IMG/VR virus record: IMGVR_UViG_2671180089_000001
Coordinates: 62,325 to 126,324 of that record
Length of the DNA stretch: 64,000 nt
Source: a virus
Lineage: Duplodnaviria > Caudoviricetes
Direction: 5' to 3' (one strand)
Made by a program: the position numbers and the translations under genes
Shown: positions 1 through 64,000 of the stretch, piece by piece
Position numbering within the stretch: the first letter of the stretch is position 1
How the letters are laid out: every line of letters begins with the position of its first letter
The notes under the pieces: generated by a model
What the model saw: the letters and a program-made list of their open reading frames with translations, nothing else
What the model was told of the DNA's origin: nothing
Databases searched by the model: none

Positions 1-1300
1 CCCCTGCCACCACCGGGCGCACGGCCGCATTGTCGAAGCGGACCGCGCCGAGCGTTGTCCCCGCCGACTCAAGGCGGATCCTCGCGTTCGCGGCCAGCGC
101 GGGCGCCGTCACCGTCGCGGTCATCCGCGTCCACGTCTCCCGCGCCGGCGTACTCGTCAGCGCCTTCCCGAAGGTGAGGCGAGTCCCGGCCGCGTCATCC
201 CACCGCGCCTGCAAGTTGATCTCGGTGCCGTTCCAGTCGCTGGACACCCAGTAGTCGACAGCCAGGTACAGCTGGTCGCCCGGCAGCACGGGCACGTTGG
301 TGACAGGCACCTGGAAGGTGGAGGGGGCGGCGGCAACGCAGTCGATTTTGATGCTGGCCGGCGACCCGTTGCCCATCGTCTTGTCCTGCGACGCGTAGGC
401 GATCCCGGCGACCTGCGCGGCTGTGTAGGCGCCCTCGAACGACGGGTCGGACAGCAGGTTGGAGCCGCCGATTATCGTCAGCTTCTCTGCCGTCACGGAC
501 CCTGCTGCGATCTCGCGGGCCGTGACGGCGTCTGTCGCGATCTTTCCTGCGACGACCGCGTTCGCGGCGATCGCTGGTCCTGTCACCGCGTTCTCGGCGA
601 GCTTCCCGACCTTGACGGCGTTGTCGGCGAGTTTCTCGGTGAGGATTGCGCCATCGGCAAGTGCAGTCGTCCCGACCGCGCCGAGTGCGATCTTCGCCTC
701 CGTGACAGCGTTCTCGGCGAGCTTGACCTCGGTGACGATCCCGTCGATGAGGTCCTGCTCCACGGCCTGGCGCGGCTTGCCCGCCACAGCCACTGAGGGA
801 GCGCCGGTCAGGCCCGCGGTGCTGAGGGCGATCAGGCGCACCCAGCGCTCCTCGTAGCCCTCTACCGCGACGGTGACGCTTCCGCCGGTGACGTCGGTGA
901 TGGCCGCGGCCAGGGTGACGGGCTCGGGGGTGAAGTCGGCGGCCGGGCCCAGGTGGACCTGCAGCGCGGCGAAGTCGGTGGGCGGCGCGTTGGAGTCGTC
1001 CCACCAGCCGTCCCAGGTGACGACCAGGCCGGCCAGTGCGGGGGCCACAAGGGGGGCGCCGGGCGTGGGCGGCGGGACGGCGGCCGCGGGCTCCGGCACC
1101 AGCGCGATACCGCCGTCCGGCTGCACGCCCACCGACCCGGCGAGCGTGCCGTCCTCGGTGTAGATGTCGAGGGTGCCGCCCTCGATGCTGGTGTACGCGG
1201 CCTTGGACGTGCGCTCGAGGTCCCGGAGGCGCCGGTCATAGTCCGCCAGGAGCGCGGCGAAGCGCTTGGCGTCTGACTGATCGTCCAGGAAGTTGACCAT
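1..1300 (-). CDS. Tail fibre / receptor-binding minor tail protein (runs off window start)
   Basis: Not in ORF track; read manually from ATG at 1300 (MVNFLDDQSDAKRFAALLADYDRRLRDLER...). Has ~10-aa repeats (ENAVTEAKIA, DGAILTEKLA, DNAVKVGKLA) and then an NLLSDPSFE carbohydrate-binding-like domain. Confidence 0.8.
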   Translation of the reverse strand, partial: MVNFLDDQSDAKRFAALLADYDRRLRDLERTSKAAYTSIEGGTLDIYTEDGTLAGSVGVQPDGGIALVPEPAAAVPPPTPGAPLVAPALAGLVVTWDGWWDDSNAPPTDFAALQVHLGPAADFTPEPVTLAAAITDVTGGSVTVAVEGYEERWVRLIALSTAGLTGAPSVAVAGKPRQAVEQDLIDGIVTEVKLAENAVTEAKIALGAVGTTALADGAILTEKLADNAVKVGKLAENAVTGPAIAANAVVAGKIATDAVTAREIAAGSVTAEKLTIIGGSNLLSDPSFEGAYTAAQVAGIAYASQDKTMGNGSPASIKIDCVAAAPSTFQVPVTNVPVLPGDQLYLAVDYWVSSDWNGTEINLQARWDDAAGTRLTFGKALTSTPARETWTRMTATVTAPALAANARIRLESAGTTLGAVRFDNAAVRPVVAG

Positions 1301-1308
1301 GGCGCGGG

Positions 1309-1339
1309 ATGGTCAACGGCCCGGGTGGTTAGTGTCGCG
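1309..1339 (-). promoter_or_regulatory. Late-promoter-like motif
   Basis: CGCGAC ACTAAC N13 GACCAT, 8 nt before ATG. Confidence 0.75.
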
Positions 1340-1345
1340 TCCTGG

Positions 1346-2560
1346 TTAGTAGTGGAAGCTGTCGGACCGTTTTAGGGCCAGGGTGATGAAGCCGTCGGCG
1401 CTGATCTCGTCACTGATGATGCGGTGCCACACATCGACGTCGCCGACCCACGGCACGTGCACCTGGACGCGGATGTCGTCGCCGAGGGCCCAGGAACCGA
1501 ACTTGGCGTTGGGGTGGTCGACGATCTGTATGGCGGGGATCTGCAGGGCGGCGGTGCGGCCGGCGAGTTCCTGCTGACCGCGCTTGCGCAGCGCCGTGGC
1601 GGAGGACAGCTTTTTGTCCGTCACCGTTGCCACCCGGCGCATGCGCCGGTTCGCCCAGGTTGCAATGTCGCTGACCTGGGCGCGCTTCATCTTGTGGCCC
1701 TCGCCCTTGCCCAAGACCATGACCTCGTTGGCGTAGTCGCCGCCCATCCCTTCCGGCTTGGCGATGGCGACGATGTTCTCCCCCTGCGCGAACCGGAGAT
1801 CGGTGCGCTTCCGGCCGAGACGGGGAGTCCCCAGTCTCAGCCGGTGGGTGATGTTGTTGCTCGTCGAGTTCTCCCAGGCGTGCGTCTCGATCCAGTCGAA
1901 CATGTACTGATTGACCAGGGTGTCGAGGGTCTGGCCGCAGTCGGGGTTATCCCACCAGGCGAGTTCCCATGGGTCCTCACCGTCGGCCGTTCCGAGCAGT
2001 TCCCCCTTGTTGTGGGTGTCAATGTCCAGGCCGATGTTCCCGAGGGGCTTGCCCTGGACGTGCGCCCAGATTCTGCGGAAGGCGTCGTAGACGTCGATCC
2101 GTGGGCCGGCGTACGGCTTCGGCGGCGCGGGGACCTTCTTCTTCGGTTTCGATCCGTCGATGTACCCGTCATGATTCTTGTCTTTTCCGGCATACGGATC
2201 TTTCGGGGTGATCTTCATACCGGAGATGATGTAGTTCTCAAACGGGATGCCGTGCGCGTACGTCGAGAACCCCTCGCAGGACACCGTGGCCTGCGCCCCG
2301 TCGTACGCGGTCTTGGTGACGATGCCTCCCCACCGGATCGCTCCGTCGATCTCGAGGTACAACTTCGTTCCCCACTCCTGCAGGATGGGGTCTCCGTCCG
2401 CGCCGATCATCCGGGCGTACTCCGGATCGATGGTCCCGACCATGGCGCCTGGACCCGACAGGTCCCGCTTCGGGTTCGAGGACAGCGTGAACGGCACCTG
2501 CCAGTCCAGAACGGTCTCTGTGAGCGCGCTCTGCGCGATGAATCGCCAACCGACCGGCAC
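1346..2560 (-). CDS. Minor tail protein (baseplate hub / Gp37-like)
   Basis: Position after Dit; WGG, LGEG-like and WxLGDxIRV motifs typical of actinophage hub proteins. Confidence 0.75.
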   Translation of the reverse strand: MPVGWRFIAQSALTETVLDWQVPFTLSSNPKRDLSGPGAMVGTIDPEYARMIGADGDPILQEWGTKLYLEIDGAIRWGGIVTKTAYDGAQATVSCEGFSTYAHGIPFENYIISGMKITPKDPYAGKDKNHDGYIDGSKPKKKVPAPPKPYAGPRIDVYDAFRRIWAHVQGKPLGNIGLDIDTHNKGELLGTADGEDPWELAWWDNPDCGQTLDTLVNQYMFDWIETHAWENSTSNNITHRLRLGTPRLGRKRTDLRFAQGENIVAIAKPEGMGGDYANEVMVLGKGEGHKMKRAQVSDIATWANRRMRRVATVTDKKLSSATALRKRGQQELAGRTAALQIPAIQIVDHPNAKFGSWALGDDIRVQVHVPWVGDVDVWHRIISDEISADGFITLALKRSDSFHY

Positions 2561-2563
2561 GGC

Positions 2564-3541
2564 TTACACCTCCTCCTCGTCCGGGCTCTCGACGAACTCG
2601 ACGTCCGCGACGATGGAGGTGCCGACGTCGACGGAGACGTCGCCGGTCTCGGTCTTGTACATGTACGTCTGCACGGACAGGGTCTGCGTCGTTCCGCGCA
2701 GCGCGCTGGACATGGCGAAGTTGTCGGCGAGGACGATCGTGGAGCGGCGGGTGTTGTTGCCGGAGTCGTCGTCGATGTACGTGTCCTGACCCAGGAGGGT
2801 GCTGCCCCACTTAGTTTGCATCCGGGCGTAGACGTCGGACTTCGTCATGCGGAAGCCGGCGAAGGTCACCACGAGCTTGGCCCGGGTCGCCCAGGACGGC
2901 ACGTCAATGTCCCAGGACGCGGCCGACGGCCAGTTGTGCCACTTATTGTCGCTGTAGGACAGCGTCGACAAGGCGCCAGGGAACGCGGTGTAGAGGCGCC
3001 GGTCGCGGCGGGGGCTCACCATGTCCCGCAGGTCCTTGATCATGCTCTGGGTGATCGACGAGGTGTTCGCGGGGATGTCGATGCGGCCCAGCGTGATCGC
3101 CGAGTCGTTCGGGCGGACCTGCCTGACGTCGGTGACCGTCTTCGCGACTCCGGAGATGATCCGCGTAAAGATGTACGGCCCGACCACGGGGTCAGACGGG
3201 TTCGGCCACGTCTCCCCGTACGAGTACGGGTTCTCGATCCGGGCCACGACCAGGTCGGAGCGCGCGGACGTCCCGGTCGCAGCGACGTTGACCGTGTCCG
3301 TCGCGGGCAGTCGTCCCGCGTACGCCTGGTACGTCGACCCGGTGGCCCGGTTGATGATCGCGCAGGCCCCGGGGCGTACCTGGATCTTGGCGGCCGGCGA
3401 CGACAACGCCTTCACCGCCAGGTCCCCGGAGCCGACCACACCCTGCGCGCCGCCGAACGCCGCGTACGCCAGAAGGCGCGCCACCTCGGAGCTGTGCTCG
3501 GCGCTGCCCTCGGTGAACCACGGCACGCTGTCCCACGCCAT
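2564..3541 (-). CDS. Minor tail protein
   Basis: RSDLVVARI and LGRIDIPANTSSIT motifs of actinophage minor tail proteins; GGAG RBS. Confidence 0.75.
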   Translation of the reverse strand: MAWDSVPWFTEGSAEHSSEVARLLAYAAFGGAQGVVGSGDLAVKALSSPAAKIQVRPGACAIINRATGSTYQAYAGRLPATDTVNVAATGTSARSDLVVARIENPYSYGETWPNPSDPVVGPYIFTRIISGVAKTVTDVRQVRPNDSAITLGRIDIPANTSSITQSMIKDLRDMVSPRRDRRLYTAFPGALSTLSYSDNKWHNWPSAASWDIDVPSWATRAKLVVTFAGFRMTKSDVYARMQTKWGSTLLGQDTYIDDDSGNNTRRSTIVLADNFAMSSALRGTTQTLSVQTYMYKTETGDVSVDVGTSIVADVEFVESPDEEEV

Positions 3542-3576
3542 CTCGTATCTCCTCTGCTGGTCCTGGTGGACAGCGG

Positions 3577-3607
3577 AGGATCACGGGCCCGGAGCGCTAA
3601 CGTCGCG
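3577..3607 (-). promoter_or_regulatory. Late-promoter-like motif
   Basis: CGCGAC GTTAGC N13 GATCCT. Confidence 0.75.
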
Positions 3608-3615
3608 TCCTGGCC

Positions 3616-4554
3616 TTACAGGTAGGCGTAGGCGTTGCGCCAGGCCACGGTCATGGACGCCGTGGCGGTTGCGTCGGTACCGCGGAGCACGAAGTCCTGG
3701 CGGCCGGGCGGGATGAGGAGGTCCTCGAGCAGCGGCGAGGACCTGGTTATGAGACCGGCCACGCTGCCACTGCCCCGCAGGACCGTACGGGCCCAGGGCC
3801 GCGGGTCGATGGTGACCTTCTCGCCGACGGCAAGCGTCAGGTTCAGGCCGAGTTTCCACTTGCCGACCAGTTCGCACACCGGCTGGGAGATCGGGCCCGT
3901 GATGGTGATGACCGGCCAGGCCGGGCGGTTGCCGCCCACGGTGATCTCGCCGGGGACGCGGACGGCGCCCTCGCCGATCATCGAGATTGGGGCCTTGAGT
4001 GGCCCCCTGATGCCGCGGTGCGGGGGTGGGGCCATGTCGACGCGCACGCTCTGTTCGACGTCGTCGAAGCTGCCGGTGTGCGCTGTGGCGAATGTGGCGA
4101 CGACGGGCGTGTATCCCAGCCTCGTCAGCTTCGACGCGGCCTTCGCGCACTGCCGGGGCCGCCCGTACCAGCGCCGCGCCCGTCCGCCCTGTGTCGTCGA
4201 CAGCACGGCGGGCGTGGCCATGCGGTCGCGGACCGCCCTCGCGTCCCATGCCTGCTTCATGACCGACACCGCGTCCAGGTTCGCCCCATGCCGCTCGAGC
4301 AGTGTGTCGCCGTCATCAACGGTGTCAACTCCAACCTCGAACGTGATGGTGGCGCCCGTGGTGTAGTCCTGGCCGTGCCGAATGCCGTCCTCCCGCGGGA
4401 GCGGGGTGTCGCCGGCCGTGATGTCGGTGTCCTTCACCTCGAAGTCGTCGAGCAGGTAGTAGCCCGTCCGCACGGTCCCAAAGGTGAAGGCGGCGCCCGG
4501 GTGCACCCCGTTTGCGCTGTACGTCAGCTTGAATTCGCCCTCAGCCAGAGGCAT
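3616..4554 (-). CDS. Distal tail (Dit)-like protein
   Basis: Immediately after tape measure; GNRPAWPVITITGP motif and WRNAY C-terminus. Confidence 0.75.
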   Translation of the reverse strand: MPLAEGEFKLTYSANGVHPGAAFTFGTVRTGYYLLDDFEVKDTDITAGDTPLPREDGIRHGQDYTTGATITFEVGVDTVDDGDTLLERHGANLDAVSVMKQAWDARAVRDRMATPAVLSTTQGGRARRWYGRPRQCAKAASKLTRLGYTPVVATFATAHTGSFDDVEQSVRVDMAPPPHRGIRGPLKAPISMIGEGAVRVPGEITVGGNRPAWPVITITGPISQPVCELVGKWKLGLNLTLAVGEKVTIDPRPWARTVLRGSGSVAGLITRSSPLLEDLLIPPGRQDFVLRGTDATATASMTVAWRNAYAYL

Positions 4555-7500
4555 ACGCACCTCCCAGTTTGATCCGCCGCAGTTCGAACATTGCGTCGCT
4601 CAGGGCCTGGCCCGCGCTGGTGGGAGCGCTGGTCATGTTCAGGTTCAGGTCGCCGCCGACGAGCGGGGTGGACGCCGGCGCCGTGGTCGCGCGGGGCCTG
4701 GTCGTGCTCGCGCTCGAACTGCGCACGCCGCCGGCCGCGTACTGGCGGAGAGCGCCCTGGGCGAAGTACACGACCTGGCCGCCGAACATCTGCGCCACGC
4801 GCTGGAGGATGGCCTCGCTGCGCCTGCGCTTGCCGGGGGCCAGCGGGATATAGGCCTCCCCCTGAGTCTCCGGCTCATTCCACACGCGGATCTCGCCCGG
4901 CCGCCCAATCTGCGCAATGTGCCGCTCGGCGCCGGCCGCGAACGCCTTGATCCTGTTGGTGGCAGCCCGGATGCCGCCGTTGGCGTACTGAACGATGCCG
5001 CCGTCCGCGTGGGTGCGGACCACGGACGGCTTGCCGGATTCGCTGTACTTGACGGTGACGTGCACGGTCTTACCGGTGAGCCCGTTGATGGCGCCCTGGA
5101 TGCGCTTCACGTTGGCCAGCGGCGTCCCCGTGGGAGCCGTGATTCGGACCGTCTTGCCGTTCGAGCCGTCAACGGTCTTGATCTTGTATCCGAGGTCTTT
5201 CAACGCCTGCTGGGCGACCTTCGTCGGCGCCTTGACGTCGATGGACTTGCCCTTGGGCAGGCCCGCCACCTTCTCCTGGACGTTCTTCAGGTCGCCCGCG
5301 GCCTGCTTGATGATGGCCTGGACGGTGACCTTCTTCTTGTCCGGGGCTCTGGCGATGTCCTCGGCCAGAGCGGAGATGTTGACGCGTGCGCTGCCGGTCG
5401 GAGCGGTGACCGACACCTTCTTGCTGCCGGGAATCCGCCGCACGGTGAAGCCCAGCGCCTCGATTTGCTCGCGCGCACCGATGGTGGGGGCGGTGATTTG
5501 GATGGACTTCCCCGGCTTGATGCTTTCGAGATCGCCGCGCAGACTGAGGAGCTCTGCCGTCGCCTTCGGGATGCCAACGGCGGTGATGAGCGTGGTGACG
5601 GTGTCCGGGACGAACCCCATCTGATCGGCGAGCGCCTTGGCCTGCGTCGTCGGGATTCCCATGTCGGTGGCAAGCTGGATGGCCTTGGCGCGGGCCCGCT
5701 CCATTGCCTCCTGGCCCTTGTCCATGGCGTCGGACATGGGCATCAGGCCCTGTTCCCCGGCCTCCCTTGCCCGGGTGGCGACGGCGAGCATGCCGTCGCG
5801 GAGCTGGGTGAGCTGGGTGTTGAGGGACTGGCCGTTCTTCGTCGCGGTGTTGACCAGGTGGTCGCTGCCGACGAGCGCCTTGCCCCAGCCGTCTGCCTTC
5901 GCGATGTTCGACTTCATCGTGTCGTCGATCTGAAGCATCACGGCGTTGAGCTGGGCTTCGGCGTCGTGGAAGGACTCGGTGTTCCCGTTGAGGGCCTCCA
6001 GCGCGCGCTTGAGGGCATTGACCCGCTCGTCTGCGGACTTCGTCTTGTCGCCGAAGGTCTGGACGGCGGCGCCGAGGCGGTCGTACGCGGTGTTACCCGT
6101 GGTGCCGGAGTTGTTGATGGCGTCGGCGAGTGCTTTGTGTTTCTTCGCCGCGTCCTGGAGCTCGCCCTTTACGGCGCCGAGGGCGTCCTTCGCGCGGATG
6201 GCAGCGAGGCCCTCGTCGTCCCATCCTTGTGAGACGCCCGCACTCGTCGTAATCCATTCCTCGTGGCCGTCGGCCGTCGCCTGGAGCTCTTTCTGCAGCG
6301 CCCCGAGGCTTTTCCCTTGACCGAGGTAGGCGTTCGTCAGCTCCCCAAGGCTGACGCCCGCCTCAGACATCACGTCGACGAGCTTGCCCTTGCCGTCGGC
6401 GAGCTCCGTGTCCTGGAGGAGCTGCGCGGCCTGGGCGCGCACGTTCGCGTCGATCGCGCCGCCGGAGGCGACCAGGGCGTCCGTCAGTGACTTGACGCGC
6501 TCCTGGTGGGCCTGGGTGGCGCGGGCCGCGTCTTCCTGCCGGGAGGCGAGGAGACCGAGTCCGATGGTGACGCCGGCGAGCGCGATACCGAGGGGGCCGC
6601 CGAGTGCCGAGGTGATGCCTCCGATGGCTCGTGAAGCGACGCGGTTGGCCGCGCCGATCCCGCGCATAGCGCCGGTGAACCGGTTCCCGGATGCTGCGGC
6701 ACCGGAGTAGGCGAGGCTCATCCGCTGCCACATGGTGACCTGCGGGCCGAGGACGCCGGGGCCCAGCGTGCCGCGCATCGTGTTTCCGAGGCCGCGTACG
6801 GATGTGCCCGCGGCCGTGACGGACGTGCCGAAGGAGCGCAGCATGGTTCCGACGGCCGTAACGACCTTGAGGGCGAGCATCGTGCCCAAGAAGGTCGCCA
6901 GGACGGTGTTCGCCCCCGGGATGATGCCCATCAACGTGTTGAAGACGTTCAGCAGACCGTTGAAGGCCATGAGCAGGACGCCGAGCCCGGACCCGGCCGA
7001 CGACAGGTTGCCGATCGCGGTGGCGATGTTCGAGATCACCGAGATGACTGCCGGGCCGACGGTCTGGCCGAGGGCCTCGAAGAAGGTGCCCAGCGCGGGC
7101 ATCAGTTCGGTGCGGATCTGCCGTACGAGGTCGGTGATCCCGCCGTCCTTCATGGTCCTGCCGAGACCACGCATCATGTCGCCGAACAACATGTTGACTT
7201 CGTGGAAGGCGGGAGCAGCGTCGGAGAAGAACTGCTTCATTGACTTCTGGCCGGCGCCGGAGTTCGCCCAGCGCTGGAATCGGAGCATGCTGCCCTCGAG
7301 GCCGTCGAGCAGGGCGTTACCGGTGTCCATCGCGGCCTTGCCGACACCGCCGAGGCCCTTGATCAGGCCGACGCTGGTCCGGCCGAGCTGCGCGGCCTTG
7401 TCCCCTGCGTGGTCGAGGAATTGGGCGAGGCTTCCGGTCTCCCGGCCCGCCTTCACGGAGGCGCGCCACCACTGGGTCATCCGCTCGCCGCCCTGGGCGA

Positions 7501-8599
7501 CGCGCTCGGCGAACGGCCCGCTCGCCACCAGGAAGTCCTTCGTGACGGACCCCATGTTCGCCAGGCTGTCCGTCAGGTGCCCGACGACCCGCGAGTTCGT
7601 CGACGCGATGGTCTTGAAGTCCTTGCGGAACGGACCCGTCTGCATGGCCTTGGCGCCACGTTCTGCCAGGGTGCCCATCTGCTTGGCGGAGTCGCCGAGG
7701 GCGTCCTTGAGGAGCGGGAAAACGGACTTCGCCAGGGGCTTGATGTCGTCGGCGACCTTGGAGAAGAACCGCTCGCTGACCGACATGCGGACCTTGCTCC
7801 AGGCCCCTTGCAGCGACGAGACGGCCTTGACCGCCTTACGGGCCGACGGGGAAAGCTTGTCGAGCGCCTCCTTGAGCTTTTCCTGCTGCGCCTTGGTGAC
7901 CTTGCCGTCCGCGGCGAGCATCTGTGCTGCGGCGTTCGTCTGCTTGAGCGCCTCGCCGAATCCGGAGAACGCGATCTTCGTGCCGATCGCTGCGGTGCCC
8001 GCCGCGGCGATCAGGCCGGGTATGGCGCCGAGGACACCGACTGCGGGTGCAGCAGAAGAGACGAGCGCGGTCAGGCCGGCGCCGTACTGGCCGATGAGTG
8101 CGACTGCGGGCTGGAGCAGAGAGACGATGGCGCCGATGCCGAGCATCCGCAGACTGCGGCCGCGGCCGCGGCCGCGGCCCGGCATCCGCATGTTGACGGG
8201 GACGTTGACCGGATTGCGGTCGGCCTCGCCCTGAGCGTTGGTGATGAGTCCGCGGAGGCGGGTGAGGAGGCCTCCGCCGCCGTTGGCGTCGCTGTCCCCG
8301 TCTGGGCGGATGGGGATGTTCAGGTCGGTGTCGTCGATGCGGCGCCGGATGCCGGCGAGGGTGGTGCGGAACCTGTCCTCGTCGATCTCGACGCGGATTT
8401 TCGCGGTGACGCCCTTGGACGCCTCCTTGACCGCTTCCTTGAGCCGTCGTTTCAGGCCCTTGGAGTTGACCTCGACCTTGATCTTGGCGGCCAGGCCCTC
8501 GGCGGCCGTCTCGACGGCCGTACGCAGCCGTTCAGCGAACCCCGAAAGGTCGGCGACGACCGGCACGTCGAGGCGGCCGGCCTGCAGGCCCTCAGCCAC
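4541..8599 (-). CDS. Tail tape measure protein
   Basis: 1352 aa, Ala/Gly-rich helical with hydrophobic stretches, ADGG/EPETxGEAYIPL C-terminus, follows tail chaperones. Confidence 0.92.
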   Translation of the reverse strand: MAEGLQAGRLDVPVVADLSGFAERLRTAVETAAEGLAAKIKVEVNSKGLKRRLKEAVKEASKGVTAKIRVEIDEDRFRTTLAGIRRRIDDTDLNIPIRPDGDSDANGGGGLLTRLRGLITNAQGEADRNPVNVPVNMRMPGRGRGRGRSLRMLGIGAIVSLLQPAVALIGQYGAGLTALVSSAAPAVGVLGAIPGLIAAAGTAAIGTKIAFSGFGEALKQTNAAAQMLAADGKVTKAQQEKLKEALDKLSPSARKAVKAVSSLQGAWSKVRMSVSERFFSKVADDIKPLAKSVFPLLKDALGDSAKQMGTLAERGAKAMQTGPFRKDFKTIASTNSRVVGHLTDSLANMGSVTKDFLVASGPFAERVAQGGERMTQWWRASVKAGRETGSLAQFLDHAGDKAAQLGRTSVGLIKGLGGVGKAAMDTGNALLDGLEGSMLRFQRWANSGAGQKSMKQFFSDAAPAFHEVNMLFGDMMRGLGRTMKDGGITDLVRQIRTELMPALGTFFEALGQTVGPAVISVISNIATAIGNLSSAGSGLGVLLMAFNGLLNVFNTLMGIIPGANTVLATFLGTMLALKVVTAVGTMLRSFGTSVTAAGTSVRGLGNTMRGTLGPGVLGPQVTMWQRMSLAYSGAAASGNRFTGAMRGIGAANRVASRAIGGITSALGGPLGIALAGVTIGLGLLASRQEDAARATQAHQERVKSLTDALVASGGAIDANVRAQAAQLLQDTELADGKGKLVDVMSEAGVSLGELTNAYLGQGKSLGALQKELQATADGHEEWITTSAGVSQGWDDEGLAAIRAKDALGAVKGELQDAAKKHKALADAINNSGTTGNTAYDRLGAAVQTFGDKTKSADERVNALKRALEALNGNTESFHDAEAQLNAVMLQIDDTMKSNIAKADGWGKALVGSDHLVNTATKNGQSLNTQLTQLRDGMLAVATRAREAGEQGLMPMSDAMDKGQEAMERARAKAIQLATDMGIPTTQAKALADQMGFVPDTVTTLITAVGIPKATAELLSLRGDLESIKPGKSIQITAPTIGAREQIEALGFTVRRIPGSKKVSVTAPTGSARVNISALAEDIARAPDKKKVTVQAIIKQAAGDLKNVQEKVAGLPKGKSIDVKAPTKVAQQALKDLGYKIKTVDGSNGKTVRITAPTGTPLANVKRIQGAINGLTGKTVHVTVKYSESGKPSVVRTHADGGIVQYANGGIRAATNRIKAFAAGAERHIAQIGRPGEIRVWNEPETQGEAYIPLAPGKRRRSEAILQRVAQMFGGQVVYFAQGALRQYAAGGVRSSSASTTRPRATTAPASTPLVGGDLNLNMTSAPTSAGQALSDAMFELRRIKLGGAYASG

Positions 8600-9038
8600 T
8601 TCGGACCATTCCTCTCTGCATGGCGGCGGCGAGCATCTGGCGGTGGCCGCTCATGCGGGGTGCCTGCGGTTCCGGGGCGGACTGCGACGGCCGGGGCGGT
8701 GTGCCGGGGCCGCTGCGCGTCGTGGCGTCGGAGCGCGGCGGGCGAACGATGGTTGTCGGCTCCTCGCGCCGCTTGTCGGCGGCCAGGAGCCCGATCTCCT
8801 CGACGGCGAGAGCCAGGAGCTCGAGGACCTTGGTCCAGCCACCGAGAGGGGCTGAACGGACCCGGGAGTCGTCTGGCAGGCCATCGACGAGGGAGATCAG
8901 TCGCCGGAGTCCAAGGAATCCGGGTTGTCCGGGACGAAGCCAGATACGTCGGGCGTCGACTCGGTGGAAGCGGGAGAGGTCGGACTCGACGTCTGCGAAT
9001 CGTTCGCGGACGAGTCGGCCGACCGAAAGAGCTTTCCC
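8592..9038 (-). CDS. Tail assembly chaperone, -1 frameshift extension (gpGT-like)
   Basis: Open -1 frame beginning at slippery GGGAAAG (9038-9032): GKALSVGRLVRERFADVESDLSRF... Confidence 0.85.
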   Translation of the reverse strand, partial: GKALSVGRLVRERFADVESDLSRFHRVDARRIWLRPGQPGFLGLRRLISLVDGLPDDSRVRSAPLGGWTKVLELLALAVEEIGLLAADKRREEPTTIVRPPRSDATTRSGPGTPPRPSQSAPEPQAPRMSGHRQMLAAAMQRGMVRSG

Positions 9039-9427
9039 AGCTCGACCCCGTAGACCTTGATGAGGCCGGTGGTCAGCCGGACGTAGTCGCCGATGGAAGG
9101 GCGCTTCTCGAGGAATCCCTCGTGCTGCTCGACCAGGAGGATCGCGTAGGTCTGCCGGATCGCGGCGAGGAACTTCCGCGGGAGGGTCGGGCGTCGGAAC
9201 AGGGCGGTGACGACCTCGGCGACGCCGGCGTCGCCGTCGGCCGATTCGATGACTTCGCCGAGGAGTTCGACCAGGCCGAGCTCGTCCGACAGGATCGGAT
9301 CGAGGGCCTCGGCGGGCAGTTCCGCCGGGAAGATGAACTGCTCTCCGCCGAACTTGACCGGGATGCCGTCGGGGTACAGAACCTCGCGGCGCTCGGCGTC
9401 CAGGTCGATGACGAACGACGTGTCCAT
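8897..9427 (-). CDS. Tail assembly chaperone (gpG-like)
   Basis: Between major tail and tape measure; start MDTSFVIDLD with GAGG RBS; contains slippery site. Confidence 0.85.
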   Translation of the reverse strand: MDTSFVIDLDAERREVLYPDGIPVKFGGEQFIFPAELPAEALDPILSDELGLVELLGEVIESADGDAGVAEVVTALFRRPTLPRKFLAAIRQTYAILLVEQHEGFLEKRPSIGDYVRLTTGLIKVYGVELGKLFRSADSSANDSQTSSPTSPASTESTPDVSGFVPDNPDSLDSGD

Positions 9428-9482
9428 GTGCGTGACCTCTTCGTGGGTGCGTAGCTGGGTTGCCGGGTGTGGCAGCGCGCGG

Positions 9483-9513
9483 ACAGTGGCAGCGCTGCAC
9501 GGCTTGTGTCGCG
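9483..9513 (-). promoter_or_regulatory. Late-promoter-like motif
   Basis: CGCGAC ACAAGC N13 CACTGT. Confidence 0.75.
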
Positions 9514-9566
9514 CCGTGCGGCCGCCCCCGCCTGAGCAGGGCGAAGAGGGCGGCCGCAGGGCTGGG

Positions 9567-10400
9567 TCACGCGTAGGTGAAACCGCCGGTCTTGGTGACG
9601 TCGCCACCCGCGGAGACGACGACGACGTCCTTCGCACCGGTCGTACCGACCGGGGAGATCACGGACAGCTCGGTGTCGTTCTTGAGGATCAGACCGGTGC
9701 CGGCCGTGGTGCCGAACTTCACGGCGGTCACGCTGCCGAGGTCGGTACCGGTGATCGTCACGGCGGTGCCGCCGGCGATCGGGCCGCCCGAGGGCGAGAT
9801 GGTGGCGATCGTCGGCTCCGGAGGCTGGAACGCCGGGTCGTCGGTCAGGACGTACCAGGCATCGGTGTCGTCGCCACCCTGGACGGCCAGGCGTAGCGGC
9901 AGGACGCTCTCCTTGGTCTTGGCGAGCTCCTTGGAAACGCCTTCCATCTGCATCGTGCGAGGAATGACGTAGCGGTAGTGCTTGCCACCGTCGATCACCT
10001 CGATGCACCCGGCGATCTCCGTGCGGCCGCCGATCCGGGGCGGAGCGAATCGGTAATGCTTCCCGCCTCCTGCGGCCGGGGTAACGGCCGTGATGCTGCC
10101 GCCGCCGTACACCGCCTTGAAGTTGCGGACGGACCACTGCTGCAGGTCCACCTCGACGGTTGCCGCGTCGGTCGTCTGGAACGTCCGGGTCGGGTACGAG
10201 GACTGGGCGCTGCGGACCTGCTCGAAGTTCGGCTCGGAGTTGAATTTGAGGCTGTCCTCAGTGAACAAGCCGACCGTGTACCAGCCTTCGGGCATGGCCA
10301 CGGTGGCGTCGGCCGGGGCGACGGTCCCGACGGGAGCCAGCCACATGCGGCTGAGCTGAGGGATGAGAATCTCGTTGTTGTTCGTGGTCTCGCCAGCCAT
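9567..10400 (-). CDS. Major tail tube protein with C-terminal IPT/TIG Ig-like domain
   Basis: WLAPVGT..P...GW..VG N-terminus; SPSGGPIAGGTAVTITG...FTY TIG domain. Confidence 0.88.
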   Translation of the reverse strand: MAGETTNNNEILIPQLSRMWLAPVGTVAPADATVAMPEGWYTVGLFTEDSLKFNSEPNFEQVRSAQSSYPTRTFQTTDAATVEVDLQQWSVRNFKAVYGGGSITAVTPAAGGGKHYRFAPPRIGGRTEIAGCIEVIDGGKHYRYVIPRTMQMEGVSKELAKTKESVLPLRLAVQGGDDTDAWYVLTDDPAFQPPEPTIATISPSGGPIAGGTAVTITGTDLGSVTAVKFGTTAGTGLILKNDTELSVISPVGTTGAKDVVVVSAGGDVTKTGGFTYA

Positions 10401-10439
10401 GGCGGGCTTCTCCTTGGTGTCCGGTGGTGGGGCGCGGAC

Positions 10440-10470
10440 ACCTTGGAGAGCCGAAGTGGTTAACGTCGCG
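10440..10470 (-). promoter_or_regulatory. Late-promoter-like motif
   Basis: CGCGAC GTTAAC N13 CAAGGT. Confidence 0.75.
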
Positions 10471-10473
10471 TCG

Positions 10474-10899
10474 TCACGGATGCACGGTGACGGAGAGGTT
10501 CATGACCCACCTGGGTTGGCCATCGACGAGGGGCGACCACACGAGTAGCCCGGACGGCTTGATGCCGCTGAGGACCGGCTGGCCGGGGACGTGGGGCGCC
10601 TCCCCGAGCTGCTGGGCGGCCTGGGCGCAGCGCAGCAGGATCTTCCGCAGCTCGGCCTTGCCCGGCCATCCGCCGGGGTCGCCGTACGCCTCGAGCGTCA
10701 CCTCCGGGGAGATCGCCCAGTTCATGTCCCGCAGGTCCCCGCCGGGGCCGTGGTCGATGCGCAGGTGCGGCCAGGGAGCCTCTGCGATCCCGGATACCCG
10801 GCCGGGGCCGCCGAGCGCGTCGGCGACCTCCGGGTGTTCCAGCAGCCAGACACGGAGCGCGGAGACCGGATCCGCGTCCGCCACGGTGGGCTCGCTCAT
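10474..10899 (-). CDS. Tail terminator / tail completion protein
   Basis: Size and position directly before the major tail gene. Confidence 0.65.
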   Translation of the reverse strand: MSEPTVADADPVSALRVWLLEHPEVADALGGPGRVSGIAEAPWPHLRIDHGPGGDLRDMNWAISPEVTLEAYGDPGGWPGKAELRKILLRCAQAAQQLGEAPHVPGQPVLSGIKPSGLLVWSPLVDGQPRWVMNLSVTVHP

Positions 10900-11180
10900 C
10901 AGGCCGGGGTGGCGTAGCCCTGGCCACGCAGCCGGCGGGCGTAGTCCGGGGAGACGAGGAGCTTGGCGCCCGGCGGGTAGTTCGTGCCGTCGATGGTGTG
11001 GTGGTGGGCCAAGATGACCGCGACCGGGTCGACTCCCACGGGCAGGGCGGGGCCGACGACGTCCGGGGCGGGAGCCGTCTTACGGGCGGGGCGGGCCGGG
11101 GCGGTCTCGGTGACGGCCTCGGCGGTTTCCTCCGCCGCGGTGTCTGCGGCGGGCTTCTTGGTGGTGGGGTTCGTAGCCAT
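10899..11180 (-). CDS. Small virion-associated hypothetical protein
   Basis: Start MATNPTTKK lies 7 nt after a promoter motif; Ala/Thr-rich N-terminus, YPPGAKLLV motif. Confidence 0.6.
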   Translation of the reverse strand: MATNPTTKKPAADTAAEETAEAVTETAPARPARKTAPAPDVVGPALPVGVDPVAVILAHHHTIDGTNYPPGAKLLVSPDYARRLRGQGYATPA

Positions 11181-11187
11181 GCCGCGC

Positions 11188-11218
11188 ACTGTGCGCGCCG
11201 AACGCGGCTTGTGTCGCG
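11188..11218 (-). promoter_or_regulatory. Late-promoter-like motif
   Basis: CGCGAC ACAAGC N13 CACAGT, 7 nt before ATG. Confidence 0.75.
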
Positions 11219-11221
11219 CCG

Positions 11222-11758
11222 TCAGCGCCGCGCGGCGACGATACCGGCCGCGCGGGACATGAAGTGTGTGCCGTCGGCCCGCAGATTGCCCGGGTAGACG
11301 GTGCCCACCTCGGCCTCGACGACCATGGGTGCCTGGACGGAGACGGTGACGGTGACCCGCTTCCCGGCGATGACCGGCTGTCCGGTGTTGATGTGTCGGG
11401 CGATGCCTTCCGGGTCCTTGTGCGCGCGGCAGCGGCAGTTCTTGAGGTTGGCGATGGCGCGGGAGCTCCTGTCGAGCGGCTCGAGCATGTACGTCGTGGG
11501 GCCGACGCCGCGGTGCACCATGTCCCAGCGCATGGAGTCGATCGCGAACCGCAGGTTCCCGGGGACCTCTTGCCCGTTGGCGGAGACGTGCGTCGGGCGG
11601 ACCTTGTCGTCGCCCATGGTTATCCAGCGCTTGGTGGGCGGGGCCAGGCGCTTCGCCTCGATCTCGACCTGGTGGGCGATGCGCTGTACCGCGGGGGCGA
11701 GCATCCGGGCGAGCTGCTGCTCGAGGCCCTGCGCGGGTGTGAACTTCGCTCCGGCCAT
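11222..11758 (-). CDS. Neck (HK97 gp10-like) protein with inserted MuF-like segment
   Basis: AKRLAP...VEAEVGT...FMSRA frame interrupted by RWITMGDDKVRPTH...NCRC. Confidence 0.6.
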   Translation of the reverse strand: MAGAKFTPAQGLEQQLARMLAPAVQRIAHQVEIEAKRLAPPTKRWITMGDDKVRPTHVSANGQEVPGNLRFAIDSMRWDMVHRGVGPTTYMLEPLDRSSRAIANLKNCRCRAHKDPEGIARHINTGQPVIAGKRVTVTVSVQAPMVVEAEVGTVYPGNLRADGTHFMSRAAGIVAARR

Positions 11759-12090
11759 CACGCCACCTCGGGCGGGTTGAGCGTGCCGACGGCCTGAACG
11801 TAGTCGACATCCGGGCAGCCGGGGACGGTGTGGTTGCGGGTGCTCGACAGGGTCCAGGACCGGCCGGTCTCATCGGAGATGGTGTCGCCGTCCTTGACCG
11901 GCCAGGCCTGCGGGTCGAGCCGTACCGACCACGATCCGTCGGGCTGCTCGAGGACCGATCCGGGCCAGGTGCCGCGCGGGGCCGGCTTCTGGTTCGGGTT
12001 CGGTGGGACGGGAACGCCGTTGGCGTCGCGCGCCCAGGGGTGGGCGAGCGCGTACGCCGTGAGCAGCGCGTTCGGCAGCACGACGGCCAT
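11758..12090 (-). CDS. Head closure / head-tail joining protein
   Basis: 110 aa, position in neck cluster, TGATG coupling. Confidence 0.6.
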   Translation of the reverse strand: MAVVLPNALLTAYALAHPWARDANGVPVPPNPNQKPAPRGTWPGSVLEQPDGSWSVRLDPQAWPVKDGDTISDETGRSWTLSSTRNHTVPGCPDVDYVQAVGTLNPPEVA

Positions 12091-12108
12091 GGTCGGCAGC
12101 TCCCTTCG

Positions 12109-12960
12109 TCAGCGGCCGCGGGCCGAGGAGTACGGCCACGGTGGGCGGGCGGGCCGGGCGAGGGGTTGGAACAGGCGGCGCTTCCAGCGGGCGAGGCTGG
12201 TGAGCTCGGGGAGGGCTCCGGCCTGGCCGGTGGTCGGCGCCGACTCGTAAGAGATCGACTGTCCCTCTGCGCTGACGGAGGAGACGCGGCGCCCCTGGGA
12301 GCCGACCCCGCCGGGGCGTAGCCGTTCGGACTCGGCGGCGTGTGTGGTCACGTACCGGACGATCGGGTCGACGGCGGCGCCGTCGAGGCCGACGAGGAAG
12401 TCGACGTCGTAGGCGCCATCTGTGCGGACGCGGTAGGTGGAGACCTGGACCAGGTCGTCGACGTCGAACGGCCACAGGGTGGCGTCCTCGAGCCGGTCGG
12501 TCCCGCCGACGTACGGCGTCAGGGCGGTACGGGTGACGAGCTGGGGGACGACGGGCTGGCCCAGGTACCCGACGACGTCGGCCTGCGCCTTCCGGATCGC
12601 GGTGAGCAGGTCGTCGCGCTGCTCCGCGGTGAGCGGGAGCGGCACGCCGAGTTCCTTGGCGACCGCTTCGGGGGAGGTGACGAGGCCCAGCCCGAGGGGC
12701 AGGTCCAGGCGTACGGACTCGTCCTTGACGGGCTGGGCCCCCTCGCTGGGGGTGAAGGAGACGGTGGCCCAGTAGCGGCCGGGAGGCACGTCGGGCAGCG
12801 TGAACCGGTAGACGCCGGCGCGCAGCCGGGTAGCCGGACCGGCGGCCGCCACGCTGGTGGTGCGGTCCGGACCGTCGTACAGGGACACGCTGGTGACCTG
12901 TCCGCCTGCCGGTTCGGGGTCGTAGTGCGCCCCGCCGTACATGGGCCTGTAGTCGAACAC
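12109..12960 (-). CDS. Head-tail adaptor protein
   Basis: AIRKAQADVVGYLG and VSSVSAEGQSISY motifs; GTG start with GGAG RBS. Confidence 0.65.
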   Translation of the reverse strand: MFDYRPMYGGAHYDPEPAGGQVTSVSLYDGPDRTTSVAAAGPATRLRAGVYRFTLPDVPPGRYWATVSFTPSEGAQPVKDESVRLDLPLGLGLVTSPEAVAKELGVPLPLTAEQRDDLLTAIRKAQADVVGYLGQPVVPQLVTRTALTPYVGGTDRLEDATLWPFDVDDLVQVSTYRVRTDGAYDVDFLVGLDGAAVDPIVRYVTTHAAESERLRPGGVGSQGRRVSSVSAEGQSISYESAPTTGQAGALPELTSLARWKRRLFQPLARPARPPWPYSSARGR

Positions 12961-12971
12961 CCCGCGGCTCC

Positions 12972-13520
12972 TTACTTCTCGGCCTGGGCGGCGAGCCGTG
13001 CGGCCTGGTCCTGCAGTCGCTCCCTGATGCGCGCGGCGACGCTCTCGGAGACGTGAGCACCCGCGGGCTGCAGGAGGCGGTGGACGGGGTTGCGGTGCGG
13101 CCCGAGGAACGTCTTCTCGACCAGGCGGACGGTGCACACGAGGACGGAGCCGTACTCGGTGAGCGGGACGAACACGGAGTCGACGTCGGCCGGCGGCTCC
13201 TTGGTGGTGTCGTCGATGATGACCTCGGCGAGGTTCTCCTCGTCGGGGATGACCTCGGTGGGCGTGGCGTAGACAGGGGCCGCGGGCGCCTCCGGGGCCT
13301 CTTGGACGGCCGGGGGCTCGAGCGGCGCGGCTTCGGGTGCCTTCGCGGCACTGTCGGCCGGGGCCGTCTCCGACTCCTCGACGGTCGCCGCGGTGGCGGC
13401 CTCAGTAGCGGATTCGTCCGCCGCCGCGGTGCTGGCCGACTCCGCGGCCTCGGTGGTCGCGTCGGAGGCCTCTGCGGTCTTCGCGGCCGCGGTCTTACGG
13501 GTACGGGTGGTGCCTGCCAT
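12972..13520 (-). CDS. Hypothetical structural-region protein (Ala/Glu-rich N-terminus)
   Basis: GGGAG RBS before MAGTTRTRK; has own promoter motif. Confidence 0.6.
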   Translation of the reverse strand: MAGTTRTRKTAAAKTAEASDATTEAAESASTAAADESATEAATAATVEESETAPADSAAKAPEAAPLEPPAVQEAPEAPAAPVYATPTEVIPDEENLAEVIIDDTTKEPPADVDSVFVPLTEYGSVLVCTVRLVEKTFLGPHRNPVHRLLQPAGAHVSESVAARIRERLQDQAARLAAQAEK

Positions 13521-13560
13521 GGGTGGCTCCCTCTCGGGGGTTCGTGTCCGGACGGCGCGC

Positions 13561-13591
13561 ACCATGCACACCCGGCGCCGCTTGTGTCGCG
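13561..13591 (-). promoter_or_regulatory. Late-promoter-like motif
   Basis: CGCGAC ACAAGC N13 CATGGT. Confidence 0.75.
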
Positions 13592-13662
13592 CCCTGCCTC
13601 GACCTGGCGGAGCGTGACCCGGGCGGCCCTCAAGCGGTGCGGAGGGACGCCCGGGTCAGGGG

Positions 13663-14124
13663 TCAGGCGTAGGTGAAGCCGTTGGACTTGGTGACGTTGC
13701 CGGTGTCGGCCGCGACGACCACGTTGACGGCCCCCGCGGCGCCCGCCGGGGCCTTCACGCGCAGCTCCGTGTCGGAGACGCGCTTGAGCTCGGTGCCCGG
13801 GGTGGCGCCGAAGTTGACCGCGGTGACGCCGGCGAGGCGAGTGCCCTTGATCGTGACGGTGGTCCCGCCCGCGGCCGGGCCGGTGGTCGGGCTCACGGTC
13901 GCTACGGTCGCTACCGGGGCGTAAAGGCGGTCGATCTCGGACTGGGGGACGATGGTTCCGGCCTGGTAGAGCAGGTGGAACCGAGAGCCTTCGGCGCGCC
14001 CGTCGCCGGGCCCGTACGCCTTGGACTCGTACACGTCCTCGGTGATCCGCATGGGGACGTCCGGGACGGCGGACGCGGGGAACGCCGACTTCTTGATCAG
14101 CGTCCCGTCTTCCTTGTGCAGCAT
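13663..14124 (-). CDS. IPT/TIG Ig-domain protein, probable capsid decoration
   Basis: C-terminal TIG domain paralogous to that of the major tail protein. Confidence 0.7.
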   Translation of the reverse strand: MLHKEDGTLIKKSAFPASAVPDVPMRITEDVYESKAYGPGDGRAEGSRFHLLYQAGTIVPQSEIDRLYAPVATVATVSPTTGPAAGGTTVTIKGTRLAGVTAVNFGATPGTELKRVSDTELRVKAPAGAAGAVNVVVAADTGNVTKSNGFTYA

Positions 14125-14159
14125 GGGGTTGTTCCCTTCTGGGGTCGGTGGCGCGGCGA

Positions 14160-14190
14160 AGGATGGGGCACGGGGGCGCCTTGGGTCGCG
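14160..14190 (-). promoter_or_regulatory. Late-promoter-like motif
   Basis: CGCGAC CCAAGG N13 CATCCT. Confidence 0.7.
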
Positions 14191-14212
14191 TGCTACCGGG
14201 GGAAGAGGGGAG

Positions 14213-14239
14213 TTGCCCAATTGGGCAAGAATGATCTTG
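14213..14239. repeat. 27-bp element containing palindrome TTGCCCAATTGGGCAA, copy 1
   Basis: Exact inverted copy of 21879-21905. Confidence 0.9.
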
Positions 14240-14267
14240 ATGGGGCGGGACTTCCCATGTGGATCAC

Positions 14268-15734
14268 CTAGTCGCGTCGTATCCGCTGCTCGCACAGCTC
14301 CGCGTACTCGGCCTTGGCCTCCACGCCGATGGATTCGCAGCCCTCAAGCCGCGCCGCCTCCAGCGTCGTGCCGGTGCCGGCGAACGGGTCCAGGACGAGC
14401 CCGCCGGGCGCGGTGAGCAGCCGGACCAGCCACCGCATCAGCGCGATCGGCTTCACCGTCGGGTGCGTGGTGCCGTCCGGCAGACGCGGCCGCTCGCTGG
14501 CCGGGGCCTTGGCCTGGTAGCGGAACGCCGGGTAGAACCGGGACGCGCCGCCGGAGTCCGCGCCCCGGACCGGCTTGCACGCAGCCTGACCCTTGAAGTC
14601 GCCGTAGACGTTGCGGAACTTGTCGGCGTTGCGGCGCCGCGGGTTCGCCCCGGAGGTGAGCCGCCCCGACTGACCGTCCAGCTCGGCGACCGGGCATCCC
14701 TCCGCGCAGCCGTCCGCGCAGCCGTCGACGATCCATCCTGCCTCGTCGACGGCCCATGCGTGGGACAGCAGGACGTTGGTCGGCCAACGCCCCTCCGGGT
14801 CGCCGAGCGGGGTCTTGCACGCGGCGGTGTTCATCGCACCGGTGCCGTACGCCAGGACGTTGGAGGCGACCGTACCTTCGAGGGGCTTCCGCGCCAGGAC
14901 GATGGGCTCGTGGCCGGGCTTGAGGGCGGTGTTCCAGCCCTCCCAGCGCGCGGCCTCGGCGGTCGCCGGCGTCGTCACGTCGAACGTGTCGGACTGGAGC
15001 TGTGGGAACACCCCGGAGCCGGCGCGGGTCCGGCGCGCCGTGCCGATGACCTTCCGCTCCTCCCACGCCTCGCCGGGCGCGTTTTTCCGCCCGTTCAGCT
15101 CGTGCACCAGGTCATCGAGCGCGGCCGGGGCCTCGAACCCCATCTCCGCCTTCAGCTGCTCCCACTGCTCCACGGTCGGCACCGCGGCGGACTGGCGCTG
15201 TGTCGTCCAGTGCTGCGCCATGCCGTTGAAGCCGAACAGGGCGTCGATCTGCGGATTCGTCCAGCCAACGGAGTCACGGAGCGCCGCGAACTCGGTGGTG
15301 AACCGGCGGCGCGCCGGGTGATCGTCGCGGCGTCGGTCGATCAGCTTTCCCACGTCCTGGCCCTTGGGGAAACCGGTGCCGTACATCCAGTGCAGGGAGT
15401 CACGGATCTCGAATCCGGCGTCCTCCACGGCCACGGCCATGCGGTGGTAGGTGCGGGTCGCGCCGAACGCAGCCAGGTGCCCGCCCGGCTTGAGGACGCG
15501 CAGGCACTCCGCCCACAACTCCACGCTGTACGCGATGCCGGAGGAGTCCCACGCCTTACCGAGGAAGCCCAGTTCGTACGGCGGATCGGTCACGATGACA
15601 TCCACGGACGAGTCAGGGAGGGTGGGGAGAAAATCGAGGGCATCGGCGCAGTAGACAACGGGCTCAGGGCCCGTCGTCTCCTCCGCACGGATCGGGGCCT
15701 CTCGCCCAGCCGGAGCGAGCTTTGTTGCAACCAC
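14268..15734 (-). CDS. Site-specific DNA methyltransferase (N4-C/N6-A, beta class)
   Basis: TDPPY motif IV before HPTVKP...VLDPFAGTGTT motif I; start approximate. Confidence 0.9.
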   Translation of the reverse strand: MVATKLAPAGREAPIRAEETTGPEPVVYCADALDFLPTLPDSSVDVIVTDPPYELGFLGKAWDSSGIAYSVELWAECLRVLKPGGHLAAFGATRTYHRMAVAVEDAGFEIRDSLHWMYGTGFPKGQDVGKLIDRRRDDHPARRRFTTEFAALRDSVGWTNPQIDALFGFNGMAQHWTTQRQSAAVPTVEQWEQLKAEMGFEAPAALDDLVHELNGRKNAPGEAWEERKVIGTARRTRAGSGVFPQLQSDTFDVTTPATAEAARWEGWNTALKPGHEPIVLARKPLEGTVASNVLAYGTGAMNTAACKTPLGDPEGRWPTNVLLSHAWAVDEAGWIVDGCADGCAEGCPVAELDGQSGRLTSGANPRRRNADKFRNVYGDFKGQAACKPVRGADSGGASRFYPAFRYQAKAPASERPRLPDGTTHPTVKPIALMRWLVRLLTAPGGLVLDPFAGTGTTLEAARLEGCESIGVEAKAEYAELCEQRIRRD

Positions 15735-15806
15735 GGGTACGTCCGTTCTGCCCCACGCGCCGGGCCCCCGGCTGGCGGCCTGCTGAAGACGGTGAGGCGT
15801 GCGGGG

Positions 15807-15837
15807 ATGTTGTGAAACTAGTTCCGCTTGCGTCGCG
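15807..15837 (-). promoter_or_regulatory. Late-promoter-like motif
   Basis: CGCGAC GCAAGC N13 CAACAT. Confidence 0.75.
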
Positions 15838-15838
15838 C

Positions 15839-17083
15839 TCAGAGGATCCGCAGGTCGTCCCAGCCGTCCGGGCCGACGCTGAACACCATCAGGCCCGAGG
15901 AGGAGACCTCGCCGGAGCGGACGGCGTACCAGTCGCTGCCGTTGTCCAGGGTCGGGGCCTGGACCCAGAGCCTGCCGTTGCCCATCTGCTGCGCTCGGAA
16001 GTGGTGAAAGTGGCCTGTGATGAGAATGTCGGCGTCGGCCACGGGCTGCCGGCCGAACGTCTGCCCTCGCCACCAGTCGCCGGCCTTGTCGGGGCGTGCG
16101 TACTGGTGCCCATGGGCCAGGCCCACGATCTTCCCGGCGACGTCGAGCGACACGGTGTCTCGCCACCGCTCCGGCATGACGAAACTGACGTGTCCGTACG
16201 CGTCCTCGTTGCGGGCGTAGGCGTCGGCGATCTGGGACATGACCTCAATGCCCCAGTCGTCGACGGGCGGCCCGACGGCGTCCTTCCCGCGGCGTACGCG
16301 GCCGTGGTTGCTGCCGCAGGTCGCTGCGACGACGCGGCCGAACTTCCCGGCGAGGCGGTCGAGGCCCTCGAAGGTGATGCGCCGGTGGACGCGGACCATC
16401 TCGGTCAGGGTCAGGTCGTTGGTGAACGCCTGCTGCGTCGTGTTCTCGAAGCCCTCGACGCAGTCTCCGGCGTCGGCCCAGTAGGCGACGGACGGAGCCC
16501 TGCCGACGGCCTTGAGGTCGCGGATGTGGTCGTCGAGCCGGTCGAATCGGTCGGCGACCCGGGCGATGAGCTCAGGGGTGCCGCCGTCGCGGCCCACCTT
16601 TCCGGCCTGGGCGTCGGCATAGACCACGATCAGGGCGCGCTCCGCGGTGTCCACGGCTGCGCGGGGCTTGCGACGGCGGCGCATCGTGTCGCGGACGAGC
16701 GCGTCAAGGTCGCCCGCCGACTGCCACGCGGGGGCAGCCGGCTCGATGACGTACCGGCAGCGCCATACCGCGCGGGTGACGGCGTCGTCGCCCTGGTTGT
16801 CGCGGTGCCAGGCAGCCGGGTCGTGCTTCGCCTCGACCAGGCGGACGCGGAAGCCCTCGGGGATGGCGAGCCCCATCTCCTCGACGCGCTCGCGCCAGTC
16901 GGCCTCTCCCGCGGGCGGCTTGTCGGCGGGCGGGGCGGTGACGACCATCGTCCCGCCCTCGTAGCGGACGCCGGACTCCCAGCCGCGGGGCGCGGCCGGG
17001 TAGACGCGCTCCGTCTGGGGGGCCTGACTCTGGCCGTGGGGCACAGGCTCGAGGAGCGCCTGCAGCTCGTTGTTCAGGGTCAT
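15839..17083 (-). CDS. Metallophosphoesterase (calcineurin-like / Mre11-SbcD-like)
   Basis: ADAQ, AGD, SNH, HGH and GHFHH motifs. Confidence 0.82.
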   Translation of the reverse strand: MTLNNELQALLEPVPHGQSQAPQTERVYPAAPRGWESGVRYEGGTMVVTAPPADKPPAGEADWRERVEEMGLAIPEGFRVRLVEAKHDPAAWHRDNQGDDAVTRAVWRCRYVIEPAAPAWQSAGDLDALVRDTMRRRRKPRAAVDTAERALIVVYADAQAGKVGRDGGTPELIARVADRFDRLDDHIRDLKAVGRAPSVAYWADAGDCVEGFENTTQQAFTNDLTLTEMVRVHRRITFEGLDRLAGKFGRVVAATCGSNHGRVRRGKDAVGPPVDDWGIEVMSQIADAYARNEDAYGHVSFVMPERWRDTVSLDVAGKIVGLAHGHQYARPDKAGDWWRGQTFGRQPVADADILITGHFHHFRAQQMGNGRLWVQAPTLDNGSDWYAVRSGEVSSSGLMVFSVGPDGWDDLRIL

Positions 17084-17355
17084 CACTCGCACCGGCATCC
17101 GTTCGGCTTCCCGCGGCGCCTGTGCCGGTTGACCGTGTAGGCCGTCACGGGGTCGCCGTAGCGGCTGAGCGTCTCGGCGATGGCCGTGGCGGAGACGCTG
17201 GTCGTGTCCAGCACTGCGCGCAGCGATGCGGCAACGTCGGCGTCTGCTGCTTCCAGGAGGGCACCGACGCTGCAGCGGGGGCCCCGGTGAGCGGCGGGGG
17301 CGCCCGTGAGGGCCTCCAGCTCCTGGGCGAGGCCAATGGGTTGTTTCTCGATCAC
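17083..17355 (-). CDS. Small HTH/Zn-like protein coupled to the phosphoesterase
   Basis: RCSVG...HRRR..CRC; TGATG overlap with next gene. Confidence 0.6.
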   Translation of the reverse strand: MIEKQPIGLAQELEALTGAPAAHRGPRCSVGALLEAADADVAASLRAVLDTTSVSATAIAETLSRYGDPVTAYTVNRHRRRGKPNGCRCE

Positions 17356-17388
17356 CAGCGTCCTCCGTCGTCCTGTGGTGGTACGTGG

Positions 17389-17420
17389 GAGGGGGCGCAC
17401 CCGTGCGGGTGCACCCCCTC
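17389..17420 (-). terminator. Stem-loop after major capsid gene
   Basis: GAGGGGG.GCACCCG-tg-CGGGTGC.CCCCCTC. Confidence 0.6.
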
Positions 17421-17433
17421 ACTGCGGCACGGA

Positions 17434-18735
17434 TCAGCCGGCCGGCTGGGTCCAGGTGCCGATGACGAAGGACTCCGGCCGCGGGACCTCGAGCGCCAGG
17501 CGCTCGTCGGCGCGGAAGGTGATCAGGCCCTTCTCGTAGTTCTCCGCGTTCTCCGAGGAGACGGTGACGGAGACGTTCTCGCGGTCGTGGAGCTGCGCGC
17601 CGAGACCGAACGCACCGATGAGGAAGTCGGTGTCAGCCATCGCGGTCGTCTCAACGACGTTGAGGCGCCACACCTTCTTCTCGGCGCCGATGGCGACGGC
17701 GATGGCGACGCGGAAGGCGCCGTTCTTGTCCTCCTCGACCTCGACGTGCTCCCACATCGTGGGCGACAGGACGATGCCGGTCGGGTCGTACTCGGCGAGC
17801 AGGGCCTTCGTGATGCTGCGCCGGATCTGGACGCTGTACTGGTCGGTCGCGATACCGGTGTACTGCTGAACGCCCGGGGTGTTGTAGATGCCGGTGAGGG
17901 ACTGGCCGTCGCCGACGGAGTGCAGGAGGTCCCAGTCCTCGGCGTACTTGACGCCCTCCACCATGCGGGTGTTGATGAAGGTCTTGAGGCGGGGCTCGTC
18001 GGACAGGATGTTCTTGTGCGCGTCGAGCAGGTGGGCGACCTCGGCGACCGGGTACATCACGGGCGTGAGCGTGAGCTTCGACCGCGGGGCGCGGCCCCAG
18101 GTGTCGGTGTCGGCGCCGGTGGCCGGCGACGTGCCGTCCGCGGCGTACCGCTCCTTGACCTGGCGGGCGTTGTTCGTCCAGCCGGTCTCTCGCGCGCCGT
18201 AGAGCACGGCGTTCTTGGTGGTCGACTTCGGGAACAGGTCGCGGATGTGGAACTTCCGGAACGGGCGCTCCGTGATGCCCAGGTTCTGCGCGGAGCCCAG
18301 GGTCTGGTGGGTCACGGTGCCCGCGGACAGGGAGAAGATGGACTTCCCCTCGATGTCGGCGCGGATGTACGGCTTGTCACGGAAGTGCTGGGCGGTGGCG
18401 CTCTGGAAGGAGCCGGACTCGACGAAGAGGTCGCCGAGGGATTTCTCCTCGACGCCCATGGGGCGCTGGCCGTAGTGGCTGGCCGCGGCCGGCGCGGACT
18501 CCGGGGCCTCGAGGTACTGCTTGATCTCGGTCAGGCCCTGCTCGGCGTCGATGAGGGCCTTGATCTCCTGAGCCTCGCCGGAGACCTTCCGGAACTCCCG
18601 GGCCTGCTCGGTGGAGACGACGAACTGGCCGCCGTCCTCGACCTTGAAGGTCTGGCTGATCCGCTCGGCTTCGGCGGACTTGACCTGGAGCGCCTTCTGC
18701 AGCTCCTCGATACGGCTGGTGGTGGCGGTAGGCAT
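17434..18735 (-). CDS. Major capsid protein (HK97 fold)
   Basis: Coiled-coil delta domain, GDG..LTGI, FRADERLALEVPRPESF C-terminus. Confidence 0.95.
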   Translation of the reverse strand: MPTATTSRIEELQKALQVKSAEAERISQTFKVEDGGQFVVSTEQAREFRKVSGEAQEIKALIDAEQGLTEIKQYLEAPESAPAAASHYGQRPMGVEEKSLGDLFVESGSFQSATAQHFRDKPYIRADIEGKSIFSLSAGTVTHQTLGSAQNLGITERPFRKFHIRDLFPKSTTKNAVLYGARETGWTNNARQVKERYAADGTSPATGADTDTWGRAPRSKLTLTPVMYPVAEVAHLLDAHKNILSDEPRLKTFINTRMVEGVKYAEDWDLLHSVGDGQSLTGIYNTPGVQQYTGIATDQYSVQIRRSITKALLAEYDPTGIVLSPTMWEHVEVEEDKNGAFRVAIAVAIGAEKKVWRLNVVETTAMADTDFLIGAFGLGAQLHDRENVSVTVSSENAENYEKGLITFRADERLALEVPRPESFVIGTWTQPAG

Positions 18736-18817
18736 TTGGGGTGCTCTCCCTGTGCTGGGTGCGGTTGACGTGCGTCGCTCGCCCGGCCAGCACCGGGACG
18801 CCTCAACGCGAGGCGTG

Positions 18818-18848
18818 ATGAAAGAGAAGGAGAGGGGTTAACGTCGCG
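18818..18848 (-). promoter_or_regulatory. Late-promoter-like motif
   Basis: CGCGAC GTTAAC N13 TTTCAT upstream of capsid gene. Confidence 0.7.
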
Positions 18849-18959
18849 TGCTGCCCGCTTGGGACGTCAAGAGCGGGCAGCACACGGGGTTTGACCTGCT
18901 GCTTTGTTCTCGGAGGTGTGTAGGGCCCGCAGGGAGAGGTGCGGGGTCGGGGATGTAAC

Positions 18960-20885
18960 TCAGCTCCGCATCAGGGCGAGTGCGGCCTTCACCTCGTCGG
19001 GGTCCAGGCGGACGGTGTCCTCCGGCTTTGCCGCCGGTTCGGCGTCCTCTTCCTCGTCGTCGTCCTCGGGGCCGGTGTTTTCGTCGTCGCCGAAGGTGCT
19101 GTCGTCCCAGAGGTCCAGTCCGGCACTGCCGCGGGCCGGGCCGCCCGTGGCCGGGGGTTCCTCCTCGTCGCCGACGTCGAGGCCCTTCGCGGACAGTGCG
19201 GCGATCAGTTCCTGGACCTTGTCGCGGACGTCCTCGAGCTGCTCCGGGCTGGCCGTACTGCTGCTGACACGGGCGGTCGCGTCGGCGAGTGCTCCGACGG
19301 TCGGCTGTACGACGCGGGCGTCGACGTCCTCGTCTGCGGAGGCGGTGCGGGCCGCGCTAGTGCCCTCGGGCACGACGATCGTGGCGAGCTCCACGGGCTG
19401 CGGCTTGTCGAGGGTGATCTCGCCGGCCGTCACCGTGTACGGGATGGCGTAGTGGCTGCTGCGCCGCTCGTCCTCGGTGTGCACGGAGACGATGACGCGG
19501 TCGGGGTAGGTGCCCTCGATGCAGGTCCAGGTGTTGCCGTCCTGGTCGAGGAGTTCGCGGACGGCGTCGGCAAGACGGGCGCGGAACTGCTCCTGCGACT
19601 CGGGCAGCGTCTTGGGCGACATCACAGGGGCCTCCAGCGGGGCGGAGTGGCTCTTGGCCTCGGCGACCATGGAGCGGGCGGATTTGTGCTCGATGCGGGG
19701 CAGTGCGCGGGCGGACTTCACAGCGGCGTGCGCGGACTTCTTCTCGCCGCCAAGGGCCTGGTAGCGGCCCATGACTCCGTCGGCGAACTCCTTGGCCTGG
19801 GGCGAGGCCTTCGGGCCAGGGGCTTGGGGGAGGGCGGCGCCGGCCAGGAGAGCCCACGGCGTCTCGCGGCACTCCGGCCGCAGGAGGGGCATGTCCGGGA
19901 GGGCCGTGATCGGCCACCAGGCGGTTACCTCGGTTGCGTCGCCCTGGGGGTCGTCTGGGTTCGTGACTCGGCGCTCTCCGTGTGGCGCGTTGATCGGCAC
20001 GGAGTCCTCGGTGGGGACCACGGCGACGTAGCCGCGGTAGATGCCGTTCGGGGCGGTCCAGGAGCCGACGACGCTGGCCGTTCCCGGCAGGGTCGACCCA
20101 GTCTCCTCGGCCCACTCGCGCAGGGCGGCCGCCAGGGGATCCTCGCCGTCCTCGAGGTGCCCTCCGGGGATTTCCCAGGTGCCTGCCGCGGGGTCCTCAT
20201 CGTCGAGGGCGCGCTGAATCATGAGCAGTCGGCCGGTGTCGGCGGCCTTCACTGCCAGGCCTGCGACCTTGATGGCTTCCGCGTTCGGTGTGGTGACGAC
20301 GTCGATCTCGACGTGGGACGGGGTGGTCTTGTACTCGAGTCCCTCGTATCCGCCGCCGGTGACGGCCGCGGACTTTACCTCGAGGGCGCGCGTCAGGGGG
20401 TGCGCACCGTGCAGGACGGGCGAGACCTCGAAAAGGTCCAGGTCGTGAATGATCCTGACGCCGTCGCCACGCTTGCTCGCGCCGGTGTCGGAGACGCGGT
20501 AGCCGATGCTGAACGCGGCCTGCTTGTGCTCGTGCCACTGCTTGACCTGCTCGTAGGCGTCTCGGCCCTGACGGGTGCGCAGGTTGTAGATCACAGTCGC
20601 CACGAGGGCGCCGGCTTCGGCGGGCCAGTCGCCGGGGACGTCCCGGAACCGAGGGTCGCCGGGCAGCCATTCCTCGCACTCGACGACGACGCCGACGGGG
20701 TCTTTCCACCCGTGGTGCCACACGGTCTTGACGGGGCGTGCGGCCAGGGTGCGGGCGAAGGCGCCGGGCACGATGAGGTCGGCGACCTCGTCGACCACGC
20801 CGGTGACGGCGTAGATAGCCCGGCTGGTGCCTCGCTGGGAGGTGCGGGGTACGGCGGATCTGGTGGGTGGAGCAGCGGTCGGCAC
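18960..20885 (-). CDS. HK97-type prohead protease fused to a NUDIX hydrolase and acidic scaffold-like tail
   Basis: WHH, FSIGY and LFEVSPV protease motifs; Nudix box GHLEDGEDPLAAALREWAEETG. Confidence 0.9.
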   Translation of the reverse strand: MPTAAPPTRSAVPRTSQRGTSRAIYAVTGVVDEVADLIVPGAFARTLAARPVKTVWHHGWKDPVGVVVECEEWLPGDPRFRDVPGDWPAEAGALVATVIYNLRTRQGRDAYEQVKQWHEHKQAAFSIGYRVSDTGASKRGDGVRIIHDLDLFEVSPVLHGAHPLTRALEVKSAAVTGGGYEGLEYKTTPSHVEIDVVTTPNAEAIKVAGLAVKAADTGRLLMIQRALDDEDPAAGTWEIPGGHLEDGEDPLAAALREWAEETGSTLPGTASVVGSWTAPNGIYRGYVAVVPTEDSVPINAPHGERRVTNPDDPQGDATEVTAWWPITALPDMPLLRPECRETPWALLAGAALPQAPGPKASPQAKEFADGVMGRYQALGGEKKSAHAAVKSARALPRIEHKSARSMVAEAKSHSAPLEAPVMSPKTLPESQEQFRARLADAVRELLDQDGNTWTCIEGTYPDRVIVSVHTEDERRSSHYAIPYTVTAGEITLDKPQPVELATIVVPEGTSAARTASADEDVDARVVQPTVGALADATARVSSSTASPEQLEDVRDKVQELIAALSAKGLDVGDEEEPPATGGPARGSAGLDLWDDSTFGDDENTGPEDDDEEEDAEPAAKPEDTVRLDPDEVKAALALMRS

Positions 20886-20944
20886 GGCGGGGAACCTCCG
20901 GCGGTGGACAGTGGGCCGCCGGGCACCGTGCCGTTCGCGTTGAC

Positions 20945-21163
20945 CTACTGTCCTGCGCTGCCCTCCGCAGGCTGCTGAGGCCGCGCCTCAGCTTCGGAGC
21001 GGGCCATGGACCACCCGCGGTTCCAGTAGCGGTATCCGAACCGCTCCTCGACGCTGCCGTACATGTTGTACGGGCAGGCGTCGGAGGGGTCTCCGGCCTC
21101 GTACGCGGCCTTGCCCTCGTTGAGGCGGTCCTGGAAGTTCTGACGGTCGAGCTGAGTTGCCAC
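20945..21163 (-). CDS. Small Rmf/CrpP-fold-like protein
   Basis: EG.AAY..G.....CPY.........W..GW pattern. Confidence 0.6.
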   Translation of the reverse strand: MATQLDRQNFQDRLNEGKAAYEAGDPSDACPYNMYGSVEERFGYRYWNRGWSMARSEAEARPQQPAEGSAGQ

Positions 21164-21175
21164 GGTCGGATCTCC

Positions 21176-21817
21176 TTACTGGCCCGCGAACATCGAGTCC
21201 TGGACGCCGCGGTCGCCGGCCGGGGGCGGGCCGCTCGGGGCGGCTCCTCCTGGTGCGTTCGCTCGGTCCTCGCCGTTGCGGTGCGTCTGCGTCATCTGGG
21301 CACCGTCAACGTCGGTCGCCCACGCGTCTGGGTCGGTGTAGCGCCACACTTGGCCCGCGCCGTCCCGCACCCACCCGGTCAGTGTGCCGTCTGCGGCCTT
21401 GTCGAGCCAAGCCTGTTCGCCGCTGCTGCCGGTGTACGCGCACCAGGCTTCGGGCCCGTCGGGGTCGGTTTCGTCGCCCTCGTTGTACTCGTCGCCTGCC
21501 CACGGGCGGGAGTCGTCGTCGGGTTGGTCCAGGGCGGCGCTGGGGTCTCCGCCGCCTTCTCCCTCGGGCTGAGCACCCGGGTCCGGCGGCGCAGCGGGGT
21601 TCTCGCCGAGGTTGTCCGTGGGCGCGGCCGGGGTCGCCGTTGGGTCCTGAGCCAGGTTCTCGTCCAGGTCCTCGGTCAGCTCGTCGGAGACGCCGGGGGC
21701 GACCTCGTCGAGCGGAGCCTCTTCGGTGCCCACGGTCTCCTCGTTCTCGTCGTCTTCCTCCCCGAAAGGCTTGCCGCCCTGGGGGAGAGCCTTGATGGCG
21801 AATCCGTATCTGGTCAC
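21176..21817 (-). CDS. Acidic hypothetical head-region protein
   Basis: GTG start 6 nt after promoter motif; acidic low-complexity region plus Trp-rich C-terminal domain. Confidence 0.65.
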   Translation of the reverse strand: MTRYGFAIKALPQGGKPFGEEDDENEETVGTEEAPLDEVAPGVSDELTEDLDENLAQDPTATPAAPTDNLGENPAAPPDPGAQPEGEGGGDPSAALDQPDDDSRPWAGDEYNEGDETDPDGPEAWCAYTGSSGEQAWLDKAADGTLTGWVRDGAGQVWRYTDPDAWATDVDGAQMTQTHRNGEDRANAPGGAAPSGPPPAGDRGVQDSMFAGQ

Positions 21818-21823
21818 AGGCGG

Positions 21824-21854
21824 AGGATGGGGGCACGGGGTGGCTTATGTCGCC
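21824..21854 (-). promoter_or_regulatory. Late-promoter-like motif
   Basis: GGCGAC ATAAGC N13 CATCCT, 6 nt before GTG. Confidence 0.7.
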
Positions 21855-21878
21855 GCCACCGCCTCACCCCGATCCGGC

Positions 21879-21905
21879 CAAGATCATTCTTGCCCAATTG
21901 GGCAA
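21879..21905. repeat. 27-bp element containing palindrome TTGCCCAATTGGGCAA, copy 2
   Basis: CAAGATCATTCTTGCCCAATTGGGCAA. Confidence 0.9.
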
Positions 21906-21915
21906 GCGGCCCGGA

Positions 21916-22185
21916 TCAGCTTCCGGGCACGCGCGGTCGCCGCGGAACGGGTCCGCTCGCCTCGATGACGTTCGTGTACTCGCGGAGCACCGCCAGGACG
22001 GACGCGTCGTCGTCCCCAGCAACGGCAGCCAGGGGGCCGGTTGGTGAGAGGGCGACGCGCTCGCCCAGGTGGAGCTCCACGAGGGCCGCAGCCCGGTACG
22101 ACCCGACCACCGGGCGGTCGGCCCGCCCGGTGATCTGCACGGTGTAGGTCGCACCGTCGTCGAATGAACCGGTGACGGTGAACAC
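21916..22185 (-). CDS. Small hypothetical protein directly after the giant gene
   Basis: AAGGAGG RBS overlapping the giant-gene stop; GTG start VFTVTGSFDDG. Confidence 0.65.
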   Translation of the reverse strand: MFTVTGSFDDGATYTVQITGRADRPVVGSYRAAALVELHLGERVALSPTGPLAAVAGDDDASVLAVLREYTNVIEASGPVPRRPRVPGS

Positions 22186-22196
22186 TTCCTGCCTCC

Positions 22197-25100
22197 TTAC
22201 CTGGTGGCCATCAGGCCCAGGAGGAACGCGCGCAAGTCGTCGTCCTGGTACCAATCGCCGTTGAACATCGCCTGCACGGACCGAGCGAGGGTGTCACCGG
22301 TCTCCGGTTGTGTCTGCTGCCGTCGCAGGAGCCGGTCTATCGCGCTCGGCCGCATCCGGCGTGCGCCGGGCCGGCCGGTGTGCGTCTGGCCGAACCAGAA
22401 CGCCCGTTGCGCGGCGTCCAGGTCGCCGAGGTGGCGGGCGAAGTGCTGCGCCAGGGCGTGCCCGGCGGTGCCCAGTCCCTCGTCGGCGAGGTCGGCGACC
22501 GTCACCCGCTGCCCTTCCGGCTCGTAGCGGCCCTGGTTGCCGTTCAGAGCGGTCATGCGACGCGCTTCGGGGGTGTTGAGCCACGCGCGCGGGATGAGGC
22601 GCTGCACGCCCCGTACGGCGCGCTCGGCGTCCGGGTCGGTACCTGGGCCGAACACGATTGCGTTGGCGCCGTCCGGGCCCATGTCTCGGACGTCGGCCAG
22701 TGCGGCGGCCACGGCGTCGGGCACTGCGGCGGCGTACCGGGCCCGCAGGTCCTCGTACTCCCGGCGGGCGGACGCAAGCTCGCTACGGGCCGCGGTGATC
22801 TCGATCTCCAGGTCTTCGTCGTCCGGGATGGTCGCGCCGCTGCGGGCCGCTTGGAGGTTGACCACGCGCCGCTCACTGGCCGCAACGTAATCGTCGGCGT
22901 GCTGCAGCGTGGCGTGCGGATCGTCGCCGAAGTCGTCACCGAGCACGGCGGACAGACGACGGGTCACGTCCTGGTCGACGTCGTTGCCGGCTGCCCGCAG
23001 CGCCGCCATGTGGCGAAGCGTGGTCAGGCCGGGCCCGCCATCGGCCGCCCTGTCCGGCGCCCACTGGACGCGGTCCGACCGGTCCGGAAGACGGCCCGCT
23101 GCGAGCTGCCCCCACGTCGTCGGACGCCAGAAGGTGACACGGCGCTGCGACTGACCGAACCGGCCAGGCTCCGGCATGAGTCCGGCCCAGTGGGAGATCC
23201 GCGCGGCCAACGAGTCGCCGTCCGCGTCAGGCAGGTTCACCGCGCGGTGCAGGCGCGCCAGGCGGCGCGACTCCGGCAACTCCCGGACACGGCGGACCAT
23301 GCGACCCAGGAACGCACGAAGACGGCGCAGGCGCTCGCGTGAGCTGCGGTACTTCTCGGCGATCTTTCGGGCGCCGGCCTTCACCAGCTCGGCGAGGCGC
23401 TTGGCCATCCGGACCAGGAAGGCGACGATCCGGGCCAGGAGGCCCGGCTGCCGTCCGGCGTCCGGGTTCGCCGCGGCAACCTGGGCCGCGATCCGGCGGG
23501 CGGTCGCCTGCCGAGAGCCGGCCATCTGCTGGGTGAGGATCCGGGCGAGCCGTTCCGCGTCGCCCGGATCCACCCCGGCGGCCTGGAGCTGCTGCAGGAG
23601 AGCGTTCACCGCGTCGTCTGCGTGGCCCGTGACGGCGGTCGTGACGTCCGGGTCGGCGTCCGGGTCCGTCGTCGACGGGCGGCCGGCGATCTGGTCCGGA
23701 ATGAGGCGGAGCAGGTCCCGGGCGCGGGCGGCCAAGTCCTCGTTGCTCTCCCCGTCCAGGGGCTCGAGGTCGTTGATGGTCCGCAGGGCCGCGCGCACGG
23801 TGTCCGCGTGCGCCTGGTTGCGGGCGTCGCGGAGACGACGCTGGGCGGCCCCCCGGTCCCGCCCGGTGAGGCCCGTAGCGTCGAGTGCGGCGGAACCGTC
23901 GCCGCGGACGGCCTGGCGTGCGTCGCGCAGGGCCTCAGCGGTGAGGCGCTGCGCGATCTGATCCCGCAGGGCATGGATGTCGCCGGGGGGCTCCGTACCT
24001 GCGATGGCCTCGTCGATGATCCGCGCGGCAAGTGCTCGTCCGTGGTCGCTGACGATCCGGTCGACGTCGCCCTGTGCGGCCTGGTTGGGGTCGCGGGGTA
24101 CGCCGGCCGGGGGCAGGGCAGGGGTGGGCCGGTTGCGGTCGTAGACGTTCACGGCGCGGCCGCTGTGCAGACCGAAGTCGTGCACGTTGCCGTCCTCGTC
24201 CATGCCGGTGAGCTGCATCCACCAGCCGTTGCGGTGCGGTTCGCTGATGATGGTGAGCCGCCGGTGGCCGTTGAACTGGTAGCCGGTCCGGCTGACCGGC
24301 GCGTCGATGACGTCGCCGACCCGAAGGCTTCCCGGGCGGACATGGGCAATGGGCGCCGTGGGCTCGTCGGGTGTAGCCGCCGGGTCCGGAGTGGTCGGTG
24401 CGACGGGAGTGGTCGGCGCGGCGGCGGGGTCGCTGCCCACACGGCGCACCGGGCCGCCAGGGGGGTTGGGCCCGGGCCCGCCTTCGGCATCCGGCGCGCC
24501 GTCGGCGTCGTCGACGTCCGGCGGGTTGACGGGGTCCGGCTCGGCCTCGGGGAGCTGCCATACCGGCATGGCTCCGTGGACAACTCGGCGGCGCCACTGC
24601 TGGTCTTCGTCCTCCAGGAGGAAGCTGCGCACGCCCCCAGGGCCGTTCTCAACGTCGATGACACGGAAGACGCGCATCTGGTCGCCTCGGCGCTCGTCGG
24701 GCATGGCCACCAGGTCCCCCTCGCCGATCTGCGCGGCGTTCGCCGGGCGGGGCCGGTCGAGGCCCGCCGGAGGGGTCCGACCGGCGGCGCGGTCGAGGTG
24801 GTCCGCGGCCCGCAGCGCAGCGCGGCCCTCGACCGTCGTGGGGTCCGCGGCCGCGCGCAACTGCGCGGCCAAGGCCGCGGCCTGCTCGCGGGTGACGGGC
24901 AGGTCGGCGGTGATCCGTACGGCGGCCTGCTGGGCGTCGGGGTCGTCCTCCGGCCCATCGGCGTGGTCTCCGATGAGGTTCCGGTCGCTCGAATCGAGGT
25001 CCGGGTCGAGGGTCGGGCCGGTCACCGGGTCCACGCGGCGCGGGGCGGGGTGCACGGTCAGATCCTCATCCGGCTCGGGGGCGTCGTCCGGGCCGAGGTC

Positions 25101-28100
25101 CGGGGCGCCTCCGTCCGGGCCCTGGGCGCGCGGGAGGATCGCGCGGGCGTCGACGTTGATCTCGCCCATCTCGCCGGTGGTGGTGTCGGCGTACTGCAGG
25201 GTGACGCGGTCTCCGTCCCGGCTGGGCGGGCTGGTGATCGCAACGGTGGCCAGATGGCCGTCGAGGTCCAGGAGGACGACGTCGCCGTCCTTGAGGTCCG
25301 CGGCCGCGGGCTCGTCGATGCCGGTCACCGGCGCGGTGTCGGGCGCCTCGTCGCGCACCTCCCCGGTGACACGGAGGTCCCCGGCGCTGCGGGTGATCGT
25401 GCCGTCGGTCGTGGTGATGGTGACGTTGTCGCCGTCGACGTCGTCGACGGGGCCGAGGAGTCCTCCGTCTGTGTCGCTGACGACGTTCTGGGTCGTCACG
25501 CGGTGCCCGTCGGCGGTCCAGCCGTCGGGGCGCTGTCCGTCGGCGACGGACAGGGTGGTGGGCGACAGTGCGGTGTCGTCGTTGCCGTCGGACCAGTGCA
25601 CCGACACGGTGGTGTCGGTGGCGCCCGTGACGGTGCCCTCGCGGTCACCGGTCCCCGTGACGGTGCTGCCGGGGAACAGGCCGCGGCCGTCGCGGTCCGC
25701 CGGGATCTGGTTGGGCAGGTCACCGGAGCGGAGCGCGGCCTGGGCGCCGCTGGCCGGGGAGCCAGGCACGACGTCGTCCGGTGCTTCCGCGCGTGCCGCG
25801 GTGGCGTTGGCGGACGTGTAGACGTTGCCGCTCGCGCCGGTGCCGTCCGAATTCTCCGTGACCCAGGTGCGCCACATCTGCTCGGTGCGGCCGCGTCGGG
25901 TGACGTCGACCAGTACGGGCGCGGTGTGGACGTAGCCGGCGCGCTGAACCGGCCGACCGCCCTTGGTGGTGCCGCTCATGCGGACCATGTCGCCCGGCAC
26001 CAGGTCCTCTACGCGGGCCCAGTGCGCTGGCTGGCCGTCGATCGGCTCGGGGTCCGGTTCGGGCGTGGGCTCGGCCTGCGGGCGCGGGGTGTCCTCCGGG
26101 GCGTTCACCGGCTCGTCCGGCGCCGGGACGGCGGGGGACGGCGCGTTGCTGTCGCCCTGCGGCTCATCGTCGCCGCGGGGCGGCTGCCGGTCACCATCCG
26201 GATCGTTGCCGTGGGGCCGCTGACGGTCGCTCTCCGGATCTCCGAGGCCGTCGAGGAGTCGTCCGGCCCAGTAGGAGCGGTTCTTGAGTCGGCTGCGCTG
26301 TCGCTCTGTTCTCCTGGTGGCGGGCAGGAGATCATGCAGCCGTGCGAAGTCGTCGCGGGCCTGCACCAGGTCGTCCCGCAGGTTCCCGCTCGGGGACCGA
26401 TGGTCGCGGAAGGCGTCTAGCAAGGCGGACAGCCGGTCGTGCCGGTCGCGTACCTCGGGGTTATCGAGGAGCGACTCCGGCAGCTCCCACATCCTGTCTG
26501 CCAGGTGCGCAGTAACCGTGCGCCAGACGTCCTCACTCGGGTTCGTGGGGTCCACGGGGCCGTCCCTCAGGGCGCGAACGACGAGGTTCGCGATGGCCGT
26601 GTCACGGCTCTCGGAACGGCTGCTCTGGTCGTTGTCCGGGCCGAAGAACGGTCGTGCGTGCCATACCGAATTCCGGTTGGGATCCGACCGGTAAACGTTG
26701 GAGATGTGGCCAATCTGCTGGCCATCGAGCCACACGGTCTCGCCGTCGCCGACAGGGCGCAGCTCGGCCCGGTCGGCGAACTCCCGCATTTTGTCGTGGC
26801 CGCCGAACCGGAACGTGGCGGCTTCCGCGCTCTCAACATCCCCGGACGGTGCGGGGGCGACGTCGTCGGCCGTGAAGGTGACCGTGTCTTCGGAATCTCC
26901 GGCTTCGTCCGCGCGGCGCTGCTCCTCCTCGTGAAGGTCGCGGGCAGTACGTTCGTTATCGCGGCGCGACTGCTTGAACTGGTTGAAGGTGAGGCGGCCG
27001 CCGTTCGCGTCGAACCAGTCCTGCAGTTCTTCGCTCGCGACGTCCTTCCACCGATCGAACTGGGACATGCTCCCGCCAGAGAACAGCTCCCGCTCGTCGA
27101 TCGGTCCGGCCTCGTGCTGTCGGCGGAAGAAGTACCCGTTGGTGGCGGCGATAGCAGCCAGGTAGCGGGCCTCGTCGATGTCCGCGAACTCGGCGCGCAG
27201 GGCACGGTCGGCTTCCCGCTGCCGGTACTGCGTGTACGTGAGCCGGCCGTTTCCGGGGGTCTCGTCGTCGCCGTCGAACCAGTGGTTCAGTTCCGGCGAG
27301 GCGAGTTCCTTCGCACGCTTGTTGCTGTACTTGCCGCCGGAGAACAGGGTCCGCGGGTCGATGCCTTGGGCCTCGGCCTCGGGGCTGAGCATGCGCCCGC
27401 CGGTGGCCTGCATGGCTGCCTGGAAACGCTCCTCGTCGAGGGCGTCGAACTCTCGGCGCAGACCTCCGGGGGTAACCGGAGCGGGCTGCGTGACGTCCGT
27501 GTCACCGAAGCCGAGCGCCTCGTCCATCAGGCGGCCCTCGCGCTCCGCCTCGTCGGCGTTCGCCGGGGGTGTCTCGGGCACCGCAGCGCGGATCCGCTCG
27601 TCGACGTAGCCATCGCGGCGGTCCATCTCCGCCATGACGCGAAGCTCGTCCTCCGGGCCCAGACCCTGCACGTACGCGGCCTCGAGCTGGGAGTCGTCCA
27701 GGGTGGTGAGGTCCTCGGGCAGGGCAAAGGCACCTGCCCGTTCCTGGTCGTAGTCGTCCTGTACCGCGCGGAGCGCCTGGGGCAGGTTCCGGCCCTCCCC
27801 GTCACGCCAGGCGGCGACACTGGCCGATCGGCCGCCCTCCACGTCCCAGTCGAAGGGGTCGCCGTTGCGGTCGGTGAGCTCCTCGAAACGTCCGGCGAGT
27901 GCCCGCGCCTCCTCGGGGTCATCGGAGGTCAGGGTGATGCCAGGCAGGTTCGTTCCGTTGCGGGCCTGGGCGAAGCGCCACACGGTGTTGCCGTCGTCCT
28001 GCCGCTCCGGGTAGGTCGCCAAGCCGCCATTGGGCGACAGGGCGAGGCCTTCCCTGTCTGCCAGGGCAGACAGGTGGGCACGACGCTCGGGGGTGTCCTC

Positions 28101-31100
28101 GCCAGGGGTGAGGCCGTCGCCGGTACGCCACGCGTTGCGCAGGGAGTCCACGTCGCGGTGACGGGCGCGGGGACGCGGGGAGCGGCCGCGGCCGTTCGCG
28201 GCGTCGCCGTCTCCGTGACCACCGTTTCCGTCGCCACCGTCTCCGCCTCCGGCGCCGTCCGGGGCGTTGAAGTCGGGCAGGCGCAGGCGCGGCAGTCCCG
28301 GTCCACCCGGTCCGCCCGGTCCGCCCCCGCCGGGTCCTCCGTTGCCGCCCCTGCGGTTACGGCGGCGCCGACGCCGGCGGCGCCGCTCGTCCTCGCTCTC
28401 CTCGTCCCCCTCGTCGGTGTCGTCCTCGTCCTCGGGGACGTCCTGGTCGTCGTCTCCGCCTTCGGGGCCGTCGGCGTCGTCGCCCTGGTCGCCGTTCGAG
28501 TCGCCGCCGTCGCCCGGTGCCCCGGGCGCGCCCGCCCCTCCGGTGTCGGGTTCGCCGTCGGGGTCGGTGGCATCTCCGTCCGGATCCGCGTCACGGCGCT
28601 GACGGCGGCTTTCCTCGTCGCCCTGGCGCTGCGCGTCCTCGCCCTGGTCGTCCTCGCCCTCCGGGGCCTGGTCCTCGTCCTGGCCGTTCTGCTGGTCGTC
28701 GTCCTCGCTGTCCGGGGTGCTGGTCGTATCGTTCCGGTCACTGTTGGACTCGCCGTCGGGGCCGTTGCCGTCGTCGTCCTGGCGCTCGTCGTCGCCGAGG
28801 CGTTCGTCGCGGTCGTCCTGCTCGCCGCGCGCGATGCGGGCCGCGCGTCGGAACCGATCGGCTGCAAGCTCGCCCTGCGGCCCGGCGAGCTCGTACTGCT
28901 CGGCGAGCGCGTCCATGCGGTCAGCGACGTCGCGGAGCTCCGCGTCCCGGTCGTCGGCCGAGTCGGCGCGGCCCAGGCGGTCGTCGAGCTCCTGCATCTC
29001 CGGCAGCGAGTCGCCGCCCACGGCGTTCATGCCCTCGCCGAACAGACCCCTGGCACGGTGGGCACGGTCCTCGTCGGGAGCGCTCGGCGCGTCCGGGGTC
29101 GGGGCGTCCGGGTCCGGCGCGTCCGGGCCGTTGGTGTCCCCGCCGGTGTTCTGAAAGTCCGGATACCGAAGGTCGCGTTCGGCCTTCATCCGGGCTGCGG
29201 TGGCCCAGGACCTGGTTCTGCGCGTCTCGTACGGCAGCTCAAGGTCCGGGTCGTCGAACTGGCTCTCCAGCCACGCGGCCTCGTCACGGATCTGGCGGAG
29301 GTCACCCTGCAGATCGTCCGTCTCACCCCGGCTGACGCGCTGGATGAGGTCCTGCAGACGCTGGATGCGCTCCGGGTCCTGGAGGCCTTCCCTGCGCTGC
29401 AGGGTGGCGACGTCGTCGCCGATGTCGGCCATGCGAGTTCGAAGTTCGTGTCGCCACGCCGGGGTCGGCTCGGGACGCGTGCGGTCGTTGGCCCAGGCGA
29501 AGGTGTCGCCGGGGTGGCTCAGGAAGACAGGGCTGATGCTGGAGCGGGAGCCGTCGAGGTTGGAGACGGACAGGACCATCGTCCCGTTGTCGTTCCGGTT
29601 CACGCTGTTCACGCGGACCGGCTGCCTCCAGCCGACGGGGTAAGGGCGGCCGTTGCCGTCCTGCCTGGTGACCGGCACGCGGATGATGTCGTTCTCAGCC
29701 ACGTCGCCACGATCGCCGAGGGCCCATCCTTCGGGGGCCGCGCTGCGGGCCCGCTCCCGCCGGGCGTCCTCGTCGGCGTTCTCGCGGCGGACGTCGCGGT
29801 TGCGGACGAGCGCGGCCACGGCCTCCGCGCGGCTCGGGTAGTGGTCGGGGGAACCCTGGCCGTCAGCGTTGGTGTACCGCCACTTGCGGGCGAGCTGGCC
29901 GACGGTGCCGGCGTCCTTGCCGTCGACGGTCACCGGGTATGCGCCGTCCTCGTTTCGCTTGCCGATCTCGGCGCGCGCGAGTGCTTCGGTGCGCTCCTGC
30001 TTCTTCTTCTCCTTCTCCTCTCGGTCTCGGCGGGTGTTGTCGCGGTTGCGCTGTTCCTCGTTCAGTACGTGGCGGCGGTTGGCGACAGGGGAGAGCGCGA
30101 CCACGGCATTGCCCTGGATGCGTGGTCCTTCCCCGTTGCTGGAGACGTGCCGGCTCTGCCACGCCTGCAGTTCCTCGAGTTCCTCCTTGATGTCGTCGTC
30201 GGTCATGTCCGCCGGCGACGTCTCACGGATGGGGGCGTCGGGCGCGGTACGGGGCGCCTCCGGCGCGCTTGAGGCGTCGGGAGCGCCCGGGGCGGCCGCG
30301 GCTTCGGGACTCTCGGGGGTAGGAGCGACTTCGGGGCTGTCCGGGGCGCCGTGGGCGAAGAGGTCCGGCGTGCCAAGCTCGTCGTCCGGCCGGGGCCGGT
30401 TCTGATCTTGGTGCGCGGTCGGGCGTTCGTCCTGCCCGAAGTCGTCCGGGCGCATCTGGCGCCAGTCCATGCCACCACCGGCCTCGGAGCGGTCCGGCTC
30501 CGGCACGGTGCCGGGCTTGGACGCTCCGAACGTGGCGTCGGTCCGGGGCACATCGAGCTCGACGTCCTCGCCGTCACGGCTGCCGGTGATGTGGAGATGG
30601 CCCATGTCACCGCGGCGGATCTCGGAGACCTGGAGCGGCTCCGACCAGCCGGTCACGGTGCGAACGCGGGCGCCCTCCAGGCGTCCGAGCTCGGGCACGC
30701 GGATGGTGTCGCCCGGCTGGACGTCGTCCCATGCCGAGTGTTTCCAGTCCTCCCCGGCACGCTGGTTCCGCCGGTCGGTGAGCTTGTTGAGGGCGGTGAT
30801 GGCGGCTGCGCGGCTCGTGTACTTCTCGCTGGTCGGGGTGCGTCCGTCGCGGTCGACGAACACCCACTTCCCCTTCGTGTCCTTGTAGACGGCGCCGATG
30901 AGCGTGCCGTCGCGGCCCTGGACCTGTTCACCCTTGAGGCGGGCGAGGCGGGCGGGGTCGCGGACGAGACCGGCTCGCTCACGGCGGCTTACCTCGTCGC
31001 GGTGACGGGCGAAAGTCCGCTCGGACTGGGCATCGTTCAGGGCACGGATACGGGCGGTGACCTGGCGGCGCACGGCGCGGGCCGCCGGGTCGTTGCCCTC

Positions 31101-33923
31101 GGGCAGGGTGGCGCCGCGCAGGTGGGCGAGCTCCGCGGTGATCTGCTCGTCCCGCATGCTCTTGGGGTCGTCGGCACCCGGGCGGGGCGTGCCGTCGTCG
31201 GCCGGGGCGTCGAACATCGTGCGGATCTCGCCGCCGCGGCGGCGGGCGAGGACGCTGTCGTACGGCGTGGAACCGCGGCTTTGCAGGCGAAGGTTCTTCG
31301 GCCCGATCGAGTCGACCGTGTCCCACTGGTGGCCGGTCCACACCTCGTCGCCGGGCTGAAAGTCCGTGGTGGCCCAGGTACCGGCCGGCGCGTAGTGCCG
31401 GTCCTTGAGCCGCTCGAGCTGCTCCGGGGTCAGCTCCGGCTTCTCGGAGTCGTCCTGCGGCGCGTGGTAGTCGAGACCCTGACGGTCAAGCCACTCCTTG
31501 AGCTGACGCACCTTGTCCTCACGGCGTGACAGCGTCATGTTGCTGGGCAGGTAGAAGAACCGCGGCTGGCTCCTGTCCCTGCTGGCCTTGAACCCGAGGC
31601 GGCGCAGCACCGCGAACTCTTCGTCGCTGACCGTGCCGTTCGGTGTGGGGAAGCGGACGGTAGTGCCGGTGCCGCTGTGGTCGATCTGGACCTGGTCCGG
31701 GGTCGGTGCCGAGGCGGGGGACGGTTCCTCTTCCGGCCCGTTCTGGTCTGGCGCGTTCGTGTCCCGGTCGTTCGGAGCGTCCGGTGCCGGGGTGTCGGCC
31801 TCCGGGGTGTCCGGCGCTGACGGCTCGCTGTCCGCCGTGTTCGCGGACGGGCTGTCGCCCTCCGGCACCTCGGGTGCGTCCTCGGCAGGGTGCAGGACAC
31901 GAAGTTCCTTATCCGGCGCGAGGAAGTGCTCCCCTCCGTCCTCGTCGACGACGCGAATACGGCCCCGCGAGGTCCGCAGCGGCGGCTCCTTCACTGTGTG
32001 CGTACGCCCGTCGGTGTCGACGAACCGGTCCCCGACTTGGAAGTCGGCCGGCTTGCGGGACTGCACGGGACGCAGCTTGCTGGTGTCGCGGCCCTCAGCG
32101 GCAGCGAACATGTCCGGCGTGCCGAAGGCATCGTCGGCCTGGTCGTCCGGGTTGTCCGGATCGGCTACGAATCGCTGTTGCTCGTCCGGGCTGACGTCGA
32201 ACAGGCCGCCGGGCTCCTCGGCAGGTTCCTTCGGCTTGGGCTTCGGCTCCTGCTTCGGCGTACGGCCGGCGCGGCGAGCCTCCTCCGCCTCGAGGACTCG
32301 CAGGCGGGTGCGATCAACGCCGGACAGGTCGCCGCCGTTCGCCATCTCCCGCTCCATCAGGGAAACGATCTCGTCGCGGATCTCGTCGTCGTTCATGGCT
32401 GACGGGGCCTTGGCGGCGCGGGCTGCGGCCGCGGGCGCGTTGACCTCATCAGGGCTCAAGATGACCCCACCGTCGTCGCCCTGTCCGCTGGGCTTCGCGC
32501 CAGGGGCGTCAGCGGGCGGCGAGTCCACGTCGCCCCTGCTGTTGTCGGGAGCATTCGCGTCTGGGGCGTCGGCGCGCCTCTCCTCGCGGTTGCGCTGCAG
32601 CGTTGCCGCAGCCTCATCGACGCGCTTGGTGTAGTTGTTGTACGCCCGGATTTCCTTCGGGTTGGACTCCTGCCCTTCGCCTCCCGCAAGCGTCCACGCC
32701 CACTCGAGGAGCGCGCGGTGCGTCTCGATCGGCGCGGTCACCTTGAGCGTGCCGTTACGACGCCTTGTGGCCTCGGTGAGGGCCTTCCGCGTATCCGGGT
32801 CCTCCATGGCCGCGGTCTCGTCGACGCTCAGAAAGTCGGCGAGAGCTTCCGGCATGGTCAGCGTGACAAGGCCCTCAGGGTCGTCCCAGTTATGCCTCAG
32901 CGGCTCATCGGACGGGTCCTGGTCCGCGGGATGGTTCACGTCCGGGGCCTCGGGCTTCGGCGCGTTCGCCTCCGCCTCCCACTCCTGGCGGGTCCGCTTG
33001 ATGACGGTCTGGATGTTCTCGCCCTTGGCAGAGCGCCAGGTGCTGGCAGTTTCGTCGAGATCGGGTGCGGAGAAGTCGAATCCGCCGTCCGTGCTGGGGG
33101 ATCCGCCGGTGTTGCGGTTGAGCTGCCGGGCGAACTCGCGGGCTTCGTCCGGGGTGGCAAAGTCGCCGGCCGCGTCCATGCGCTGTCCGGTGCCGGTGGC
33201 AGTGAGGTACCAGCGGCCGGTGGAGTCGTCCTGGAGGGCGATCAGGCGACTGTCGTGGGTGACCTCGAGGTGGTCGTCGTCGCCCGCAACGGACCGCAGG
33301 AACTGCGCCATCTGTGGCTTCTGGCCGGGCCGGTCGGCGAGGTCGAGGAAGTGCTGGCGGACCGCAGCGGTGTCACGGAACCGGCCAGGACCGTGGCGCC
33401 GGTTGGGCAGAGCGCGCACGTTGACGGGCAGCTTGCCGTCCTCGGGCTCGTCCCGGTCGTCGTCGTCCTCGGGCCCGGCGGGGTCGTCGTCGTCCCCGAT
33501 CGGGCGGCCGCGGTCGTCGGCGTCGTGCGGGTCGTTAGGGGTGTCCGGGTCGCCGTCGTCGTCCCGGGCAACGCCGTTGCCGCGCCGCGGGTCGCTGACC
33601 CGCTTCTCGTCCTCCTCCTGGACCTTGTTCTCGCTGTCGGTCGGTGCGGAGCCGTCCGGCCGGGCCACCATGGACACCCACTTGGCGCTGGTGGTGTGCC
33701 GACGGCCGTTGAACTCGTTCGGACCGGTCTGGTCCTGAACGAGGATGCGGTCGTTGGGAAGGGCCCGGACGACGCGCGCGAGCTTGCCGCCCCAGAGCCT
33801 GACGGTGCCGCCCGTCTCAATAAAGCGGCCCTTGCTGTCCCGCGGATGCAGGGCGGGATTCCACCTACGGCGGGCGGCCTTGACCTCGAACTCAGCGTGC
33901 TCAGCGGCGGGGCGATTCTGCAT
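22197..33923 (-). CDS. Giant (~3,908 aa) multidomain, probably virion-internal protein
   Basis: 11.7-kb uninterrupted ORF between portal and protease; HPRDSKGRF N-terminal motif; repeated modules; start placed 7 nt after promoter motif. Confidence 0.85.
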   Translation of the reverse strand: MQNRPAAEHAEFEVKAARRRWNPALHPRDSKGRFIETGGTVRLWGGKLARVVRALPNDRILVQDQTGPNEFNGRRHTTSAKWVSMVARPDGSAPTDSENKVQEEDEKRVSDPRRGNGVARDDDGDPDTPNDPHDADDRGRPIGDDDDPAGPEDDDDRDEPEDGKLPVNVRALPNRRHGPGRFRDTAAVRQHFLDLADRPGQKPQMAQFLRSVAGDDDHLEVTHDSRLIALQDDSTGRWYLTATGTGQRMDAAGDFATPDEAREFARQLNRNTGGSPSTDGGFDFSAPDLDETASTWRSAKGENIQTVIKRTRQEWEAEANAPKPEAPDVNHPADQDPSDEPLRHNWDDPEGLVTLTMPEALADFLSVDETAAMEDPDTRKALTEATRRRNGTLKVTAPIETHRALLEWAWTLAGGEGQESNPKEIRAYNNYTKRVDEAAATLQRNREERRADAPDANAPDNSRGDVDSPPADAPGAKPSGQGDDGGVILSPDEVNAPAAAARAAKAPSAMNDDEIRDEIVSLMEREMANGGDLSGVDRTRLRVLEAEEARRAGRTPKQEPKPKPKEPAEEPGGLFDVSPDEQQRFVADPDNPDDQADDAFGTPDMFAAAEGRDTSKLRPVQSRKPADFQVGDRFVDTDGRTHTVKEPPLRTSRGRIRVVDEDGGEHFLAPDKELRVLHPAEDAPEVPEGDSPSANTADSEPSAPDTPEADTPAPDAPNDRDTNAPDQNGPEEEPSPASAPTPDQVQIDHSGTGTTVRFPTPNGTVSDEEFAVLRRLGFKASRDRSQPRFFYLPSNMTLSRREDKVRQLKEWLDRQGLDYHAPQDDSEKPELTPEQLERLKDRHYAPAGTWATTDFQPGDEVWTGHQWDTVDSIGPKNLRLQSRGSTPYDSVLARRRGGEIRTMFDAPADDGTPRPGADDPKSMRDEQITAELAHLRGATLPEGNDPAARAVRRQVTARIRALNDAQSERTFARHRDEVSRRERAGLVRDPARLARLKGEQVQGRDGTLIGAVYKDTKGKWVFVDRDGRTPTSEKYTSRAAAITALNKLTDRRNQRAGEDWKHSAWDDVQPGDTIRVPELGRLEGARVRTVTGWSEPLQVSEIRRGDMGHLHITGSRDGEDVELDVPRTDATFGASKPGTVPEPDRSEAGGGMDWRQMRPDDFGQDERPTAHQDQNRPRPDDELGTPDLFAHGAPDSPEVAPTPESPEAAAAPGAPDASSAPEAPRTAPDAPIRETSPADMTDDDIKEELEELQAWQSRHVSSNGEGPRIQGNAVVALSPVANRRHVLNEEQRNRDNTRRDREEKEKKKQERTEALARAEIGKRNEDGAYPVTVDGKDAGTVGQLARKWRYTNADGQGSPDHYPSRAEAVAALVRNRDVRRENADEDARRERARSAAPEGWALGDRGDVAENDIIRVPVTRQDGNGRPYPVGWRQPVRVNSVNRNDNGTMVLSVSNLDGSRSSISPVFLSHPGDTFAWANDRTRPEPTPAWRHELRTRMADIGDDVATLQRREGLQDPERIQRLQDLIQRVSRGETDDLQGDLRQIRDEAAWLESQFDDPDLELPYETRRTRSWATAARMKAERDLRYPDFQNTGGDTNGPDAPDPDAPTPDAPSAPDEDRAHRARGLFGEGMNAVGGDSLPEMQELDDRLGRADSADDRDAELRDVADRMDALAEQYELAGPQGELAADRFRRAARIARGEQDDRDERLGDDERQDDDGNGPDGESNSDRNDTTSTPDSEDDDQQNGQDEDQAPEGEDDQGEDAQRQGDEESRRQRRDADPDGDATDPDGEPDTGGAGAPGAPGDGGDSNGDQGDDADGPEGGDDDQDVPEDEDDTDEGDEESEDERRRRRRRRRNRRGGNGGPGGGGPGGPGGPGLPRLRLPDFNAPDGAGGGDGGDGNGGHGDGDAANGRGRSPRPRARHRDVDSLRNAWRTGDGLTPGEDTPERRAHLSALADREGLALSPNGGLATYPERQDDGNTVWRFAQARNGTNLPGITLTSDDPEEARALAGRFEELTDRNGDPFDWDVEGGRSASVAAWRDGEGRNLPQALRAVQDDYDQERAGAFALPEDLTTLDDSQLEAAYVQGLGPEDELRVMAEMDRRDGYVDERIRAAVPETPPANADEAEREGRLMDEALGFGDTDVTQPAPVTPGGLRREFDALDEERFQAAMQATGGRMLSPEAEAQGIDPRTLFSGGKYSNKRAKELASPELNHWFDGDDETPGNGRLTYTQYRQREADRALRAEFADIDEARYLAAIAATNGYFFRRQHEAGPIDERELFSGGSMSQFDRWKDVASEELQDWFDANGGRLTFNQFKQSRRDNERTARDLHEEEQRRADEAGDSEDTVTFTADDVAPAPSGDVESAEAATFRFGGHDKMREFADRAELRPVGDGETVWLDGQQIGHISNVYRSDPNRNSVWHARPFFGPDNDQSSRSESRDTAIANLVVRALRDGPVDPTNPSEDVWRTVTAHLADRMWELPESLLDNPEVRDRHDRLSALLDAFRDHRSPSGNLRDDLVQARDDFARLHDLLPATRRTERQRSRLKNRSYWAGRLLDGLGDPESDRQRPHGNDPDGDRQPPRGDDEPQGDSNAPSPAVPAPDEPVNAPEDTPRPQAEPTPEPDPEPIDGQPAHWARVEDLVPGDMVRMSGTTKGGRPVQRAGYVHTAPVLVDVTRRGRTEQMWRTWVTENSDGTGASGNVYTSANATAARAEAPDDVVPGSPASGAQAALRSGDLPNQIPADRDGRGLFPGSTVTGTGDREGTVTGATDTTVSVHWSDGNDDTALSPTTLSVADGQRPDGWTADGHRVTTQNVVSDTDGGLLGPVDDVDGDNVTITTTDGTITRSAGDLRVTGEVRDEAPDTAPVTGIDEPAAADLKDGDVVLLDLDGHLATVAITSPPSRDGDRVTLQYADTTTGEMGEINVDARAILPRAQGPDGGAPDLGPDDAPEPDEDLTVHPAPRRVDPVTGPTLDPDLDSSDRNLIGDHADGPEDDPDAQQAAVRITADLPVTREQAAALAAQLRAAADPTTVEGRAALRAADHLDRAAGRTPPAGLDRPRPANAAQIGEGDLVAMPDERRGDQMRVFRVIDVENGPGGVRSFLLEDEDQQWRRRVVHGAMPVWQLPEAEPDPVNPPDVDDADGAPDAEGGPGPNPPGGPVRRVGSDPAAAPTTPVAPTTPDPAATPDEPTAPIAHVRPGSLRVGDVIDAPVSRTGYQFNGHRRLTIISEPHRNGWWMQLTGMDEDGNVHDFGLHSGRAVNVYDRNRPTPALPPAGVPRDPNQAAQGDVDRIVSDHGRALAARIIDEAIAGTEPPGDIHALRDQIAQRLTAEALRDARQAVRGDGSAALDATGLTGRDRGAAQRRLRDARNQAHADTVRAALRTINDLEPLDGESNEDLAARARDLLRLIPDQIAGRPSTTDPDADPDVTTAVTGHADDAVNALLQQLQAAGVDPGDAERLARILTQQMAGSRQATARRIAAQVAAANPDAGRQPGLLARIVAFLVRMAKRLAELVKAGARKIAEKYRSSRERLRRLRAFLGRMVRRVRELPESRRLARLHRAVNLPDADGDSLAARISHWAGLMPEPGRFGQSQRRVTFWRPTTWGQLAAGRLPDRSDRVQWAPDRAADGGPGLTTLRHMAALRAAGNDVDQDVTRRLSAVLGDDFGDDPHATLQHADDYVAASERRVVNLQAARSGATIPDDEDLEIEITAARSELASARREYEDLRARYAAAVPDAVAAALADVRDMGPDGANAIVFGPGTDPDAERAVRGVQRLIPRAWLNTPEARRMTALNGNQGRYEPEGQRVTVADLADEGLGTAGHALAQHFARHLGDLDAAQRAFWFGQTHTGRPGARRMRPSAIDRLLRRQQTQPETGDTLARSVQAMFNGDWYQDDDLRAFLLGLMATR

Positions 33924-33930
33924 GCCGCGG

Positions 33931-33961
33931 ACCATGCACACCGGTGACCGTTAACGTCGCG
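33931..33961 (-). promoter_or_regulatory. Late-promoter-like motif
   Basis: CGCGAC GTTAAC N13 CATGGT, 7 nt before ATG. Confidence 0.78.
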
Positions 33962-33995
33962 CCCTACCGCGCGGGCGCGACGCGGCGGCCGGCGT

Positions 33996-34208
33996 CTACA
34001 TGGTCTCGGTGAGTATGTGGATAGCGAACCAGCAGGAGAACCCGAACCATCCGACCGCGAAGATCGCTCTGCCGGCCTTGCTGGTACGGGTGCGAAAGAG
34101 GCGTCGGAAGTTCTCGGAAAGCGTGTCGTTCTCCTTCTTGTTGGCCAGGGCGATGCCCTCGGCGACGGCGAAGACGATCGTCCAGACGATCCAGATGGCG
34201 GGCCACAT
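33996..34208 (-). CDS. Small two-TM membrane protein
   Basis: Two hydrophobic Trp-rich helices around DTLSE. Confidence 0.65.
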   Translation of the reverse strand: MWPAIWIVWTIVFAVAEGIALANKKENDTLSENFRRLFRTRTSKAGRAIFAVGWFGFSCWFAIHILTETM

Positions 34209-34214
34209 GGCGGG

Positions 34215-36671
34215 TTACTCCTGGGGGTCGGTGTCGTAGTGCAGACGGCAGCGGCAGTTCACGGTCAGGCCGATCGGGGCGAAGGGGTCGCCGGGGTAGC
34301 GGAGCTTCGCGCCCGCGATCTCGTACGGGGTGCCGACGGGAAGGGTCTTGCCGTGCAGAGCCTTGTGGGCGGGTCGTACGCGGTCGTCCTGGCGCGTGAT
34401 CCACGTCCGGACGACTCCGGGTCCGGCGCTCTCCGCCGCGGCGTCCGCGGCCCCGTTGATGGTCGACACGGCGCACGTTTCAGCGACGCGTGAGACCAGG
34501 ACGGGCGCGGCGGCCTCGTAGAACCGGGTGACGGCGCGCTCGAGGTCCTCGAGCGTGAGCTCCGTCTCCGGGGTGCTCTGGAGGCTGCGCAGCTCCTCGG
34601 CCAGGTCGCCGAGCAGCGTGGTCACGGCCTCTCCGGCGTACATCGCGGAGACGAGAGCGGCTGCCACGGCGGCGGGGGGCACGGTGTCGGTACCGGCGAC
34701 GGCCTGGCCCAGCTTGCGGGCGGTGGCGGTGGCGGCCTGCTGGAGGATTGGGGCGAGGGTGTTTGTCGTCTCCTCCGCCCACCGGGCAGCGCTGACGACG
34801 CGGTCGCCGTCGATGTCCGCGTTGCCGCCGCGGGTGTCGTGCTCGTTCTCCGGCTCCCAAAAGCGCGTGTGCTTGCGGGTCTTCGGGGCGCGGAGCCGGG
34901 CGGCGATGACGCCCTGCTGGCGGGCGAGCAGCGCGGTGAGGGCCGCCTGGACGGCCAGGGACAGGGCGTCGAAGTCGGCGTCGGTGACCTCGAAGCCCCG
35001 GCCGGCCAGAGACTTGGTCTCGACGCGCGCCGCAGCGACGTCCTCGGCTGCCGGCCCGTCCTCAGGCTGCGCGGTGGCGGTACGCGCCGCGGTGACGTCG
35101 CCGGCTGCGGGACCGGGGCCGAGGTCGGTGGCCTGCGCGCGGGCTGCGGCAACCTCGTCGGCCGCGGTGCCACCTGCGCCGGTGGGCAGCGCAAGGGGGG
35201 CCTGCCCGCGGGCCAGGGCGACCGCCTCGGCCGCGGTCGGGGCCGCCTCGAGCTCGCGGGCCTCGGCGACCGCCGCGGCGGCGGACTGGCCGTCGGCCGA
35301 GGGCAGCATGGCGTTCGGGTCGGTGCCCGGAGCGGCGCCGGCTTCCGGCTCGGGTGCCAGGCCCAGGGCGGCCGCATCCTCGTCGTTCGCGGGCACGGGA
35401 GCCTTCTGCGGGCTGATCCACAGGGCTCGGGACTGAGGCGTGTTGAACGGCTGCCGGTTGGCGATCCTCCGGTACTCGTCGATCGTGATCAGGCCCGCCT
35501 CGAACTCCTTGCGGGCCTCCTCGCGGGCCTGGCGGCGGGGGAACTCGAGCGCCTGGACGCGGCTGGTGTCGAACCGGATCACCCAGTCGTCGGACAGGTC
35601 CGGGTCGAACGCCGACGCAATCAGGTTGAGGTGGGGAAGCTCCGTGTGGGACCAGAAGTTCCACTCTTCCCGGTCCGCGTTGTTAAACGTCCGCTCGGAG
35701 GCGTTGCCGATGACGGACTCGTACACGCCGAACGCGGAGAGGATCTCGTTCTTCGCGGTACTGGAAAGGGTCTCGTAGGCCATCTCCCGGGGACGAGCGG
35801 AGGTGTCCACGTAGGTGACGCCGCCAGGGCCGGTGCCAACGAGGGTGAGCTGTCCGGCGTTGTGCGCGCCGGGGGCGAGGCGCTTCTGGATCCGGTCGAC
35901 CTCGTTGGGGTCGACGCCGTCCAGGTCGATGCCGACGATGCCGCCGGGGCGGCCGTCGTTGTCGATGAACGAAATGTTGTAGGTGCGCGCCTTCACGTCC
36001 AGGTCGACGGACAGGCCGGCGGCCTCAAGGGGCGTCACGCCGCAGAAAGGATCCGTGGGGTGGGGGTCGCGCAGCCAGATGACGTACTTCGGCTTGAGCT
36101 CGCGGATGTGCCCGGCGTAGTCGGTGAACTCGAAGTGCTTGACGTAGCTCGCGTTCTCGTCGTCCGGGATGATCCGTACGCGGTCCGGGGGCAGCAGGTC
36201 GAGCCTGGTCAGGACGCCGCCGCGGCTGTACGTCTTCTCGATGAACACGCCCTTCTTGCTGAGCAGCAACTGGGCGCTCAGGCGCTTCTTGAAGACGTCA
36301 CCGGTCTCGAGCGGATTGGCCTGCTTGTTCAGCAGCCGCAGGAGCGGGTGGTCCTCGAGAATCTCCTCGAATTCCCGCTCGTCGCCGCCGCGGCCGATCT
36401 GCACCGGGAGAGTGGAGGCGTGCTTGCTGATGGCCTCAACGCTCTTGAACGTCCAGATGGAGCGCTCGTAGCCCTCGACGATGACCCGCTCGAGGTCCCA
36501 GCCGTCCGCGCGGCCCGGGGTGCCCCAGACGTTCGTGACGCCGGCGTACGACACCGACGTGTAGACGCCTCCTGCCAGGAGGTCCTTCGTCTCGGTGGGC
36601 GCGGGTGAGGGCTCTGCGGTGCCTCGGGGGACGAGGAGCCCCCGGAGCGCGGGGAAGAGTTGGCGTGGCAT
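34215..36671 (-). CDS. Portal protein fused to C-terminal MuF (gp7-like head morphogenesis) domain
   Basis: GVTPLEAA, NDGRPGG and GLITIDEYR portal motifs; WITRQDDRVRPAH...PGDP...NCRC MuF motif. Confidence 0.92.
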   Translation of the reverse strand: MPRQLFPALRGLLVPRGTAEPSPAPTETKDLLAGGVYTSVSYAGVTNVWGTPGRADGWDLERVIVEGYERSIWTFKSVEAISKHASTLPVQIGRGGDEREFEEILEDHPLLRLLNKQANPLETGDVFKKRLSAQLLLSKKGVFIEKTYSRGGVLTRLDLLPPDRVRIIPDDENASYVKHFEFTDYAGHIRELKPKYVIWLRDPHPTDPFCGVTPLEAAGLSVDLDVKARTYNISFIDNDGRPGGIVGIDLDGVDPNEVDRIQKRLAPGAHNAGQLTLVGTGPGGVTYVDTSARPREMAYETLSSTAKNEILSAFGVYESVIGNASERTFNNADREEWNFWSHTELPHLNLIASAFDPDLSDDWVIRFDTSRVQALEFPRRQAREEARKEFEAGLITIDEYRRIANRQPFNTPQSRALWISPQKAPVPANDEDAAALGLAPEPEAGAAPGTDPNAMLPSADGQSAAAAVAEARELEAAPTAAEAVALARGQAPLALPTGAGGTAADEVAAARAQATDLGPGPAAGDVTAARTATAQPEDGPAAEDVAAARVETKSLAGRGFEVTDADFDALSLAVQAALTALLARQQGVIAARLRAPKTRKHTRFWEPENEHDTRGGNADIDGDRVVSAARWAEETTNTLAPILQQAATATARKLGQAVAGTDTVPPAAVAAALVSAMYAGEAVTTLLGDLAEELRSLQSTPETELTLEDLERAVTRFYEAAAPVLVSRVAETCAVSTINGAADAAAESAGPGVVRTWITRQDDRVRPAHKALHGKTLPVGTPYEIAGAKLRYPGDPFAPIGLTVNCRCRLHYDTDPQE

Positions 36672-37063
36672 CAGGCCCCCTCAGCGCTGGACAGCCACAG
36701 GCCGGCGGCGGCCACGAGGGCGCTGACTGCGAGCCATCCCAGCGGGGGCAGGAGGTAGAAGAGGACGGCGGTCTGTCCCGCGTATCCGGCGAAGGCGGCG
36801 ATGGCTCCGGCGTCTTGCTGCCATCGGGGCTTGGAGTTGCGGCGTACGAGAACCCCGCTGAGGCACAGGCCGATGAGGGCGGCGGACAGGCCTGCGGTCC
36901 AGTGCAGGGCACCCAGCGCACCGAGTCCGCCGAGCACCCCGAACGAGAGCAGGAGCAGCCCGAGGGCCTCCCGGCCGACCTTGTCGGAGGCCACCGGCCC
37001 AGTGCTGTCGGTGGGGGCGACAACCGGGTCGTCGTTCGACGGCTGAGTTCGCTGAGTAGTCAC
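36671..37063 (-). CDS. Four-TM membrane protein preceding portal
   Basis: Hydrophobic; GTG start 7 nt after promoter motif; TGATG-coupled to portal. Confidence 0.7.
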   Translation of the reverse strand: MTTQRTQPSNDDPVVAPTDSTGPVASDKVGREALGLLLLSFGVLGGLGALGALHWTAGLSAALIGLCLSGVLVRRNSKPRWQQDAGAIAAFAGYAGQTAVLFYLLPPLGWLAVSALVAAAGLWLSSAEGA

Positions 37064-37070
37064 GCCGCGC

Positions 37071-37101
37071 ACCATGAACGGCGGGCGGCGTTAACGTCGC
37101 G
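37071..37101 (-). promoter_or_regulatory. Late-promoter-like motif
   Basis: CGCGAC GTTAAC N13 CATGGT, 7 nt before GTG. Confidence 0.78.
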
Positions 37102-37104
37102 TGG

Positions 37105-37653
37105 TCAGCGCGGGGGCCGGGAGACCCCCGACATGTAGGCGCCGATGCCGCGCCGGTTGATGGTGCCGCCGGAGATGATTCGGGCGTTCGCGGGCGGGGT
37201 GGGGACCTTGCGCTTGGCCCGCTTGGTCTGGTCGCCGCCGATCAGGTGCGTGTTGTCGATCTTGGCGGCGCAGTCGTCGCCCTTGACCTCGTCGTACGGG
37301 CGTCGGCACCCATCGCAGTACACGTCCAGGGCCTCGATGCGCTGCCCCTCGGTGGCCTTGAAGCTGCCCCGGTAGTCGGCAACGCTCGCGACCTTCGGCG
37401 TGACCTCGATCGTGGCGGCCACAACCCAGACGTGGGAGAGGTCCGTCTCCGGCTCGGGCTTGGCCGAGGCGCCCTCGATGTCGGACTCCCGCAGCGCGAC
37501 GGACGCCGCCTCGGGGGCGGGTTCAGGTGCCGGCCGAGGGGCCTTGACGGGTGCGGGTGCGGATGGAGCTTCTGGCTCAAGCCCGGCGAAAAGGCTCTCC
37601 TGCAGGTGGGAGCGGCCGGTCTCGGGCGAGAGGGGGGCTGTCGCGGTCGTCAC
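37105..37653 (-). CDS. Hypothetical protein with CxxC motif
   Basis: GGAGG RBS; YCDGCRRPY. Confidence 0.6.
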   Translation of the reverse strand: MTTATAPLSPETGRSHLQESLFAGLEPEAPSAPAPVKAPRPAPEPAPEAASVALRESDIEGASAKPEPETDLSHVWVVAATIEVTPKVASVADYRGSFKATEGQRIEALDVYCDGCRRPYDEVKGDDCAAKIDNTHLIGGDQTKRAKRKVPTPPANARIISGGTINRRGIGAYMSGVSRPPR

Positions 37654-37790
37654 CGTTCCTCCGGATCACTGCGGGGTTGACATAAAGCGCAACCCCCTTC
37701 ACTCCCGGAACGTCAACGGCCGCGATCTGTTACACCCCAACGGCTGCGCCCCCAAGCGGGGGAGGCTCGGGGGCGCAGTGGGGGAGGGGG

Positions 37791-38117
37791 TCAGGCGGAG
37801 TCGGGGCGGCGGAACACCTCGGTCGGCCGCCAAGGCTCCGGCATCGGGGGGAGCTTGCTGAACAAGGGAAGAGGGACTCGGCCGGCCCGATCTGATGCGT
37901 CCTCTCCAGCCTCCTGCGCACCGGTCGGAAAGTCCTCGGCGACGCCGACCGGAACCCATTGGAACCCGTCCCATTCCTGGATGCCGCGCGGCATGGCCGG
38001 GTCGACGTGAGCTCCTCGGTCGGCCTGGTCGCCGAGCGGGGCAAGTCTGCGCTCCCCGCGGGCAGGCCGGCGGCGCTCGCGGCGCTCTGCCCATTGCTCC
38101 AGAGGCTCGTCATCCAT
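37791..38117 (-). CDS. Hypothetical protein (DUF6087-like)
   Basis: GGAGGG RBS; EPL..WA.RR and PR.I.EWDG..W.PVGV pattern. Confidence 0.55.
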   Translation of the reverse strand: MDDEPLEQWAERRERRRPARGERRLAPLGDQADRGAHVDPAMPRGIQEWDGFQWVPVGVAEDFPTGAQEAGEDASDRAGRVPLPLFSKLPPMPEPWRPTEVFRRPDSA

Positions 38118-38187
38118 GGGGTGCTCCCTCCTTGTGGACTCGTTCAGTCTGCCGCGTCGGCAGAGTGGCGGGAACCGGCGGCGGACG

Positions 38188-39324
38188 CTACAACGTTGCC
38201 GTCCACCCCCCGCGGGACAACGTGGTCGTTCCGTCAGGGCTGATGGTGACCTGGGCGCCGTATACAGGAAGTTCCCCGTGCTGCACCCACCACCACCGAA
38301 TCTCGTCCAGCTCGTCGTACAGGCGGCGCGGGCCGGACTGGTGCACGGCCGCGCTCTGCTCGCCGGGCCAGGTGGTCGCTCGCGCCCAGGACCCGTCCTT
38401 GTGCAGCATCCACGTCATGCGGCTGCCGTCGTCGCCGGTGCCGGTGCGGTGCTCAATGCCGGGCACCTTGAGGGACAGCATCGACCACACCTCCCATGCC
38501 TGCATGACGTCGAGCACGGGGAAGGGCGAAGTGGTGACCTTCTCGCCCTCCTGGTCAACGGCCTGGGCGAACACCTCGTTCAGGCCGGGCGGGTAGTCGT
38601 CACCGGATCGGGTGGTCATGAACGAGCCGCGGTCCCACTCGACTCGTCCCTGGGCGCCGCCGTCTTCGGTTTTGTCTGCGGTCACGATCAGGCCGGTGCC
38701 CGCGATCGTGGTCACCAGGCGCCCGCCGGGTGCGAGCGCTGCCAGCCACGAGGCGGGGATGCGCGGCATCGAGACCATCGACACGATCCGGTCGAAGGTT
38801 CCGGGCAGTTCTTCGGCTCCGGCGTCCGCAGTGACGACCGTCGGGGTGCAGCCGATCCGGGCGAGCCGTTCAGTGGCAGCCGCGGTGAGGTACGGGTCGA
38901 TGTCCAGCGTGGTCACCAGGTCGTCGCCGAGGCGCCGGCAGGCCAGGGCGGCGCTGTATCCGGAGCCGGTGGCGAGGTCGAGCAGCCGCACACCGGGGGT
39001 GAGCCGCCCGTGCTGGAGCATCGTGAGGACGAGTCCGGGGAGGGTGGATGACGATGTGGGGTTCCCGGTGACGATTTGGCCCGGTTCGATGTGGTCGGCG
39101 TGGACGGGTCCGACCCGGGTCACCAGCGTGGTGTTGGAGTAGGCGGCTGTTGCCCACGCTGCGGTGTCGGCCGGGCCGTCGACTGCGGTCCATCCCTGCG
39201 GGCTGGCGGTGAGCCACCGCTGGACGAATTGGTGCCGGGGCGTCTCGTGCAGGGGCGTCCACCAGGGCGAGCCGGGGTGGGCGATCTGCGCCGCGAGCGC
39301 GGCGGCGTGCGGCCTCCACTGCAT
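38188..39324 (-). CDS. PIMT-like methyltransferase of ATP-grasp RiPP system (TgmC-like)
   Basis: PRHQFV, PTSSST.P, LDLATGSGYSAA and LAPGGRLV motifs; coupled to the ATP-grasp gene. Confidence 0.85.
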   Translation of the reverse strand: MQWRPHAAALAAQIAHPGSPWWTPLHETPRHQFVQRWLTASPQGWTAVDGPADTAAWATAAYSNTTLVTRVGPVHADHIEPGQIVTGNPTSSSTLPGLVLTMLQHGRLTPGVRLLDLATGSGYSAALACRRLGDDLVTTLDIDPYLTAAATERLARIGCTPTVVTADAGAEELPGTFDRIVSMVSMPRIPASWLAALAPGGRLVTTIAGTGLIVTADKTEDGGAQGRVEWDRGSFMTTRSGDDYPPGLNEVFAQAVDQEGEKVTTSPFPVLDVMQAWEVWSMLSLKVPGIEHRTGTGDDGSRMTWMLHKDGSWARATTWPGEQSAAVHQSGPRRLYDELDEIRWWWVQHGELPVYGAQVTISPDGTTTLSRGGWTATL

Positions 39325-40289
39325 CAGTGATCTCCTGTCAGGTCGTCGACGATGGCTTCAACGATCGGCAGGCCGGTGTGGGCCTGGATCCAGTCCCATT
39401 GGCCGCACGGATTAATTTCCAGGAACGTCCACTCCCCGTCGGGGCCGACCACGAAGTCGGCCGCGCCGTACCGGAGCTGAAGGCGCTCCATCAGCCGGAG
39501 CATCCCGGCGAAAACATCCTCGGGCACTGTGGTGGTCTCGTAGGTGAGCGCGCCGTAGTCGCTGCGCCAGTCCTTGTGTGCGGCGTCGCTGCCGGCGTGG
39601 ATGGCGGCGGCGAGCGCGTGGCCGCCGACCATGGTCAGCCGCACCTCGTACGCCTTATCCACCCACGCCTGGAGCAGGTGGGCCGTGGCCTCAATGCCGC
39701 GGAGGTCTTCGAGGTCTCCAGCTTTCAGGACCTGGGTGTAGACGGACTTGAGCTCGTTGTTCTCGATGATGACGGGCGAGGCGATCGGCTTGCACACGAT
39801 TGGTCCGTCGGTCTCCTGCGCGAAGGCCCTGACCTCGTCCGGTCGGTTGGTGATGAGCGTGGCAGGGATACGGAGCCCGCAGGCGCGTGCGACAGCCAGT
39901 TGCACGGGCTTGTACTCGGCGCGCGCCATGGCCGTCGGGTGGTTCACCCATCGGCAGTCCAGCGCGGACAGGACGCCTCCGAGGCCGCCCCGGGCCTGAT
40001 ACGCGGCGAATCTCTCCTCCGGGCCGGACATCCCCTCAGGGAACCGGAACGCCCCGGGGGCGCGGTAGTACACCGCGCCGACCCGGGACATCTCCACTAT
40101 CCGGTGCTCGGTGATGAGCTCGCCCGTCCAGGCACGCTCCTGGTCGATCCGTCCGGCCAGGGCCAGACGCTGCGGGAAGTCGGCGGTGTCCATGCGGAAC
40201 ACCTCGACGCCGCGGCGGTCCAGCTCCGCGACGACCTTGTCGGTGGGCAGGTCATCGGAGGCTGCGATGATCAGGACGGGCGCGGCCAT
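39324..40289 (-). CDS. ATP-grasp RiPP (graspetide) maturase (TgmB-like)
   Basis: DTADFP, WVNHP...AEYKPVQL, DWRSDY and YGAADF...FLEINPCGQW motifs. Confidence 0.92.
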   Translation of the reverse strand: MAAPVLIIAASDDLPTDKVVAELDRRGVEVFRMDTADFPQRLALAGRIDQERAWTGELITEHRIVEMSRVGAVYYRAPGAFRFPEGMSGPEERFAAYQARGGLGGVLSALDCRWVNHPTAMARAEYKPVQLAVARACGLRIPATLITNRPDEVRAFAQETDGPIVCKPIASPVIIENNELKSVYTQVLKAGDLEDLRGIEATAHLLQAWVDKAYEVRLTMVGGHALAAAIHAGSDAAHKDWRSDYGALTYETTTVPEDVFAGMLRLMERLQLRYGAADFVVGPDGEWTFLEINPCGQWDWIQAHTGLPIVEAIVDDLTGDH

Positions 40290-40585
40290 CAGTCCTTGGG
40301 CCCCTCGTCCAGCGGCGGCGGATTGGTGGTGCTGCCGTCCGGGACCGTCGGCGAGTGCGTGCCCGCCATGACGGTCAGCATGCCCCCGTCGGAGGCCATG
40401 CTGACCTGGAGGGCGGGGTCGTAGGAGTGCGCCGGGATGACGGTCGCGTTGGTGGAGTCGGGGACGCGGGCGAAGCGCAGGCCCCAGGGCCGGGTCTCCG
40501 GCGCCGACGGCGGCTCAGCGCTGACCGGGGTACGGCCCCCGGCCGGCGCGAGGGGGAATGCCTCGCGAAGCAACGTGCTGGCCAT
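40289..40585 (-). CDS. Graspetide precursor peptide (TgmA-like)
   Basis: PWGLRF and YDPALQ leader motifs; Thr/Ser...Asp-rich core THSPTVPDGSTTNPPPLDEGPKD; GGAG RBS. Confidence 0.85.
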   Translation of the reverse strand: MASTLLREAFPLAPAGGRTPVSAEPPSAPETRPWGLRFARVPDSTNATVIPAHSYDPALQVSMASDGGMLTVMAGTHSPTVPDGSTTNPPPLDEGPKD

Positions 40586-40682
40586 TCTTTTCTCCTTCTC
40601 AGTGAACTGGATGGGGTGGTGCACCCCGGCGCGGGGCACGAGTTGGTGACGTCCCTGCGTCGGGAGACTGTGGGAGCCCTGA

Positions 40683-41168
40683 CTAGGGCGACGGCTCCGG
40701 TGAGCGGCGGCCCGACACGTAGCTGTCGGTACCGTGCACGGCGACTAGGAGCCCTTCCGCGACCAGAGGAGCGAGCGCGCTACGCACGGAGTCGCGGCTG
40801 GCCTTGAACTCGTCGGCCAACGCACCCACGGAGAGCCGTACCGGCTTGATCCCCCCGTAAACGATGCGCGACCGCACGGCCCTCTCAATGGGGGAAGGTG
40901 TCGGGGGCTGCGCTCGCATGGGCTTCTTGCCCAGGACGACAACTCCGCCCGGGCCGATACGCACGCGACGCTCGTACGCCAGGGACTCCATCGCGCTGGA
41001 CACGACGCCCTGGGAGACGCCGTAGCGCTGGCGCAGCTTCATGTAGGACGGGAGCCGGGTGCCCGGCGGGTACTGGTCCGTGTCCGCGAGCATGCCGGCG
41101 AGGTCGTCATAGACCGCGCGCCCGAGGGTGCCCTTCGCGGGAGGCCCGGGGGCCTTGCGCCGGGTCAT
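40683..41168 (-). CDS. GntR-like winged-helix regulator (tandem wHTH)
   Basis: YPPGTRLPS...YGVS and second LADEFKASRDSVR.AL..L..EG unit. Confidence 0.7.
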   Translation of the reverse strand: MTRRKAPGPPAKGTLGRAVYDDLAGMLADTDQYPPGTRLPSYMKLRQRYGVSQGVVSSAMESLAYERRVRIGPGGVVVLGKKPMRAQPPTPSPIERAVRSRIVYGGIKPVRLSVGALADEFKASRDSVRSALAPLVAEGLLVAVHGTDSYVSGRRSPEPSP

Positions 41169-42064
41169 GTCGCTTCTGCCGTGCTGGCGGCCGGCTTGAT
41201 TGCGACGCCCGCGTACGCGCCCGAGGCCCAGTCGCGCAGGTCGCCCATCTGGGGGGACCACCGCGCGGTGGGCACGAGGCCCGGCTCCAGCAGCGGCCAC
41301 CCACCGAAGAGATCCTTCACCGCGGCCCAGGGGCGCGGAATGTAGGTGAGGTCCGCTGCTTGGCGCAGCAGGGGCGTGAGCTTGGACGGTGTGACCGGTG
41401 CGAGGTCAGTGGCGTGCGTGATCGACAGGGCGCTCCCGGCGGGCGCCCAGTCCCGCAGGACGCTCAGAGCGTCGACGGCCTCCGCGTCGTTCAGGCAGGG
41501 CAGCACGTCGTGCAGGAGGATCGCGACGGGCCGGGACAGGTCCAGCACGCTGCTCACCTGATCTGAGGTGAGCAGCACTTCCATGTGGCGCAGGTCGCCC
41601 TGGACGGTCGTCTCCTCGTCCGAGAATTCCGCACCGTATCTGGTGCCGATGACGACAGGGTCGATGTCGACAGAGACGACCCGGCAGGCGGGCAGGACCC
41701 TGCGCGCGTACGACTGCAACGTCTCGACGCACGGGACCGTCCAGTCATAGCCGCATCCGAGGTCGAGGAACTGGTCGATGCCGCGCCGGGCCAGATGGCT
41801 CGTCACCCGGCCGTTGTGGTGCGCCTGGACCGTCGCCGCCATCCGCAAGCGTGAAAGGTCGAATTCGGACAGTCGACTCATGACCTTCGCGTCCGACGGG
41901 AATTCGGGCCTGCCCCGCAACAGTGACCTGCCCAGCCGTGCACTGGTGGTGGTTTCGTGCCAGTCGAGGCGCGGGCGGGGAACCGGAGTCGCCGGCACCC
42001 AGGGCACCGTGTAGAACGTGCCCTCGTCGGGTCCTGCCGTACGCAGGTCGGTGCTTTCCCTCAT
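41165..42064 (-). CDS. SAM-dependent methyltransferase (actinobacterial Methyltransf_19-like)
   Basis: GIDQFLDLGCG, VDIDPVV, LDLSRPVA and LLEPGLVP..RW motifs. Confidence 0.8.
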   Translation of the reverse strand: MRESTDLRTAGPDEGTFYTVPWVPATPVPRPRLDWHETTTSARLGRSLLRGRPEFPSDAKVMSRLSEFDLSRLRMAATVQAHHNGRVTSHLARRGIDQFLDLGCGYDWTVPCVETLQSYARRVLPACRVVSVDIDPVVIGTRYGAEFSDEETTVQGDLRHMEVLLTSDQVSSVLDLSRPVAILLHDVLPCLNDAEAVDALSVLRDWAPAGSALSITHATDLAPVTPSKLTPLLRQAADLTYIPRPWAAVKDLFGGWPLLEPGLVPTARWSPQMGDLRDWASGAYAGVAIKPAASTAEAT

Positions 42065-42066
42065 GG

Positions 42067-42807
42067 TCAGGTCCCCAATCGTGTGGTCGTGAACGCGGGC
42101 GAGACGACAGCGGCCAGGGCCTGGGCCTCGTCCGCGGTCAGCTCGCCGAAGATCACCCGGTCCGGCTTGAAGCAGCTGTCGCACCCGGCTTTCGCCTCGA
42201 TCAGCACGTCAAGGACCTGGTCGAGCAACTGCATGAGATCGCGGGCGAGTTGATCGAGGCCCGGGAGGGTGGAGATGTCGATGTGGGCGGGCTTGTCGGG
42301 GGCGCCGCGGAGCAGCTTCCACAGGGACAGCGCTTCGTCGGCGTGAAGGGCGAGGGGCTGGATCACTTCGTCCTCGACGGCCGCCTGTGCCTTGAAACCG
42401 GCCTCGTTGAGGGCCCGGGTCAGGTGGAGTGCGGCGCGCTCCAGGTCGGTCATCCCGGATTCGATCAGGGCCGTAAGCCGGCGTACGTCGCTCGTTGCCG
42501 GAAGGGTGAGATTCAGTCCGAGGCGCGGGCCGGGCTCACGCCGGCACTCCCCCGTCATGATGCCGTTCTCGGCGAGAGTGCGCTTCACGTCGCCGAGCGC
42601 CCACGCCCACCCGGCCGGCAGCTCGTCATCGGGTGTGGCCACGTAATGGATGCGCACATGGGCACCGCCGCCGCTGTGCTGCTCGACATAGTGCACGCAG
42701 GTCGGGCGAATTACTTCAAGTACCAGACCCAGGTCGCGCGCGGCCGCTGCTGCGGTGGCAGCGAAGCCAGTTTCGTTGGTCAGGTGAGGAAATGCATGCC
42801 CATCCAT
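42067..42807 (-). CDS. Hypothetical protein
   Basis: TGATG-coupled to upstream gene; CDSC near C-terminus. Confidence 0.55.
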   Translation of the reverse strand: MDGHAFPHLTNETGFAATAAAAARDLGLVLEVIRPTCVHYVEQHSGGGAHVRIHYVATPDDELPAGWAWALGDVKRTLAENGIMTGECRREPGPRLGLNLTLPATSDVRRLTALIESGMTDLERAALHLTRALNEAGFKAQAAVEDEVIQPLALHADEALSLWKLLRGAPDKPAHIDISTLPGLDQLARDLMQLLDQVLDVLIEAKAGCDSCFKPDRVIFGELTADEAQALAAVVSPAFTTTRLGT

Positions 42808-43478
42808 CAGGCGCTCACCCGGTCCGCGAAGGCGACGCCGGCGTACGGGCAAGCCGTGCCGGAGGGGGTGAGCGTGGTGGTGAAAACGGCTTCGACGAAG
42901 ACCCGGGACAGTTCCCGGACGGCGTGCCGCGCCACAACGTATTGGGTGTCGGGGGAGTCGTAGAGGACCAGGGCGTCATCCTGAGCCGGTCCCGGCTGAC
43001 CAGGGCGCGGGTACAAGGTGCCGCGAACACCGATCTGTTCGGCCTCCCGGACCCGCAGCCGGGCATGCCCGCCCCGCAGCCACGGGCAGCCCTTCGTTGC
43101 CTTGTCCGCGCACGGCTCGCACGAGGGCGGGATGTTGGTCTGCACGCCCTCCCACGTCGTGCCCTCGGCCGGTGGTCCGGCCAGCAGCGGCATCAGCCAC
43201 AGCATCCCGTCGGCGTTCCGGCTCGCAGGGCCGCCGCACGTCGCGCAGAGCAGGTACCGCATCGCCTCGGGCTGACGGCCCGGGTGCAGCAGCGCGTAGA
43301 TACGGGGTCCGGTCTGCTGACCGCCGCATGCCTCCCACAGCACGCTGTCGTCATCCCTGTGTCGCTGATCCACGCGGGGATCGACGTAGAAAACGCCCCC
43401 CGGGGTGATCATCAGCGGTTCGGGCAAGGTGATCTCGCCCGCCCACGGGATGATGTACGGCGCTCTGGTGATGGTCAC
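42807..43478 (-). CDS. Hypothetical Zn-binding protein
   Basis: HPGRQ...LLCATCG and CEPC...CPWL. Confidence 0.65.
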   Translation of the reverse strand: MTITRAPYIIPWAGEITLPEPLMITPGGVFYVDPRVDQRHRDDDSVLWEACGGQQTGPRIYALLHPGRQPEAMRYLLCATCGGPASRNADGMLWLMPLLAGPPAEGTTWEGVQTNIPPSCEPCADKATKGCPWLRGGHARLRVREAEQIGVRGTLYPRPGQPGPAQDDALVLYDSPDTQYVVARHAVRELSRVFVEAVFTTTLTPSGTACPYAGVAFADRVSA

Positions 43479-43694
43479 GGTGCTGTCCCTGATGGTCGGT
43501 GACGGTCACGGCACTGAAGGTGAGGATCGGGGCCGGCCGCATACCCCCCCACGGATCGCGGCCGGGGCGCGCAAGCGCGCCGCTCCCGGGTGTCTTCTGA
43601 CCCGGGCACACTCGCTATGCGGCCCAGCCAGAAGGCAGGATTCCCGGACGCCCCCGGGTCTGATGGCACGCCCTCTCAGGGGCATGCGGGTCGG

Positions 43695-44156
43695 TCAGCT
43701 GGCCATGGCGCTGGAGTCCTTCTGCTCACGCTGGACGGACCGGTAGGCGACCGTGAGGGCGTCGTTAACGGTGCCGAGATGCCGCTCGCCGTGAACAGCC
43801 TCCGACTCCCGGACAGACCCGAAGCGCTGCCAGTAGTCACGCACGCACTTGGTACGCATCAGAAGGTCGGCGTAGAAACGCATCTGGGGGGTCGAATCGA
43901 CGCCCAGCCGGTGCCGGAGCGAGTGCGTGCCCAGCGCCAGATTGGCGCTCATCAGCGTCACGTACTTCGTAGCGCTCATGTCGTCCGGCTTCCACGCTTC
44001 GGCCAGCTCGGGGTTGGCCATGATCCGGTCCATCGCCCGCTCCTGGCGGTCAGCCGTCGCGACGTCGAGGAGCTGCCGGTGGTGCCGATCGCGCTGGACG
44101 AGACAGGCACCGGCCAGTGCGGTGAGGGCGAGCAGAGCAACGCGTTCGAACTTCAT
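43695..44156 (-). CDS. Hypothetical protein (DUF6082-like)
   Basis: N-terminal TM helix, NPELAEAW, RDYW. Confidence 0.6.
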   Translation of the reverse strand: MKFERVALLALTALAGACLVQRDRHHRQLLDVATADRQERAMDRIMANPELAEAWKPDDMSATKYVTLMSANLALGTHSLRHRLGVDSTPQMRFYADLLMRTKCVRDYWQRFGSVRESEAVHGERHLGTVNDALTVAYRSVQREQKDSSAMAS

Positions 44157-44692
44157 GTGGCGCCTTTCGGAACAGTGGTCGAATTCGGAGGCTGTAGGGA
44201 CAGTGGCGGTTGCTGGAGCCAGGCCAACGGCAGGAAGGCGACGAACGCGAGCCGTTCAGCAAGTCGGCGCAGCAGGTGTTCGTAGGCGAAGCTGCTGGCC
44301 GGCATGGCCGCTCGGGTGGTCGTGAGAATCCCGTGCACGAAGCCGCGGCTGATGGCCTGGCAGGCCGCGTCCAGCTCCGGCCGCTCCACATTGCCGGGCG
44401 GCCTGATGCTGGCGGCGGGGTACTCGATGAAAGGGACGCGGTAAACGCCCCAGTCCCGCGTCCAGGCGAACCGCACGAGGGCAGCATGAGTGGCCTCCAC
44501 GTCGACCCCCGGCTCGGCCAGGACGTACGTGGCGACGCTGACGGTCCGGCTCGCCGGGATGGCGGCCAGGGCACTTGTGAGGTAGCTCCGGCGAAGGTTC
44601 GCGAGGCGTGCCTCGTCGGTCTGCCGCATCCGCGGTTGGCCGTAGTCCGGCCAACCGTCCGCGATCTCATCGGGTGGTACAGCTTCCAGCAC
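44153..44692 (-). CDS. Hypothetical protein with degenerate resolvase-N-like fold
   Basis: ERPEL..A...I..G.V.GI pattern without a catalytic Ser motif. Confidence 0.45.
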   Translation of the reverse strand: MLEAVPPDEIADGWPDYGQPRMRQTDEARLANLRRSYLTSALAAIPASRTVSVATYVLAEPGVDVEATHAALVRFAWTRDWGVYRVPFIEYPAASIRPPGNVERPELDAACQAISRGFVHGILTTTRAAMPASSFAYEHLLRRLAERLAFVAFLPLAWLQQPPLSLQPPNSTTVPKGAT

Positions 44693-44806
44693 GGAATTCT
44701 CCAGTACGGGCCCCTGGTACCGGGGCCGAGGCGGCAGCCCGGCACCAGGGGGTCAGCCCGTGCTCGCCGACATCCGGGGAGACGGGTGGGGTCGGCGAGC
44801 ACGGAG

Positions 44807-45355
44807 TCAGTGGGTCGAGCCGATTCGGGCCGCGAGGTCGCGGTGGGGGGCCGGCTCGGGCCGGGCCTGTATCAGCGCCTGGCGCAGCGGATCGGCAGGG
44901 ACCAGCCGGTCACTGCGCGGCGGGCGCAGCCAGAACGGGCCCGGCGGGGCGCTGCGGTTCAGCGGGGGCACGGTGAGGGTGTGCGGAGCGCCGAGGCACA
45001 CCGCGTACGAGTGCCACGCCCAACGATGGCTCGTGCCCGGAGGGACCAGCCAGTACAACCATCCGGCGGGGTCCTGGATGACCGGCCCGCACCCACCCTG
45101 CTGCACGTCCATCCGCTCCAGCGCTTCGGCGGCCCCGTTGGCGCCGGTGATGACGACGTCGAACAGTCCGCCGCCCAACTGCAAGCGCGTCTGCCGCTGC
45201 GCCTGGACGCTGAGCAGGGCTCGTAGGCGGGCGGCGAGATCCGCCATGTCAGCGGCTGGCTGGCGATCCGGTCCGGCAGCCGCGTCCAGGCGCCCGGTGA
45301 TCTCGGCGGCCGTCGGCATCTCGGCGACTGCCGGCGGAAGGGTGAGGATGGTCAT
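44807..45355 (-). CDS. Hypothetical protein commonly paired with HATPase genes
   Basis: GPVI.DP...LYWLVPPG...LG....L.VP...PPGP.WL pattern; ATGA-coupled. Confidence 0.6.
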   Translation of the reverse strand: MTILTLPPAVAEMPTAAEITGRLDAAAGPDRQPAADMADLAARLRALLSVQAQRQTRLQLGGGLFDVVITGANGAAEALERMDVQQGGCGPVIQDPAGWLYWLVPPGTSHRWAWHSYAVCLGAPHTLTVPPLNRSAPPGPFWLRPPRSDRLVPADPLRQALIQARPEPAPHRDLAARIGSTH

Positions 45356-45903
45356 GGTGCCACCAGGCCCGGGCGCAGGGTGGTGCGTACGCGGTTCTCG
45401 GCCGGGAGGGCCGATTGCGCCTCGCGTAAGACCGTGGGGGGGAGCGGCATCATGGAGGGTCCTTCAAGCAAGGGAAGGCGGCACCAGGTGGTGGTGCCGT
45501 CCGGGCTGACGCCCCACTCGGCGGCCAGGGACTCGACGAGGAAGAGGCCGCGGCCGCCTTCGTCGTCGGGCTGCGCGTGGCGGAGTTGGGGGCGGGCGGG
45601 GGAGCCGTCGTCGACTTCGATCACCAGTCGGTCATCCCGGAAAAAGATCCGGACGCCGATCTCGCAGCCCTTGCCGTGGCGGAGGGCGTTCGTCGCGAGT
45701 TCCGTCAGCATGAGCTCCGCCGTGTCGACCAGGTCGGGCCGGCCGTAGTAGGTCAGGCTCGCCCGGACGATACGCCGGAGGCGCTTCGGCCAGGCGGCGT
45801 CCGAGGCGGAGAGCCCGCCGGCATCAGGGTCGGGGTGCCGCTCGATGGAGAGTTCGAGGGCCGTCCGGAAGCCTTCCTGCTGCGCGAACGCACGGGATGT
45901 CAT
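45352..45903 (-). CDS. ATP-binding protein (HATPase_c, RsbW/AbaA-like)
   Basis: ELATNALRH, EVDDG, GGRGLFLV and WGV...GTT.W motifs. Confidence 0.88.
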   Translation of the reverse strand: MTSRAFAQQEGFRTALELSIERHPDPDAGGLSASDAAWPKRLRRIVRASLTYYGRPDLVDTAELMLTELATNALRHGKGCEIGVRIFFRDDRLVIEVDDGSPARPQLRHAQPDDEGGRGLFLVESLAAEWGVSPDGTTTWCRLPLLEGPSMMPLPPTVLREAQSALPAENRVRTTLRPGLVAP

Positions 45904-46010
45904 GCCGAAACCTCCGGACGGCCTGGTGAGGGGACACACACGGCTGGAGGCATAGCGAAGTCGGAACGCCGACCGCTGTTAGTCACGCTGCGCCGTGGCT
46001 CAACTACTGT

Positions 46011-46036
46011 GTTGCATGGCACAGTTGATATGCAAC
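46011..46036. promoter_or_regulatory. Inverted repeat in AT-richer divergent promoter region
   Basis: GTTGCAT-N12-ATGCAAC between divergent HATPase and Xre genes. Confidence 0.5.
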
Positions 46037-46248
46037 GCCGCATGCAATTTTCACGACGAATGGCATATGCAGTGCACTGGACTCTTGGCTGTGCAAGGCG
46101 AACTTGGGGTGGCACACTTCCAACTCGAGCAGGGTCAAGGGGCACTTGGGGAGGCTCGAACCGGACTCCGGGAAGCACGGACCGGGCTCGGGTATGAGCT
46201 GACCCAACTCGATCGGCGCGTGCCTCGGCACGACAGAGGGGATGACGA

Positions 46249-47130
46249 GTGGCCGCACCGAAGGGGCCGACGAGCAGGCGGGTGCACCTGGGCAAGGTGC
46301 TCACGAGGATGAGGGAGGACCTTGGGAAGCGGCGCGAAGATGTCGCCGTGGCCTTGGGTTTCTCCCCCGAGAAGCTGTGGCGCGTAGAGAAGGGCAGGAC
46401 CAGCCTGCCGAACCCGGGCGACCTGAAAAAGCTCCTTGCCCACTACGAGGTCGAGGATTCCGAGGTCGTGGAGAGCCTCCTCGTCATCCACCGGGACTCC
46501 CTGCGAGAGGGCTGGTGGGTGCCGTACTCCGCGCACCTGCCGAAGGGCATGCGCGAGTACGTGGGCATGGAGGCTGACGCCCTGTCGATCGCGGCGTGGC
46601 AGCCGTCTCTCGTCTTTGGCCTCCTGCAGACGGAGCGGTACGCACGCGAGCTGCTGCTGTCCGCGAAGTCCATCGACGAGACGACCACTGAGTTCATGGA
46701 CGCGAACGTCCAAGTCCGCATGGCGCGCAAATCGCTCATCACCAAGGAAGACCCGCGGGAATTGTGGGTCATCATGGGCGAGGAGGTTCTTCGCAGCACG
46801 ATCGGCAGCCCCGAGGTGATGGCTGAGCAGTTCGAGGAGATCAAGCGTCTCGCCGCCCTGGACACCGTGACCGTGCAGATACTGCCGGCGGCGTCCACCG
46901 GATACCGCGCCAGCCAGAACTTCGCACTGCTGGACATGGGCGAACCGCTGGGCAAGATCGTCCAGGCTGACCAGCCCGGCGGGCAGGCCAGCATCACCGA
47001 CAAGAGGCCCGACGTCGGCAAGTACACCCGCAGGTTCGAAGGCCTGCGGGCCGCGGCGCTCGCACCCAACGAGACGCCAACCTTTATTGACGAGGTCCAC
47101 CGGGACCTGAAACGAAAGTTGACAAAGTGA
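46249..47130 (+). CDS. Xre-family HTH regulator with DUF5753 domain (WhiJ/Scr1-like)
   Basis: N-terminal HTH, GWW..Y, GLLQT..YA and VTVQILP motifs. Confidence 0.9.
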   Translation: MAAPKGPTSRRVHLGKVLTRMREDLGKRREDVAVALGFSPEKLWRVEKGRTSLPNPGDLKKLLAHYEVEDSEVVESLLVIHRDSLREGWWVPYSAHLPKGMREYVGMEADALSIAAWQPSLVFGLLQTERYARELLLSAKSIDETTTEFMDANVQVRMARKSLITKEDPRELWVIMGEEVLRSTIGSPEVMAEQFEEIKRLAALDTVTVQILPAASTGYRASQNFALLDMGEPLGKIVQADQPGGQASITDKRPDVGKYTRRFEGLRAAALAPNETPTFIDEVHRDLKRKLTK

Positions 47131-47369
47131 ACCGTATTCGCAAGTCCACCGACCTGGCGCCGGAAAAGGCCTGGTTCAAGTCGTCCTACAGCAGCGGCGC
47201 GGAAGGCAACTGCGTTGAGGCCGCCGACCTGGAGGCAGTTGCCAACGTCGCCGCCGTCGGCGTGCGTGACTCGAAGGACAAGACGGGCCCCGCGCTCCAC
47301 TTCCCGAAGACGTCGTGGTCCACGTTCGTGACCCGCGTCCGTGAGGGTGTTCTCGACCCGCGCGCCTGA
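47127..47369 (+). CDS. DUF397 protein (Scr2/BldB-like partner)
   Basis: WFKSSYS...NCVE...VRDSK...W..F. Confidence 0.92.
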   Translation: MNRIRKSTDLAPEKAWFKSSYSSGAEGNCVEAADLEAVANVAAVGVRDSKDKTGPALHFPKTSWSTFVTRVREGVLDPRA

Positions 47370-47576
47370 TCAGGAGCGCAACGCATAGGCATGGCGGTCC
47401 CCCTCAGACACGTTGGGGGGGACCGCCATCGTCCTTACCACCCGGCACCGGCATGAACGGCGCGAGACGGAGCCCAGTGTAGGTCTGGCATGCGAAATTT
47501 GTTCGGCTGTCACCCATGTCTGCGAGTCCGTTCGCAGATCCTGCACACGCGGGCCACCCAGACGAGGAAAACGGCG

Positions 47577-47789
47577 ATGAACCTGTTGAAGCTGCTGCTC
47601 GAGGCGATCATCTCCAACCGCGAGCCCGACGCCCTCCCCCGCTCGAAGGTCTACCGCTGGCACTGCAAAACATGCGGCGACAGGTATAGCGGCTCCAACC
47701 GTCAGCATGTCGGGCACGTCGCTATCTCGCACCGGCGGCGAAAGGGCGGCAAGTGCCGGACGCCGAAGGTGTACGCCTCCGAGGTGTGA
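47577..47789 (+). CDS. Small basic zinc-finger-like protein
   Basis: GAGG RBS; CKTC...H...H...C. Confidence 0.5.
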   Translation: MNLLKLLLEAIISNREPDALPRSKVYRWHCKTCGDRYSGSNRQHVGHVAISHRRRKGGKCRTPKVYASEV

Positions 47790-47825
47790 CAGCGCCGGAA
47801 GGCGGTGGTGTTCAGCGGCCGCGGC

Positions 47826-48908
47826 TTAGTCGACCGGCGGGGTGTGCACGGGGACCTTGTTGAAGATGTCACGCGCCGCGTCCTTGGCCGGGCGTACGTA
47901 CCGCTCACGGGGGATGCGGGAACCCTTTGCCCAGCGGCCGGCTGTCTCGAGTTCTTCGTCGGTCGCCTCGTTCTCGCCGAGGTCGGTGGCGCCGCCGGCG
48001 CGGAGGCTGTGGGAGGAGACAGGGCGGCCGTCGGTCACAAGGCCGGCCGCGCTGAACCACTTTTTCACCCGCTCGTTGACCGTCTGCGGCCGCAGGTAGT
48101 CAACGTGCTCCGGCTCCCGTTTACGCGTCTTCATCGCTCTGGTCTCCTGCGATGCCACCTTGCCGCTCCGCAGAACCTCCCGAAACAACGGCCCGCACGT
48201 GATTCCTTGCTCTGCGAGGTAGTCGAGCCAGCGGCGCAGCCGGAAGACGAGCTGAAGGTCCGGGCGGTCATGAAGGACTAGCGTCTGCTCCTCGTTCTTG
48301 TGGGTCTTGTCCTCCGCCAGCCACACGAAGACCTTCGTGTCGGTGATCGTCAGGTCCTCGATGTCCAGGGTGACGTCCTCGATCGACCGGCCGAGGAATC
48401 GGTAGCCGAAGGCGAGCATAGCGGCGTCACGCCAACCGATCGGGCGGCCATCTGCTTCGGCCTTCTCCATCATCGGGACCAGGTACGGCAACGTGATCGG
48501 GAAGGCTTCCTTCCGGCGTAGGGCCCGTTTGTTCTTCTTCCGGTACTGGCGCAGAAGTAGCAGGTAGAGACTGCTGTCGGGCTGCTGCCCAGGCGGCATC
48601 GACGTCCTGATCAACGACATGTAGTTCTTGATCGTTGATACCTTCAGGCCCTTTTTGATCAGGTGGTGGCCGTACTCGGTGTACGTGAACGTGTCACAGG
48701 GGATTGCGGGAAGATTCTGCTCTGCGCACCATTTCTCGAACCCGTTCATTGCCGTACGTCGGGGAGCAGAGCCCTCCTCTGCCGCCTCCTTGAGAGCTTG
48801 AGCGGTCTCCGGGTTGAGCTTGCGATTGCGGCTGCTGATGGCGGGCAGCAGTTCCCCGTCCTCGACGAGCTCGGCGTCGACAACCTCGTCGTCGTTGTGG
48901 ATGCTCAC
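47826..48908 (-). CDS. Tyrosine recombinase (Cre-like)
   Basis: RDAAML, GR, KT, HSLRAG and GRW...RY catalytic pattern. Confidence 0.88.
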   Translation of the reverse strand: MSIHNDDEVVDAELVEDGELLPAISSRNRKLNPETAQALKEAAEEGSAPRRTAMNGFEKWCAEQNLPAIPCDTFTYTEYGHHLIKKGLKVSTIKNYMSLIRTSMPPGQQPDSSLYLLLLRQYRKKNKRALRRKEAFPITLPYLVPMMEKAEADGRPIGWRDAAMLAFGYRFLGRSIEDVTLDIEDLTITDTKVFVWLAEDKTHKNEEQTLVLHDRPDLQLVFRLRRWLDYLAEQGITCGPLFREVLRSGKVASQETRAMKTRKREPEHVDYLRPQTVNERVKKWFSAAGLVTDGRPVSSHSLRAGGATDLGENEATDEELETAGRWAKGSRIPRERYVRPAKDAARDIFNKVPVHTPPVD

Positions 48909-49270
48909 GCGGCCGGCTCCCGGACTTCGGCGATGGTCTGGCCGTCGACGGCCCGGAAGGCGTGCCCGCACGGGGTCAGCGTGATGAGACTGGCGATGGT
49001 CTGGTGCCCCGGCCACATGATTCGCGGGGTCTCAACGGTGATGGGGGAGACGGCGATGATGTTGTCCTGAAACATCTCGTTGATGGCCTCCTGGCACTGC
49101 GGGCACCATGCCTCGGCCACTGGCCCGCCCGCCGGGCCGACGGCCTGGATGGGGCCAGGAAGGTCCGGCGCCTCCTCGTACCGCTCGACGACGTCAGGGT
49201 CCGTCTCGATCTCGGCGCCCGGCCACAGTCTCGGCCCCAGGTCGCTCGCACGTCGCTTTCGGAGCTTCAT
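48905..49270 (-). CDS. Hypothetical Zn-ribbon protein
   Basis: CPQC...PCGH; overlapping start/stop chain. Confidence 0.55.
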   Translation of the reverse strand: MKLRKRRASDLGPRLWPGAEIETDPDVVERYEEAPDLPGPIQAVGPAGGPVAEAWCPQCQEAINEMFQDNIIAVSPITVETPRIMWPGHQTIASLITLTPCGHAFRAVDGQTIAEVREPAA

Positions 49271-49785
49271 CAGTCCCCCCACTTCCAGCAGTCGGGTGTG
49301 CAGTCCTCCGGCAGGTGGTACGCCGCCGGCTGGCCGGACAGCAGGGTGCGGTAGTCGACGTGCGCGCCGGCGTTCTGGAGTTCGGTTGCCTTCGGGGCCT
49401 GCCAGAAGTGCCCGCCGCCGTGCCCCTCGGCCGCGGCCCACCCGTTGGGGATCCGCTTCACGCAGGGGTGCCCGGTCTCCGGGGCTGAGACGGGGCACGG
49501 CATGGTGCCGTCGGAGATCGGTTCGGGGTAGTCGGCATGTGCCTTCCACGGGGAGGCCTGGTTCCGGAGCCCCCAGAGCAGGTCTGCCGCCTGCTCCTGG
49601 TCGCCGCGGTGCAGCGCGTCGACCAGGTCGTCGTGCTCCTTCTTCGCGGCGCAGTACTTCTGTCGGTACTCCTCCATGGCCGGCGTGCTGTCCGTCGTCG
49701 GGTACTTGGTGCGCAGCTCCTCGTCGAGGCGCGCGTCGATGAACTCGTAGAAGGCGAGTCCGGTCTGCTCGTCGACGGCGGTCAC
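49270..49785 (-). CDS. Hypothetical protein (DUF6221-like N-terminus)
   Basis: FIDARLDEE...AKK...HADY pattern. Confidence 0.5.
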   Translation of the reverse strand: MTAVDEQTGLAFYEFIDARLDEELRTKYPTTDSTPAMEEYRQKYCAAKKEHDDLVDALHRGDQEQAADLLWGLRNQASPWKAHADYPEPISDGTMPCPVSAPETGHPCVKRIPNGWAAAEGHGGGHFWQAPKATELQNAGAHVDYRTLLSGQPAAYHLPEDCTPDCWKWGD

Positions 49786-50270
49786 TGGCCCCTCCCCGGC
49801 ATGGCCACGGTGATGGGGCAGACCAGCGCGTACATGCGGCCGGCGTCCACGGCGTCCGCGATTCCGTGCGGGTCGGTGATGTCCCCGGCGAGCGCGATGA
49901 ACATGCTGTTCTTCTTGGCGCTGCGGCGCCAGGTCCTCGAGCTGTTGAGGGTGCCCTGGTAGAAGGGCACACCGTCGGGATTCCACATGATCAGTTCGTC
50001 GGTGGCGACATCGAGGACGGCGGACCACCCGGGGGCGCGGTTCGCCCACCCCGGAAAGTCGTTGAACTCCGCCCAGCCGTCCGTACGGAGGCCGTGCAGG
50101 AACGGGTCCGGCCCGGCGCTGCCGTCCGTCCCGAACGTCTCGAGCCGCTGCTCGGCGGCGAAGACGATGCGGGGCATGCTGTCGCGGTCGTCTATCCACG
50201 CTTGCATGCCCAGGTCCAGGTCGGACGCCGGGCCGGACAGGTCGACGGAGTACATCGTGTTCGGATCCAT
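49782..50270 (-). CDS. Hypothetical protein
   Basis: GGAGG RBS; coupled to neighbours. Confidence 0.55.
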   Translation of the reverse strand: MDPNTMYSVDLSGPASDLDLGMQAWIDDRDSMPRIVFAAEQRLETFGTDGSAGPDPFLHGLRTDGWAEFNDFPGWANRAPGWSAVLDVATDELIMWNPDGVPFYQGTLNSSRTWRRSAKKNSMFIALAGDITDPHGIADAVDAGRMYALVCPITVAMPGRGQ

Positions 50271-50272
50271 CG

Positions 50273-50602
50273 TCACGCCTCCTGCGGTACGCGGGCGCAC
50301 GGGTCGGCGACCGGTGTTGCGGCGACCCAGCCGGCCGCCGTGGCGTACTCCATGTTCGAGGTGGCATGGCGTCGCGCCGGCAGCTCCTCGCCGTCGAACT
50401 GGACCATCAGGTACTGGCCGGAGGTGTCGACGATCGTCCCCTCCTGGCCGTGGCTGCATACGCGCCCGTCGATCGCGACACGGATGCCGTGGCGCTGCTC
50501 GAGGGCGTAGTAGCGGCGGATGTAGTCCAGGTCAGCAGCCTGGCGGCGCTGGTTCTGGTACTCGGCGGCCGCGGGGTCGTCGAAGTCTTCGTCGTGGTTC
50601 AT
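50273..50602 (-). CDS. Hypothetical SH3-like phage protein
   Basis: DYIRRYY...GTIV....YL.V.FDG...H pattern. Confidence 0.55.
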   Translation of the reverse strand: MNHDEDFDDPAAAEYQNQRRQAADLDYIRRYYALEQRHGIRVAIDGRVCSHGQEGTIVDTSGQYLMVQFDGEELPARRHATSNMEYATAAGWVAATPVADPCARVPQEA

Positions 50603-50907
50603 GTGTGCACTCCGGGGTCTACGGGGGAGCGGCCTTCGGCGACTTGTTGCAGGTAGAGGCTCAGCCACTCGCGGGCTCGCTCCTTGCCCATGGGGGCCAT
50701 GCCCATGCTGAACTCTGAGAGCGCGTGAAGGATGACGGCCTCGACGGCGTACGGCTCCCGGTTGCGGATGTCCTCGAGGACGTCGCCGGTCTGGATGGCG
50801 TCGGAGGGGATCTTGCCTGCGCTGATCGCGCCCGGCGGGAGCGGCTCGGTCACGGCTGCCCCCCGCAGCCCCTGCTGGAGCAGTCGCTCCACTTCCTCAG
50901 CTGTCAC
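50599..50907 (-). CDS. Hypothetical protein
   Basis: GTGA/ATGA overlaps on both sides. Confidence 0.5.
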   Translation of the reverse strand: MTAEEVERLLQQGLRGAAVTEPLPPGAISAGKIPSDAIQTGDVLEDIRNREPYAVEAVILHALSEFSMGMAPMGKERAREWLSLYLQQVAEGRSPVDPGVHT

Positions 50908-51365
50908 GCGATCTCCTCAGTGTCGTACGCGAAGGCGGTGAAGACGGTGAGCCACGGGCGCATCAAGTCCCGATGTGTCGTCTCGGGTACGCAGTCTCCT
51001 GCGATGGCCGCCGTGAGAGCGCCGCAGAACGCGTCGTGAGCGTCCCAGAACGCGCCGCCCCTCGACCACACGTGGTCGGCGGCCTCATCGCACGCGTCCC
51101 AAGTGGTACTCCAATCGACAAGCCCAGCCTGGGAAACCGCCTCGTGGGCTACCTCCAGGTCAAGGTCAAAGTTCGGCCCCGGGGCGCAGTCGGCGATTTT
51201 CTCTGCCTGCTCCTGCGTGAGGTCGATCGCCTGCTGGAGGACGGTCTTCGCGGCCTTCCAGTTCGGCCCGAACCACTTGGCGTGCTCGTCGTCGGTAGCG
51301 TCCTCGTGCCAGTTCGGCCCGAACAACTTGGCGAGCTCGTCGTCGGTAGTGTCCTCGTGGCTCAT
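50904..51365 (-). CDS. Hypothetical protein with N-terminal 17-aa tandem duplication
   Basis: GGAG RBS; HEDxTDDExAKxFGPNW x2. Confidence 0.6.
   Translation of the reverse strand: MSHEDTTDDELAKLFGPNWHEDATDDEHAKWFGPNWKAAKTVLQQAIDLTQEQAEKIADCAPGPNFDLDLEVAHEAVSQAGLVDWSTTWDACDEAADHVWSRGGAFWDAHDAFCGALTAAIAGDCVPETTHRDLMRPWLTVFTAFAYDTEEIA
51258..51359. repeat. 51-bp tandem duplication (2 copies, 3 mismatches)
   Basis: 51258-51308 versus 51309-51359. Confidence 0.95.
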
Positions 51366-51498
51366 GGGCGCGCTCCTCGATGCCGGGGTGGTGTTCTGAT
51401 GTCGGCCCTCATCAGAGATTTCAGTCGTCGGCGCCCTGACCTGGGCACTGAAGTCTTCCGCGCGGTGGCTGACTGGCAGTCTGGCGCACGGAATACTA

Positions 51499-51545
51499 CC
51501 GACAACAATCCGAATTGTTGTCGGCTACTTACGGGTAACCCCGTA
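51499..51545. promoter_or_regulatory. Operator-like inverted repeats in divergent promoter region
   Basis: CCGACAACAAT-ccga-ATTGTTGTCGG and TACGGG-taac-CCCGTA. Confidence 0.65.
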
Positions 51546-51601
51546 GAGTCTTCCTCGAAGGCGGAGAGCACCGCCTGAAACCACGAAGAGGGAGCACCCC
51601 G

Positions 51602-51886
51602 ATGCCGCACTGGCTCGGCAAGTTGAAGCTCGCCGCGTACGCCCTCGGCCTCCTGGCCGTCGCGCATCCGGCCATCGTCTCGCCCACCGTCGCAACTCTC
51701 GGCGTACTGGCCGGAGTTGTCTTCGCGGTCGTGGGCTGGTTCCTCGCGCACATGGCGCTCACGCTCACGCTCGCCGCCGGCGTTCTGCTGGCGCAGGCGT
51801 TCCCCGGCCGGCTCGGCAACGCAGCACGGTGGTTCGGCCGCGCCTGGGACACATCGATCGACGCCATCCTGCCGGTGAAGGCGTAA
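51602..51886 (+). CDS. Small membrane protein
   Basis: Hydrophobic, GGGAG RBS. Confidence 0.6.
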   Translation: MPHWLGKLKLAAYALGLLAVAHPAIVSPTVATLGVLAGVVFAVVGWFLAHMALTLTLAAGVLLAQAFPGRLGNAARWFGRAWDTSIDAILPVKA

Positions 51887-51962
51887 CAACCCGGCTGTTC
51901 GACGCGTTCGATTCTTCGCTCAGAACGATTCTCCGCTCAGCCCTGCCGAGGAGTAGATCCGC

Positions 51963-52553
51963 ATGCCCGAGTTCACGCCCGCTGTCGAAACCCTCCTGCG
52001 CACCATCGCGGAGGCCGGCGACACCGGCGCCCAGTTCAAGGTGGAGCCCCGGCTCCGCTACCGACTCTCCGGAACCGAGTACGTCGTCAATCAGCGCTCG
52101 TTCTACCCGCTGACCACCAACGGGTACGTCACGGACGGTGGCGACGACATGGCCCCCGTGAAGCTCACCGACCGCGGCCGCGAGTGGATCCGGCAGCACC
52201 CCGTGCCGCGCGGAGGTTCCCGCGGGCCTTACCGTCCGCACAAGCCGCGGTCCGCTCGCCAGGACCCGGCGCCACGCCCGGCACGGTTCGCGTACGCCGG
52301 AGGATTCACCGCGGAGATCGCGGAGCGCGTGGTCGTAATCACCTGCCCTGACAACGGAGTTGGCGGCGCCACCCTCCCGGCCGACGGGTGGGAACAGCGC
52401 GCCATCGACAGGCACCCCACGCTGCACAACGTGGAGGGCCCGGTGGTCTCCGGCGCCTACGCGCTGCACTGGCGCGAGGACCCGCGGACCGACGCCGACC
52501 TGTTGATCCAGTCCCTCGCCATCGTCCGGGCCGAACCTGCGCGCAAGTCCTGA
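51963..52553 (+). CDS. Hypothetical protein (winged-helix-like N-terminus)
   Basis: GAGGAG RBS; LTDRGREW wing motif. Confidence 0.55.
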   Translation: MPEFTPAVETLLRTIAEAGDTGAQFKVEPRLRYRLSGTEYVVNQRSFYPLTTNGYVTDGGDDMAPVKLTDRGREWIRQHPVPRGGSRGPYRPHKPRSARQDPAPRPARFAYAGGFTAEIAERVVVITCPDNGVGGATLPADGWEQRAIDRHPTLHNVEGPVVSGAYALHWREDPRTDADLLIQSLAIVRAEPARKS

Positions 52554-52637
52554 CCTCACCGTACGTAGTCCCCCGGCGTCCGTCGCGGCGCCGCGCGGCG
52601 GAGAGCACCGCCGTAACCCGAAGAGAGGAACCCCTCG

Positions 52638-53561
52638 ATGTCCCGTCGCATCGTCGTGACTGCCCTGCTCCCGCATCCCGACCCCGAACCCGCGTACCCG
52701 GAATACGAGGACGTCCGGACGGAGGCCCGGGGGAGGGATGCCGGGCCGATCGGCGGCCGAAGCATCGCCCGCATGGAGGACGTGATCCAGCGCCGCGGCG
52801 GCGACTGGTGCACGGCCGTCCTGGGCCGCCCCTTCCCCGGCCTGCGTCACGCGCCCTCCCTGGACGGGTTCACGCTCCTGGTCGCCGACGAGCGCGGCCT
52901 CGAGCCGGAGCTCCCAGAGAGCATCGTTCAGGCGCGTGCCGCCGAGGAGGCGCGCCGCCGGGAGCGGGAGGCGCAGGCCGCGGCCAAGTTGGAGGCGGAG
53001 AAGCGGCGTTGGGCCCTGGTCACTGCGTCGGCGCCGGTCACGTTCAGCGTGCAGGAGAACGCCCGGCACTCCGGGGTCAGGGGGTCGCTGCGGCACGTCA
53101 CGGCACCCGTCTACCTGCGGTCCGGACGGTCCCGGCTGCACTCGCCCGGCCGCGCGCTGTGTGAGACGCCGGGCCGTACGAACCCGCTGGTCCTGGGCGG
53201 CCCGCTCGTGGACCTGCCGCCCACCTGCCAGCGCTGCATCGAGTACGCGGGCCTGGTGCGCACCCTGGAGGCCCCGGCCCCGCCCACGCCCGGAGAGGCC
53301 GCCACGCTGCGGCTGATCCGGTCAGGCGCGGTGTTCACCATGCGCCCCGGCCGCGGCCAGCCCACCATCCGCGACACCAGCCAGCGCAGCCACGGCACGG
53401 CCGGGGGCCGGCTCGGGCGGAAGGTCGACGCCGCGGTGATGCGCGTGGAGACGAAGGGGTGGGCAACGGTCGAGACCGACGAGTACCGCGCGACGCTACT
53501 GGGGAGCCGGGGGCACCGTTGGCGGCTGACCGACGCCGGTACCGCCGCCCTGGAGGGCTGA
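52638..53561 (+). CDS. Hypothetical protein
   Basis: GAGG RBS; ALC...CQRC; WRLTDAG wing motif. Confidence 0.6.
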   Translation: MSRRIVVTALLPHPDPEPAYPEYEDVRTEARGRDAGPIGGRSIARMEDVIQRRGGDWCTAVLGRPFPGLRHAPSLDGFTLLVADERGLEPELPESIVQARAAEEARRREREAQAAAKLEAEKRRWALVTASAPVTFSVQENARHSGVRGSLRHVTAPVYLRSGRSRLHSPGRALCETPGRTNPLVLGGPLVDLPPTCQRCIEYAGLVRTLEAPAPPTPGEAATLRLIRSGAVFTMRPGRGQPTIRDTSQRSHGTAGGRLGRKVDAAVMRVETKGWATVETDEYRATLLGSRGHRWRLTDAGTAALEG

Positions 53562-53565
53562 TCCC

Positions 53566-54159
53566 ATGGTTGCCAGGATGACCGCGGCGGAGTACACCGC
53601 CCTGATGGCACGCCGCCGCGGCCAGGCGCCCGCCCCTGCCGCGGCGCCGAAGAAGAAGGCCGCGCGGAAGAAGGCCGTGCCCGCGTACCCGGGTCTGCCG
53701 GCCACGCCGCCGGTGCCCGACGTCGAGCCGCTGCTCGCCATGCTGCCCGCCCCCGGGCGGCACTGGGTGCTGCTCATGCCGTACGCCGAGAAGATGCTGA
53801 CCAGCAACGATCGGCATCCGAACTGGAGGGTGGAGCACCGGATTCGGAAGGGGCTCCGCGCGGACGCCACCAGCCTCATCGCGCCCATGCGCGTCCCCCG
53901 TCTGGAGCGCGCGGCGATCTTCTTCGTGCTGCACCCGCGGAGCATCAAGCGGTCCAGGGATCCCCTGAACTGGAGCCCGACCGTGAAGGCGTACGTCGAC
54001 GGCCTGGTGACTCCCAACCCGGAGCAGCCGAAGGCCCGGCATCTGCTGCCGGACGACGACGCCGAGCATCTGCTCGGCCCGTACCCCGTCATGGGGGAGC
54101 CCGTGGAGTCCGGACACGCCCGCATGTCCCTCGTGATCGTTGAACTTACGGGCCGCTGA
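53566..54159 (+). CDS. RusA-like Holliday junction resolvase
   Basis: TSN, RDPLN...KAYVDGL...PDDD. Confidence 0.65.
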   Translation: MVARMTAAEYTALMARRRGQAPAPAAAPKKKAARKKAVPAYPGLPATPPVPDVEPLLAMLPAPGRHWVLLMPYAEKMLTSNDRHPNWRVEHRIRKGLRADATSLIAPMRVPRLERAAIFFVLHPRSIKRSRDPLNWSPTVKAYVDGLVTPNPEQPKARHLLPDDDAEHLLGPYPVMGEPVESGHARMSLVIVELTGR

Positions 54160-54258
54160 CCAGCGGAAACGCAGAAACCGTAACAGGAATCGCCGGTTAG
54201 ACGTACTGGAACTGAGGGCTGGCCCGCCCTCCCGTACCTCGCTAGGAGATGCCCCTCC

Positions 54259-54888
54259 GTGAGCACCACGCCGAATCTGTCCCTCCAGGTCTACGACCCG
54301 GACGGCACGCCCATCCCGCCGGCCGTGAGCCGCGAGCACCTGCTCAACCTGGCCTGCGGCGCCTACAAGCGCGGCGGCACCTACCTCTCCCGCGGCGACC
54401 TGGATATCGAACTTGCCGAGGTCGCCGACAAGGCCGCCTGTTCCCTCCTGCGCGACCGGTGGGACGACAAGTTCCCCATCGCTGCCTACACCGAGCTGCT
54501 CGCCGCCGTTGCCGCGCTGCGCGCCGTTCTCGGCTTCGATCCGACACCGACCGCCCCCGAGGTCATCCAGTGGGCCAAGGAACTGGGGGAAGGGTTGGCA
54601 AGCGGGGTGGAGGCAAATTCCCTGTTCTACGTGGGGTTCACGGCTGGCCCGTACCGAGGCGCTGTACTGCGCTTCCCCGGTGTCCGGAACGGCCGTGGCC
54701 CCGCGGAAAGCATCACGCTCCCGATTGCGTGGGGAGACACAGCGGCCCCCGGCCGTGGCCAGGCGCAGTATCGGCGGTCGCCCATCCCGAACGACGAGGG
54801 GTTGTGGCTGTACCAGCTCGACAAGGCGGTCCGCGAGGACGCACGCCCGGATATCACCGTCCCCCCGTCCGCCCAGGGCGGTGCGTGA
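54259..54888 (+). CDS. Hypothetical protein
   Basis: GGAG RBS; first of a translationally coupled run. Confidence 0.55.
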   Translation: MSTTPNLSLQVYDPDGTPIPPAVSREHLLNLACGAYKRGGTYLSRGDLDIELAEVADKAACSLLRDRWDDKFPIAAYTELLAAVAALRAVLGFDPTPTAPEVIQWAKELGEGLASGVEANSLFYVGFTAGPYRGAVLRFPGVRNGRGPAESITLPIAWGDTAAPGRGQAQYRRSPIPNDEGLWLYQLDKAVREDARPDITVPPSAQGGA

Positions 54889-55154
54889 TGGCACGGAACA
54901 TCAAGGCCGACCACGGCGCCGTCTATCGGGCGGTCATCACATGGACCGAGATCCCGGAGAAGGGCGGCACGGCCCACACGGAGTACGAGGGCCCGTACGG
55001 GAAGGCGGCCGCCGCCCAGGGCCGGGTCACCTTCTGGGAGAACCTCCTCCGCAACGACGACACCGGCAAGACCCGGGCCTCAGGGCGCGTCGAGGAGGGC
55101 ACGATCACCTGGCAGCCCTACACGCCCCCGGCGAAGAAGGGCGGCCGCGCGTGA
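54888..55154 (+). CDS. Hypothetical phage protein
   Basis: TGATG overlap; YRAVI...EGPY....AA.GRV pattern. Confidence 0.6.
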   Translation: MARNIKADHGAVYRAVITWTEIPEKGGTAHTEYEGPYGKAAAAQGRVTFWENLLRNDDTGKTRASGRVEEGTITWQPYTPPAKKGGRA

Positions 55155-55393
55155 TAGCCCTGCTCTCCCCCTTCATCTCCTCCCCGGCCGCGGACTCCGC
55201 ATACGAGGCTGCGCACGAGACCGCGGCCCGTTTCCGGCACGGCGCCTACTCGGTGCCGTGCCCGACATGCCACGTCCCGGCCGGCGTGCTCTGCCTCGCC
55301 CGGCGCAGCATCCACGGTGCCCGCCGGGACCTGTACCTGCAGAACCCGAAGCCCGAGGGCCTGGTCCCGCTTCTCGTGGGACACGCCCGATGA
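55151..55393 (+). CDS. Small Zn-finger protein
   Basis: VPCPTC.V.AG..C....H..R. Confidence 0.55.
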   Translation: MIALLSPFISSPAADSAYEAAHETAARFRHGAYSVPCPTCHVPAGVLCLARRSIHGARRDLYLQNPKPEGLVPLLVGHAR

Positions 55394-55650
55394 GCCGCAC
55401 GGCGGCCGAGGCCGCGCAGGAAGCCGTCGAGTGGGCCGAGCGTGCCGAGATCGCGTTCAGCATGGCCAGCATCCGACGGGCGGAAGGTGCCGCGGTCGCT
55501 GAGCGGCGCGGCCCTCATAGCGAGTCCGCCGCCTGGTACCAGAAGGCCGAGGACAGCGAGCGGGAGCGCGGGACCGCCGCGGCGATGGCGAGCATGTGGG
55601 CCGACGTCGCCGGCGCTCTCCACCTGGTCGAGGAAGGTGAGCCGAAGTGA
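55390..55650 (+). CDS. Hypothetical helical protein
   Basis: ATGA/GTGA overlaps. Confidence 0.55.
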   Translation: MSRTAAEAAQEAVEWAERAEIAFSMASIRRAEGAAVAERRGPHSESAAWYQKAEDSERERGTAAAMASMWADVAGALHLVEEGEPK

Positions 55651-56309
55651 CCGCCCTCGCAGTCGAGGCCCCGGCCGCACCGGAGTGGTCCGGCCGCATG
55701 GTCGTGCGCGCCGCGGGCCGCCCCGTGCTGCACATTGCGGGGGAGGGCGTGGCGGCCCCCGCCGTGCCGGTCTTCACCGTGCCTCTGGAGTGCGCCCCTG
55801 ACGCCGAACAGGCGCCGGGCGTACGGCCGTGGGACGGCCCGGTCACCGAGTCGTCTATCTGCCCGGCCTGCCTGCGCGCCCTTCGCGGTGAGCCGGAGCC
55901 GCCGAGGCCCCGGATCGTCCCCGCCGGCGTCGCCGAGGAGCTGCCGGTTCCCGCGGCCGCGCCGGACCCGCGCGGGCGGCACCTGCGCGCCGTGCCGGCC
56001 CCGGTGACGTACGCCGAGGCGCCTCTGCCCGCTGCGCACGCGGGCCGTCCGATCACCTGGTCCAGGTGGACCGCGGCCCCCGTTATCACTCACCATGACC
56101 CGTCGTGCGAGTGGTGCGGTGACGCGGGCCCCGGCGAGATGGCCGGCGGCCGCCAGGGGCACCCGGCGTCCACGACCGTCCCCTTCCGCCGGTTCATCGC
56201 CTACCGCTGCACCGCATGCCAGGAGATGACCGCGTACGAGCAAGTAGGGACGGATCTCCAGACCATCGCCCACCACAAGTCGCGCGCCCCGAAGGACTGC
56301 AATCGATGA
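55647..56309 (+). CDS. Hypothetical Zn-binding protein
   Basis: CPAC, CEWC and CTAC. Confidence 0.6.
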   Translation: MTALAVEAPAAPEWSGRMVVRAAGRPVLHIAGEGVAAPAVPVFTVPLECAPDAEQAPGVRPWDGPVTESSICPACLRALRGEPEPPRPRIVPAGVAEELPVPAAAPDPRGRHLRAVPAPVTYAEAPLPAAHAGRPITWSRWTAAPVITHHDPSCEWCGDAGPGEMAGGRQGHPASTTVPFRRFIAYRCTACQEMTAYEQVGTDLQTIAHHKSRAPKDCNR

Positions 56310-56578
56310 CCACCGTTGCCGAAGCCCCCTCCCTGTCCGAGCTCGAGCAGCGCCTGGCCCTGGTCGCGTGCGGCGAGAACAACCGGCCCGGGAAGACCCG
56401 GGCATGCGACTCCTGCCGCCGGAAGGGCCAGGTCTTGCTCCGCATCGCCTCCACCGGCGCCGCCGACGCTCTCGCCGCGGCGATATGCGGCACCGGCGAC
56501 CGCCGGGTCAAGACGTGCGATCCGTGCAGGCAGAAGGCTGTACGGATGATCCGTATCTACAACGGGGAGACCGAGTGA
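56306..56578 (+). CDS. Small Cys-rich protein with internal repeat
   Basis: CG...CDSCRRK and CG...CDPCRQK. Confidence 0.6.
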   Translation: MTTVAEAPSLSELEQRLALVACGENNRPGKTRACDSCRRKGQVLLRIASTGAADALAAAICGTGDRRVKTCDPCRQKAVRMIRIYNGETE

Positions 56579-56751
56579 CTACTGCCACTGGCCGCGCGGC
56601 CGTGTTCCTGGCTCCCGCTGGCACCCCGACCACCTCGGCCGACGACTGGACGCGCGTCGGCTACATCGAGTTCGTGTTCGAGGCCGCCACTGATCCGCGC
56701 CCGTCGACGCCGGAGCTCCTGGTGGCGGAAGCCGTTGAGGAGCCGCGGTGA
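56575..56751 (+). CDS. Small hypothetical protein
   Basis: GTGA overlap; VFLAPAGTP....W..VG. Confidence 0.5.
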   Translation: MTTATGRAAVFLAPAGTPTTSADDWTRVGYIEFVFEAATDPRPSTPELLVAEAVEEPR

Positions 56752-57084
56752 CGCGCCCAGGGAACCACGAGCTCGCCCCCGAGGAGCTGTTCGAGCTGCT
56801 CGGGGGCGAGTTGCCGTCCACGTTGCCTCTTGAGGGTTGGCGCACGATGAGGGGGTCGAGGAACATCGGCGTCAGATCGTGCGGCTGTACGCTCCGTGAT
56901 CACCGGTGCCGCAGATAATGCGCCGATATCTGCGGCACCGGTAACACCGGCTGTGGCTACGCCTGGCTGAGAGTGCGCGAAGCGACCCCGTTATCTGCGG
57001 CAAGGCCCTTCTTCGGGGTGTCGCCCCCATCGCGCTCTCGACAGCCCCCAGTCTGGTGTCACTGTCGCCAACCGAGGAGGAGCC

Positions 57085-57480
57085 ATGGCCGCGCTCCGGT
57101 ACGTTCTCGACATCACTCAAGACGATGTCAATGCCGCTCTCGCCTGCGTGTCCCAACACGCTCGGGCAGAGAAGGCGGGCAGCCATGCCGCGAACCTCGC
57201 CTTCAGCCTGTACACAGTCGCCCACTCCCTTGGTGAGCGAATCCGCACCCGGCTACAGCTCACCGCCGCCGGACACCATGACCACGACACCGTCGTCCAG
57301 TTGCGGAACGAATGGAACGACCTGATGTGCTGCGTCGAGCCCTGGCAGGGCCAGGAGCTATTCGACGAGCAGCGATTCCGCACGGTTGAGCATACGAATG
57401 AGGCCGGTGCCGCCTTCCGCTCCTACGCCCTCAGCCAGGCCAGGAAGTTCGCGGCCGGGACCGTCGCTCCGCCGCTGTAG
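57085..57480 (+). CDS. Hypothetical protein
   Basis: GAGGAG RBS; WNDL....EPW pattern. Confidence 0.6.
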   Translation: MAALRYVLDITQDDVNAALACVSQHARAEKAGSHAANLAFSLYTVAHSLGERIRTRLQLTAAGHHDHDTVVQLRNEWNDLMCCVEPWQGQELFDEQRFRTVEHTNEAGAAFRSYALSQARKFAAGTVAPPL

Positions 57481-57651
57481 ATCGGGCCGTAGCGCACGAT
57501 CTGGCGTGGATGTTCCTCAACCCCCGATGACGCTGCACTGCCAGGTCGACGCGATCGGCCGGTCGGATCGGCACGAGGACCTCGTGAAGCTCGAAGTGTC
57601 GTTCCCTCCGCCGAAGCAGGTGCGCAGAGGCAACCCGATGCCGAACGCTTG

Positions 57652-57676
57652 TAATTACAGTCCACGACTGTAATTA
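57652..57676. promoter_or_regulatory. Palindromic operator overlapping promoter of HTH gene
   Basis: TAATTACAGTC-cac-GACTGTAATTA, 7 nt before the GTG at 57684. Confidence 0.75.
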
Positions 57677-57683
57677 TGCCTTC

Positions 57684-58457
57684 GTGATTGTTCCTCAGCT
57701 CTCAGACTTTCTCGCCCCTGCCGACATCGAGGTCCGCATGGAGGGTTTCGGCTACGAGCAAGGCACCGCCGTGGTATGGCTCCAGGACACATGGGCCGGG
57801 CCGGGCAACCCCGCCACGTTCCGCCGTGGTGTTGAGCTCCGGTCCTATCTGGACGGTGAACACGTCAACCGCACACGGATCGAAGGCGCCACCGATCTGG
57901 ACGATCCGCAAGTGCAGAAGGCAGCCGCAGCCTTGCAGCGCGACTTGATCGCCACCCACGGACAGCGGTACCTGGAGCCAGGACGAGCCGAGATCGAGCG
58001 CTTCGGCGACCCCCAGCATCTGATCGCGAAGAACGACGACCTCAGGGCCCACTTCTATCGGCGGGTCAAGGAGGGCCACCACACGCCGAAGGACCTGGCG
58101 CTGGTCGCCGAAGTCGAGGCCAAAGAGGCGGAGCTCAAGGACCTGCGACGCCAGTACGCCATCGCACTCTGGCGCTACCTCGCCCACCTCTACCAGCACG
58201 GTATGAGTCCTACCGGTATCGCCCGCTGGACCGAGCAGACCGTCGCCGCAGTGAAACGGCGGATCGACAACGTGTCCACCGCCGGCGCCGCCGCCATTAC
58301 CGGGGTCGAGGCGAAGACCTGGGCCGCTTACGTCGCACGGGGGCAGGCCCCCGCCGCAGACGATCATGTGGGGCGCGAGCCGGTCTGGCACCTGTCAACG
58401 GTGCTGGCCAACCTCGAATCTCGCCCCGGCGCCCCGGGCCGCCCGCCGAAGCCATGA
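57684..58457 (+). CDS. DNA-binding protein with C-terminal AlpA/MerR-like HTH
   Basis: AAAITGV..KTW.AYVARGQAP..D...GR.PVW...RPG. Confidence 0.7.
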   Translation: MIVPQLSDFLAPADIEVRMEGFGYEQGTAVVWLQDTWAGPGNPATFRRGVELRSYLDGEHVNRTRIEGATDLDDPQVQKAAAALQRDLIATHGQRYLEPGRAEIERFGDPQHLIAKNDDLRAHFYRRVKEGHHTPKDLALVAEVEAKEAELKDLRRQYAIALWRYLAHLYQHGMSPTGIARWTEQTVAAVKRRIDNVSTAGAAAITGVEAKTWAAYVARGQAPAADDHVGREPVWHLSTVLANLESRPGAPGRPPKP

Positions 58458-59710
58458 CGGCTACCACACGACGCCCCGGAGAACGCCGCACGGGCCCGCC
58501 ACCGAAAGAGGTGGCGGGCCCTGTTGCGTACCAAGGACCGCCTGCGATTAAGACTGCGCCCCTGCCGGACGGAATGGGCGTCAACATCGGCCAGGCCGGC
58601 GTTACCGGCGACACCGAGGAGGAGACGGCGCTCCGCCGCGCCCTGGTGGCCCTGGGCGTGCCCGCGGCCGACGTCTCCCGAATCGTGTTCACCGACACCG
58701 GGTGGTACGCGATGGTGACGCTCCCGCCGGGCAAGAACACGTCCGCGCAGGTCGTCATCGCCAAGCGGCAGCAGCTCCAGGCGAACCTCGACCTCCCCGG
58801 CCGGCTGCGCCTCTCCGAGGGCCCCCAAGCCAACCAGCTGATGGTGCGCCTGCAGACCGCCGACCCGCTCGCCGGAGACGGGATCCCGTGGCCGGGCGTG
58901 CGCGTCAGCTCGATCGAACAACCCATCCCGATCGGCATCTACCCCGACGGCACGGAGATCCTGGTCGACCTGGTCGACGGGCACGTCCTCATCGCGGGTG
59001 GCACGAACAAGGGCAAGTCGGGGGCTGTCAACGTCCTCGCCGCGAACCTGGTGGCCTGCGACGACGTCGACATCGCGGGCATCGACATGAAGCCCGGCGC
59101 GCTCGAGCTGGGCCCGTGGCAGCCGAACATGGTGGCCCTGGCCGACGATGCCGACACCGCCCGCCAGGTCCTGGTCTGGCTCCGATCCGAGATGACGCGG
59201 CGCGGCAAGTACCTGGCGACGCTGCGCGGCCCCAACGGGGAGCGGGTCAAGAAGTGGACCCGCGAGCACGGCAAGTACATCGTCCTGATCATCGACGAGC
59301 TCGCCGAGCTCCTCCGCCAGGCGCCCGACGTCGTCTCCGAGCTGATGACGCTCATGCAGGTGTCCCGCGCGATGGGCATCCGCATCGTCGCGGCGACCCA
59401 GTCGCCGAGCGAGCAGGCGTTCGGCGGCAAGGGCACCGACACGCGGCAGCAGTTCGGTACGCGTATCGGCCTGCCGGTGAACGAGCCGACCCCCATCAAC
59501 ATGATCATGGGAACCGGTGCGTACGGGAAGGGCTGGTTCCTCGCCGGGGCGAGTCAGCTCGTCAGCGCGATGACGGGCGTGGGCAGTGCGGCGGCCGCGA
59601 TTGCGCTGCTGCTCCTGGCCTGGAAGATGTCGCCCTCGAGCCGGGCCGGGAAGACGGTGAACATCACGAACAACAACCGGTGGGGCGGCCGCTCCTCGAC
59701 GCGTGTGTGA
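58454..59710 (+). CDS. FtsK/SpoIIIE (TraB-like) ATPase, apparently truncated and fused
   Basis: Walker A GGTNKGKS, IDMK, Walker B LIIDE and ATQ motifs; abnormal hydrophobic C-terminus. Confidence 0.8.
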   Translation: MTATTRRPGERRTGPPPKEVAGPVAYQGPPAIKTAPLPDGMGVNIGQAGVTGDTEEETALRRALVALGVPAADVSRIVFTDTGWYAMVTLPPGKNTSAQVVIAKRQQLQANLDLPGRLRLSEGPQANQLMVRLQTADPLAGDGIPWPGVRVSSIEQPIPIGIYPDGTEILVDLVDGHVLIAGGTNKGKSGAVNVLAANLVACDDVDIAGIDMKPGALELGPWQPNMVALADDADTARQVLVWLRSEMTRRGKYLATLRGPNGERVKKWTREHGKYIVLIIDELAELLRQAPDVVSELMTLMQVSRAMGIRIVAATQSPSEQAFGGKGTDTRQQFGTRIGLPVNEPTPINMIMGTGAYGKGWFLAGASQLVSAMTGVGSAAAAIALLLLAWKMSPSSRAGKTVNITNNNRWGGRSSTRV

Positions 59711-59721
59711 CCCTGCCGACC

Positions 59722-59752
59722 CAAGGGCCCTGGCCGCCGGCCGGGGCCCTTG
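59722..59752 (+). terminator. Stem-loop after FtsK-like gene
   Basis: CAAGGGCCC...GGGCCCTTG. Confidence 0.5.
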
Positions 59753-59791
59753 TCGTGTCCGTGTCGGCGCGGCGTGCGATGATCCCGCGTC

Positions 59792-60259
59792 ATGGGGAGA
59801 CACATCTGGGGGGAGACGGTCGGCGCGTTGGTCCTGGCCGTGACCGTGGCGGCCGCGAGCGGCTGCAGCTCGAGCGACGGGGACTCCGAGAAGCCGGCCG
59901 CGAAGCCGACGCCGAGGGTCCTGAGCGTGGGCAAGGCGACCACCACGTTCCAGGCCGCGGTCGAGAAGTTCGACGCGGACGGCGGCTGCCTCGAGCAGGC
60001 GCCGGGGACGTGCTGGGAGCAGATGCAGGCGCTCATGAAGCCTGCACGCGACCTGCGGAAGGCGGCGAACGCCGACAAGAAGACCGGCCCGGAGTTCTGG
60101 TCGAAGGCGTACGCGCTGATCGACACCATGGAGGACGGCATCGCGGTGGGGGAGGACAAGGGCGTCCCGGCCGGCGGCGCGAGCATGACGAACCGGGACG
60201 ACGTCCTCGGCTCCGCCCACGACCTGTCGGACTGGCTGGACGAGAACCCCGTCGCGTAG
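59792..60259 (+). CDS. Lipoprotein
   Basis: Hydrophobic signal with AASGC lipobox. Confidence 0.7.
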   Translation: MGRHIWGETVGALVLAVTVAAASGCSSSDGDSEKPAAKPTPRVLSVGKATTTFQAAVEKFDADGGCLEQAPGTCWEQMQALMKPARDLRKAANADKKTGPEFWSKAYALIDTMEDGIAVGEDKGVPAGGASMTNRDDVLGSAHDLSDWLDENPVA

Positions 60260-60311
60260 CAGTTTCCGCAGCTCGCACCGCACTGTCGGTGGGCTGCTCT
60301 AGGCTCCGCCC

Positions 60312-60809
60312 ATGCCGATTCACTACACGACGTTCGTGATGCCTGGCGCAGTGATGGGGATGCCGCACGACACCCCGTTCTTCGTGCTCGGAGCCGAGTT
60401 CAAGGAGGAGCTCGGCAGCATCCCGGCCGTCACCTCGTTGCACCGCATCGAGAACCAGATGATGCCGTACAGCCACGCGTCGATGGTCCTGGGCGAGGTT
60501 CCCGTGAGCGACCTCTGGGCGACGACGTCGACTGAGCAGTACGACGGCCGGGCAAAGGTGGTGATCCTGCGGGATCCCGTACCGCACGATGTCGATACGA
60601 AGTACGCGGAGCTGACGGAGGGGGTTCTCGGCCCGGACCTTCCCCCGTGGCTGGGCCTGATGCTGGCCGGGGAGATCCGTTCGTACTCCAGGGACGTGCC
60701 GGTGACGGTGGGGAGGGACTTCGCCGACGTGATGAGCATCGGCATCGACCCCTCAGCGCCCACGACGTTCCCGGCCTGGGCGCACCAGGTCATCCCGCCT
60801 GGGAGCTGA
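60312..60809 (+). CDS. Hypothetical protein
   Basis: 165-aa ORF, TAGGCT -10-like hexamer just upstream, terminator downstream. Confidence 0.55.
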   Translation: MPIHYTTFVMPGAVMGMPHDTPFFVLGAEFKEELGSIPAVTSLHRIENQMMPYSHASMVLGEVPVSDLWATTSTEQYDGRAKVVILRDPVPHDVDTKYAELTEGVLGPDLPPWLGLMLAGEIRSYSRDVPVTVGRDFADVMSIGIDPSAPTTFPAWAHQVIPPGS

Positions 60810-60817
60810 CCAACTCG

Positions 60818-60854
60818 CGCAGGGGCCCCGTACGCACCGTACGGGGCCCCTGCG
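60818..60854. terminator. Bidirectional terminator hairpin
   Basis: Perfect 17-bp stem CGCAGGGGCCCCGTACG-cac-CGTACGGGGCCCCTGCG between convergent genes. Confidence 0.8.
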
Positions 60855-60859
60855 GCGTT

Positions 60860-61102
60860 CTACGGGCGGGGGAGCCCCCTTCGGCCCGGGGCGGGCCGGT
60901 CGGTACGCTCTACGGTCACCTGGGGGTCTTGCTGGTCGGCGAGGAGGAGCTCGAACACGACGCGTTCGCCGGGGCCGCGCTTGCCCAGTACGCGGGTGCC
61001 GCTCGCCACGAACGCGGGGTGCGCCCGGAGTAGAGGCATCAGCGTCTCCAAGAGGGCGGTGACCTCTCCCTCGTCGTCGCTCATCACGCGGATCTGGGCC
61101 AT
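60860..61102 (-). CDS. Hypothetical protein
   Basis: TGATG-coupled to upstream gene. Confidence 0.6.
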   Translation of the reverse strand: MAQIRVMSDDEGEVTALLETLMPLLRAHPAFVASGTRVLGKRGPGERVVFELLLADQQDPQVTVERTDRPAPGRRGLPRP

Positions 61103-61692
61103 CAGCCGGCCACCTCAATCAGGTCGCCGAGGATGACGCGCATCCGGTCTGCGGTGCAGCCGCACGGTAGCCGCAGGTAGATGGCTTCGACAGGCTCCCC
61201 CTGGTCGTCGGAGACCACGGCCTGCACGTAGTTAAACTCCCGCCCGGCGCACGAGTAGCAGGGCGATTCCTCGTCCTCGTCCTCGTCGTACAGGCCGTCA
61301 TCCATGTCGGGGTCGGTGTGCGGATGTCCGCAACCGTTTTCCGCGTGCTCAGCACGGCCGCAGCCTTCGCACTTGGAGCACACGACTTCGACCAGGAGCG
61401 GGGGCCGGCCACCGTCGGACGGCTGGGCGAAGGCGCGCCCCTCGGCGTCGAGGCCCGATCCCTGGCAGTCGTCGCAGGGGCGGGCGTCGCCCAGGTCGGG
61501 GGCGGCGAGGGGGACGTACAGGTACTCGGGGAGCAGGAACCGGGTGGGGTTGCCTGCCGCGGTGTCCGTCGGCCGGGCGGGCGTGTCGCGGAGGGTGCGG
61601 AGCCGCGCGAGGGCAGCGCTGTACGGGATTTCCTCCCGCGCGGCCAGTTCGCGAGCGCGGCGCTTGAGGTCGTTGCTGACGTGCCGTGACAT
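61102..61692 (-). CDS. Zn-ribbon (CxxCxGxG) protein with short basic N-terminal motif
   Basis: GGAG RBS; CDDCQGSG, CSKCEGCG and CYSC. Confidence 0.65.
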   Translation of the reverse strand: MSRHVSNDLKRRARELAAREEIPYSAALARLRTLRDTPARPTDTAAGNPTRFLLPEYLYVPLAAPDLGDARPCDDCQGSGLDAEGRAFAQPSDGGRPPLLVEVVCSKCEGCGRAEHAENGCGHPHTDPDMDDGLYDEDEDEESPCYSCAGREFNYVQAVVSDDQGEPVEAIYLRLPCGCTADRMRVILGDLIEVAG

Positions 61693-61860
61693 GTGAGTCT
61701 CCGAGGCAGGCCCCACGCTGCCCGCCTGGGTATCAGGGCAAGGGCGACCGTCACGGGCCCTCGCCGGGGTGTACCCGGGTGCCGGTAGCAGTGTCCGGCG
61801 AGCCTTCGACCGTGGTGCCGTCGCTGCGTGGGTAGCGGGTCGGCGGTCTGTGCGGCGTGT
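61693..61860 (-). ncRNA. Candidate structured 5' leader RNA, copy 1
   Basis: CCCACGC...GCGTGGG closing stem; shares blocks with 63661-63825. Confidence 0.5.
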
Positions 61861-61922
61861 CTCCACACTGTGATGCGGGGCCAGCGTAGCCGTATACCCA
61901 TGCATACCGCTAGATTTCCGGC

Positions 61923-62126
61923 ATGACTGAACTGCAGCAACTTCAGTACGTGGGCGGGCCGTTCGACGGCGGCACAGCGCCAGACGACTTCATCGACCGC
62001 ATCGACATGCGCTCCCCAGCGGGCACCGGGGCGTACGTCCTGACCCAGGACAAGGAGACCGACACCCAGGTCTACCGCTGGGAGCCGGAGGGAGATGAAT
62101 CCGCAGGTCAGAAGGCTTATTCGTGA
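61923..62126 (+). CDS. Small hypothetical protein
   Basis: GGPFDG...Y...Y.W pattern; probably leaderless. Confidence 0.55.
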   Translation: MTELQQLQYVGGPFDGGTAPDDFIDRIDMRSPAGTGAYVLTQDKETDTQVYRWEPEGDESAGQKAYS

Positions 62127-62129
62127 GGT

Positions 62130-62160
62130 CGCGACACTAACGTTCCGCATCGCGCACTCT
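62130..62160 (+). promoter_or_regulatory. Late-promoter-like motif (orphan copy)
   Basis: CGCGAC ACTAAC N13 CACTCT. Confidence 0.72.
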
Positions 62161-62211
62161 TCGCTGGCTGCCCCACCCGGGGGAGCGACCCCGAGCACGA
62201 AGGAAGTGCGC

Positions 62212-62631
62212 ATGACTGCAACCTCTTGGACCCCGAAGCTCACCAACGTGGCCGGCGTCGACGGCACGACCGGCACCGGCAAGTACGTGTCGGCGAACGG
62301 CATCTGCACGTTCAGCGGGACGCTCGTGGCGAAGAAGGAGACCCAGGCGGCGTCCAGCGCCGGGTTCGGAATGACGCTGCCGGTTCCGGCCGTACCGGGC
62401 GTCCGCTACACCTTCAACCTCGAGTACGACGGTCGCGACGCCGACAACGGCGTGTGGACCGGTGAGGCGATGATCGCCGCCGGTTCGGACGGCTCGAAGA
62501 TCGACCGTCTGCGCGTGACGAGCGGCTCGAACGGCGCCGCGCTGCTGAACGTCGATCACCTCTACGGTGACGCCGAGGGGGCTGCGGAGGCGGAGATCAT
62601 CACGGTCACCGGCTCGTACCCGACCGCCTGA
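62212..62631 (+). CDS. Stand-alone tail-fibre-tip-like beta-sandwich protein
   Basis: SWTP.L...GKY...G...TLPV.A...TVTGSY pattern; preceded by structural-gene promoter motif. Confidence 0.6.
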   Translation: MTATSWTPKLTNVAGVDGTTGTGKYVSANGICTFSGTLVAKKETQAASSAGFGMTLPVPAVPGVRYTFNLEYDGRDADNGVWTGEAMIAAGSDGSKIDRLRVTSGSNGAALLNVDHLYGDAEGAAEAEIITVTGSYPTA

Positions 62632-62651
62632 CCCAGGGGTCACCCCAAGAA

Positions 62652-62690
62652 CCGAGGGGGCCGACGGACATCTTCCGTCGGCCCCCTCGG
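62652..62690 (+). terminator. Terminator hairpin
   Basis: CCGAGGGGGCCGACGGA-catct-TCCGTCGGCCCCCTCGG. Confidence 0.8.
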
Positions 62691-62708
62691 GCGTTCCCTG
62701 GACCAATG

Positions 62709-62786
62709 CATCTCATCCCATCCCAACTCATCACCCTAAACGAGATGGGATGAGATGGGATGGGATGAGTTCTTGAGGGGATGAGA
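62709..62786. repeat. Pentamer (GATGG/GATGA) repeats in inverted arrangement
   Basis: CATCTCATCCCATCC ... GAGATGGGATGAGATGGGATGGGATGAG. Confidence 0.85.
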
Positions 62787-63078
62787 CCGTGATAAAACGG
62801 GGCCCTCGTACGTCCATGACGGACCAGGAGCGAAGTCCATGAGCGAGCCCACCGCCGATGCCCCGGCCAGGGAGAGCGCAGGGCAAGAGACCTGCATCTT
62901 CCCGGGGTGTGGAGCGCCGAGAGGGCCGAAGAAGGACCCGAAGGCTGGGGTTATCTAGGGTCCGCAGGCACTTCATGCAGGTCAGACGGCATGACTCGCT
63001 GTCAGGCAAGTAAGGCAGGTAGCGTCGGAAACGGTTCGAGCGAACCGTTTCCTGACCCCTGTCCGGCGAGCAGCACCC

Positions 63079-63660
63079 CTATGCGGGTTCGCCGAACTCG
63101 GCGACGTAGGCCGCGTAGTTCTCCGAGAGGACGGCCCGCCCGGCTTCCGCGGTGAGGTGGTCGACCGAGGCGACGACCGGGACCTGCCGATCCTCGATGG
63201 TGGAGGTGATCAGCTCGATCCGGCGGGCCAGCTCGGCGACGACACTGGGAGCCGACTCGACCAGTAGCTTCCCGTCCCTCCACGAGAACCGCGGCGCCCG
63301 GCCGATGCCGGTACTGCGGACCTTCGTGGCCAGGAAGGCCGCGTGGCGGTACGGGAGGTCCGGGTTCTCGGTCAGCAGCAGGTAGACCCGCTCGGTGTCG
63401 CCTCCGTAGCCGACCAGGCCGGTGCACGGCTTAATCGGCCCGCCGGTGTTCCGCGCCGCCACCTCATAGACCCGGCACTCGGTGCAGCGGAAAAGGTCGG
63501 TGCTGCTCTCGTACTCGAACTCGTGGCCGCCGAACCCGTCGTCAGGCTCGGTGACGTCGGGGGCCGGGGCTTCGGCGGTGCGCAGGGCCTGGGTGTACTT
63601 GCCGCCCTGGCGTACGGCTTCGCGGGCGCGCTGCGCGGCGGTGGACTGCTTCTTCGGCAC
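63079..63660 (-). CDS. Hypothetical protein with short basic N-terminal motif and Zn ribbon
   Basis: GGAG RBS, GTG start PKKQSTAAQRAR...GKYTQALR; CTEC. Confidence 0.65.
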   Translation of the reverse strand: MPKKQSTAAQRAREAVRQGGKYTQALRTAEAPAPDVTEPDDGFGGHEFEYESSTDLFRCTECRVYEVAARNTGGPIKPCTGLVGYGGDTERVYLLLTENPDLPYRHAAFLATKVRSTGIGRAPRFSWRDGKLLVESAPSVVAELARRIELITSTIEDRQVPVVASVDHLTAEAGRAVLSENYAAYVAEFGEPA

Positions 63661-63825
63661 GGTCGACTCCAGCCTGGCGGTACTCCCACGCTCCCCGCCG
63701 GCGAATCGGGCCGGGACGGTCTGCTGCATTCGCGGGCCCCGGAGGACCTTGGCCGACTGTGCGCCGGGCGGCGTGGGCGCCCGGCGCAGCGGCGAACGGC
63801 GGTACGCGTCTGGCCGTGGGCTGTC
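63661..63825 (-). ncRNA. Candidate structured 5' leader RNA, copy 2
   Basis: CCCACGC...GGCGGGGAGCGTGGG; TACCGT -10-like hexamer upstream. Confidence 0.5.
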
Positions 63826-63881
63826 CACGGTAGAACACCCCTCTGACAGCAGAGCGAGCGGCGCGCGGCCGGGGCGGAGTG

Positions 63882-63939
63882 CGACTTTGTTTCGGTCGAA
63901 ACGAGGTTGCGCAACTTCGGTTCGGTCGAACCAAGGTTG
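63882..63939. promoter_or_regulatory. Tandem palindromic operators (30-bp period)
   Basis: TTCGGTCGAA cores at 63891 and 63921, each inside an extended palindrome. Confidence 0.7.
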
Positions 63940-64000
63940 AGGGTCGGCACGTATGCACGAACATGCCGTACGTGCCTGAACGACCCGGAGATATCTGTCA

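Follow-up and report, generated by a model that had tools for sequence, protein, structure and literature searches.

The head-protease gene of a Gilgamesh-like Streptomyces phage contains a swappable cargo slot, and a short motif ending in lysine (E-x-K) that recurs in the head proteins of this phage is most likely the cut signal for that protease. The window, a stretch of 64,000 nucleotides, makes up the right half of the 126-kb phage genome; every feature described here lies on its minus strand, and a slash within a motif marks the bond at issue. On the reading that we consider likely, the S78 protease cuts at the motif, and the enzyme in the slot is encapsidated, retained and delivered to the next host.

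A lysine-ending motif specific to head proteins

The nine E-x-K sites listed in a preliminary description all translate as claimed, at the coordinates given below, and the protease protein holds two more that it had overlooked (EAK/S, 19653-19661, and EVK/A, 18987-18995). Its domain identities were also correct, as shown by matches to PF05065 (capsid), to S78 and NUDIX, and to portal and MuF. In the capsid, protease–NUDIX and portal–MuF proteins combined, we counted 16 E.K (5.43 expected), 9 E.K[SA] (1.03 expected) and 7 E.KS (0.29 expected), values reached in 0 of 1,000 shuffles. A rough gene call (106 ORFs, 75% of the genome) contains eight E.KS sites, seven of them in these three head proteins and one in an ATP-grasp enzyme. 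All 7 instances of the stricter form [LIVMF]E.K[SAT] in the 31,621 aa of the genome belong to the four flagged head proteins, and the remaining eight [LIVMF]E.K sites are followed at P1' by K, P, K, R, D, R, H and G. Without the P1' limit, the three head proteins contain 6 [LIVMF]E.K sites versus 1.31 expected, a count equalled by the maximum of 300 shuffles, so the argument is carried by the P1' restriction and by the comparative data; furthermore, the three sites after the NUDIX domain are not independent, because they sit in a tandem repeat. We infer that the preferred site in this lineage has a hydrophobic P4 (L>M>V>I), Glu as P3 and Lys as P1, P2 being free to vary, with the predicted cut preceding a small P1' residue (A, S or T) that is often followed by Ala or Leu.

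Conservation in homologues had been named beforehand as a check, and the sites are indeed kept in relatives while the linkers around them vary. The expected enrichment in homologous head proteins was also borne out, being high in protease and capsid and near-absent from neighbouring ORFs: across 30 viral and 44 Streptomyces loci, which are kin, so that their counts cannot be treated as independent, motif density per 1,000 aa was about 6 in the protease protein, about 4.4 in the capsid and 0.07–0.10 in neighbouring ORFs. The viral loci hold 122 sites in 20,150 aa of protease, 59 in 13,148 aa of capsid and 8 in 107,942 aa of other ORFs (3 of these 8 come from a misfiled capsid); the corresponding values for the Streptomyces loci are 160 in 28,556 aa, 72 in 16,620 aa and 6 in 59,316 aa. 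Among 65 representatives of clusters at 50% identity, [LIVMF]E.K occurs 170 times, versus 25.4 ± 4.6 expected and a maximum of 40 in 300 shuffles.

In some staphylococcal phages, a host protease processes the capsid and scaffold proteins, and a Streptomyces protease, or another phage protease, could cut these sites in place of the S78 domain. We regard this as very improbable, because the motif accompanies S78 over the 65 divergent representatives, neighbouring phage ORFs are nearly devoid of it, and, of the 19 divergent multidomain representatives listed and the 44 genome loci, the majority in each set have the first site ([LIM]E[VI]K) directly behind S78. HK97, the family prototype, is also described as cutting after Lys. 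Cutting by the S78 protease thus remains our preferred reading.

A swappable slot in the protease polyprotein

The protease protein (641 aa, 18960..20885), a homologue of Gilgamesh gp52 (annotated 'hydrolase'), consists of an S78 protease (PF04586, 38 bits), a linker, a NUDIX domain (PF00293, 60 bits), a linker cassette and a C-terminal domain; phrog_80 spans residues 25-174 and phrog_1198 residues 202-334. In the HK97-type protease domain (residues 25-174, 20364..20813), H58 aligns with H65 of HK97 gp4, and all 8 sequences compared share H58 and S126. Immediately after this domain comes LEVK171/S (20373..20381), kept in 10/10 relatives. The second site ahead of the cargo domain, LEYK186/T (20328..20336), retains E-x-K in 10/10 relatives (it reads LERK in locus L011), and LE[YHR]K recurs at this position in divergent representatives and Streptomyces loci. 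The NUDIX hydrolase domain in the slot (residues 202-334, 19884..20282; PF00293, E 2.9e-16) has an intact Nudix box, G-x5-E-x7-RE-x2-EE-x-G, legible in the translation. It is followed by the cassette GEKK383/SAHAAVKSARALPRIEHK401/SARSMVAEAK411/S (19650..19745), with sites EKK383/S (19737-19745), EHK401/S (19683-19691) and EAK411/S (19653-19661), in which E381, K383, S384, K401, S402, E409 and K411 are invariant in the alignment. K401 and K411, at a spacing of 10 residues, make up the canonical double site, and the double-site cassette was found in 25/30 viral-locus proteases, 13/65 representatives and 1/291 other ORFs.

The C-terminal domain (18963..19652) defines the family, standing at the C-terminus of the 65 representatives, and comprises an alpha+beta fold, two helices, an acidic disordered stretch and a terminal helix (AF2 model, mean pLDDT 74.5). 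It has no clear fold match in the PDB, and its matches in BFVD are weak, with 'prohead protease' proteins among them; we consider it a likely anchor to the procapsid. The AF2 model of the full-length polyprotein is poor (mean pLDDT 37), so linker disorder is read from the Pfam boundaries only. In the terminal helix, DEVK633/A (18987..18995) is kept in 8/10 close relatives, and distant relatives lose its Lys and retain the helix, making it a doubtful cleavage site. At the other protease and capsid sites, Lys is kept in 10/10 relatives (L004 has IQHK at one site).

Across relatives, the slot holds a NUDIX domain, a 2H phosphoesterase, both or neither, with a motif site at each junction; in L011, for example, a 2H domain takes the NUDIX position (PF13563, E 4.5e-14). 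Related phages add an extra small domain or a peptidoglycan-binding domain. The 46 representatives scanned include S78+2H (10), S78+NUDIX (3), S78+2H+NUDIX (2), S78 alone (14), S78+2H+NUDIX+PG_binding (1) and S78+2H+PG_binding (1). In the 44 Streptomyces loci, we found a Nudix box in 19, two Hx[TS] motifs in 22, a single such motif in 1 and neither in 2. Seventeen multidomain members contain 94 motif lysines, of which 82 fall between Pfam domains and 1 falls inside one. The proposal that the head genes encode polyproteins is supported for the protease protein, which behaves like beads on a string across many relatives, and fails for the giant protein, which has one N-terminal site only.

The sites could be cut and the NUDIX or 2H enzyme still not be virion cargo, if fusion to an abundant late protease set only its timing and amount. 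The enzyme would then work in the cell that makes the virions, where it might, for instance, break down nucleotide immune signals that late structural proteins elicit, and anything entering the prohead would be degraded or lost. HK97-type proteases self-digest and exit the head, which counts in favour of this alternative, as does the viability in nature of a cargo-less variant (L106). However, protease and C-terminal domain always flank the enzyme, which never takes a free end, and folded cargo domains lack motif sites whereas their borders always have them. In addition, Arthrobacter phage Sonali has a NUDIX domain 47% identical to the present one placed between its portal and MuF, a location in the capsid interior. 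A NUDIX domain also adjoins MuF in cyanophage Pam4; in both phages, the domain occurs without the present motif. Overall, we judge the non-cargo alternative unlikely and favour a packaged enzyme.

Sites in the capsid, portal and giant proteins

The major capsid protein (433 aa, 17434..18735; PF05065, 99 bits; phrog_10) has the HK97 fold, with roughly 98–131 aa at its N-terminus forming a delta (scaffold) domain; its PDB matches include HK97 capsid chains, with query residue 152 aligned to chain residue 19. VEEK98/SLG (18442..18450), within the delta domain or at its end, is kept in 10/10 close relatives, and E96 and K98 are invariant in 15/15 capsids. Cantare has MEAK/SLG aligned to this site, and the GMA6 capsid has no E-x-K aligned to it. 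IEGK131/SIFSLS (18343..18351) is present in all 29 identified viral-locus capsids, in the L061 capsid (which had been misfiled among the other ORFs of the 30 viral loci) and in the 37 genome-locus capsids read; E129, G130, K131 and S132 are invariant. Distant relatives (33–36% capsid identity) keep the lysines and not always the Glu, the second Cantare site being YGQK. By its position relative to HK97 S104, S132 is the likely mature N-terminus; BLASTP is ambiguous on whether K98 or K131 equals HK97 K103/S104.

The portal–MuF fusion (818 aa, 34215..36671; PF04860, 142.8 bits; phrog_2662, E 1e-79 over 47-816) is a homologue of Gilgamesh gp46, annotated 'portal and MuF-like fusion protein', and scores 29.2 bits with PF04233, slightly below the cut-off of 29.6. 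Its portal domain spans residues 75-405, and its MuF (SPP1 gp7-like) domain covers residues ~629-813 (34233..34787; phrog_2468, E 3e-20; phrog_3517; a weak TIGR01641 match). Between them, an Ala-rich linker of about five AAxxVxxAR repeats (35013..35372) ends in VETK553/S (ETK553/S, 35013-35021). Here E-x-K is kept in 19/19 sequences (P1' A 14, E 4, S 1) within an otherwise variable linker; the distant relatives Cantare and GMA6 have VEAK/SL and LERK/D, respectively. Behind the N-terminal leader, TETK29/D (36585..36593) retains E-x-K in 18/19 sequences, the exception, L014, having a truncated start; 12 have D at P1' and 6 have S. The claim that sites mark domain borders thus fits the capsid, the protease–NUDIX protein, the portal–MuF linker and the giant N-terminus, and is weaker for this portal site, where P4 (T or P) is off consensus.

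The giant protein (3914 aa, 22197..33941) is acidic and related to Gilgamesh gp48 (4624 aa); it has no Pfam or PHROG match and no identifiable function, and its C-terminal part matched only close Streptomyces relatives. A variable N-terminal leader ends in FEVK21/A (33879..33887; K15 if the start is M7, as in database homologues), with E-x-K kept in 15/15 sequences (P1' A 7, S 5, V 3) and in all listed distant homologues but one (P0025, D replacing E). Behind it, a conserved N-module (33612..33878; RR-W-N-P-x-L-H-P-R-D-S-K-G-R-F-I-E-T-G-G onward) is nearly invariant in homologues. Leader and N-module are common to the giant protein and P0031, a DarB-like methylase–helicase of 2041 aa with methylase, ResIII/SNF2 and Helicase_C matches. 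Motif enrichment is absent from the giant protein (E.K 6 versus 4.2 expected; E.KS 0), which is not a polyprotein and has only a putatively cleavable leader; the protein is likely to be packaged.

Alternatively, E-x-K could serve a structural or binding role, for instance as part of a repeated helical unit of the linkers (SAxxAVxxAR) or as a scaffold or capsid docking motif, with the fusions intact in the virion. The tandem repeat after the cargo, the similar AAxxVxxAR units without Lys in the portal linker, the C-terminal EVK in a conserved helix that loses its Lys in distant relatives, and an EGK of an RMF-like protein that falls within the RMF-profile match all speak for this idea. We nevertheless hold it to be improbable: the motif occurs in unrelated contexts (capsid delta border, portal leader, giant leader and behind three different cargo domains), with identical P4, P3, P1 and P1' preferences everywhere; one capsid site coincides with the HK97 post-Lys cut position; and the motif is fixed while the preceding leaders are freely variable. 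Cutting at the motif lysines is strongly indicated.

A model of head maturation

In the model that we propose, the HK97-type (S78) serine protease would work inside the assembled procapsid, removing the capsid delta domain by cuts at K98/S99 and K131/S132, trimming a 29-residue leader off the portal, splitting the C-terminal MuF from the portal at K553/S554 and removing a leader of 15–21 residues from the giant protein. Self-cutting of the polyprotein would yield protease, NUDIX enzyme and C-terminal domain. Because the slot is flanked by the protease and a probably procapsid-binding domain, its content would be encapsidated with the protease, and a freed folded domain of about 20 kDa would be too large to leak and would stay with the DNA. 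The freed enzymes and the giant protein probably travel inside the capsid. We infer that such cargo is both packaged and ejected: the retained enzyme would probably be delivered into the next host cell, assuming that folded enzymes can be ejected through the siphovirus tail, and nucleotide immune signals or RNA ends are plausible targets. Our literature search found no Gilgamesh paper and no virion proteomics for the Gilgamesh-like group.

Comparison with known systems

The HK97 protease family cuts between Lys and Ser, and the motif of the present phage agrees. The preliminary description had erred in giving EKK/S as the HK97 cut context: the HK97 gp5 junction is TFNK/SLGS, at K103/S104, as also stated in PMC10275583, and gp5 does contain EKK/S, at residues 73-75/76, within its delta domain. 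Two further papers describe the encapsidation of GFP fused to a gp4 segment in HK97 particles (PMC11626933) and a capsid-targeting signal in the first 30 residues of P1 DarB (PMC9024508). More broadly, the head processing predicted for the present phage is comparable to that of T4, SPN3US and P1.

Organization of the head-assembly module

The analysed DNA comprises bases 62325–126324 of a single 126,324-bp contig (G+C around 70%) and encodes a capsid protein that shares 91% identity with its counterpart in Streptomyces phage Gilgamesh (MN234216, 129 kb). By annotation, Gilgamesh encodes a portal and MuF-like fusion (gp46), a hypothetical protein of 4,624 aa (gp48), three small genes between gp48 and gp52, a 'hydrolase' (gp52) and the major capsid protein (gp53). 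The gene order is the same, so that the findings below concern the module for head assembly in a Gilgamesh-like phage. Pfam and PHROG scans of the four head proteins, all encoded on the minus strand, bore out the domain calls of the preliminary description: an HK97-fold capsid (17434–18735; PF05065), a 641-aa protease protein (18960–20885) with an S78 prohead protease domain at residues 25–174 and a NUDIX domain at residues 202–334, an 818-aa portal–MuF fusion (34215–36671) and a giant protein of 3,914 aa (22197–33941) that matched no family.

The protease domain scored 38 bits against PF04586 (cut-off 21) and E = 7e-18 against phrog_80, and reached 43 bits against TIGR01543, under the equivalog cut-off of 59. 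Its H58 aligns with H65 of HK97 gp4; H58 and S126, the latter within FSIGY, are invariant in 8 of 8 sequences. H65 and a Ser are the catalytic residues of HK97 gp4. The protease gene lies directly upstream of the gene for the delta-domain capsid, an order common to Gilgamesh, GMA6 (Gordonia phage), Cantare (Brevibacterium phage) and HK97. The NUDIX domain (PF00293, 60 bits; cut-off 21) retains an intact Nudix box, G-x5-E-x7-RE-x2-EE-x-G, in translation. As to substrate class, every match to NCBIfam equivalogs fell far under its cut-off, and sequence matches in the PDB were mixed, including MutT-like enzymes and ADP-ribose pyrophosphatase. Portal and MuF share one polypeptide (PF04860, 142.8 bits; phrog_2468, E = 3e-20), with the MuF half at 29.2 bits against PF04233, just short of the cut-off of 29.6.

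Several neighbouring genes drew our attention. Between the giant gene and the protease gene, all relatives seen encode a very acidic protein (213 aa; 21176–21817, minus strand) with the conserved start T-R-Y-G-F-A-I-K-A-L-P, no family match and no motif site; it might act as a scaffold-like protein or as an internal head protein. A 179-aa protein (11222–11761, minus strand) has a MuF-like C-terminal motif, D-D/E-R/K-V-R-P-x-H plus N-C-R-C, as in portal–MuF, and would on this basis count as a second minor head protein of MuF-like type; gp61 of Gilgamesh carries the annotation 'minor capsid protein'. Upstream of the portal, a trio of enzyme genes (38188–42184, minus strand) encodes a PCMT-like protein O-methyltransferase (38188–39324), an MvdD-like ATP-grasp enzyme (39324–40289) and a Methyltransf_19 SAM methyltransferase (41165–42184), which looks like a peptide-modifying, graspetide-like gene set within the phage. 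A promoter and terminator scan of 17000–36900 yielded nothing useful.

An E-x-K motif is enriched in three of the head proteins

The preliminary description had listed nine E-x-K sites at domain borders of the head proteins, each predicted to be cut after the Lys (P1), and all nine proved correct in residue and position on translation. The capsid, protease–NUDIX and portal–MuF proteins hold between them 16 copies of E-x-K, where 5.4 were expected, and 7 of E-x-K-S (0.29 expected); none of 1,000 shuffles reached either count. The giant protein, which had been grouped with them, is not enriched (E-x-K, 6 versus 4.2 expected; E-x-K-S, 0). In a rough gene call of 106 ORFs (31,621 aa, 75% of the genome), seven of the eight E-x-K-S occurrences fall in those three proteins. 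The eighth lies in an ATP-grasp enzyme and was rejected as a site because its P4 residue is not hydrophobic; we take it to be a chance occurrence.

A hydrophobic P4 is common to the true border sites. The extended motif [LIVMF]-E-x-K occurs 15 times in the 106 ORFs: six times in the three head proteins (1.31 expected; the maximum of 300 shuffles was likewise 6) and nine times in the rest of the genome (11.4 expected). When S, A or T is required at P1′, exactly seven remain, namely capsid K98 and K131, protease K171, K186 and K401, portal K553 and giant K21; the P1′ residues of the remaining eight are K, P, K, R, D, R, H and G. Two sites in the protease protein had been overlooked. EAK411|S forms a double site with EHK401|S, 10 residues apart, and EVK633|A lies near the C terminus; the latter was downgraded because its Lys is not kept in distant relatives.

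The small gene at 20945–21163 (minus strand), between the giant gene and the protease gene, encodes a 72-aa RMF-like protein, conserved in all 10 relatives; in Gilgamesh, gp51 bears the RMF annotation. Its match to ribosome modulation factor (PF04957) is weak, below cut-off (E = 0.003), and spans residues 6–56. The NEGK|A present in all 10 sequences lies inside this stretch and was therefore rejected as a site.

The sites are conserved and head-specific in relatives

To assess conservation, we aligned the window proteins with those of Gilgamesh and eight viral-contig loci. The Lys is kept in 10 of 10 sequences at both capsid sites and at K171, K186, K383, K401 and K411, with Q replacing E before K401 in one, and the C-terminal EVK of the protease protein is kept in 8 of 10. 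Portals and giant-protein starts were taken from twenty-one further loci. Of 19 portal sequences, 18 keep the N-terminal E-x-K (P1′: D 12, S 6), and the remaining one has a truncated start. All 19 keep the site that ends the portal-to-MuF linker (P1′: A 14, E 4, S 1), although the Ala-rich linker itself varies freely. The giant-protein site is kept in 15 of 15 (P1′: A 7, S 5, V 3); the leader before it varies in length and sequence, while there is almost no variation in the roughly 20 residues behind it.

Head specificity was quantified by counting [LIVMF]E.K[SATG] in 30 viral loci in which the C-terminal domain of the protease protein is 37–73% identical to the query. Protease proteins contained 122 sites in 20,150 aa (6.05 per 1,000 aa) and 29 capsids contained 59 in 13,148 aa (4.49 per 1,000 aa), whereas 262 other plus-strand ORFs held 8 in 107,942 aa, three of them in a misfiled capsid. 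Across 47 Streptomyces and Actinacidiphila genome loci, 44 protease ORFs (L089, L100 and L105 being left out) had 160 sites in 28,556 aa and 37 capsids had 72 in 16,620 aa, compared with 6 in 59,316 aa of other ORFs. Conservation and enrichment in homologues, a check proposed in the preliminary description, were both observed, with protease proteins and capsids far denser in sites than other ORFs. Because the counted loci are kin, these numbers show a kept trait and not independent events.

More distantly, GMA6 and Cantare have 33–36% capsid identity and the same gene order. Both keep a Lys behind the protease domain and at the second capsid site, both have E-x-K near the N termini of their large proteins (FEDK|A, IEEK|A), and their portal-to-MuF linkers hold E-x-K as well (VEAK|SL, LERK|D). 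The Glu is not always kept, and the first capsid site is missing in GMA6; the motif rule therefore holds best in the Streptomyces clade and among the proteins that share the C-terminal domain. Taken together, the enrichment, position and conservation of the motif in these sequences make it likely that E-x-K is a head-protease cleavage code.

Around 20 of the 47 Streptomyces and Actinacidiphila loci (L066–L112) lie on contigs of about 120–135 kb, the size of the whole phage, one of them on the complete 135,349-bp 'plasmid unnamed1' of Streptomyces kronopolitis; the remainder lie within chromosome-sized (7–10 Mb) or other large contigs. This distribution suggests that these phages often persist as separate replicons (phage-plasmids).

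The protease gene contains an exchangeable enzyme slot

The stretch between the S78 protease and the C-terminal domain, here occupied by NUDIX, differs in content between relatives. In one viral locus (L011), a 2H phosphoesterase (PF13563, E = 4.5e-14) takes the place of NUDIX and the flanking sites are kept; in four others (L004–L007), an added small domain (phrog_6439) is bounded by extra sites. This small domain, recognizable by a W-G-T-P-G-D-F motif, forms an extra bead in some protease polyproteins and opens separate head-region proteins too; it was seen at about 11280–11500 in L004–L007, at the N terminus of Cantare gp12 and in the protein P0090.

We then searched residues 370–641 of the protease protein against 1.84 billion representatives with full HMMER, and found 65 that end in the C-terminal domain. 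A Pfam architecture scan covered 46 of them, the 19 shorter ones being left out. S78 was accompanied by 2H in 10, by NUDIX in 3, by 2H and NUDIX in 2, by 2H, NUDIX and PG_binding_1 in 1 and by 2H and PG_binding_1 in 1; 2H was found with S78 not detected in 3, S78 was the only match in 14, and 12 gave no Pfam hit. The 65 representatives contain 170 [LIVMF]E.K motifs, against 25.4 ± 4.6 expected and a maximum of 40 in 300 shuffles. Among 94 motif lysines in the 17 multidomain members, 82 lie between Pfam domains, 1 inside a domain and 11 in the C-terminal region, with at least one at every domain junction, the remainder of the protease domain being counted as linker where Pfam matched only part of it. 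The resulting logo has L (51%), M (19%), V (17%) or I (11%) at P4, E at P3, A/V/T/G at P2, K at P1, A (27%), S (18%) or T (17%) at P1′, and A (37%) or L (15%) at P2′. The double-site cassette, E-x-K-[STAG]-x5-hydrophobic-E-x-K, is present in 25 of 30 viral-locus proteases and 13 of the 65 representatives, compared with 1 of 291 other ORFs. In the 44 Streptomyces loci, the slot contained a Nudix box (by pattern) in 19, two HxT/S motifs in 22, one HxT/S in 1 and neither in 2; one of the latter two, 521 aa long, nonetheless retains four sites.

NUDIX domains related to that of the window also occur elsewhere in phage heads: between portal and MuF in the Arthrobacter phages Sonali and Mufasa8 (47–48% identity to the window NUDIX) and beside MuF in cyanophage Pam4 (45%). 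Thus, counting the window, NUDIX recurs on three different head-protein carriers. The E-x-K motif, when looked for in the NUDIX carriers of Sonali, Mufasa8 and Pam4, was absent. Sonali gp3 (L034, 2144–5131) unites portal, NUDIX and MuF in a single 995-aa protein, and Pam4_13 (L035, 2894–5935), annotated as a capsid maturation protease, consists of MuF and NUDIX plus about 500 unassigned residues.

The AF2 model of the C-terminal domain (mean pLDDT 74.5, moderate confidence) comprises an alpha+beta unit, a pair of helices, a disordered acidic stretch and a terminal helix. A fold search with it found no PDB match at E ≤ 0.001, the best being designed cystatin-like sheets (E = 0.02); in BFVD it matched two uncharacterised phage proteins and, more weakly, 'prohead protease' entries. 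When the whole polyprotein was modelled with AF2 from an 8-sequence alignment, mean pLDDT was 37, and we used the secondary-structure outline alone. Because a segment of HK97 gp4 is reported to carry GFP into particles (PMC11626933), we infer that the C-terminal domain serves as a procapsid anchor.

The giant protein has a conserved leader and N-module

The giant protein is not a polyprotein: it has one N-terminal leader site and no internal enrichment. It gave no Pfam match even at E ≤ 1 when searched in four pieces, no PHROG match, and no usable ESM Atlas hit for residues 2900–3914; BLASTP detected no internal repeats and no relation to the large GMA6 or Cantare proteins. Relatives of its C-terminal third are limited to unnamed proteins of close Streptomyces elements. 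At about residues 1800–2050 (window 26000–28500) it has long Asp/Glu/Gly runs, behind which come a run of Arg and a stretch rich in Gly and Pro. It differs in length from Gilgamesh gp48 by 710 aa, with block-wise similarity.

A search with residues 1–160 retrieved 30 shorter proteins that carry hydrophobic-E-x-K right before the N-module, including distant ones (one with D for E); the exceptions are a few N-terminally truncated fragments. One of these homologues, the 2,041-aa metagenome protein P0031, joins the leader and N-module of the giant to methylase, ResIII/SNF2 and Helicase_C matches, and on this domain build may be an actinophage counterpart of P1 DarB. DarB, which like the giant is very large (250 kDa), is head-packaged through its N-terminal 30 residues, and these are reported to be enough to direct a reporter into the capsid (PMC9024508). 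Given this precedent and the sharing with P0031, we read the leader and N-module of the giant as a putative packaging device that would be trimmed at the predicted motif site. The giant itself is not DarB-like in its remaining domains: methylase and helicase matches occur only in the distant relative P0031, and Pfam matched neither behind the N-terminal segment of the giant.

A possible loading and delivery system

The view that the proteins bounded by these sites are packaged cargo, delivered to the host, is a reasonable one, for which we judge the case evenly balanced. A broader and more doubtful proposal, which we put forward tentatively, is that the protease gene is a natural plug-in cargo loader that delivers nucleotide-degrading enzymes, and that the same rule loads giant and DarB-like proteins. 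In such a loader, any domain placed between S78 and the C-terminal anchor and bounded by L-E-x-K|S/A would be encapsidated in tens of copies, cut free and then injected along with the DNA. Streptomyces phages would use the slot to pre-deliver nucleotide-degrading enzymes, with 2H and NUDIX swapped between close relatives in the manner of an arms race, and these enzymes might blunt cyclic-nucleotide or NAD-derived immune signalling, or act on host RNA, before phage gene expression. The same motif and leader rule would load the 420-kDa giant protein and, in relatives, a DarB-like methylase–helicase.

If the motif is a cleavage code, mature virion proteins and packaged passengers could be read straight from sequence for a large group of actinobacterial phages and phage-plasmids. 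Such a code would also mean that HK97-type heads, usually viewed as DNA-only, can carry enzymes through a slot in the protease gene. NUDIX and 2H phosphoesterases belong to families that degrade nucleotides, including signalling nucleotides, so that pre-delivered counter-defence would be directly testable with Gilgamesh on Streptomyces lividans, a laboratory system that poses no hazard. Because the predicted cuts fall after Lys, ordinary tryptic proteomics is blind to them. By means of the slot and its sites, proteins of choice might also be loaded into HK97-like capsids in a simple manner.

Comparison with known systems

Prohead proteases that use a short motif to cut shell, portal, themselves and ejected proteins are already well described; the part we consider new is the enzyme slot inside the protease gene. 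A literature search that covered few subscription journals found neither such a slot (including with Nudix or 2H) nor, apart from the one HK97 junction, a logo ending in Lys for the S78 family. Encapsulins offer a partial parallel, and the capsid weakly matches a family 3 encapsulin model. In encapsulins, an HK97-fold shell loads enzymes by a terminal targeting segment, which is not known to involve a protease step, DNA or delivery.

A close counterpart is HK97, which shares the protease family (PF04586, TIGR01543), a capsid fold with a delta domain and a Lys|Ser cut, predicted here from sequence and located in HK97 gp5 at K103|S104 (PMC10275583). The EKK|S context that the preliminary description had treated as established is wrong, however: the HK97 junction reads TFNK|SLGS, and EKK|S lies at 73–75|76. 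The equivalent in the window capsid has two candidates. In the phmmer alignment, K131|S132 is placed no more than two residues from HK97 S104, which favours that site; KSLGD (residues 98–102) resembles HK97 KSLGS in a 13-residue local match (E = 4.1, not significant), which favours K98|S99. The C-terminal part of the HK97 protease is described as able to bring a passenger into the shell (PMC11626933), the role that we propose for the C-terminal domain here. By contrast, HK97 gp4 has 225 aa and no embedded enzyme, the junction lacks a Glu at P3, and the portal has no MuF fusion; a conserved L-E-x-K logo or a cargo slot was not found for HK97 in the papers searched on prohead protease cleavage and maturation.

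Polyvalent proteins, as described by Iyer et al. (2017), are multidomain effectors with links to MuF and portal domains, whose packaging and injection have been predicted; described among them are fusions of 2H with MuF or portal, an assemblin-like peptidase in C-terminal position, and zincin-like metallopeptidase domains as main processors (PMC5512222). In the text consulted, NUDIX is mentioned a single time, next to or fused with InPase domains, and not as a polyvalent-protein domain (PMC5512222). Relatives that combine protease, 2H, NUDIX and PG_binding in one protein resemble this class, as does the portal–NUDIX–MuF protein of Sonali, packaging being predicted. The protease proteins differ in having an N-terminal S78 protease and a defined, predicted cleavage logo flanking each module. 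Pfam scans of the four head proteins and 46 relatives found no metallopeptidase family, a search that could miss remote homologues.

In SPN3US and phiKZ (proteases gp245 and gp175), sites mapped by mass spectrometry follow A-x-E with a hydrophobic P4 (Val) and Ser at P1′; propeptides are removed from portal, capsid and ejection proteins, with leaders of 20–24 residues, and the protease has a C-terminal propeptide (PMC10052503). These systems differ from the present one, the sites of which are predicted, in their Glu-ending motif, T4-type proteases and lack of an enzyme embedded in the protease. The P1 capsid is also cut after Glu (E120|S121), unlike the Lys-ending motif here. In T4, gp21 is reported to cut a short motif of three to four residues, L/I-x-E, on shell, core and passenger proteins and to process itself, and the internal proteins IPI–III and Alt lose short N-terminal capsid targeting leaders before being ejected (PMC9026906). 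T4 and, as predicted, the window have one short motif for the prohead protease across head proteins, together with N-terminal leaders, but T4 uses an S77 protease and a Glu-ending motif in place of S78 and a Lys-ending one, and its passengers come from small genes of their own and bear a 10-residue leader rather than being domains inside the protease gene. The system in the window would work like the T4 capsid-targeting system, of which it is not a member.

Follow-up and report, generated by a model that had tools for sequence, protein, structure and literature searches.

A covarying leader RNA and a basic N-terminal peptide occur together ahead of unrelated genes on actinobacterial mobile elements, with a possible role in feedback control

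Introduction

Genes A and B are neighbours on a Streptomyces phage-plasmid, both on the minus strand, and lie in a 64-kb stretch of its DNA that was analysed as a whole (the window). Their cargo domains are unrelated, and this raises the question of what the two genes share at their 5' ends and what the shared part may do. The original prediction for this locus was that a structured leader RNA and an N-terminal peptide form a portable cassette ahead of variable cargo, giving translational autoregulation or RNA-antitoxin-like control.

Results

Leaders A and B belong to one RNA family

The resemblance between the leaders of genes A and B (Table 1) is not due to chance. Both start codons lie where they had been predicted, an ATG at 61692 for gene A and a GTG at 63660 for gene B, and the blocks ACCGCCG, CCCACGC, CAC(G/A)GTCG..AAGG and GGAG follow one another in the proposed order. 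The predicted 15-mer, GGCGGG(C/G)AGCGTGGG, has two copies and no more in the 64-kb window, one at 61712-61726 and the other at 63685-63699, each on the minus strand. Since 6 matches were observed against 3.55 expected when up to 2 mismatches were allowed, this block is unremarkable by itself; a repeat search lengthened the repeat around it to 26 nt with 81% identity. Using a covariance model of 53 leaders (leader B plus 52 from other genomes), we found that the top two matches in the window were leader B, with 132.1 bits, a score that it has by construction because it belongs to the training set, and leader A, with 20.4 bits (E 8e-5). The next-best matches in the window (15.7 bits or less) lacked both the complementary loops and the peptide. 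The two N-termini are related as well, in agreement with the original prediction: gene B carries the canonical peptide (hereafter the tag), while gene A carries a recurring variant.

Beyond the tag, gene A has no Pfam family and gave a very weak anti-TRAP match (E 0.97). In Streptomyces phage Gilgamesh, gene 5 is its homologue and gene 6 the counterpart of the 80-aa ORF that is probably co-transcribed with gene A. Gene B has no family in Pfam, NCBIfam, PHROGs or PADLOC, and a fold search returned weak ferredoxin-like matches alone (best E 0.009).

Table 1. Positions of genes A and B, their leaders and the parts of each cassette in the window.
Feature	Position	Strand	Details
80-aa ORF	60860..61102	-	own ATG overlaps the gene A stop codon
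Gene A	61102..61692	-	196 aa; tag, then cargo with repeated CxxCxGxG motifs
Variant tag A, codons 1-32	61597..61692	-	MSRHVSNDLKRRARELAAREEIPYSAALARLR
Leader A	61693-61888	-	diverged variant of the same RNA family as leader B
Shine-Dalgarno GGAG, A	61699..61702	-	6 nt 5' of ATG
Hairpin P4, A	61704..61727	-	AGGCGGGC / GCCUGCCU, loop AGCGUGGG; kissing partner of P2 loop
P3, A	61756..61811	-	GGUC / GGCC; loop retains GAAGG plus an inserted helix, CUCGCCGG ... CCGGCGAG
Hairpin P2, A	61817..61844	-	loop contains CCCACGC (61826-61832); aligned to P2 by the covariance model
Weak P1, A	61850..61868	-	GUGU / GCAC, loop GGAGACACGCC; direct reading
-10-like hexamer TACGCT, A	61883..61888	-	read from sequence
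Gene B	63079..63660	-	193 aa; tag, linker, then cargo domain of unassigned function
Tag B, codons 1-27	63580..63660	-	conserved basic N-terminal VPKKQSTAAQRAREAVRQGGKYTQALR
Leader B	63661-63832	-	canonical member of the RNA family
Shine-Dalgarno GGAG, B	63667..63670	-	6 nt 5' of the GTG start
Hairpin P4, B	63673..63701	-	loop includes GCGUGGG (63685-63691), complement and kissing partner of P2 loop
Linker P3-P4, B	63702..63734	-	variable
Hairpin P3, B	63735..63754	-	GGCC / GGCC, loop AAGGUCCUCCGG; most conserved block of the family
Hairpin P2, B	63761..63787	-	10-bp stem, variable sequence; 7-nt loop CCCACGC at 63771-63777
Hairpin P1, B	63796..63817	-	ACGGC / GCCGU, loop CAGACGCGUACC
-10-like hexamer TACCGT, B	63827..63832	-	9 nt 5' of P1; presumed promoter element; read from alignment

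The leader forms four hairpins, two of which kiss beside the ribosome-binding site

In the order of the transcript, the element consists of a -10-like TANNNT, P1, P2 (loop CCCACGC), P3 (loop AAGGUCYYYCGG), a linker that differs among leaders in sequence and length (about 20-70 nt), P4 (loop with GCGUGGG), a Shine-Dalgarno sequence and the start codon. Four hairpins form in the leader, and the loop of P2 pairs with that of P4, which sits immediately 5' of the ribosome-binding site. In the original prediction, CCCACGC and GCGTGGG formed a stem that closes the structure; their pairing is backed by covariation, but it joins the loops of two hairpins and is not a closing stem.

The upstream structure covaries, as the original prediction required. 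In a plain MAFFT alignment of the 53 leaders, 89.7% of the cells were paired and 19 of the 32 pairs had changed on both sides (0/500 shuffles), while slid controls on the same alignment reached 39-50%. A model-guided alignment of 70 leaders gave 92.0% of cells paired and both-side changes in 22/32 pairs, among them pairs in P1 (helix 1; 91.9% paired, 2/5 pairs), P2 (helices 2 and 3; 9/10 pairs) and P4 (helix 6; 92.7% paired, 5/6 pairs). P3 was 100% paired in these leaders, with one pair alternating between C-G and U-G (36:34), and its invariance is partly a selection effect because the P3 block served as search pattern. Across the same 70 leaders, the kissing helix of 7 bp was paired in 99.4% of the cells, with compensatory changes in 6 of its 7 pairs (0/500 shuffles) and pair types such as AU:59/GC:11, CG:67/UA:3 and CG:61/UG:8/UA:1. 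The duplexes between a leader's own P2 and P4 loops were better than those with permuted partners in 300/300 permutations. The RNA family and its fold are almost certainly real, and an intramolecular 7-bp kissing contact beside a ribosome-binding site is unusual.

Since the loop pair CCCACGC / GCGUGGG is the same in 59/70 leaders, and is found in both A and B, cross-pairing between cassettes is also possible. The P4 loop in the mRNA of one cassette could then pair with a P2 loop on a second transcript or on a free P1-P2-P3 small RNA. By this means, elements that share a host or newly enter it would control one another's cassettes and bring about exclusion, incompatibility or dosage sensing, just as antisense RNAs act in plasmid copy control. 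A form from Nocardia that keeps the P2 loop and ends in a terminator, with no P4 partner in cis, would fit such a role. However, the loop variants covary within one molecule (11 GC, 3 UA and others) and own partners beat permuted ones, which favours pairing in cis, and the short viral forms described below have no P2; we regard intermolecular kissing as improbable.

Around the fold, TANNNT occupies the same alignment columns in 57/70 leaders, 68/70 have a Shine-Dalgarno-like GGAG, GGGA, GGA or GAG no more than 15 nt from the start, and the start codon is ATG or GTG in 68/70. An E. coli-type promoter scan found no promoter at the -10-like hexamer of cassette B. The only RNA-library contig spanning the leader extends about 16 nt beyond this hexamer and is possibly of DNA origin. 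Among the plasmid matches, the element lay in unannotated DNA in 37/41.

Crude duplex-energy tests detected no covarying or enriched alternative pairing, so that no switching mechanism is visible. The pyrimidine-rich P3 loop showed no covariation with the translation start region (63/300 permutations as good), the P4 loop (281/300) or the linker (197/300), nor did J1/2 with the 5' strand of P4 (37/300); pairing of the linker to P3 was not above shuffled controls (p 0.31).

Cassette A is a diverged variant that recurs in other genomes

Local folding gave 8 pairs around the CCCACGC loop of cassette A (11 pairs in cassette B) and 10 pairs around its P4 loop. Where cassette A has TACGCT, A-like leaders elsewhere have TAGGGT, TATCGT or TACGTT, and these relatives have the P1 stems GGUGC/GCACC and GGCGC/GCGCC flanking the same loop motif as in cassette A. 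For P3, the covariance model aligns GGUCGAA to GGCCCGUG, with a 45-nt insertion between; this P3-loop insertion is also present in leaders L098-L101. The variant tag (SNDLKRRARELAAREEIPYSAALARL) recurs after the A-like leaders L098, L099, L100, L115 and L116, and diverged leaders go with diverged tags of the same pattern.

The tag is a basic peptide found behind the leader RNA

The ORF behind the leader almost always starts with MPKKQSTAxKKARxAARxGxKYTxALR, that is about 8 K/R and 1 acidic residue per 27 residues. Searching with a tag profile, we obtained 207 protein clusters at E<=0.001. Of the best 150 clusters, 130 have the motif starting at residue 1-3; among the remaining 20 it starts at an internal M or V in 19, a sign that these genes may have been called too long. 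Synonymous codons differ at the conserved residues, and selection acts on the tag at the protein level. AF2 predicted a helix at 8-17, a turn, a second helix at 22-29 and a disordered linker at 31-40, with a confidence of 55-64.

No known RNA-binding family was found for the tag in Pfam, NCBIfam, PHROGs, a PDB profile search or the Atlas; the best match in the PDB profile search (E 0.96) covered just nine residues, MPKKQxTAx. A ribbon-helix-helix or HTH domain was considered and set aside, as genes A and B had no Pfam or NCBIfam match at E<=0.1 or E<=1.

By pattern, an intact tag follows 62/70 leaders, to which L054 can be added with a tag ending in ALH; another ORF replaces the tag in 5/70, and 2 have in-frame stops. 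In whole genomes (n=5), 5/5 tag matches lay directly 3' of an RNA match. The tag is found solely behind the leader RNA in the genomes examined.

The module precedes unrelated cargo, and its core also occurs without the tag

That leader and peptide are portable and stand ahead of unrelated cargo was borne out by 41 plasmid records, 87 genome loci and 207 protein clusters, from plasmids, integrated elements and phages of Streptomyces, Nocardia, Streptosporangiaceae, Micromonosporaceae and others. The RNA family is a large and well-covarying one, and the mobile elements that carry it are those of the main antibiotic producers among bacteria. Its cassettes are single genes or two-gene units. Among the best 150 clusters, the cargo of 138 has no Pfam family, the remainder includes globin, HNH, WD40, PCMT, DUF6292 and others, and no common pathway was apparent. 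By its presence, more than 200 proteins that are unrelated and for the most part unannotated can be grouped into a single functional set, namely the accessory or 'moron'-like genes of actinobacterial phages and plasmids, which share one promoter-leader-tag unit.

Behind near-identical leaders, the cargo was swapped in 7/50 close pairs, with break points within or just after the tag, and integrase genes lie near some loci. Together with the near-palindromic P1 (centre ACGCGT), these observations would suit a reading in which the conserved blocks are DNA signals: repressor operators, a cassette-exchange recombination site or an origin. A protein-binding DNA site should conserve sequence and not complementarity, whereas the stems stay paired as their sequence changes (22/32 pairs). 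In addition, the many G-U pairs, which would be A-C mismatches on the opposite strand, reveal the strand, and the orientation is fixed relative to the -10-like hexamer, the Shine-Dalgarno sequence and the ORF. We consider this reading very improbable.

At 7 viral loci, the P1+P3 core stands alone, with P2 absent, and is followed by an intrinsic terminator; none of the viral records with these short forms had a tag match (0/5). The Nocardia form consists of P1-P2-P3 and a terminator, has neither P4 nor tag and lies upstream of a tagless methyltransferase. Since the P1+P3 core occurs without the tag, this most conserved portion of the RNA serves some purpose for which the tag is not needed.

These forms bring up a serious, if doubtful, alternative: the leader would sense a factor that comes in trans, such as a protein of the host or element, the ribosome or a small molecule, and its conserved P1/P3 core would bind this factor as a riboswitch or a protein-binding leader does. 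The tag would have a separate, cargo-wide job, for instance in anchoring to the nucleoid or to nucleic acids, in signalling turnover, or in marking for packaging or transfer, and would travel with the RNA only by adjacency. Riboswitch classes typically join one aptamer-like core to different downstream platforms, as is the case here. Many unpaired positions in the P1 loop, J1/2 (CCGCCG) and the P3 loop (AAGGUCYYYCGG) are highly conserved, and the predicted disordered linker would part the tag from its cargo. Against this stand the lack of detectable alternative pairing for a two-state switch and the lack of a common cargo pathway that would hint at a ligand. The next gene after the short forms is often on the opposite strand (rough frame analysis), which fits a free small RNA better than an attenuator, and adjacency alone leaves unexplained why, in the genomes checked, the tag was never found apart from the RNA. 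In phages, free P1/P3 small RNAs would themselves hint at a host partner.

The family is missing from Rfam and differs from toxin-antitoxin systems

A cmscan of window positions 56000-64000 against Rfam 15 (E<=10) returned CRISPR-DR29 as the sole overlap with a leader (18.2 bits against a gathering threshold of 39, E 6.6), and nine loci with the short and Nocardia forms gave no match on the element at E<=1. As anticipated, no existing Rfam family accounts for the leader RNA; the family is missing from Rfam 15 and apparently from the searched literature too.

The suggestion of RNA-antitoxin-like control found no support. A type III (ToxIN-like) toxin-antitoxin system was rejected because Tandem Repeats Finder (minimum score 30) found no array in either leader, its four rows being located at 61158-61287 and 62742-62769. 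A ToxN/AbiQ-type endoribonuclease was likewise rejected: genes A and B have no Pfam or PADLOC family of this type, or of any toxin or defence type, and the cargo that follows this leader is unrelated between loci.

Discussion

What, then, may the cassette do? Our explanation, which we put forward tentatively and as somewhat short of probable, is that genes A and B each carry a self-contained cassette, common on actinobacterial phages, plasmids and integrated elements, that combines a leader acting in cis with feedback by the tag. Its three parts would be a promoter, a 5' leader that is folded and measures about 165-180 nt, and an initial stretch of some 27-32 codons. This stretch would encode a basic, helix-turn-helix-shaped tag joined via a flexible linker to an arbitrary cargo protein. 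The folded leader likely acts in cis after transcription, where it would affect translation initiation and/or mRNA stability. Since one conserved basic peptide is present on hundreds of unrelated proteins behind one conserved RNA, we infer that the tag may bind its own leader, e.g. at the P2-P4 kissing complex beside the Shine-Dalgarno site. Such binding would impose the same negative feedback on its own synthesis for every cargo; this feedback, to which the architecture points, is conceivable rather than probable. The strict coupling of tag and RNA and the basic, predicted helical nature of the tag are circumstantial evidence for it. Against it stand the tag-free viral and Nocardia forms of the core, the tag's lack of a match to known RNA-binding families, the lack of a visible switching mechanism and the leaders whose tag was replaced or interrupted. 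A fuller version strikes us as rather unlikely in all its parts: a portable control cassette whose helical hairpin of about 27 aa, translated first, would bind the kissing complex and give cargo-independent negative feedback, with recombination spreading it among Actinomycetota elements for 'dark' accessory genes, and with the P1/P3 core as a second, older module that would also exist as a free small RNA.

If the tag does bind the leader, the cassette would be a natural transferable autoregulation module, of relevance to RNA biology and to Streptomyces expression tools. Even without such binding, the RNA is a handle for locating and annotating genes of this kind.

Several known systems resemble parts of the proposed cassette. 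By analogy, autoregulatory leaders of the ribosomal-protein, ThrRS and phage T4 gp32/RegA type are close to it, in that a structured 5' leader adjoins the ribosome-binding site and a basic segment encoded downstream is a candidate leader binder that would give feedback in cis. In the known cases, the entire protein and its RNA mimic are specific to one gene family, whereas here a tag of about 27 aa and a leader stand on at least 207 unrelated clusters, and no Rfam leader family matches. Like riboswitches, the RNA has covarying stems upstream of genes in both RBS-proximal and terminator-linked forms, a conserved core in which many unpaired bases are invariant, and a tertiary contact between loops. 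Unlike in riboswitches, the downstream genes share no pathway that would suggest a ligand (the cargo is mixed, 138/150 without family), and the crude duplex-energy tests detected no alternative pairing; moreover, we know of no riboswitch class that features a fused conserved peptide.

RNA I and RNA II of ColE1 form a fully paired 7-nt loop-loop contact, and Rop (Rom) is a small helical hairpin that recognises this kissing complex. The parallel is a 7-nt kissing contact between hairpins on a mobile element and a tag that is also predicted to be a helical hairpin, although the PDB profile search found no sequence likeness between tag and Rop. Here, in contrast, both loops lie in one mRNA leader with no antisense transcript, and the target is a protein-coding gene and not replication. 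Antisense kissing of the ColE1/R1 type between two transcripts was rejected as a candidate, since the two loops share a strand within a single leader and their covariation is in cis; a consensus promoter scan was negative. The arginine-rich N-terminal peptides of lambda N (with boxB) and P22 N bind RNA hairpins, while a conserved C-terminal part acts on RNA polymerase. The tag is similarly a short basic Ala-/Arg-rich N-terminal helix, as predicted, that is phage-encoded just 3' of a conserved hairpin in the same transcript, but the C-terminal parts behind it are mutually unrelated and there is no nut-like box A/box B arrangement.

A further comparison is with the conAn antitermination system of the establishment genes on the conjugative plasmid pLS20 (PMC6294495). 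Common to both is leader-borne regulation of accessory or establishment genes on a Gram-positive mobile element; conAn belongs to Bacillus plasmids and controls long operons, whereas the cassettes found here hold one or two genes.

Leaders A and B share a conserved fold with a kissing contact

Genes A and B, neither of which belongs to any Pfam, NCBIfam, PHROGs or PADLOC family, are each preceded by a folded 5' leader RNA on the minus strand (leaders A and B). Among the sequence blocks that the original prediction had placed in both leaders, the 15-mer GGCGGG(C/G)AGCGTGGG was found in the window as two exact copies only, at 61712-61726 and 63685-63699, the likeness stretching to 26 nt at 81% identity, while the remaining blocks were recovered from A and B in the predicted order. 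A coding explanation for the shared block was rejected: reading frames are open upstream (to 63828 for B and 61905 for A), yet the two genes do not have the 15-mer in the same frame, so that it is not a shared coding segment.

An alignment of 53 leaders made with MAFFT (A2) gave the element order TANNNT, P1, CCGCCG, P2, P3, linker, P4, Shine-Dalgarno (SD)-like site and start codon, with P1 to P4 being the successive hairpins.

Features of the two genes and of the leader element
Feature	Coordinates	Strand	Description	Source
Gene A	61692..61102	minus		ORF calls
Gene B	63660..63079	minus		ORF calls
TANNNT			-10-like, 5' end of element	A2 alignment
P1			5 bp, loop AGAYGCGUAC	A2 alignment
CCGCCG			single-stranded, between P1 and P2	A2 alignment
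P2			8-10 bp, stem sequence variable, 7-nt loop CCCACGC	A2 alignment
P3			GGYC/GGCC, loop AAGGUCYYYCGG	A2 alignment
Linker			variable, 20-70 nt, P3 to P4	A2 alignment
P4			5-8 bp, GCGUGGG within loop	A2 alignment

In this structure-blind alignment, 89.7% of cells were paired and both sides changed in 19/32 pairs; none of 500 shuffles reached any of five measures, and pairing was only 39-50% in a control where partners were slid by 1-3 columns. A covariance model built from A2 (R1; 183 positions, 25 bp) was used to align 70 leaders (A5), which gave 92.0% of paired cells and both-side changes in 22/32 pairs (0/500 shuffles), with the nested stems biased towards R1 because A5 is fitted to that part of the structure. 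The covarying structure expected upstream of homologues is thus present. Since the pairs include many G-U pairs, the functional strand is the sense strand of the downstream gene, and it is very unlikely that the conserved blocks are signals acting at the DNA level. The TANNNT motif occupies the same A5 columns in 57/70 leaders, an SD-like site is found in 68/70 and an ATG or GTG stands at the aligned start in 68/70. The last hairpin of the conserved fold abuts the ribosome-binding site.

The helix between the P2 and P4 loops lies outside R1, with the MAFFT result in agreement: in A5, it was paired in 99.4% of cells with double changes in 6/7 pairs (pair types including AU:59/GC:11, CG:67/UA:3 and CG:61/UG:8/UA:1), and the leaders' own loop pairs were better than permuted ones in 300/300 permutations. 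CCCACGC and GCGTGGG therefore do pair, as had been predicted, but not as a stem closing the structure: P2 and P4 being hairpins that are each closed by a stem of their own, their loops meet in a kissing contact, which links the 5' domain to the hairpin beside the ribosome-binding site. That this contact forms in trans, between cassette copies, is improbable.

The invariance of P3 in the leader set arises partly by construction, since P3 was the search pattern; by direct reading, diverged members found with R1 carry GGAC...GUCC in place of GGYC...GGCC. In an alignment-free hairpin test, the P2 and P4 loops were enclosed by 9.8 and 10.5 pairs compared to 7.1 and 7.3 with shuffled flanks, a test that discriminates weakly at 70% G+C and on which we placed no weight. 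An anti-SD role of the P3 loop was rejected, as it showed no covariation with the start region (63/300 permutations were as good), and so was pairing of the P3 3' side with the linker (-11.32 versus -11.52 kcal/mol for shuffled linkers, p 0.31). In permutation tests, the P3 loop covaried with neither the P4 loop nor the linker, and the P1-P2 joint did not covary with the 5' strand of P4. In these permutation and shuffled-linker tests, which are crude duplex-energy comparisons, neither an anti-SD mechanism nor a two-state switch was apparent.

Leaders B and A gave the top two R1 matches in the window, at 132.1 bits (by construction, as leader B is among the 53 training sequences) and 20.4 bits (E 8e-5), respectively. 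Other R1 matches in the element (at most 18.8 bits) lacked complementary loops and the tag and were taken as false, and an R1 search of the record outside the window found no credible further copy. Leader A belongs to a diverged sub-family together with the collected loci L098-L101 and L115-L116 and with gene 5 of phage Gilgamesh. This sub-family keeps P1, with compensatory variants (GGUGC/GCACC, GGCGC/GCGCC, GUGU/GCAC), complementary P2 and P4 loops, and GAAGG in the P3 loop, into which a helix is inserted (CUCGCCGG...CCGGCGAG in A). Local folds of leader A enclose the P2 and P4 loops by 8 and 10 pairs.

A basic N-terminal tag accompanies the RNA

Open reading frames behind the leaders start with M(S)PKKQ(S/T)TAxKKARxAARxGxKYTxALR, a basic peptide that we call the tag, the rest of the protein being the cargo. 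Proteins with this N-terminus were collected as the original prediction had proposed: a 33-position profile of 39 N-termini (A3), searched against 1.84 billion representative proteins, returned 207 clusters at E<=0.001. Among the best 150 of these, the motif lies at residue 1-3 in 130 and at an internal M or V in 19/20 of the others, which suggests that the latter are over-long gene calls. Tagged proteins range from 41 to 629 aa, and only 12 of the best 150 clusters match any Pfam family (Bac_globin three times, HNH, WD40, DUF1905, DUF6166, PCMT, DUF6292 and a weak coiled-coil match). Codons vary at conserved tag residues (GCA 11, GCC 32, GCG 7 and GCT 5 at Ala12; five different codons at Leu26), from which the tag is evidently under selection at the protein level. 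An AF2 prediction for gene B based on 23 homologues places helices at residues 8-17 and 22-29, separated by a turn, with a modest pLDDT of 55-64, then a disordered stretch (31-40) and a confident cargo domain. Ferredoxin-like matches to this cargo were weak (best E 0.009) and uninformative as to its fold. The cargo of gene A carries repeated CxxCxGxG motifs (CDDCQGSG, CSKCEGCG) like those in zinc fingers of the DnaJ/anti-TRAP type, with a very weak match only to anti-TRAP itself (E 0.97).

The tag strictly co-occurs with the RNA. An intact tag follows 62/70 A5 leaders by pattern, plus that of L054, whose tag ends in ALH; 2/70 have in-frame stops and 5/70 a replaced reading frame, with the break in homology inside or just after the tag. 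In five whole genomes, 5/5 tag matches lie directly 3' of an RNA match, and RNA matches without a profile match are followed by diverged tags of the same pattern, such as VTRYGSNELKRAARKLAATDDIAYTAALRRL and VTKKNRPTAARAARAARRAGTTIPYTALLRAA. Cargo is related in 43/50 leader pairs at >=85% identity and unrelated in 7/50 (involving L013, L041 and L083), indicating that the module is occasionally re-used. L012 and L013, convergent and ~2 kb apart on one contig, have 91% identical leaders and reading frames that share MPQHQPTS and then diverge, one retaining the tag and the other encoding an unrelated protein; in this pair, the cargo has clearly been replaced from a point within the tag.

The leader probably exerts control in cis after transcription. 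The reading that we tentatively favour is that the tag feeds back on the leader of its own gene; this is the simplest reason for finding one basic peptide and one RNA before hundreds of unrelated proteins. Rfam 15 has nothing for leader A or B even at E<=10, so that no existing family there explains them, and no relative of the tag was found in PDB, Pfam, NCBIfam, PHROGs or Atlas. The literature searched, of partial coverage and queried also with six 17-nt versions of the core sequence, yielded no description of the element. We class the element as a cis-acting structured leader, a known kind of device, made unusual by the peptide tag fused to it.

RNA sequencing runs cover small shares of the window only, as contigs. 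A 743-nt contig from a compost RNA library, which could be DNA, covers 63337-63848 at ~92% likeness, with leader and gene B in one piece; it ends at 63848 and cannot mark a transcription start. Three other RNA-library contigs have only 63587-63710 in common with the window.

Some forms of the RNA lack the tag

Seven viral contigs (L108-L114), with which L070 was grouped, carry a short form consisting of P1, a short joint, P3 and a strong intrinsic terminator, without P2, P4 or the reading frame; 0/5 short-form viral records had a tag match. Several short forms have a second GGCCAAGG hairpin, and most lie near a contig end. They look like free small RNAs presenting AAGG loops. Their existence without a tag favours the main rival to tag feedback, a reading almost as likely as tag feedback, in which a trans-acting factor binds the P1/P3 core and the tag has another shared role.

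A Nocardia form (L003, L014, L055, L068, L071) consists of P1-P2-P3 and a terminator-like end, made up of a 15-bp hairpin and a U-rich tract. On the Nocardia plasmid pIFM12275, such a form adjoins a divergent integrase gene, 5' of a tag-free SAM methyltransferase gene. L024 and L052 are remnants of deletions that fused P3 with the 3' end of a homologue of gene B. No Rfam match was found for the short, Nocardia or remnant forms.

The element is spread across actinobacterial plasmids and genomes

Blastn with leader B (180 nt) matched 41 plasmid records (37 Streptomyces, 2 Nocardia, 1 Kitasatospora and 1 Paracoccus, the last inside a P450 gene and taken as chance), with 37/41 matches under no annotated feature; leader A matched 7 records. 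At four annotated loci, the element lies ~170 nt 5' of a same-strand gene; these genes encode a SAM methyltransferase, a DUF6292 protein and a product annotated as hypothetical. When one genome from each prokaryote species was scanned for exact copies of the 22-nt core GGYCAAGGYCYYYCGGGGCCCG, 87 loci were found, in Streptomyces, Kitasatospora, Nocardia, Amycolatopsis, Actinomadura, Nonomuraea, Microtetraspora, Streptosporangiaceae, Micromonosporaceae, Actinopolymorpha and others, and a handful of non-actinobacterial matches had the core only and low R1 scores. Within the family of one Streptomyces host, 12/101 genomes (the centre included) had an R1 match at E<=1e-5, a patchy presence consistent with carriage on mobile elements. 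In two Streptomyces plasmids (L001, L002 / L096), the cassette of leader, tag and cargo lies directly 3' of parA and a 123-aa gene, and in phage Gilgamesh an A-type cassette stands at a distance of three genes from the integrase and a ribbon-helix-helix gene; where the cassettes sit with respect to partition or lysogeny modules may matter.

Genomic setting of the cassettes

The window makes up the final 64 kb of a single record (126,324 bp; 70.4% G+C), which was classed as virus by classification tools. Pfam families include tail tube, major capsid, prohead protease and portal, as well as ParA, SSB, a C5 DNA methylase and an FtsK/SpoIIIE (TraB-like) protein, and, of the relatives that bear names, Streptomyces plasmids and Streptomyces phage Gilgamesh are the closest; judging from this gene content, we read the record as a phage-plasmid-like element. 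No terminal inverted repeats were found at the record ends, and a telomere or terminal-repeat interpretation of the contig end was dropped for this reason. Between the portal and capsid-protease genes, a single 3,914-aa reading frame with no Pfam family spans 22197-33941.

At 63881-63939, ~50-110 nt 5' of the -10-like hexamer of cassette B and near the record end, two 29-nt direct repeats with 83% identity (D3, I2) are each centred on the palindrome TTCGGTCGAA; they are candidates for an operator, an iteron or a partition-like site. In the stretch that separates gene B from the plus-strand reading frame at 62095-62631, a perfect 17-bp hairpin (I9, 62652-62690) adjoins an unusually A+T-rich inverted repeat (I4, 62709-62769; 21-nt arms, 95% complementarity), and the pair resembles a bidirectional terminator accompanied by a second palindromic site. 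Just 3' of the 80-aa reading frame that follows gene A, two perfectly matching 17-nt arms separated by a 3-nt gap form a palindrome (I8, 60818-60854) that is likely the terminator of the A transcript.
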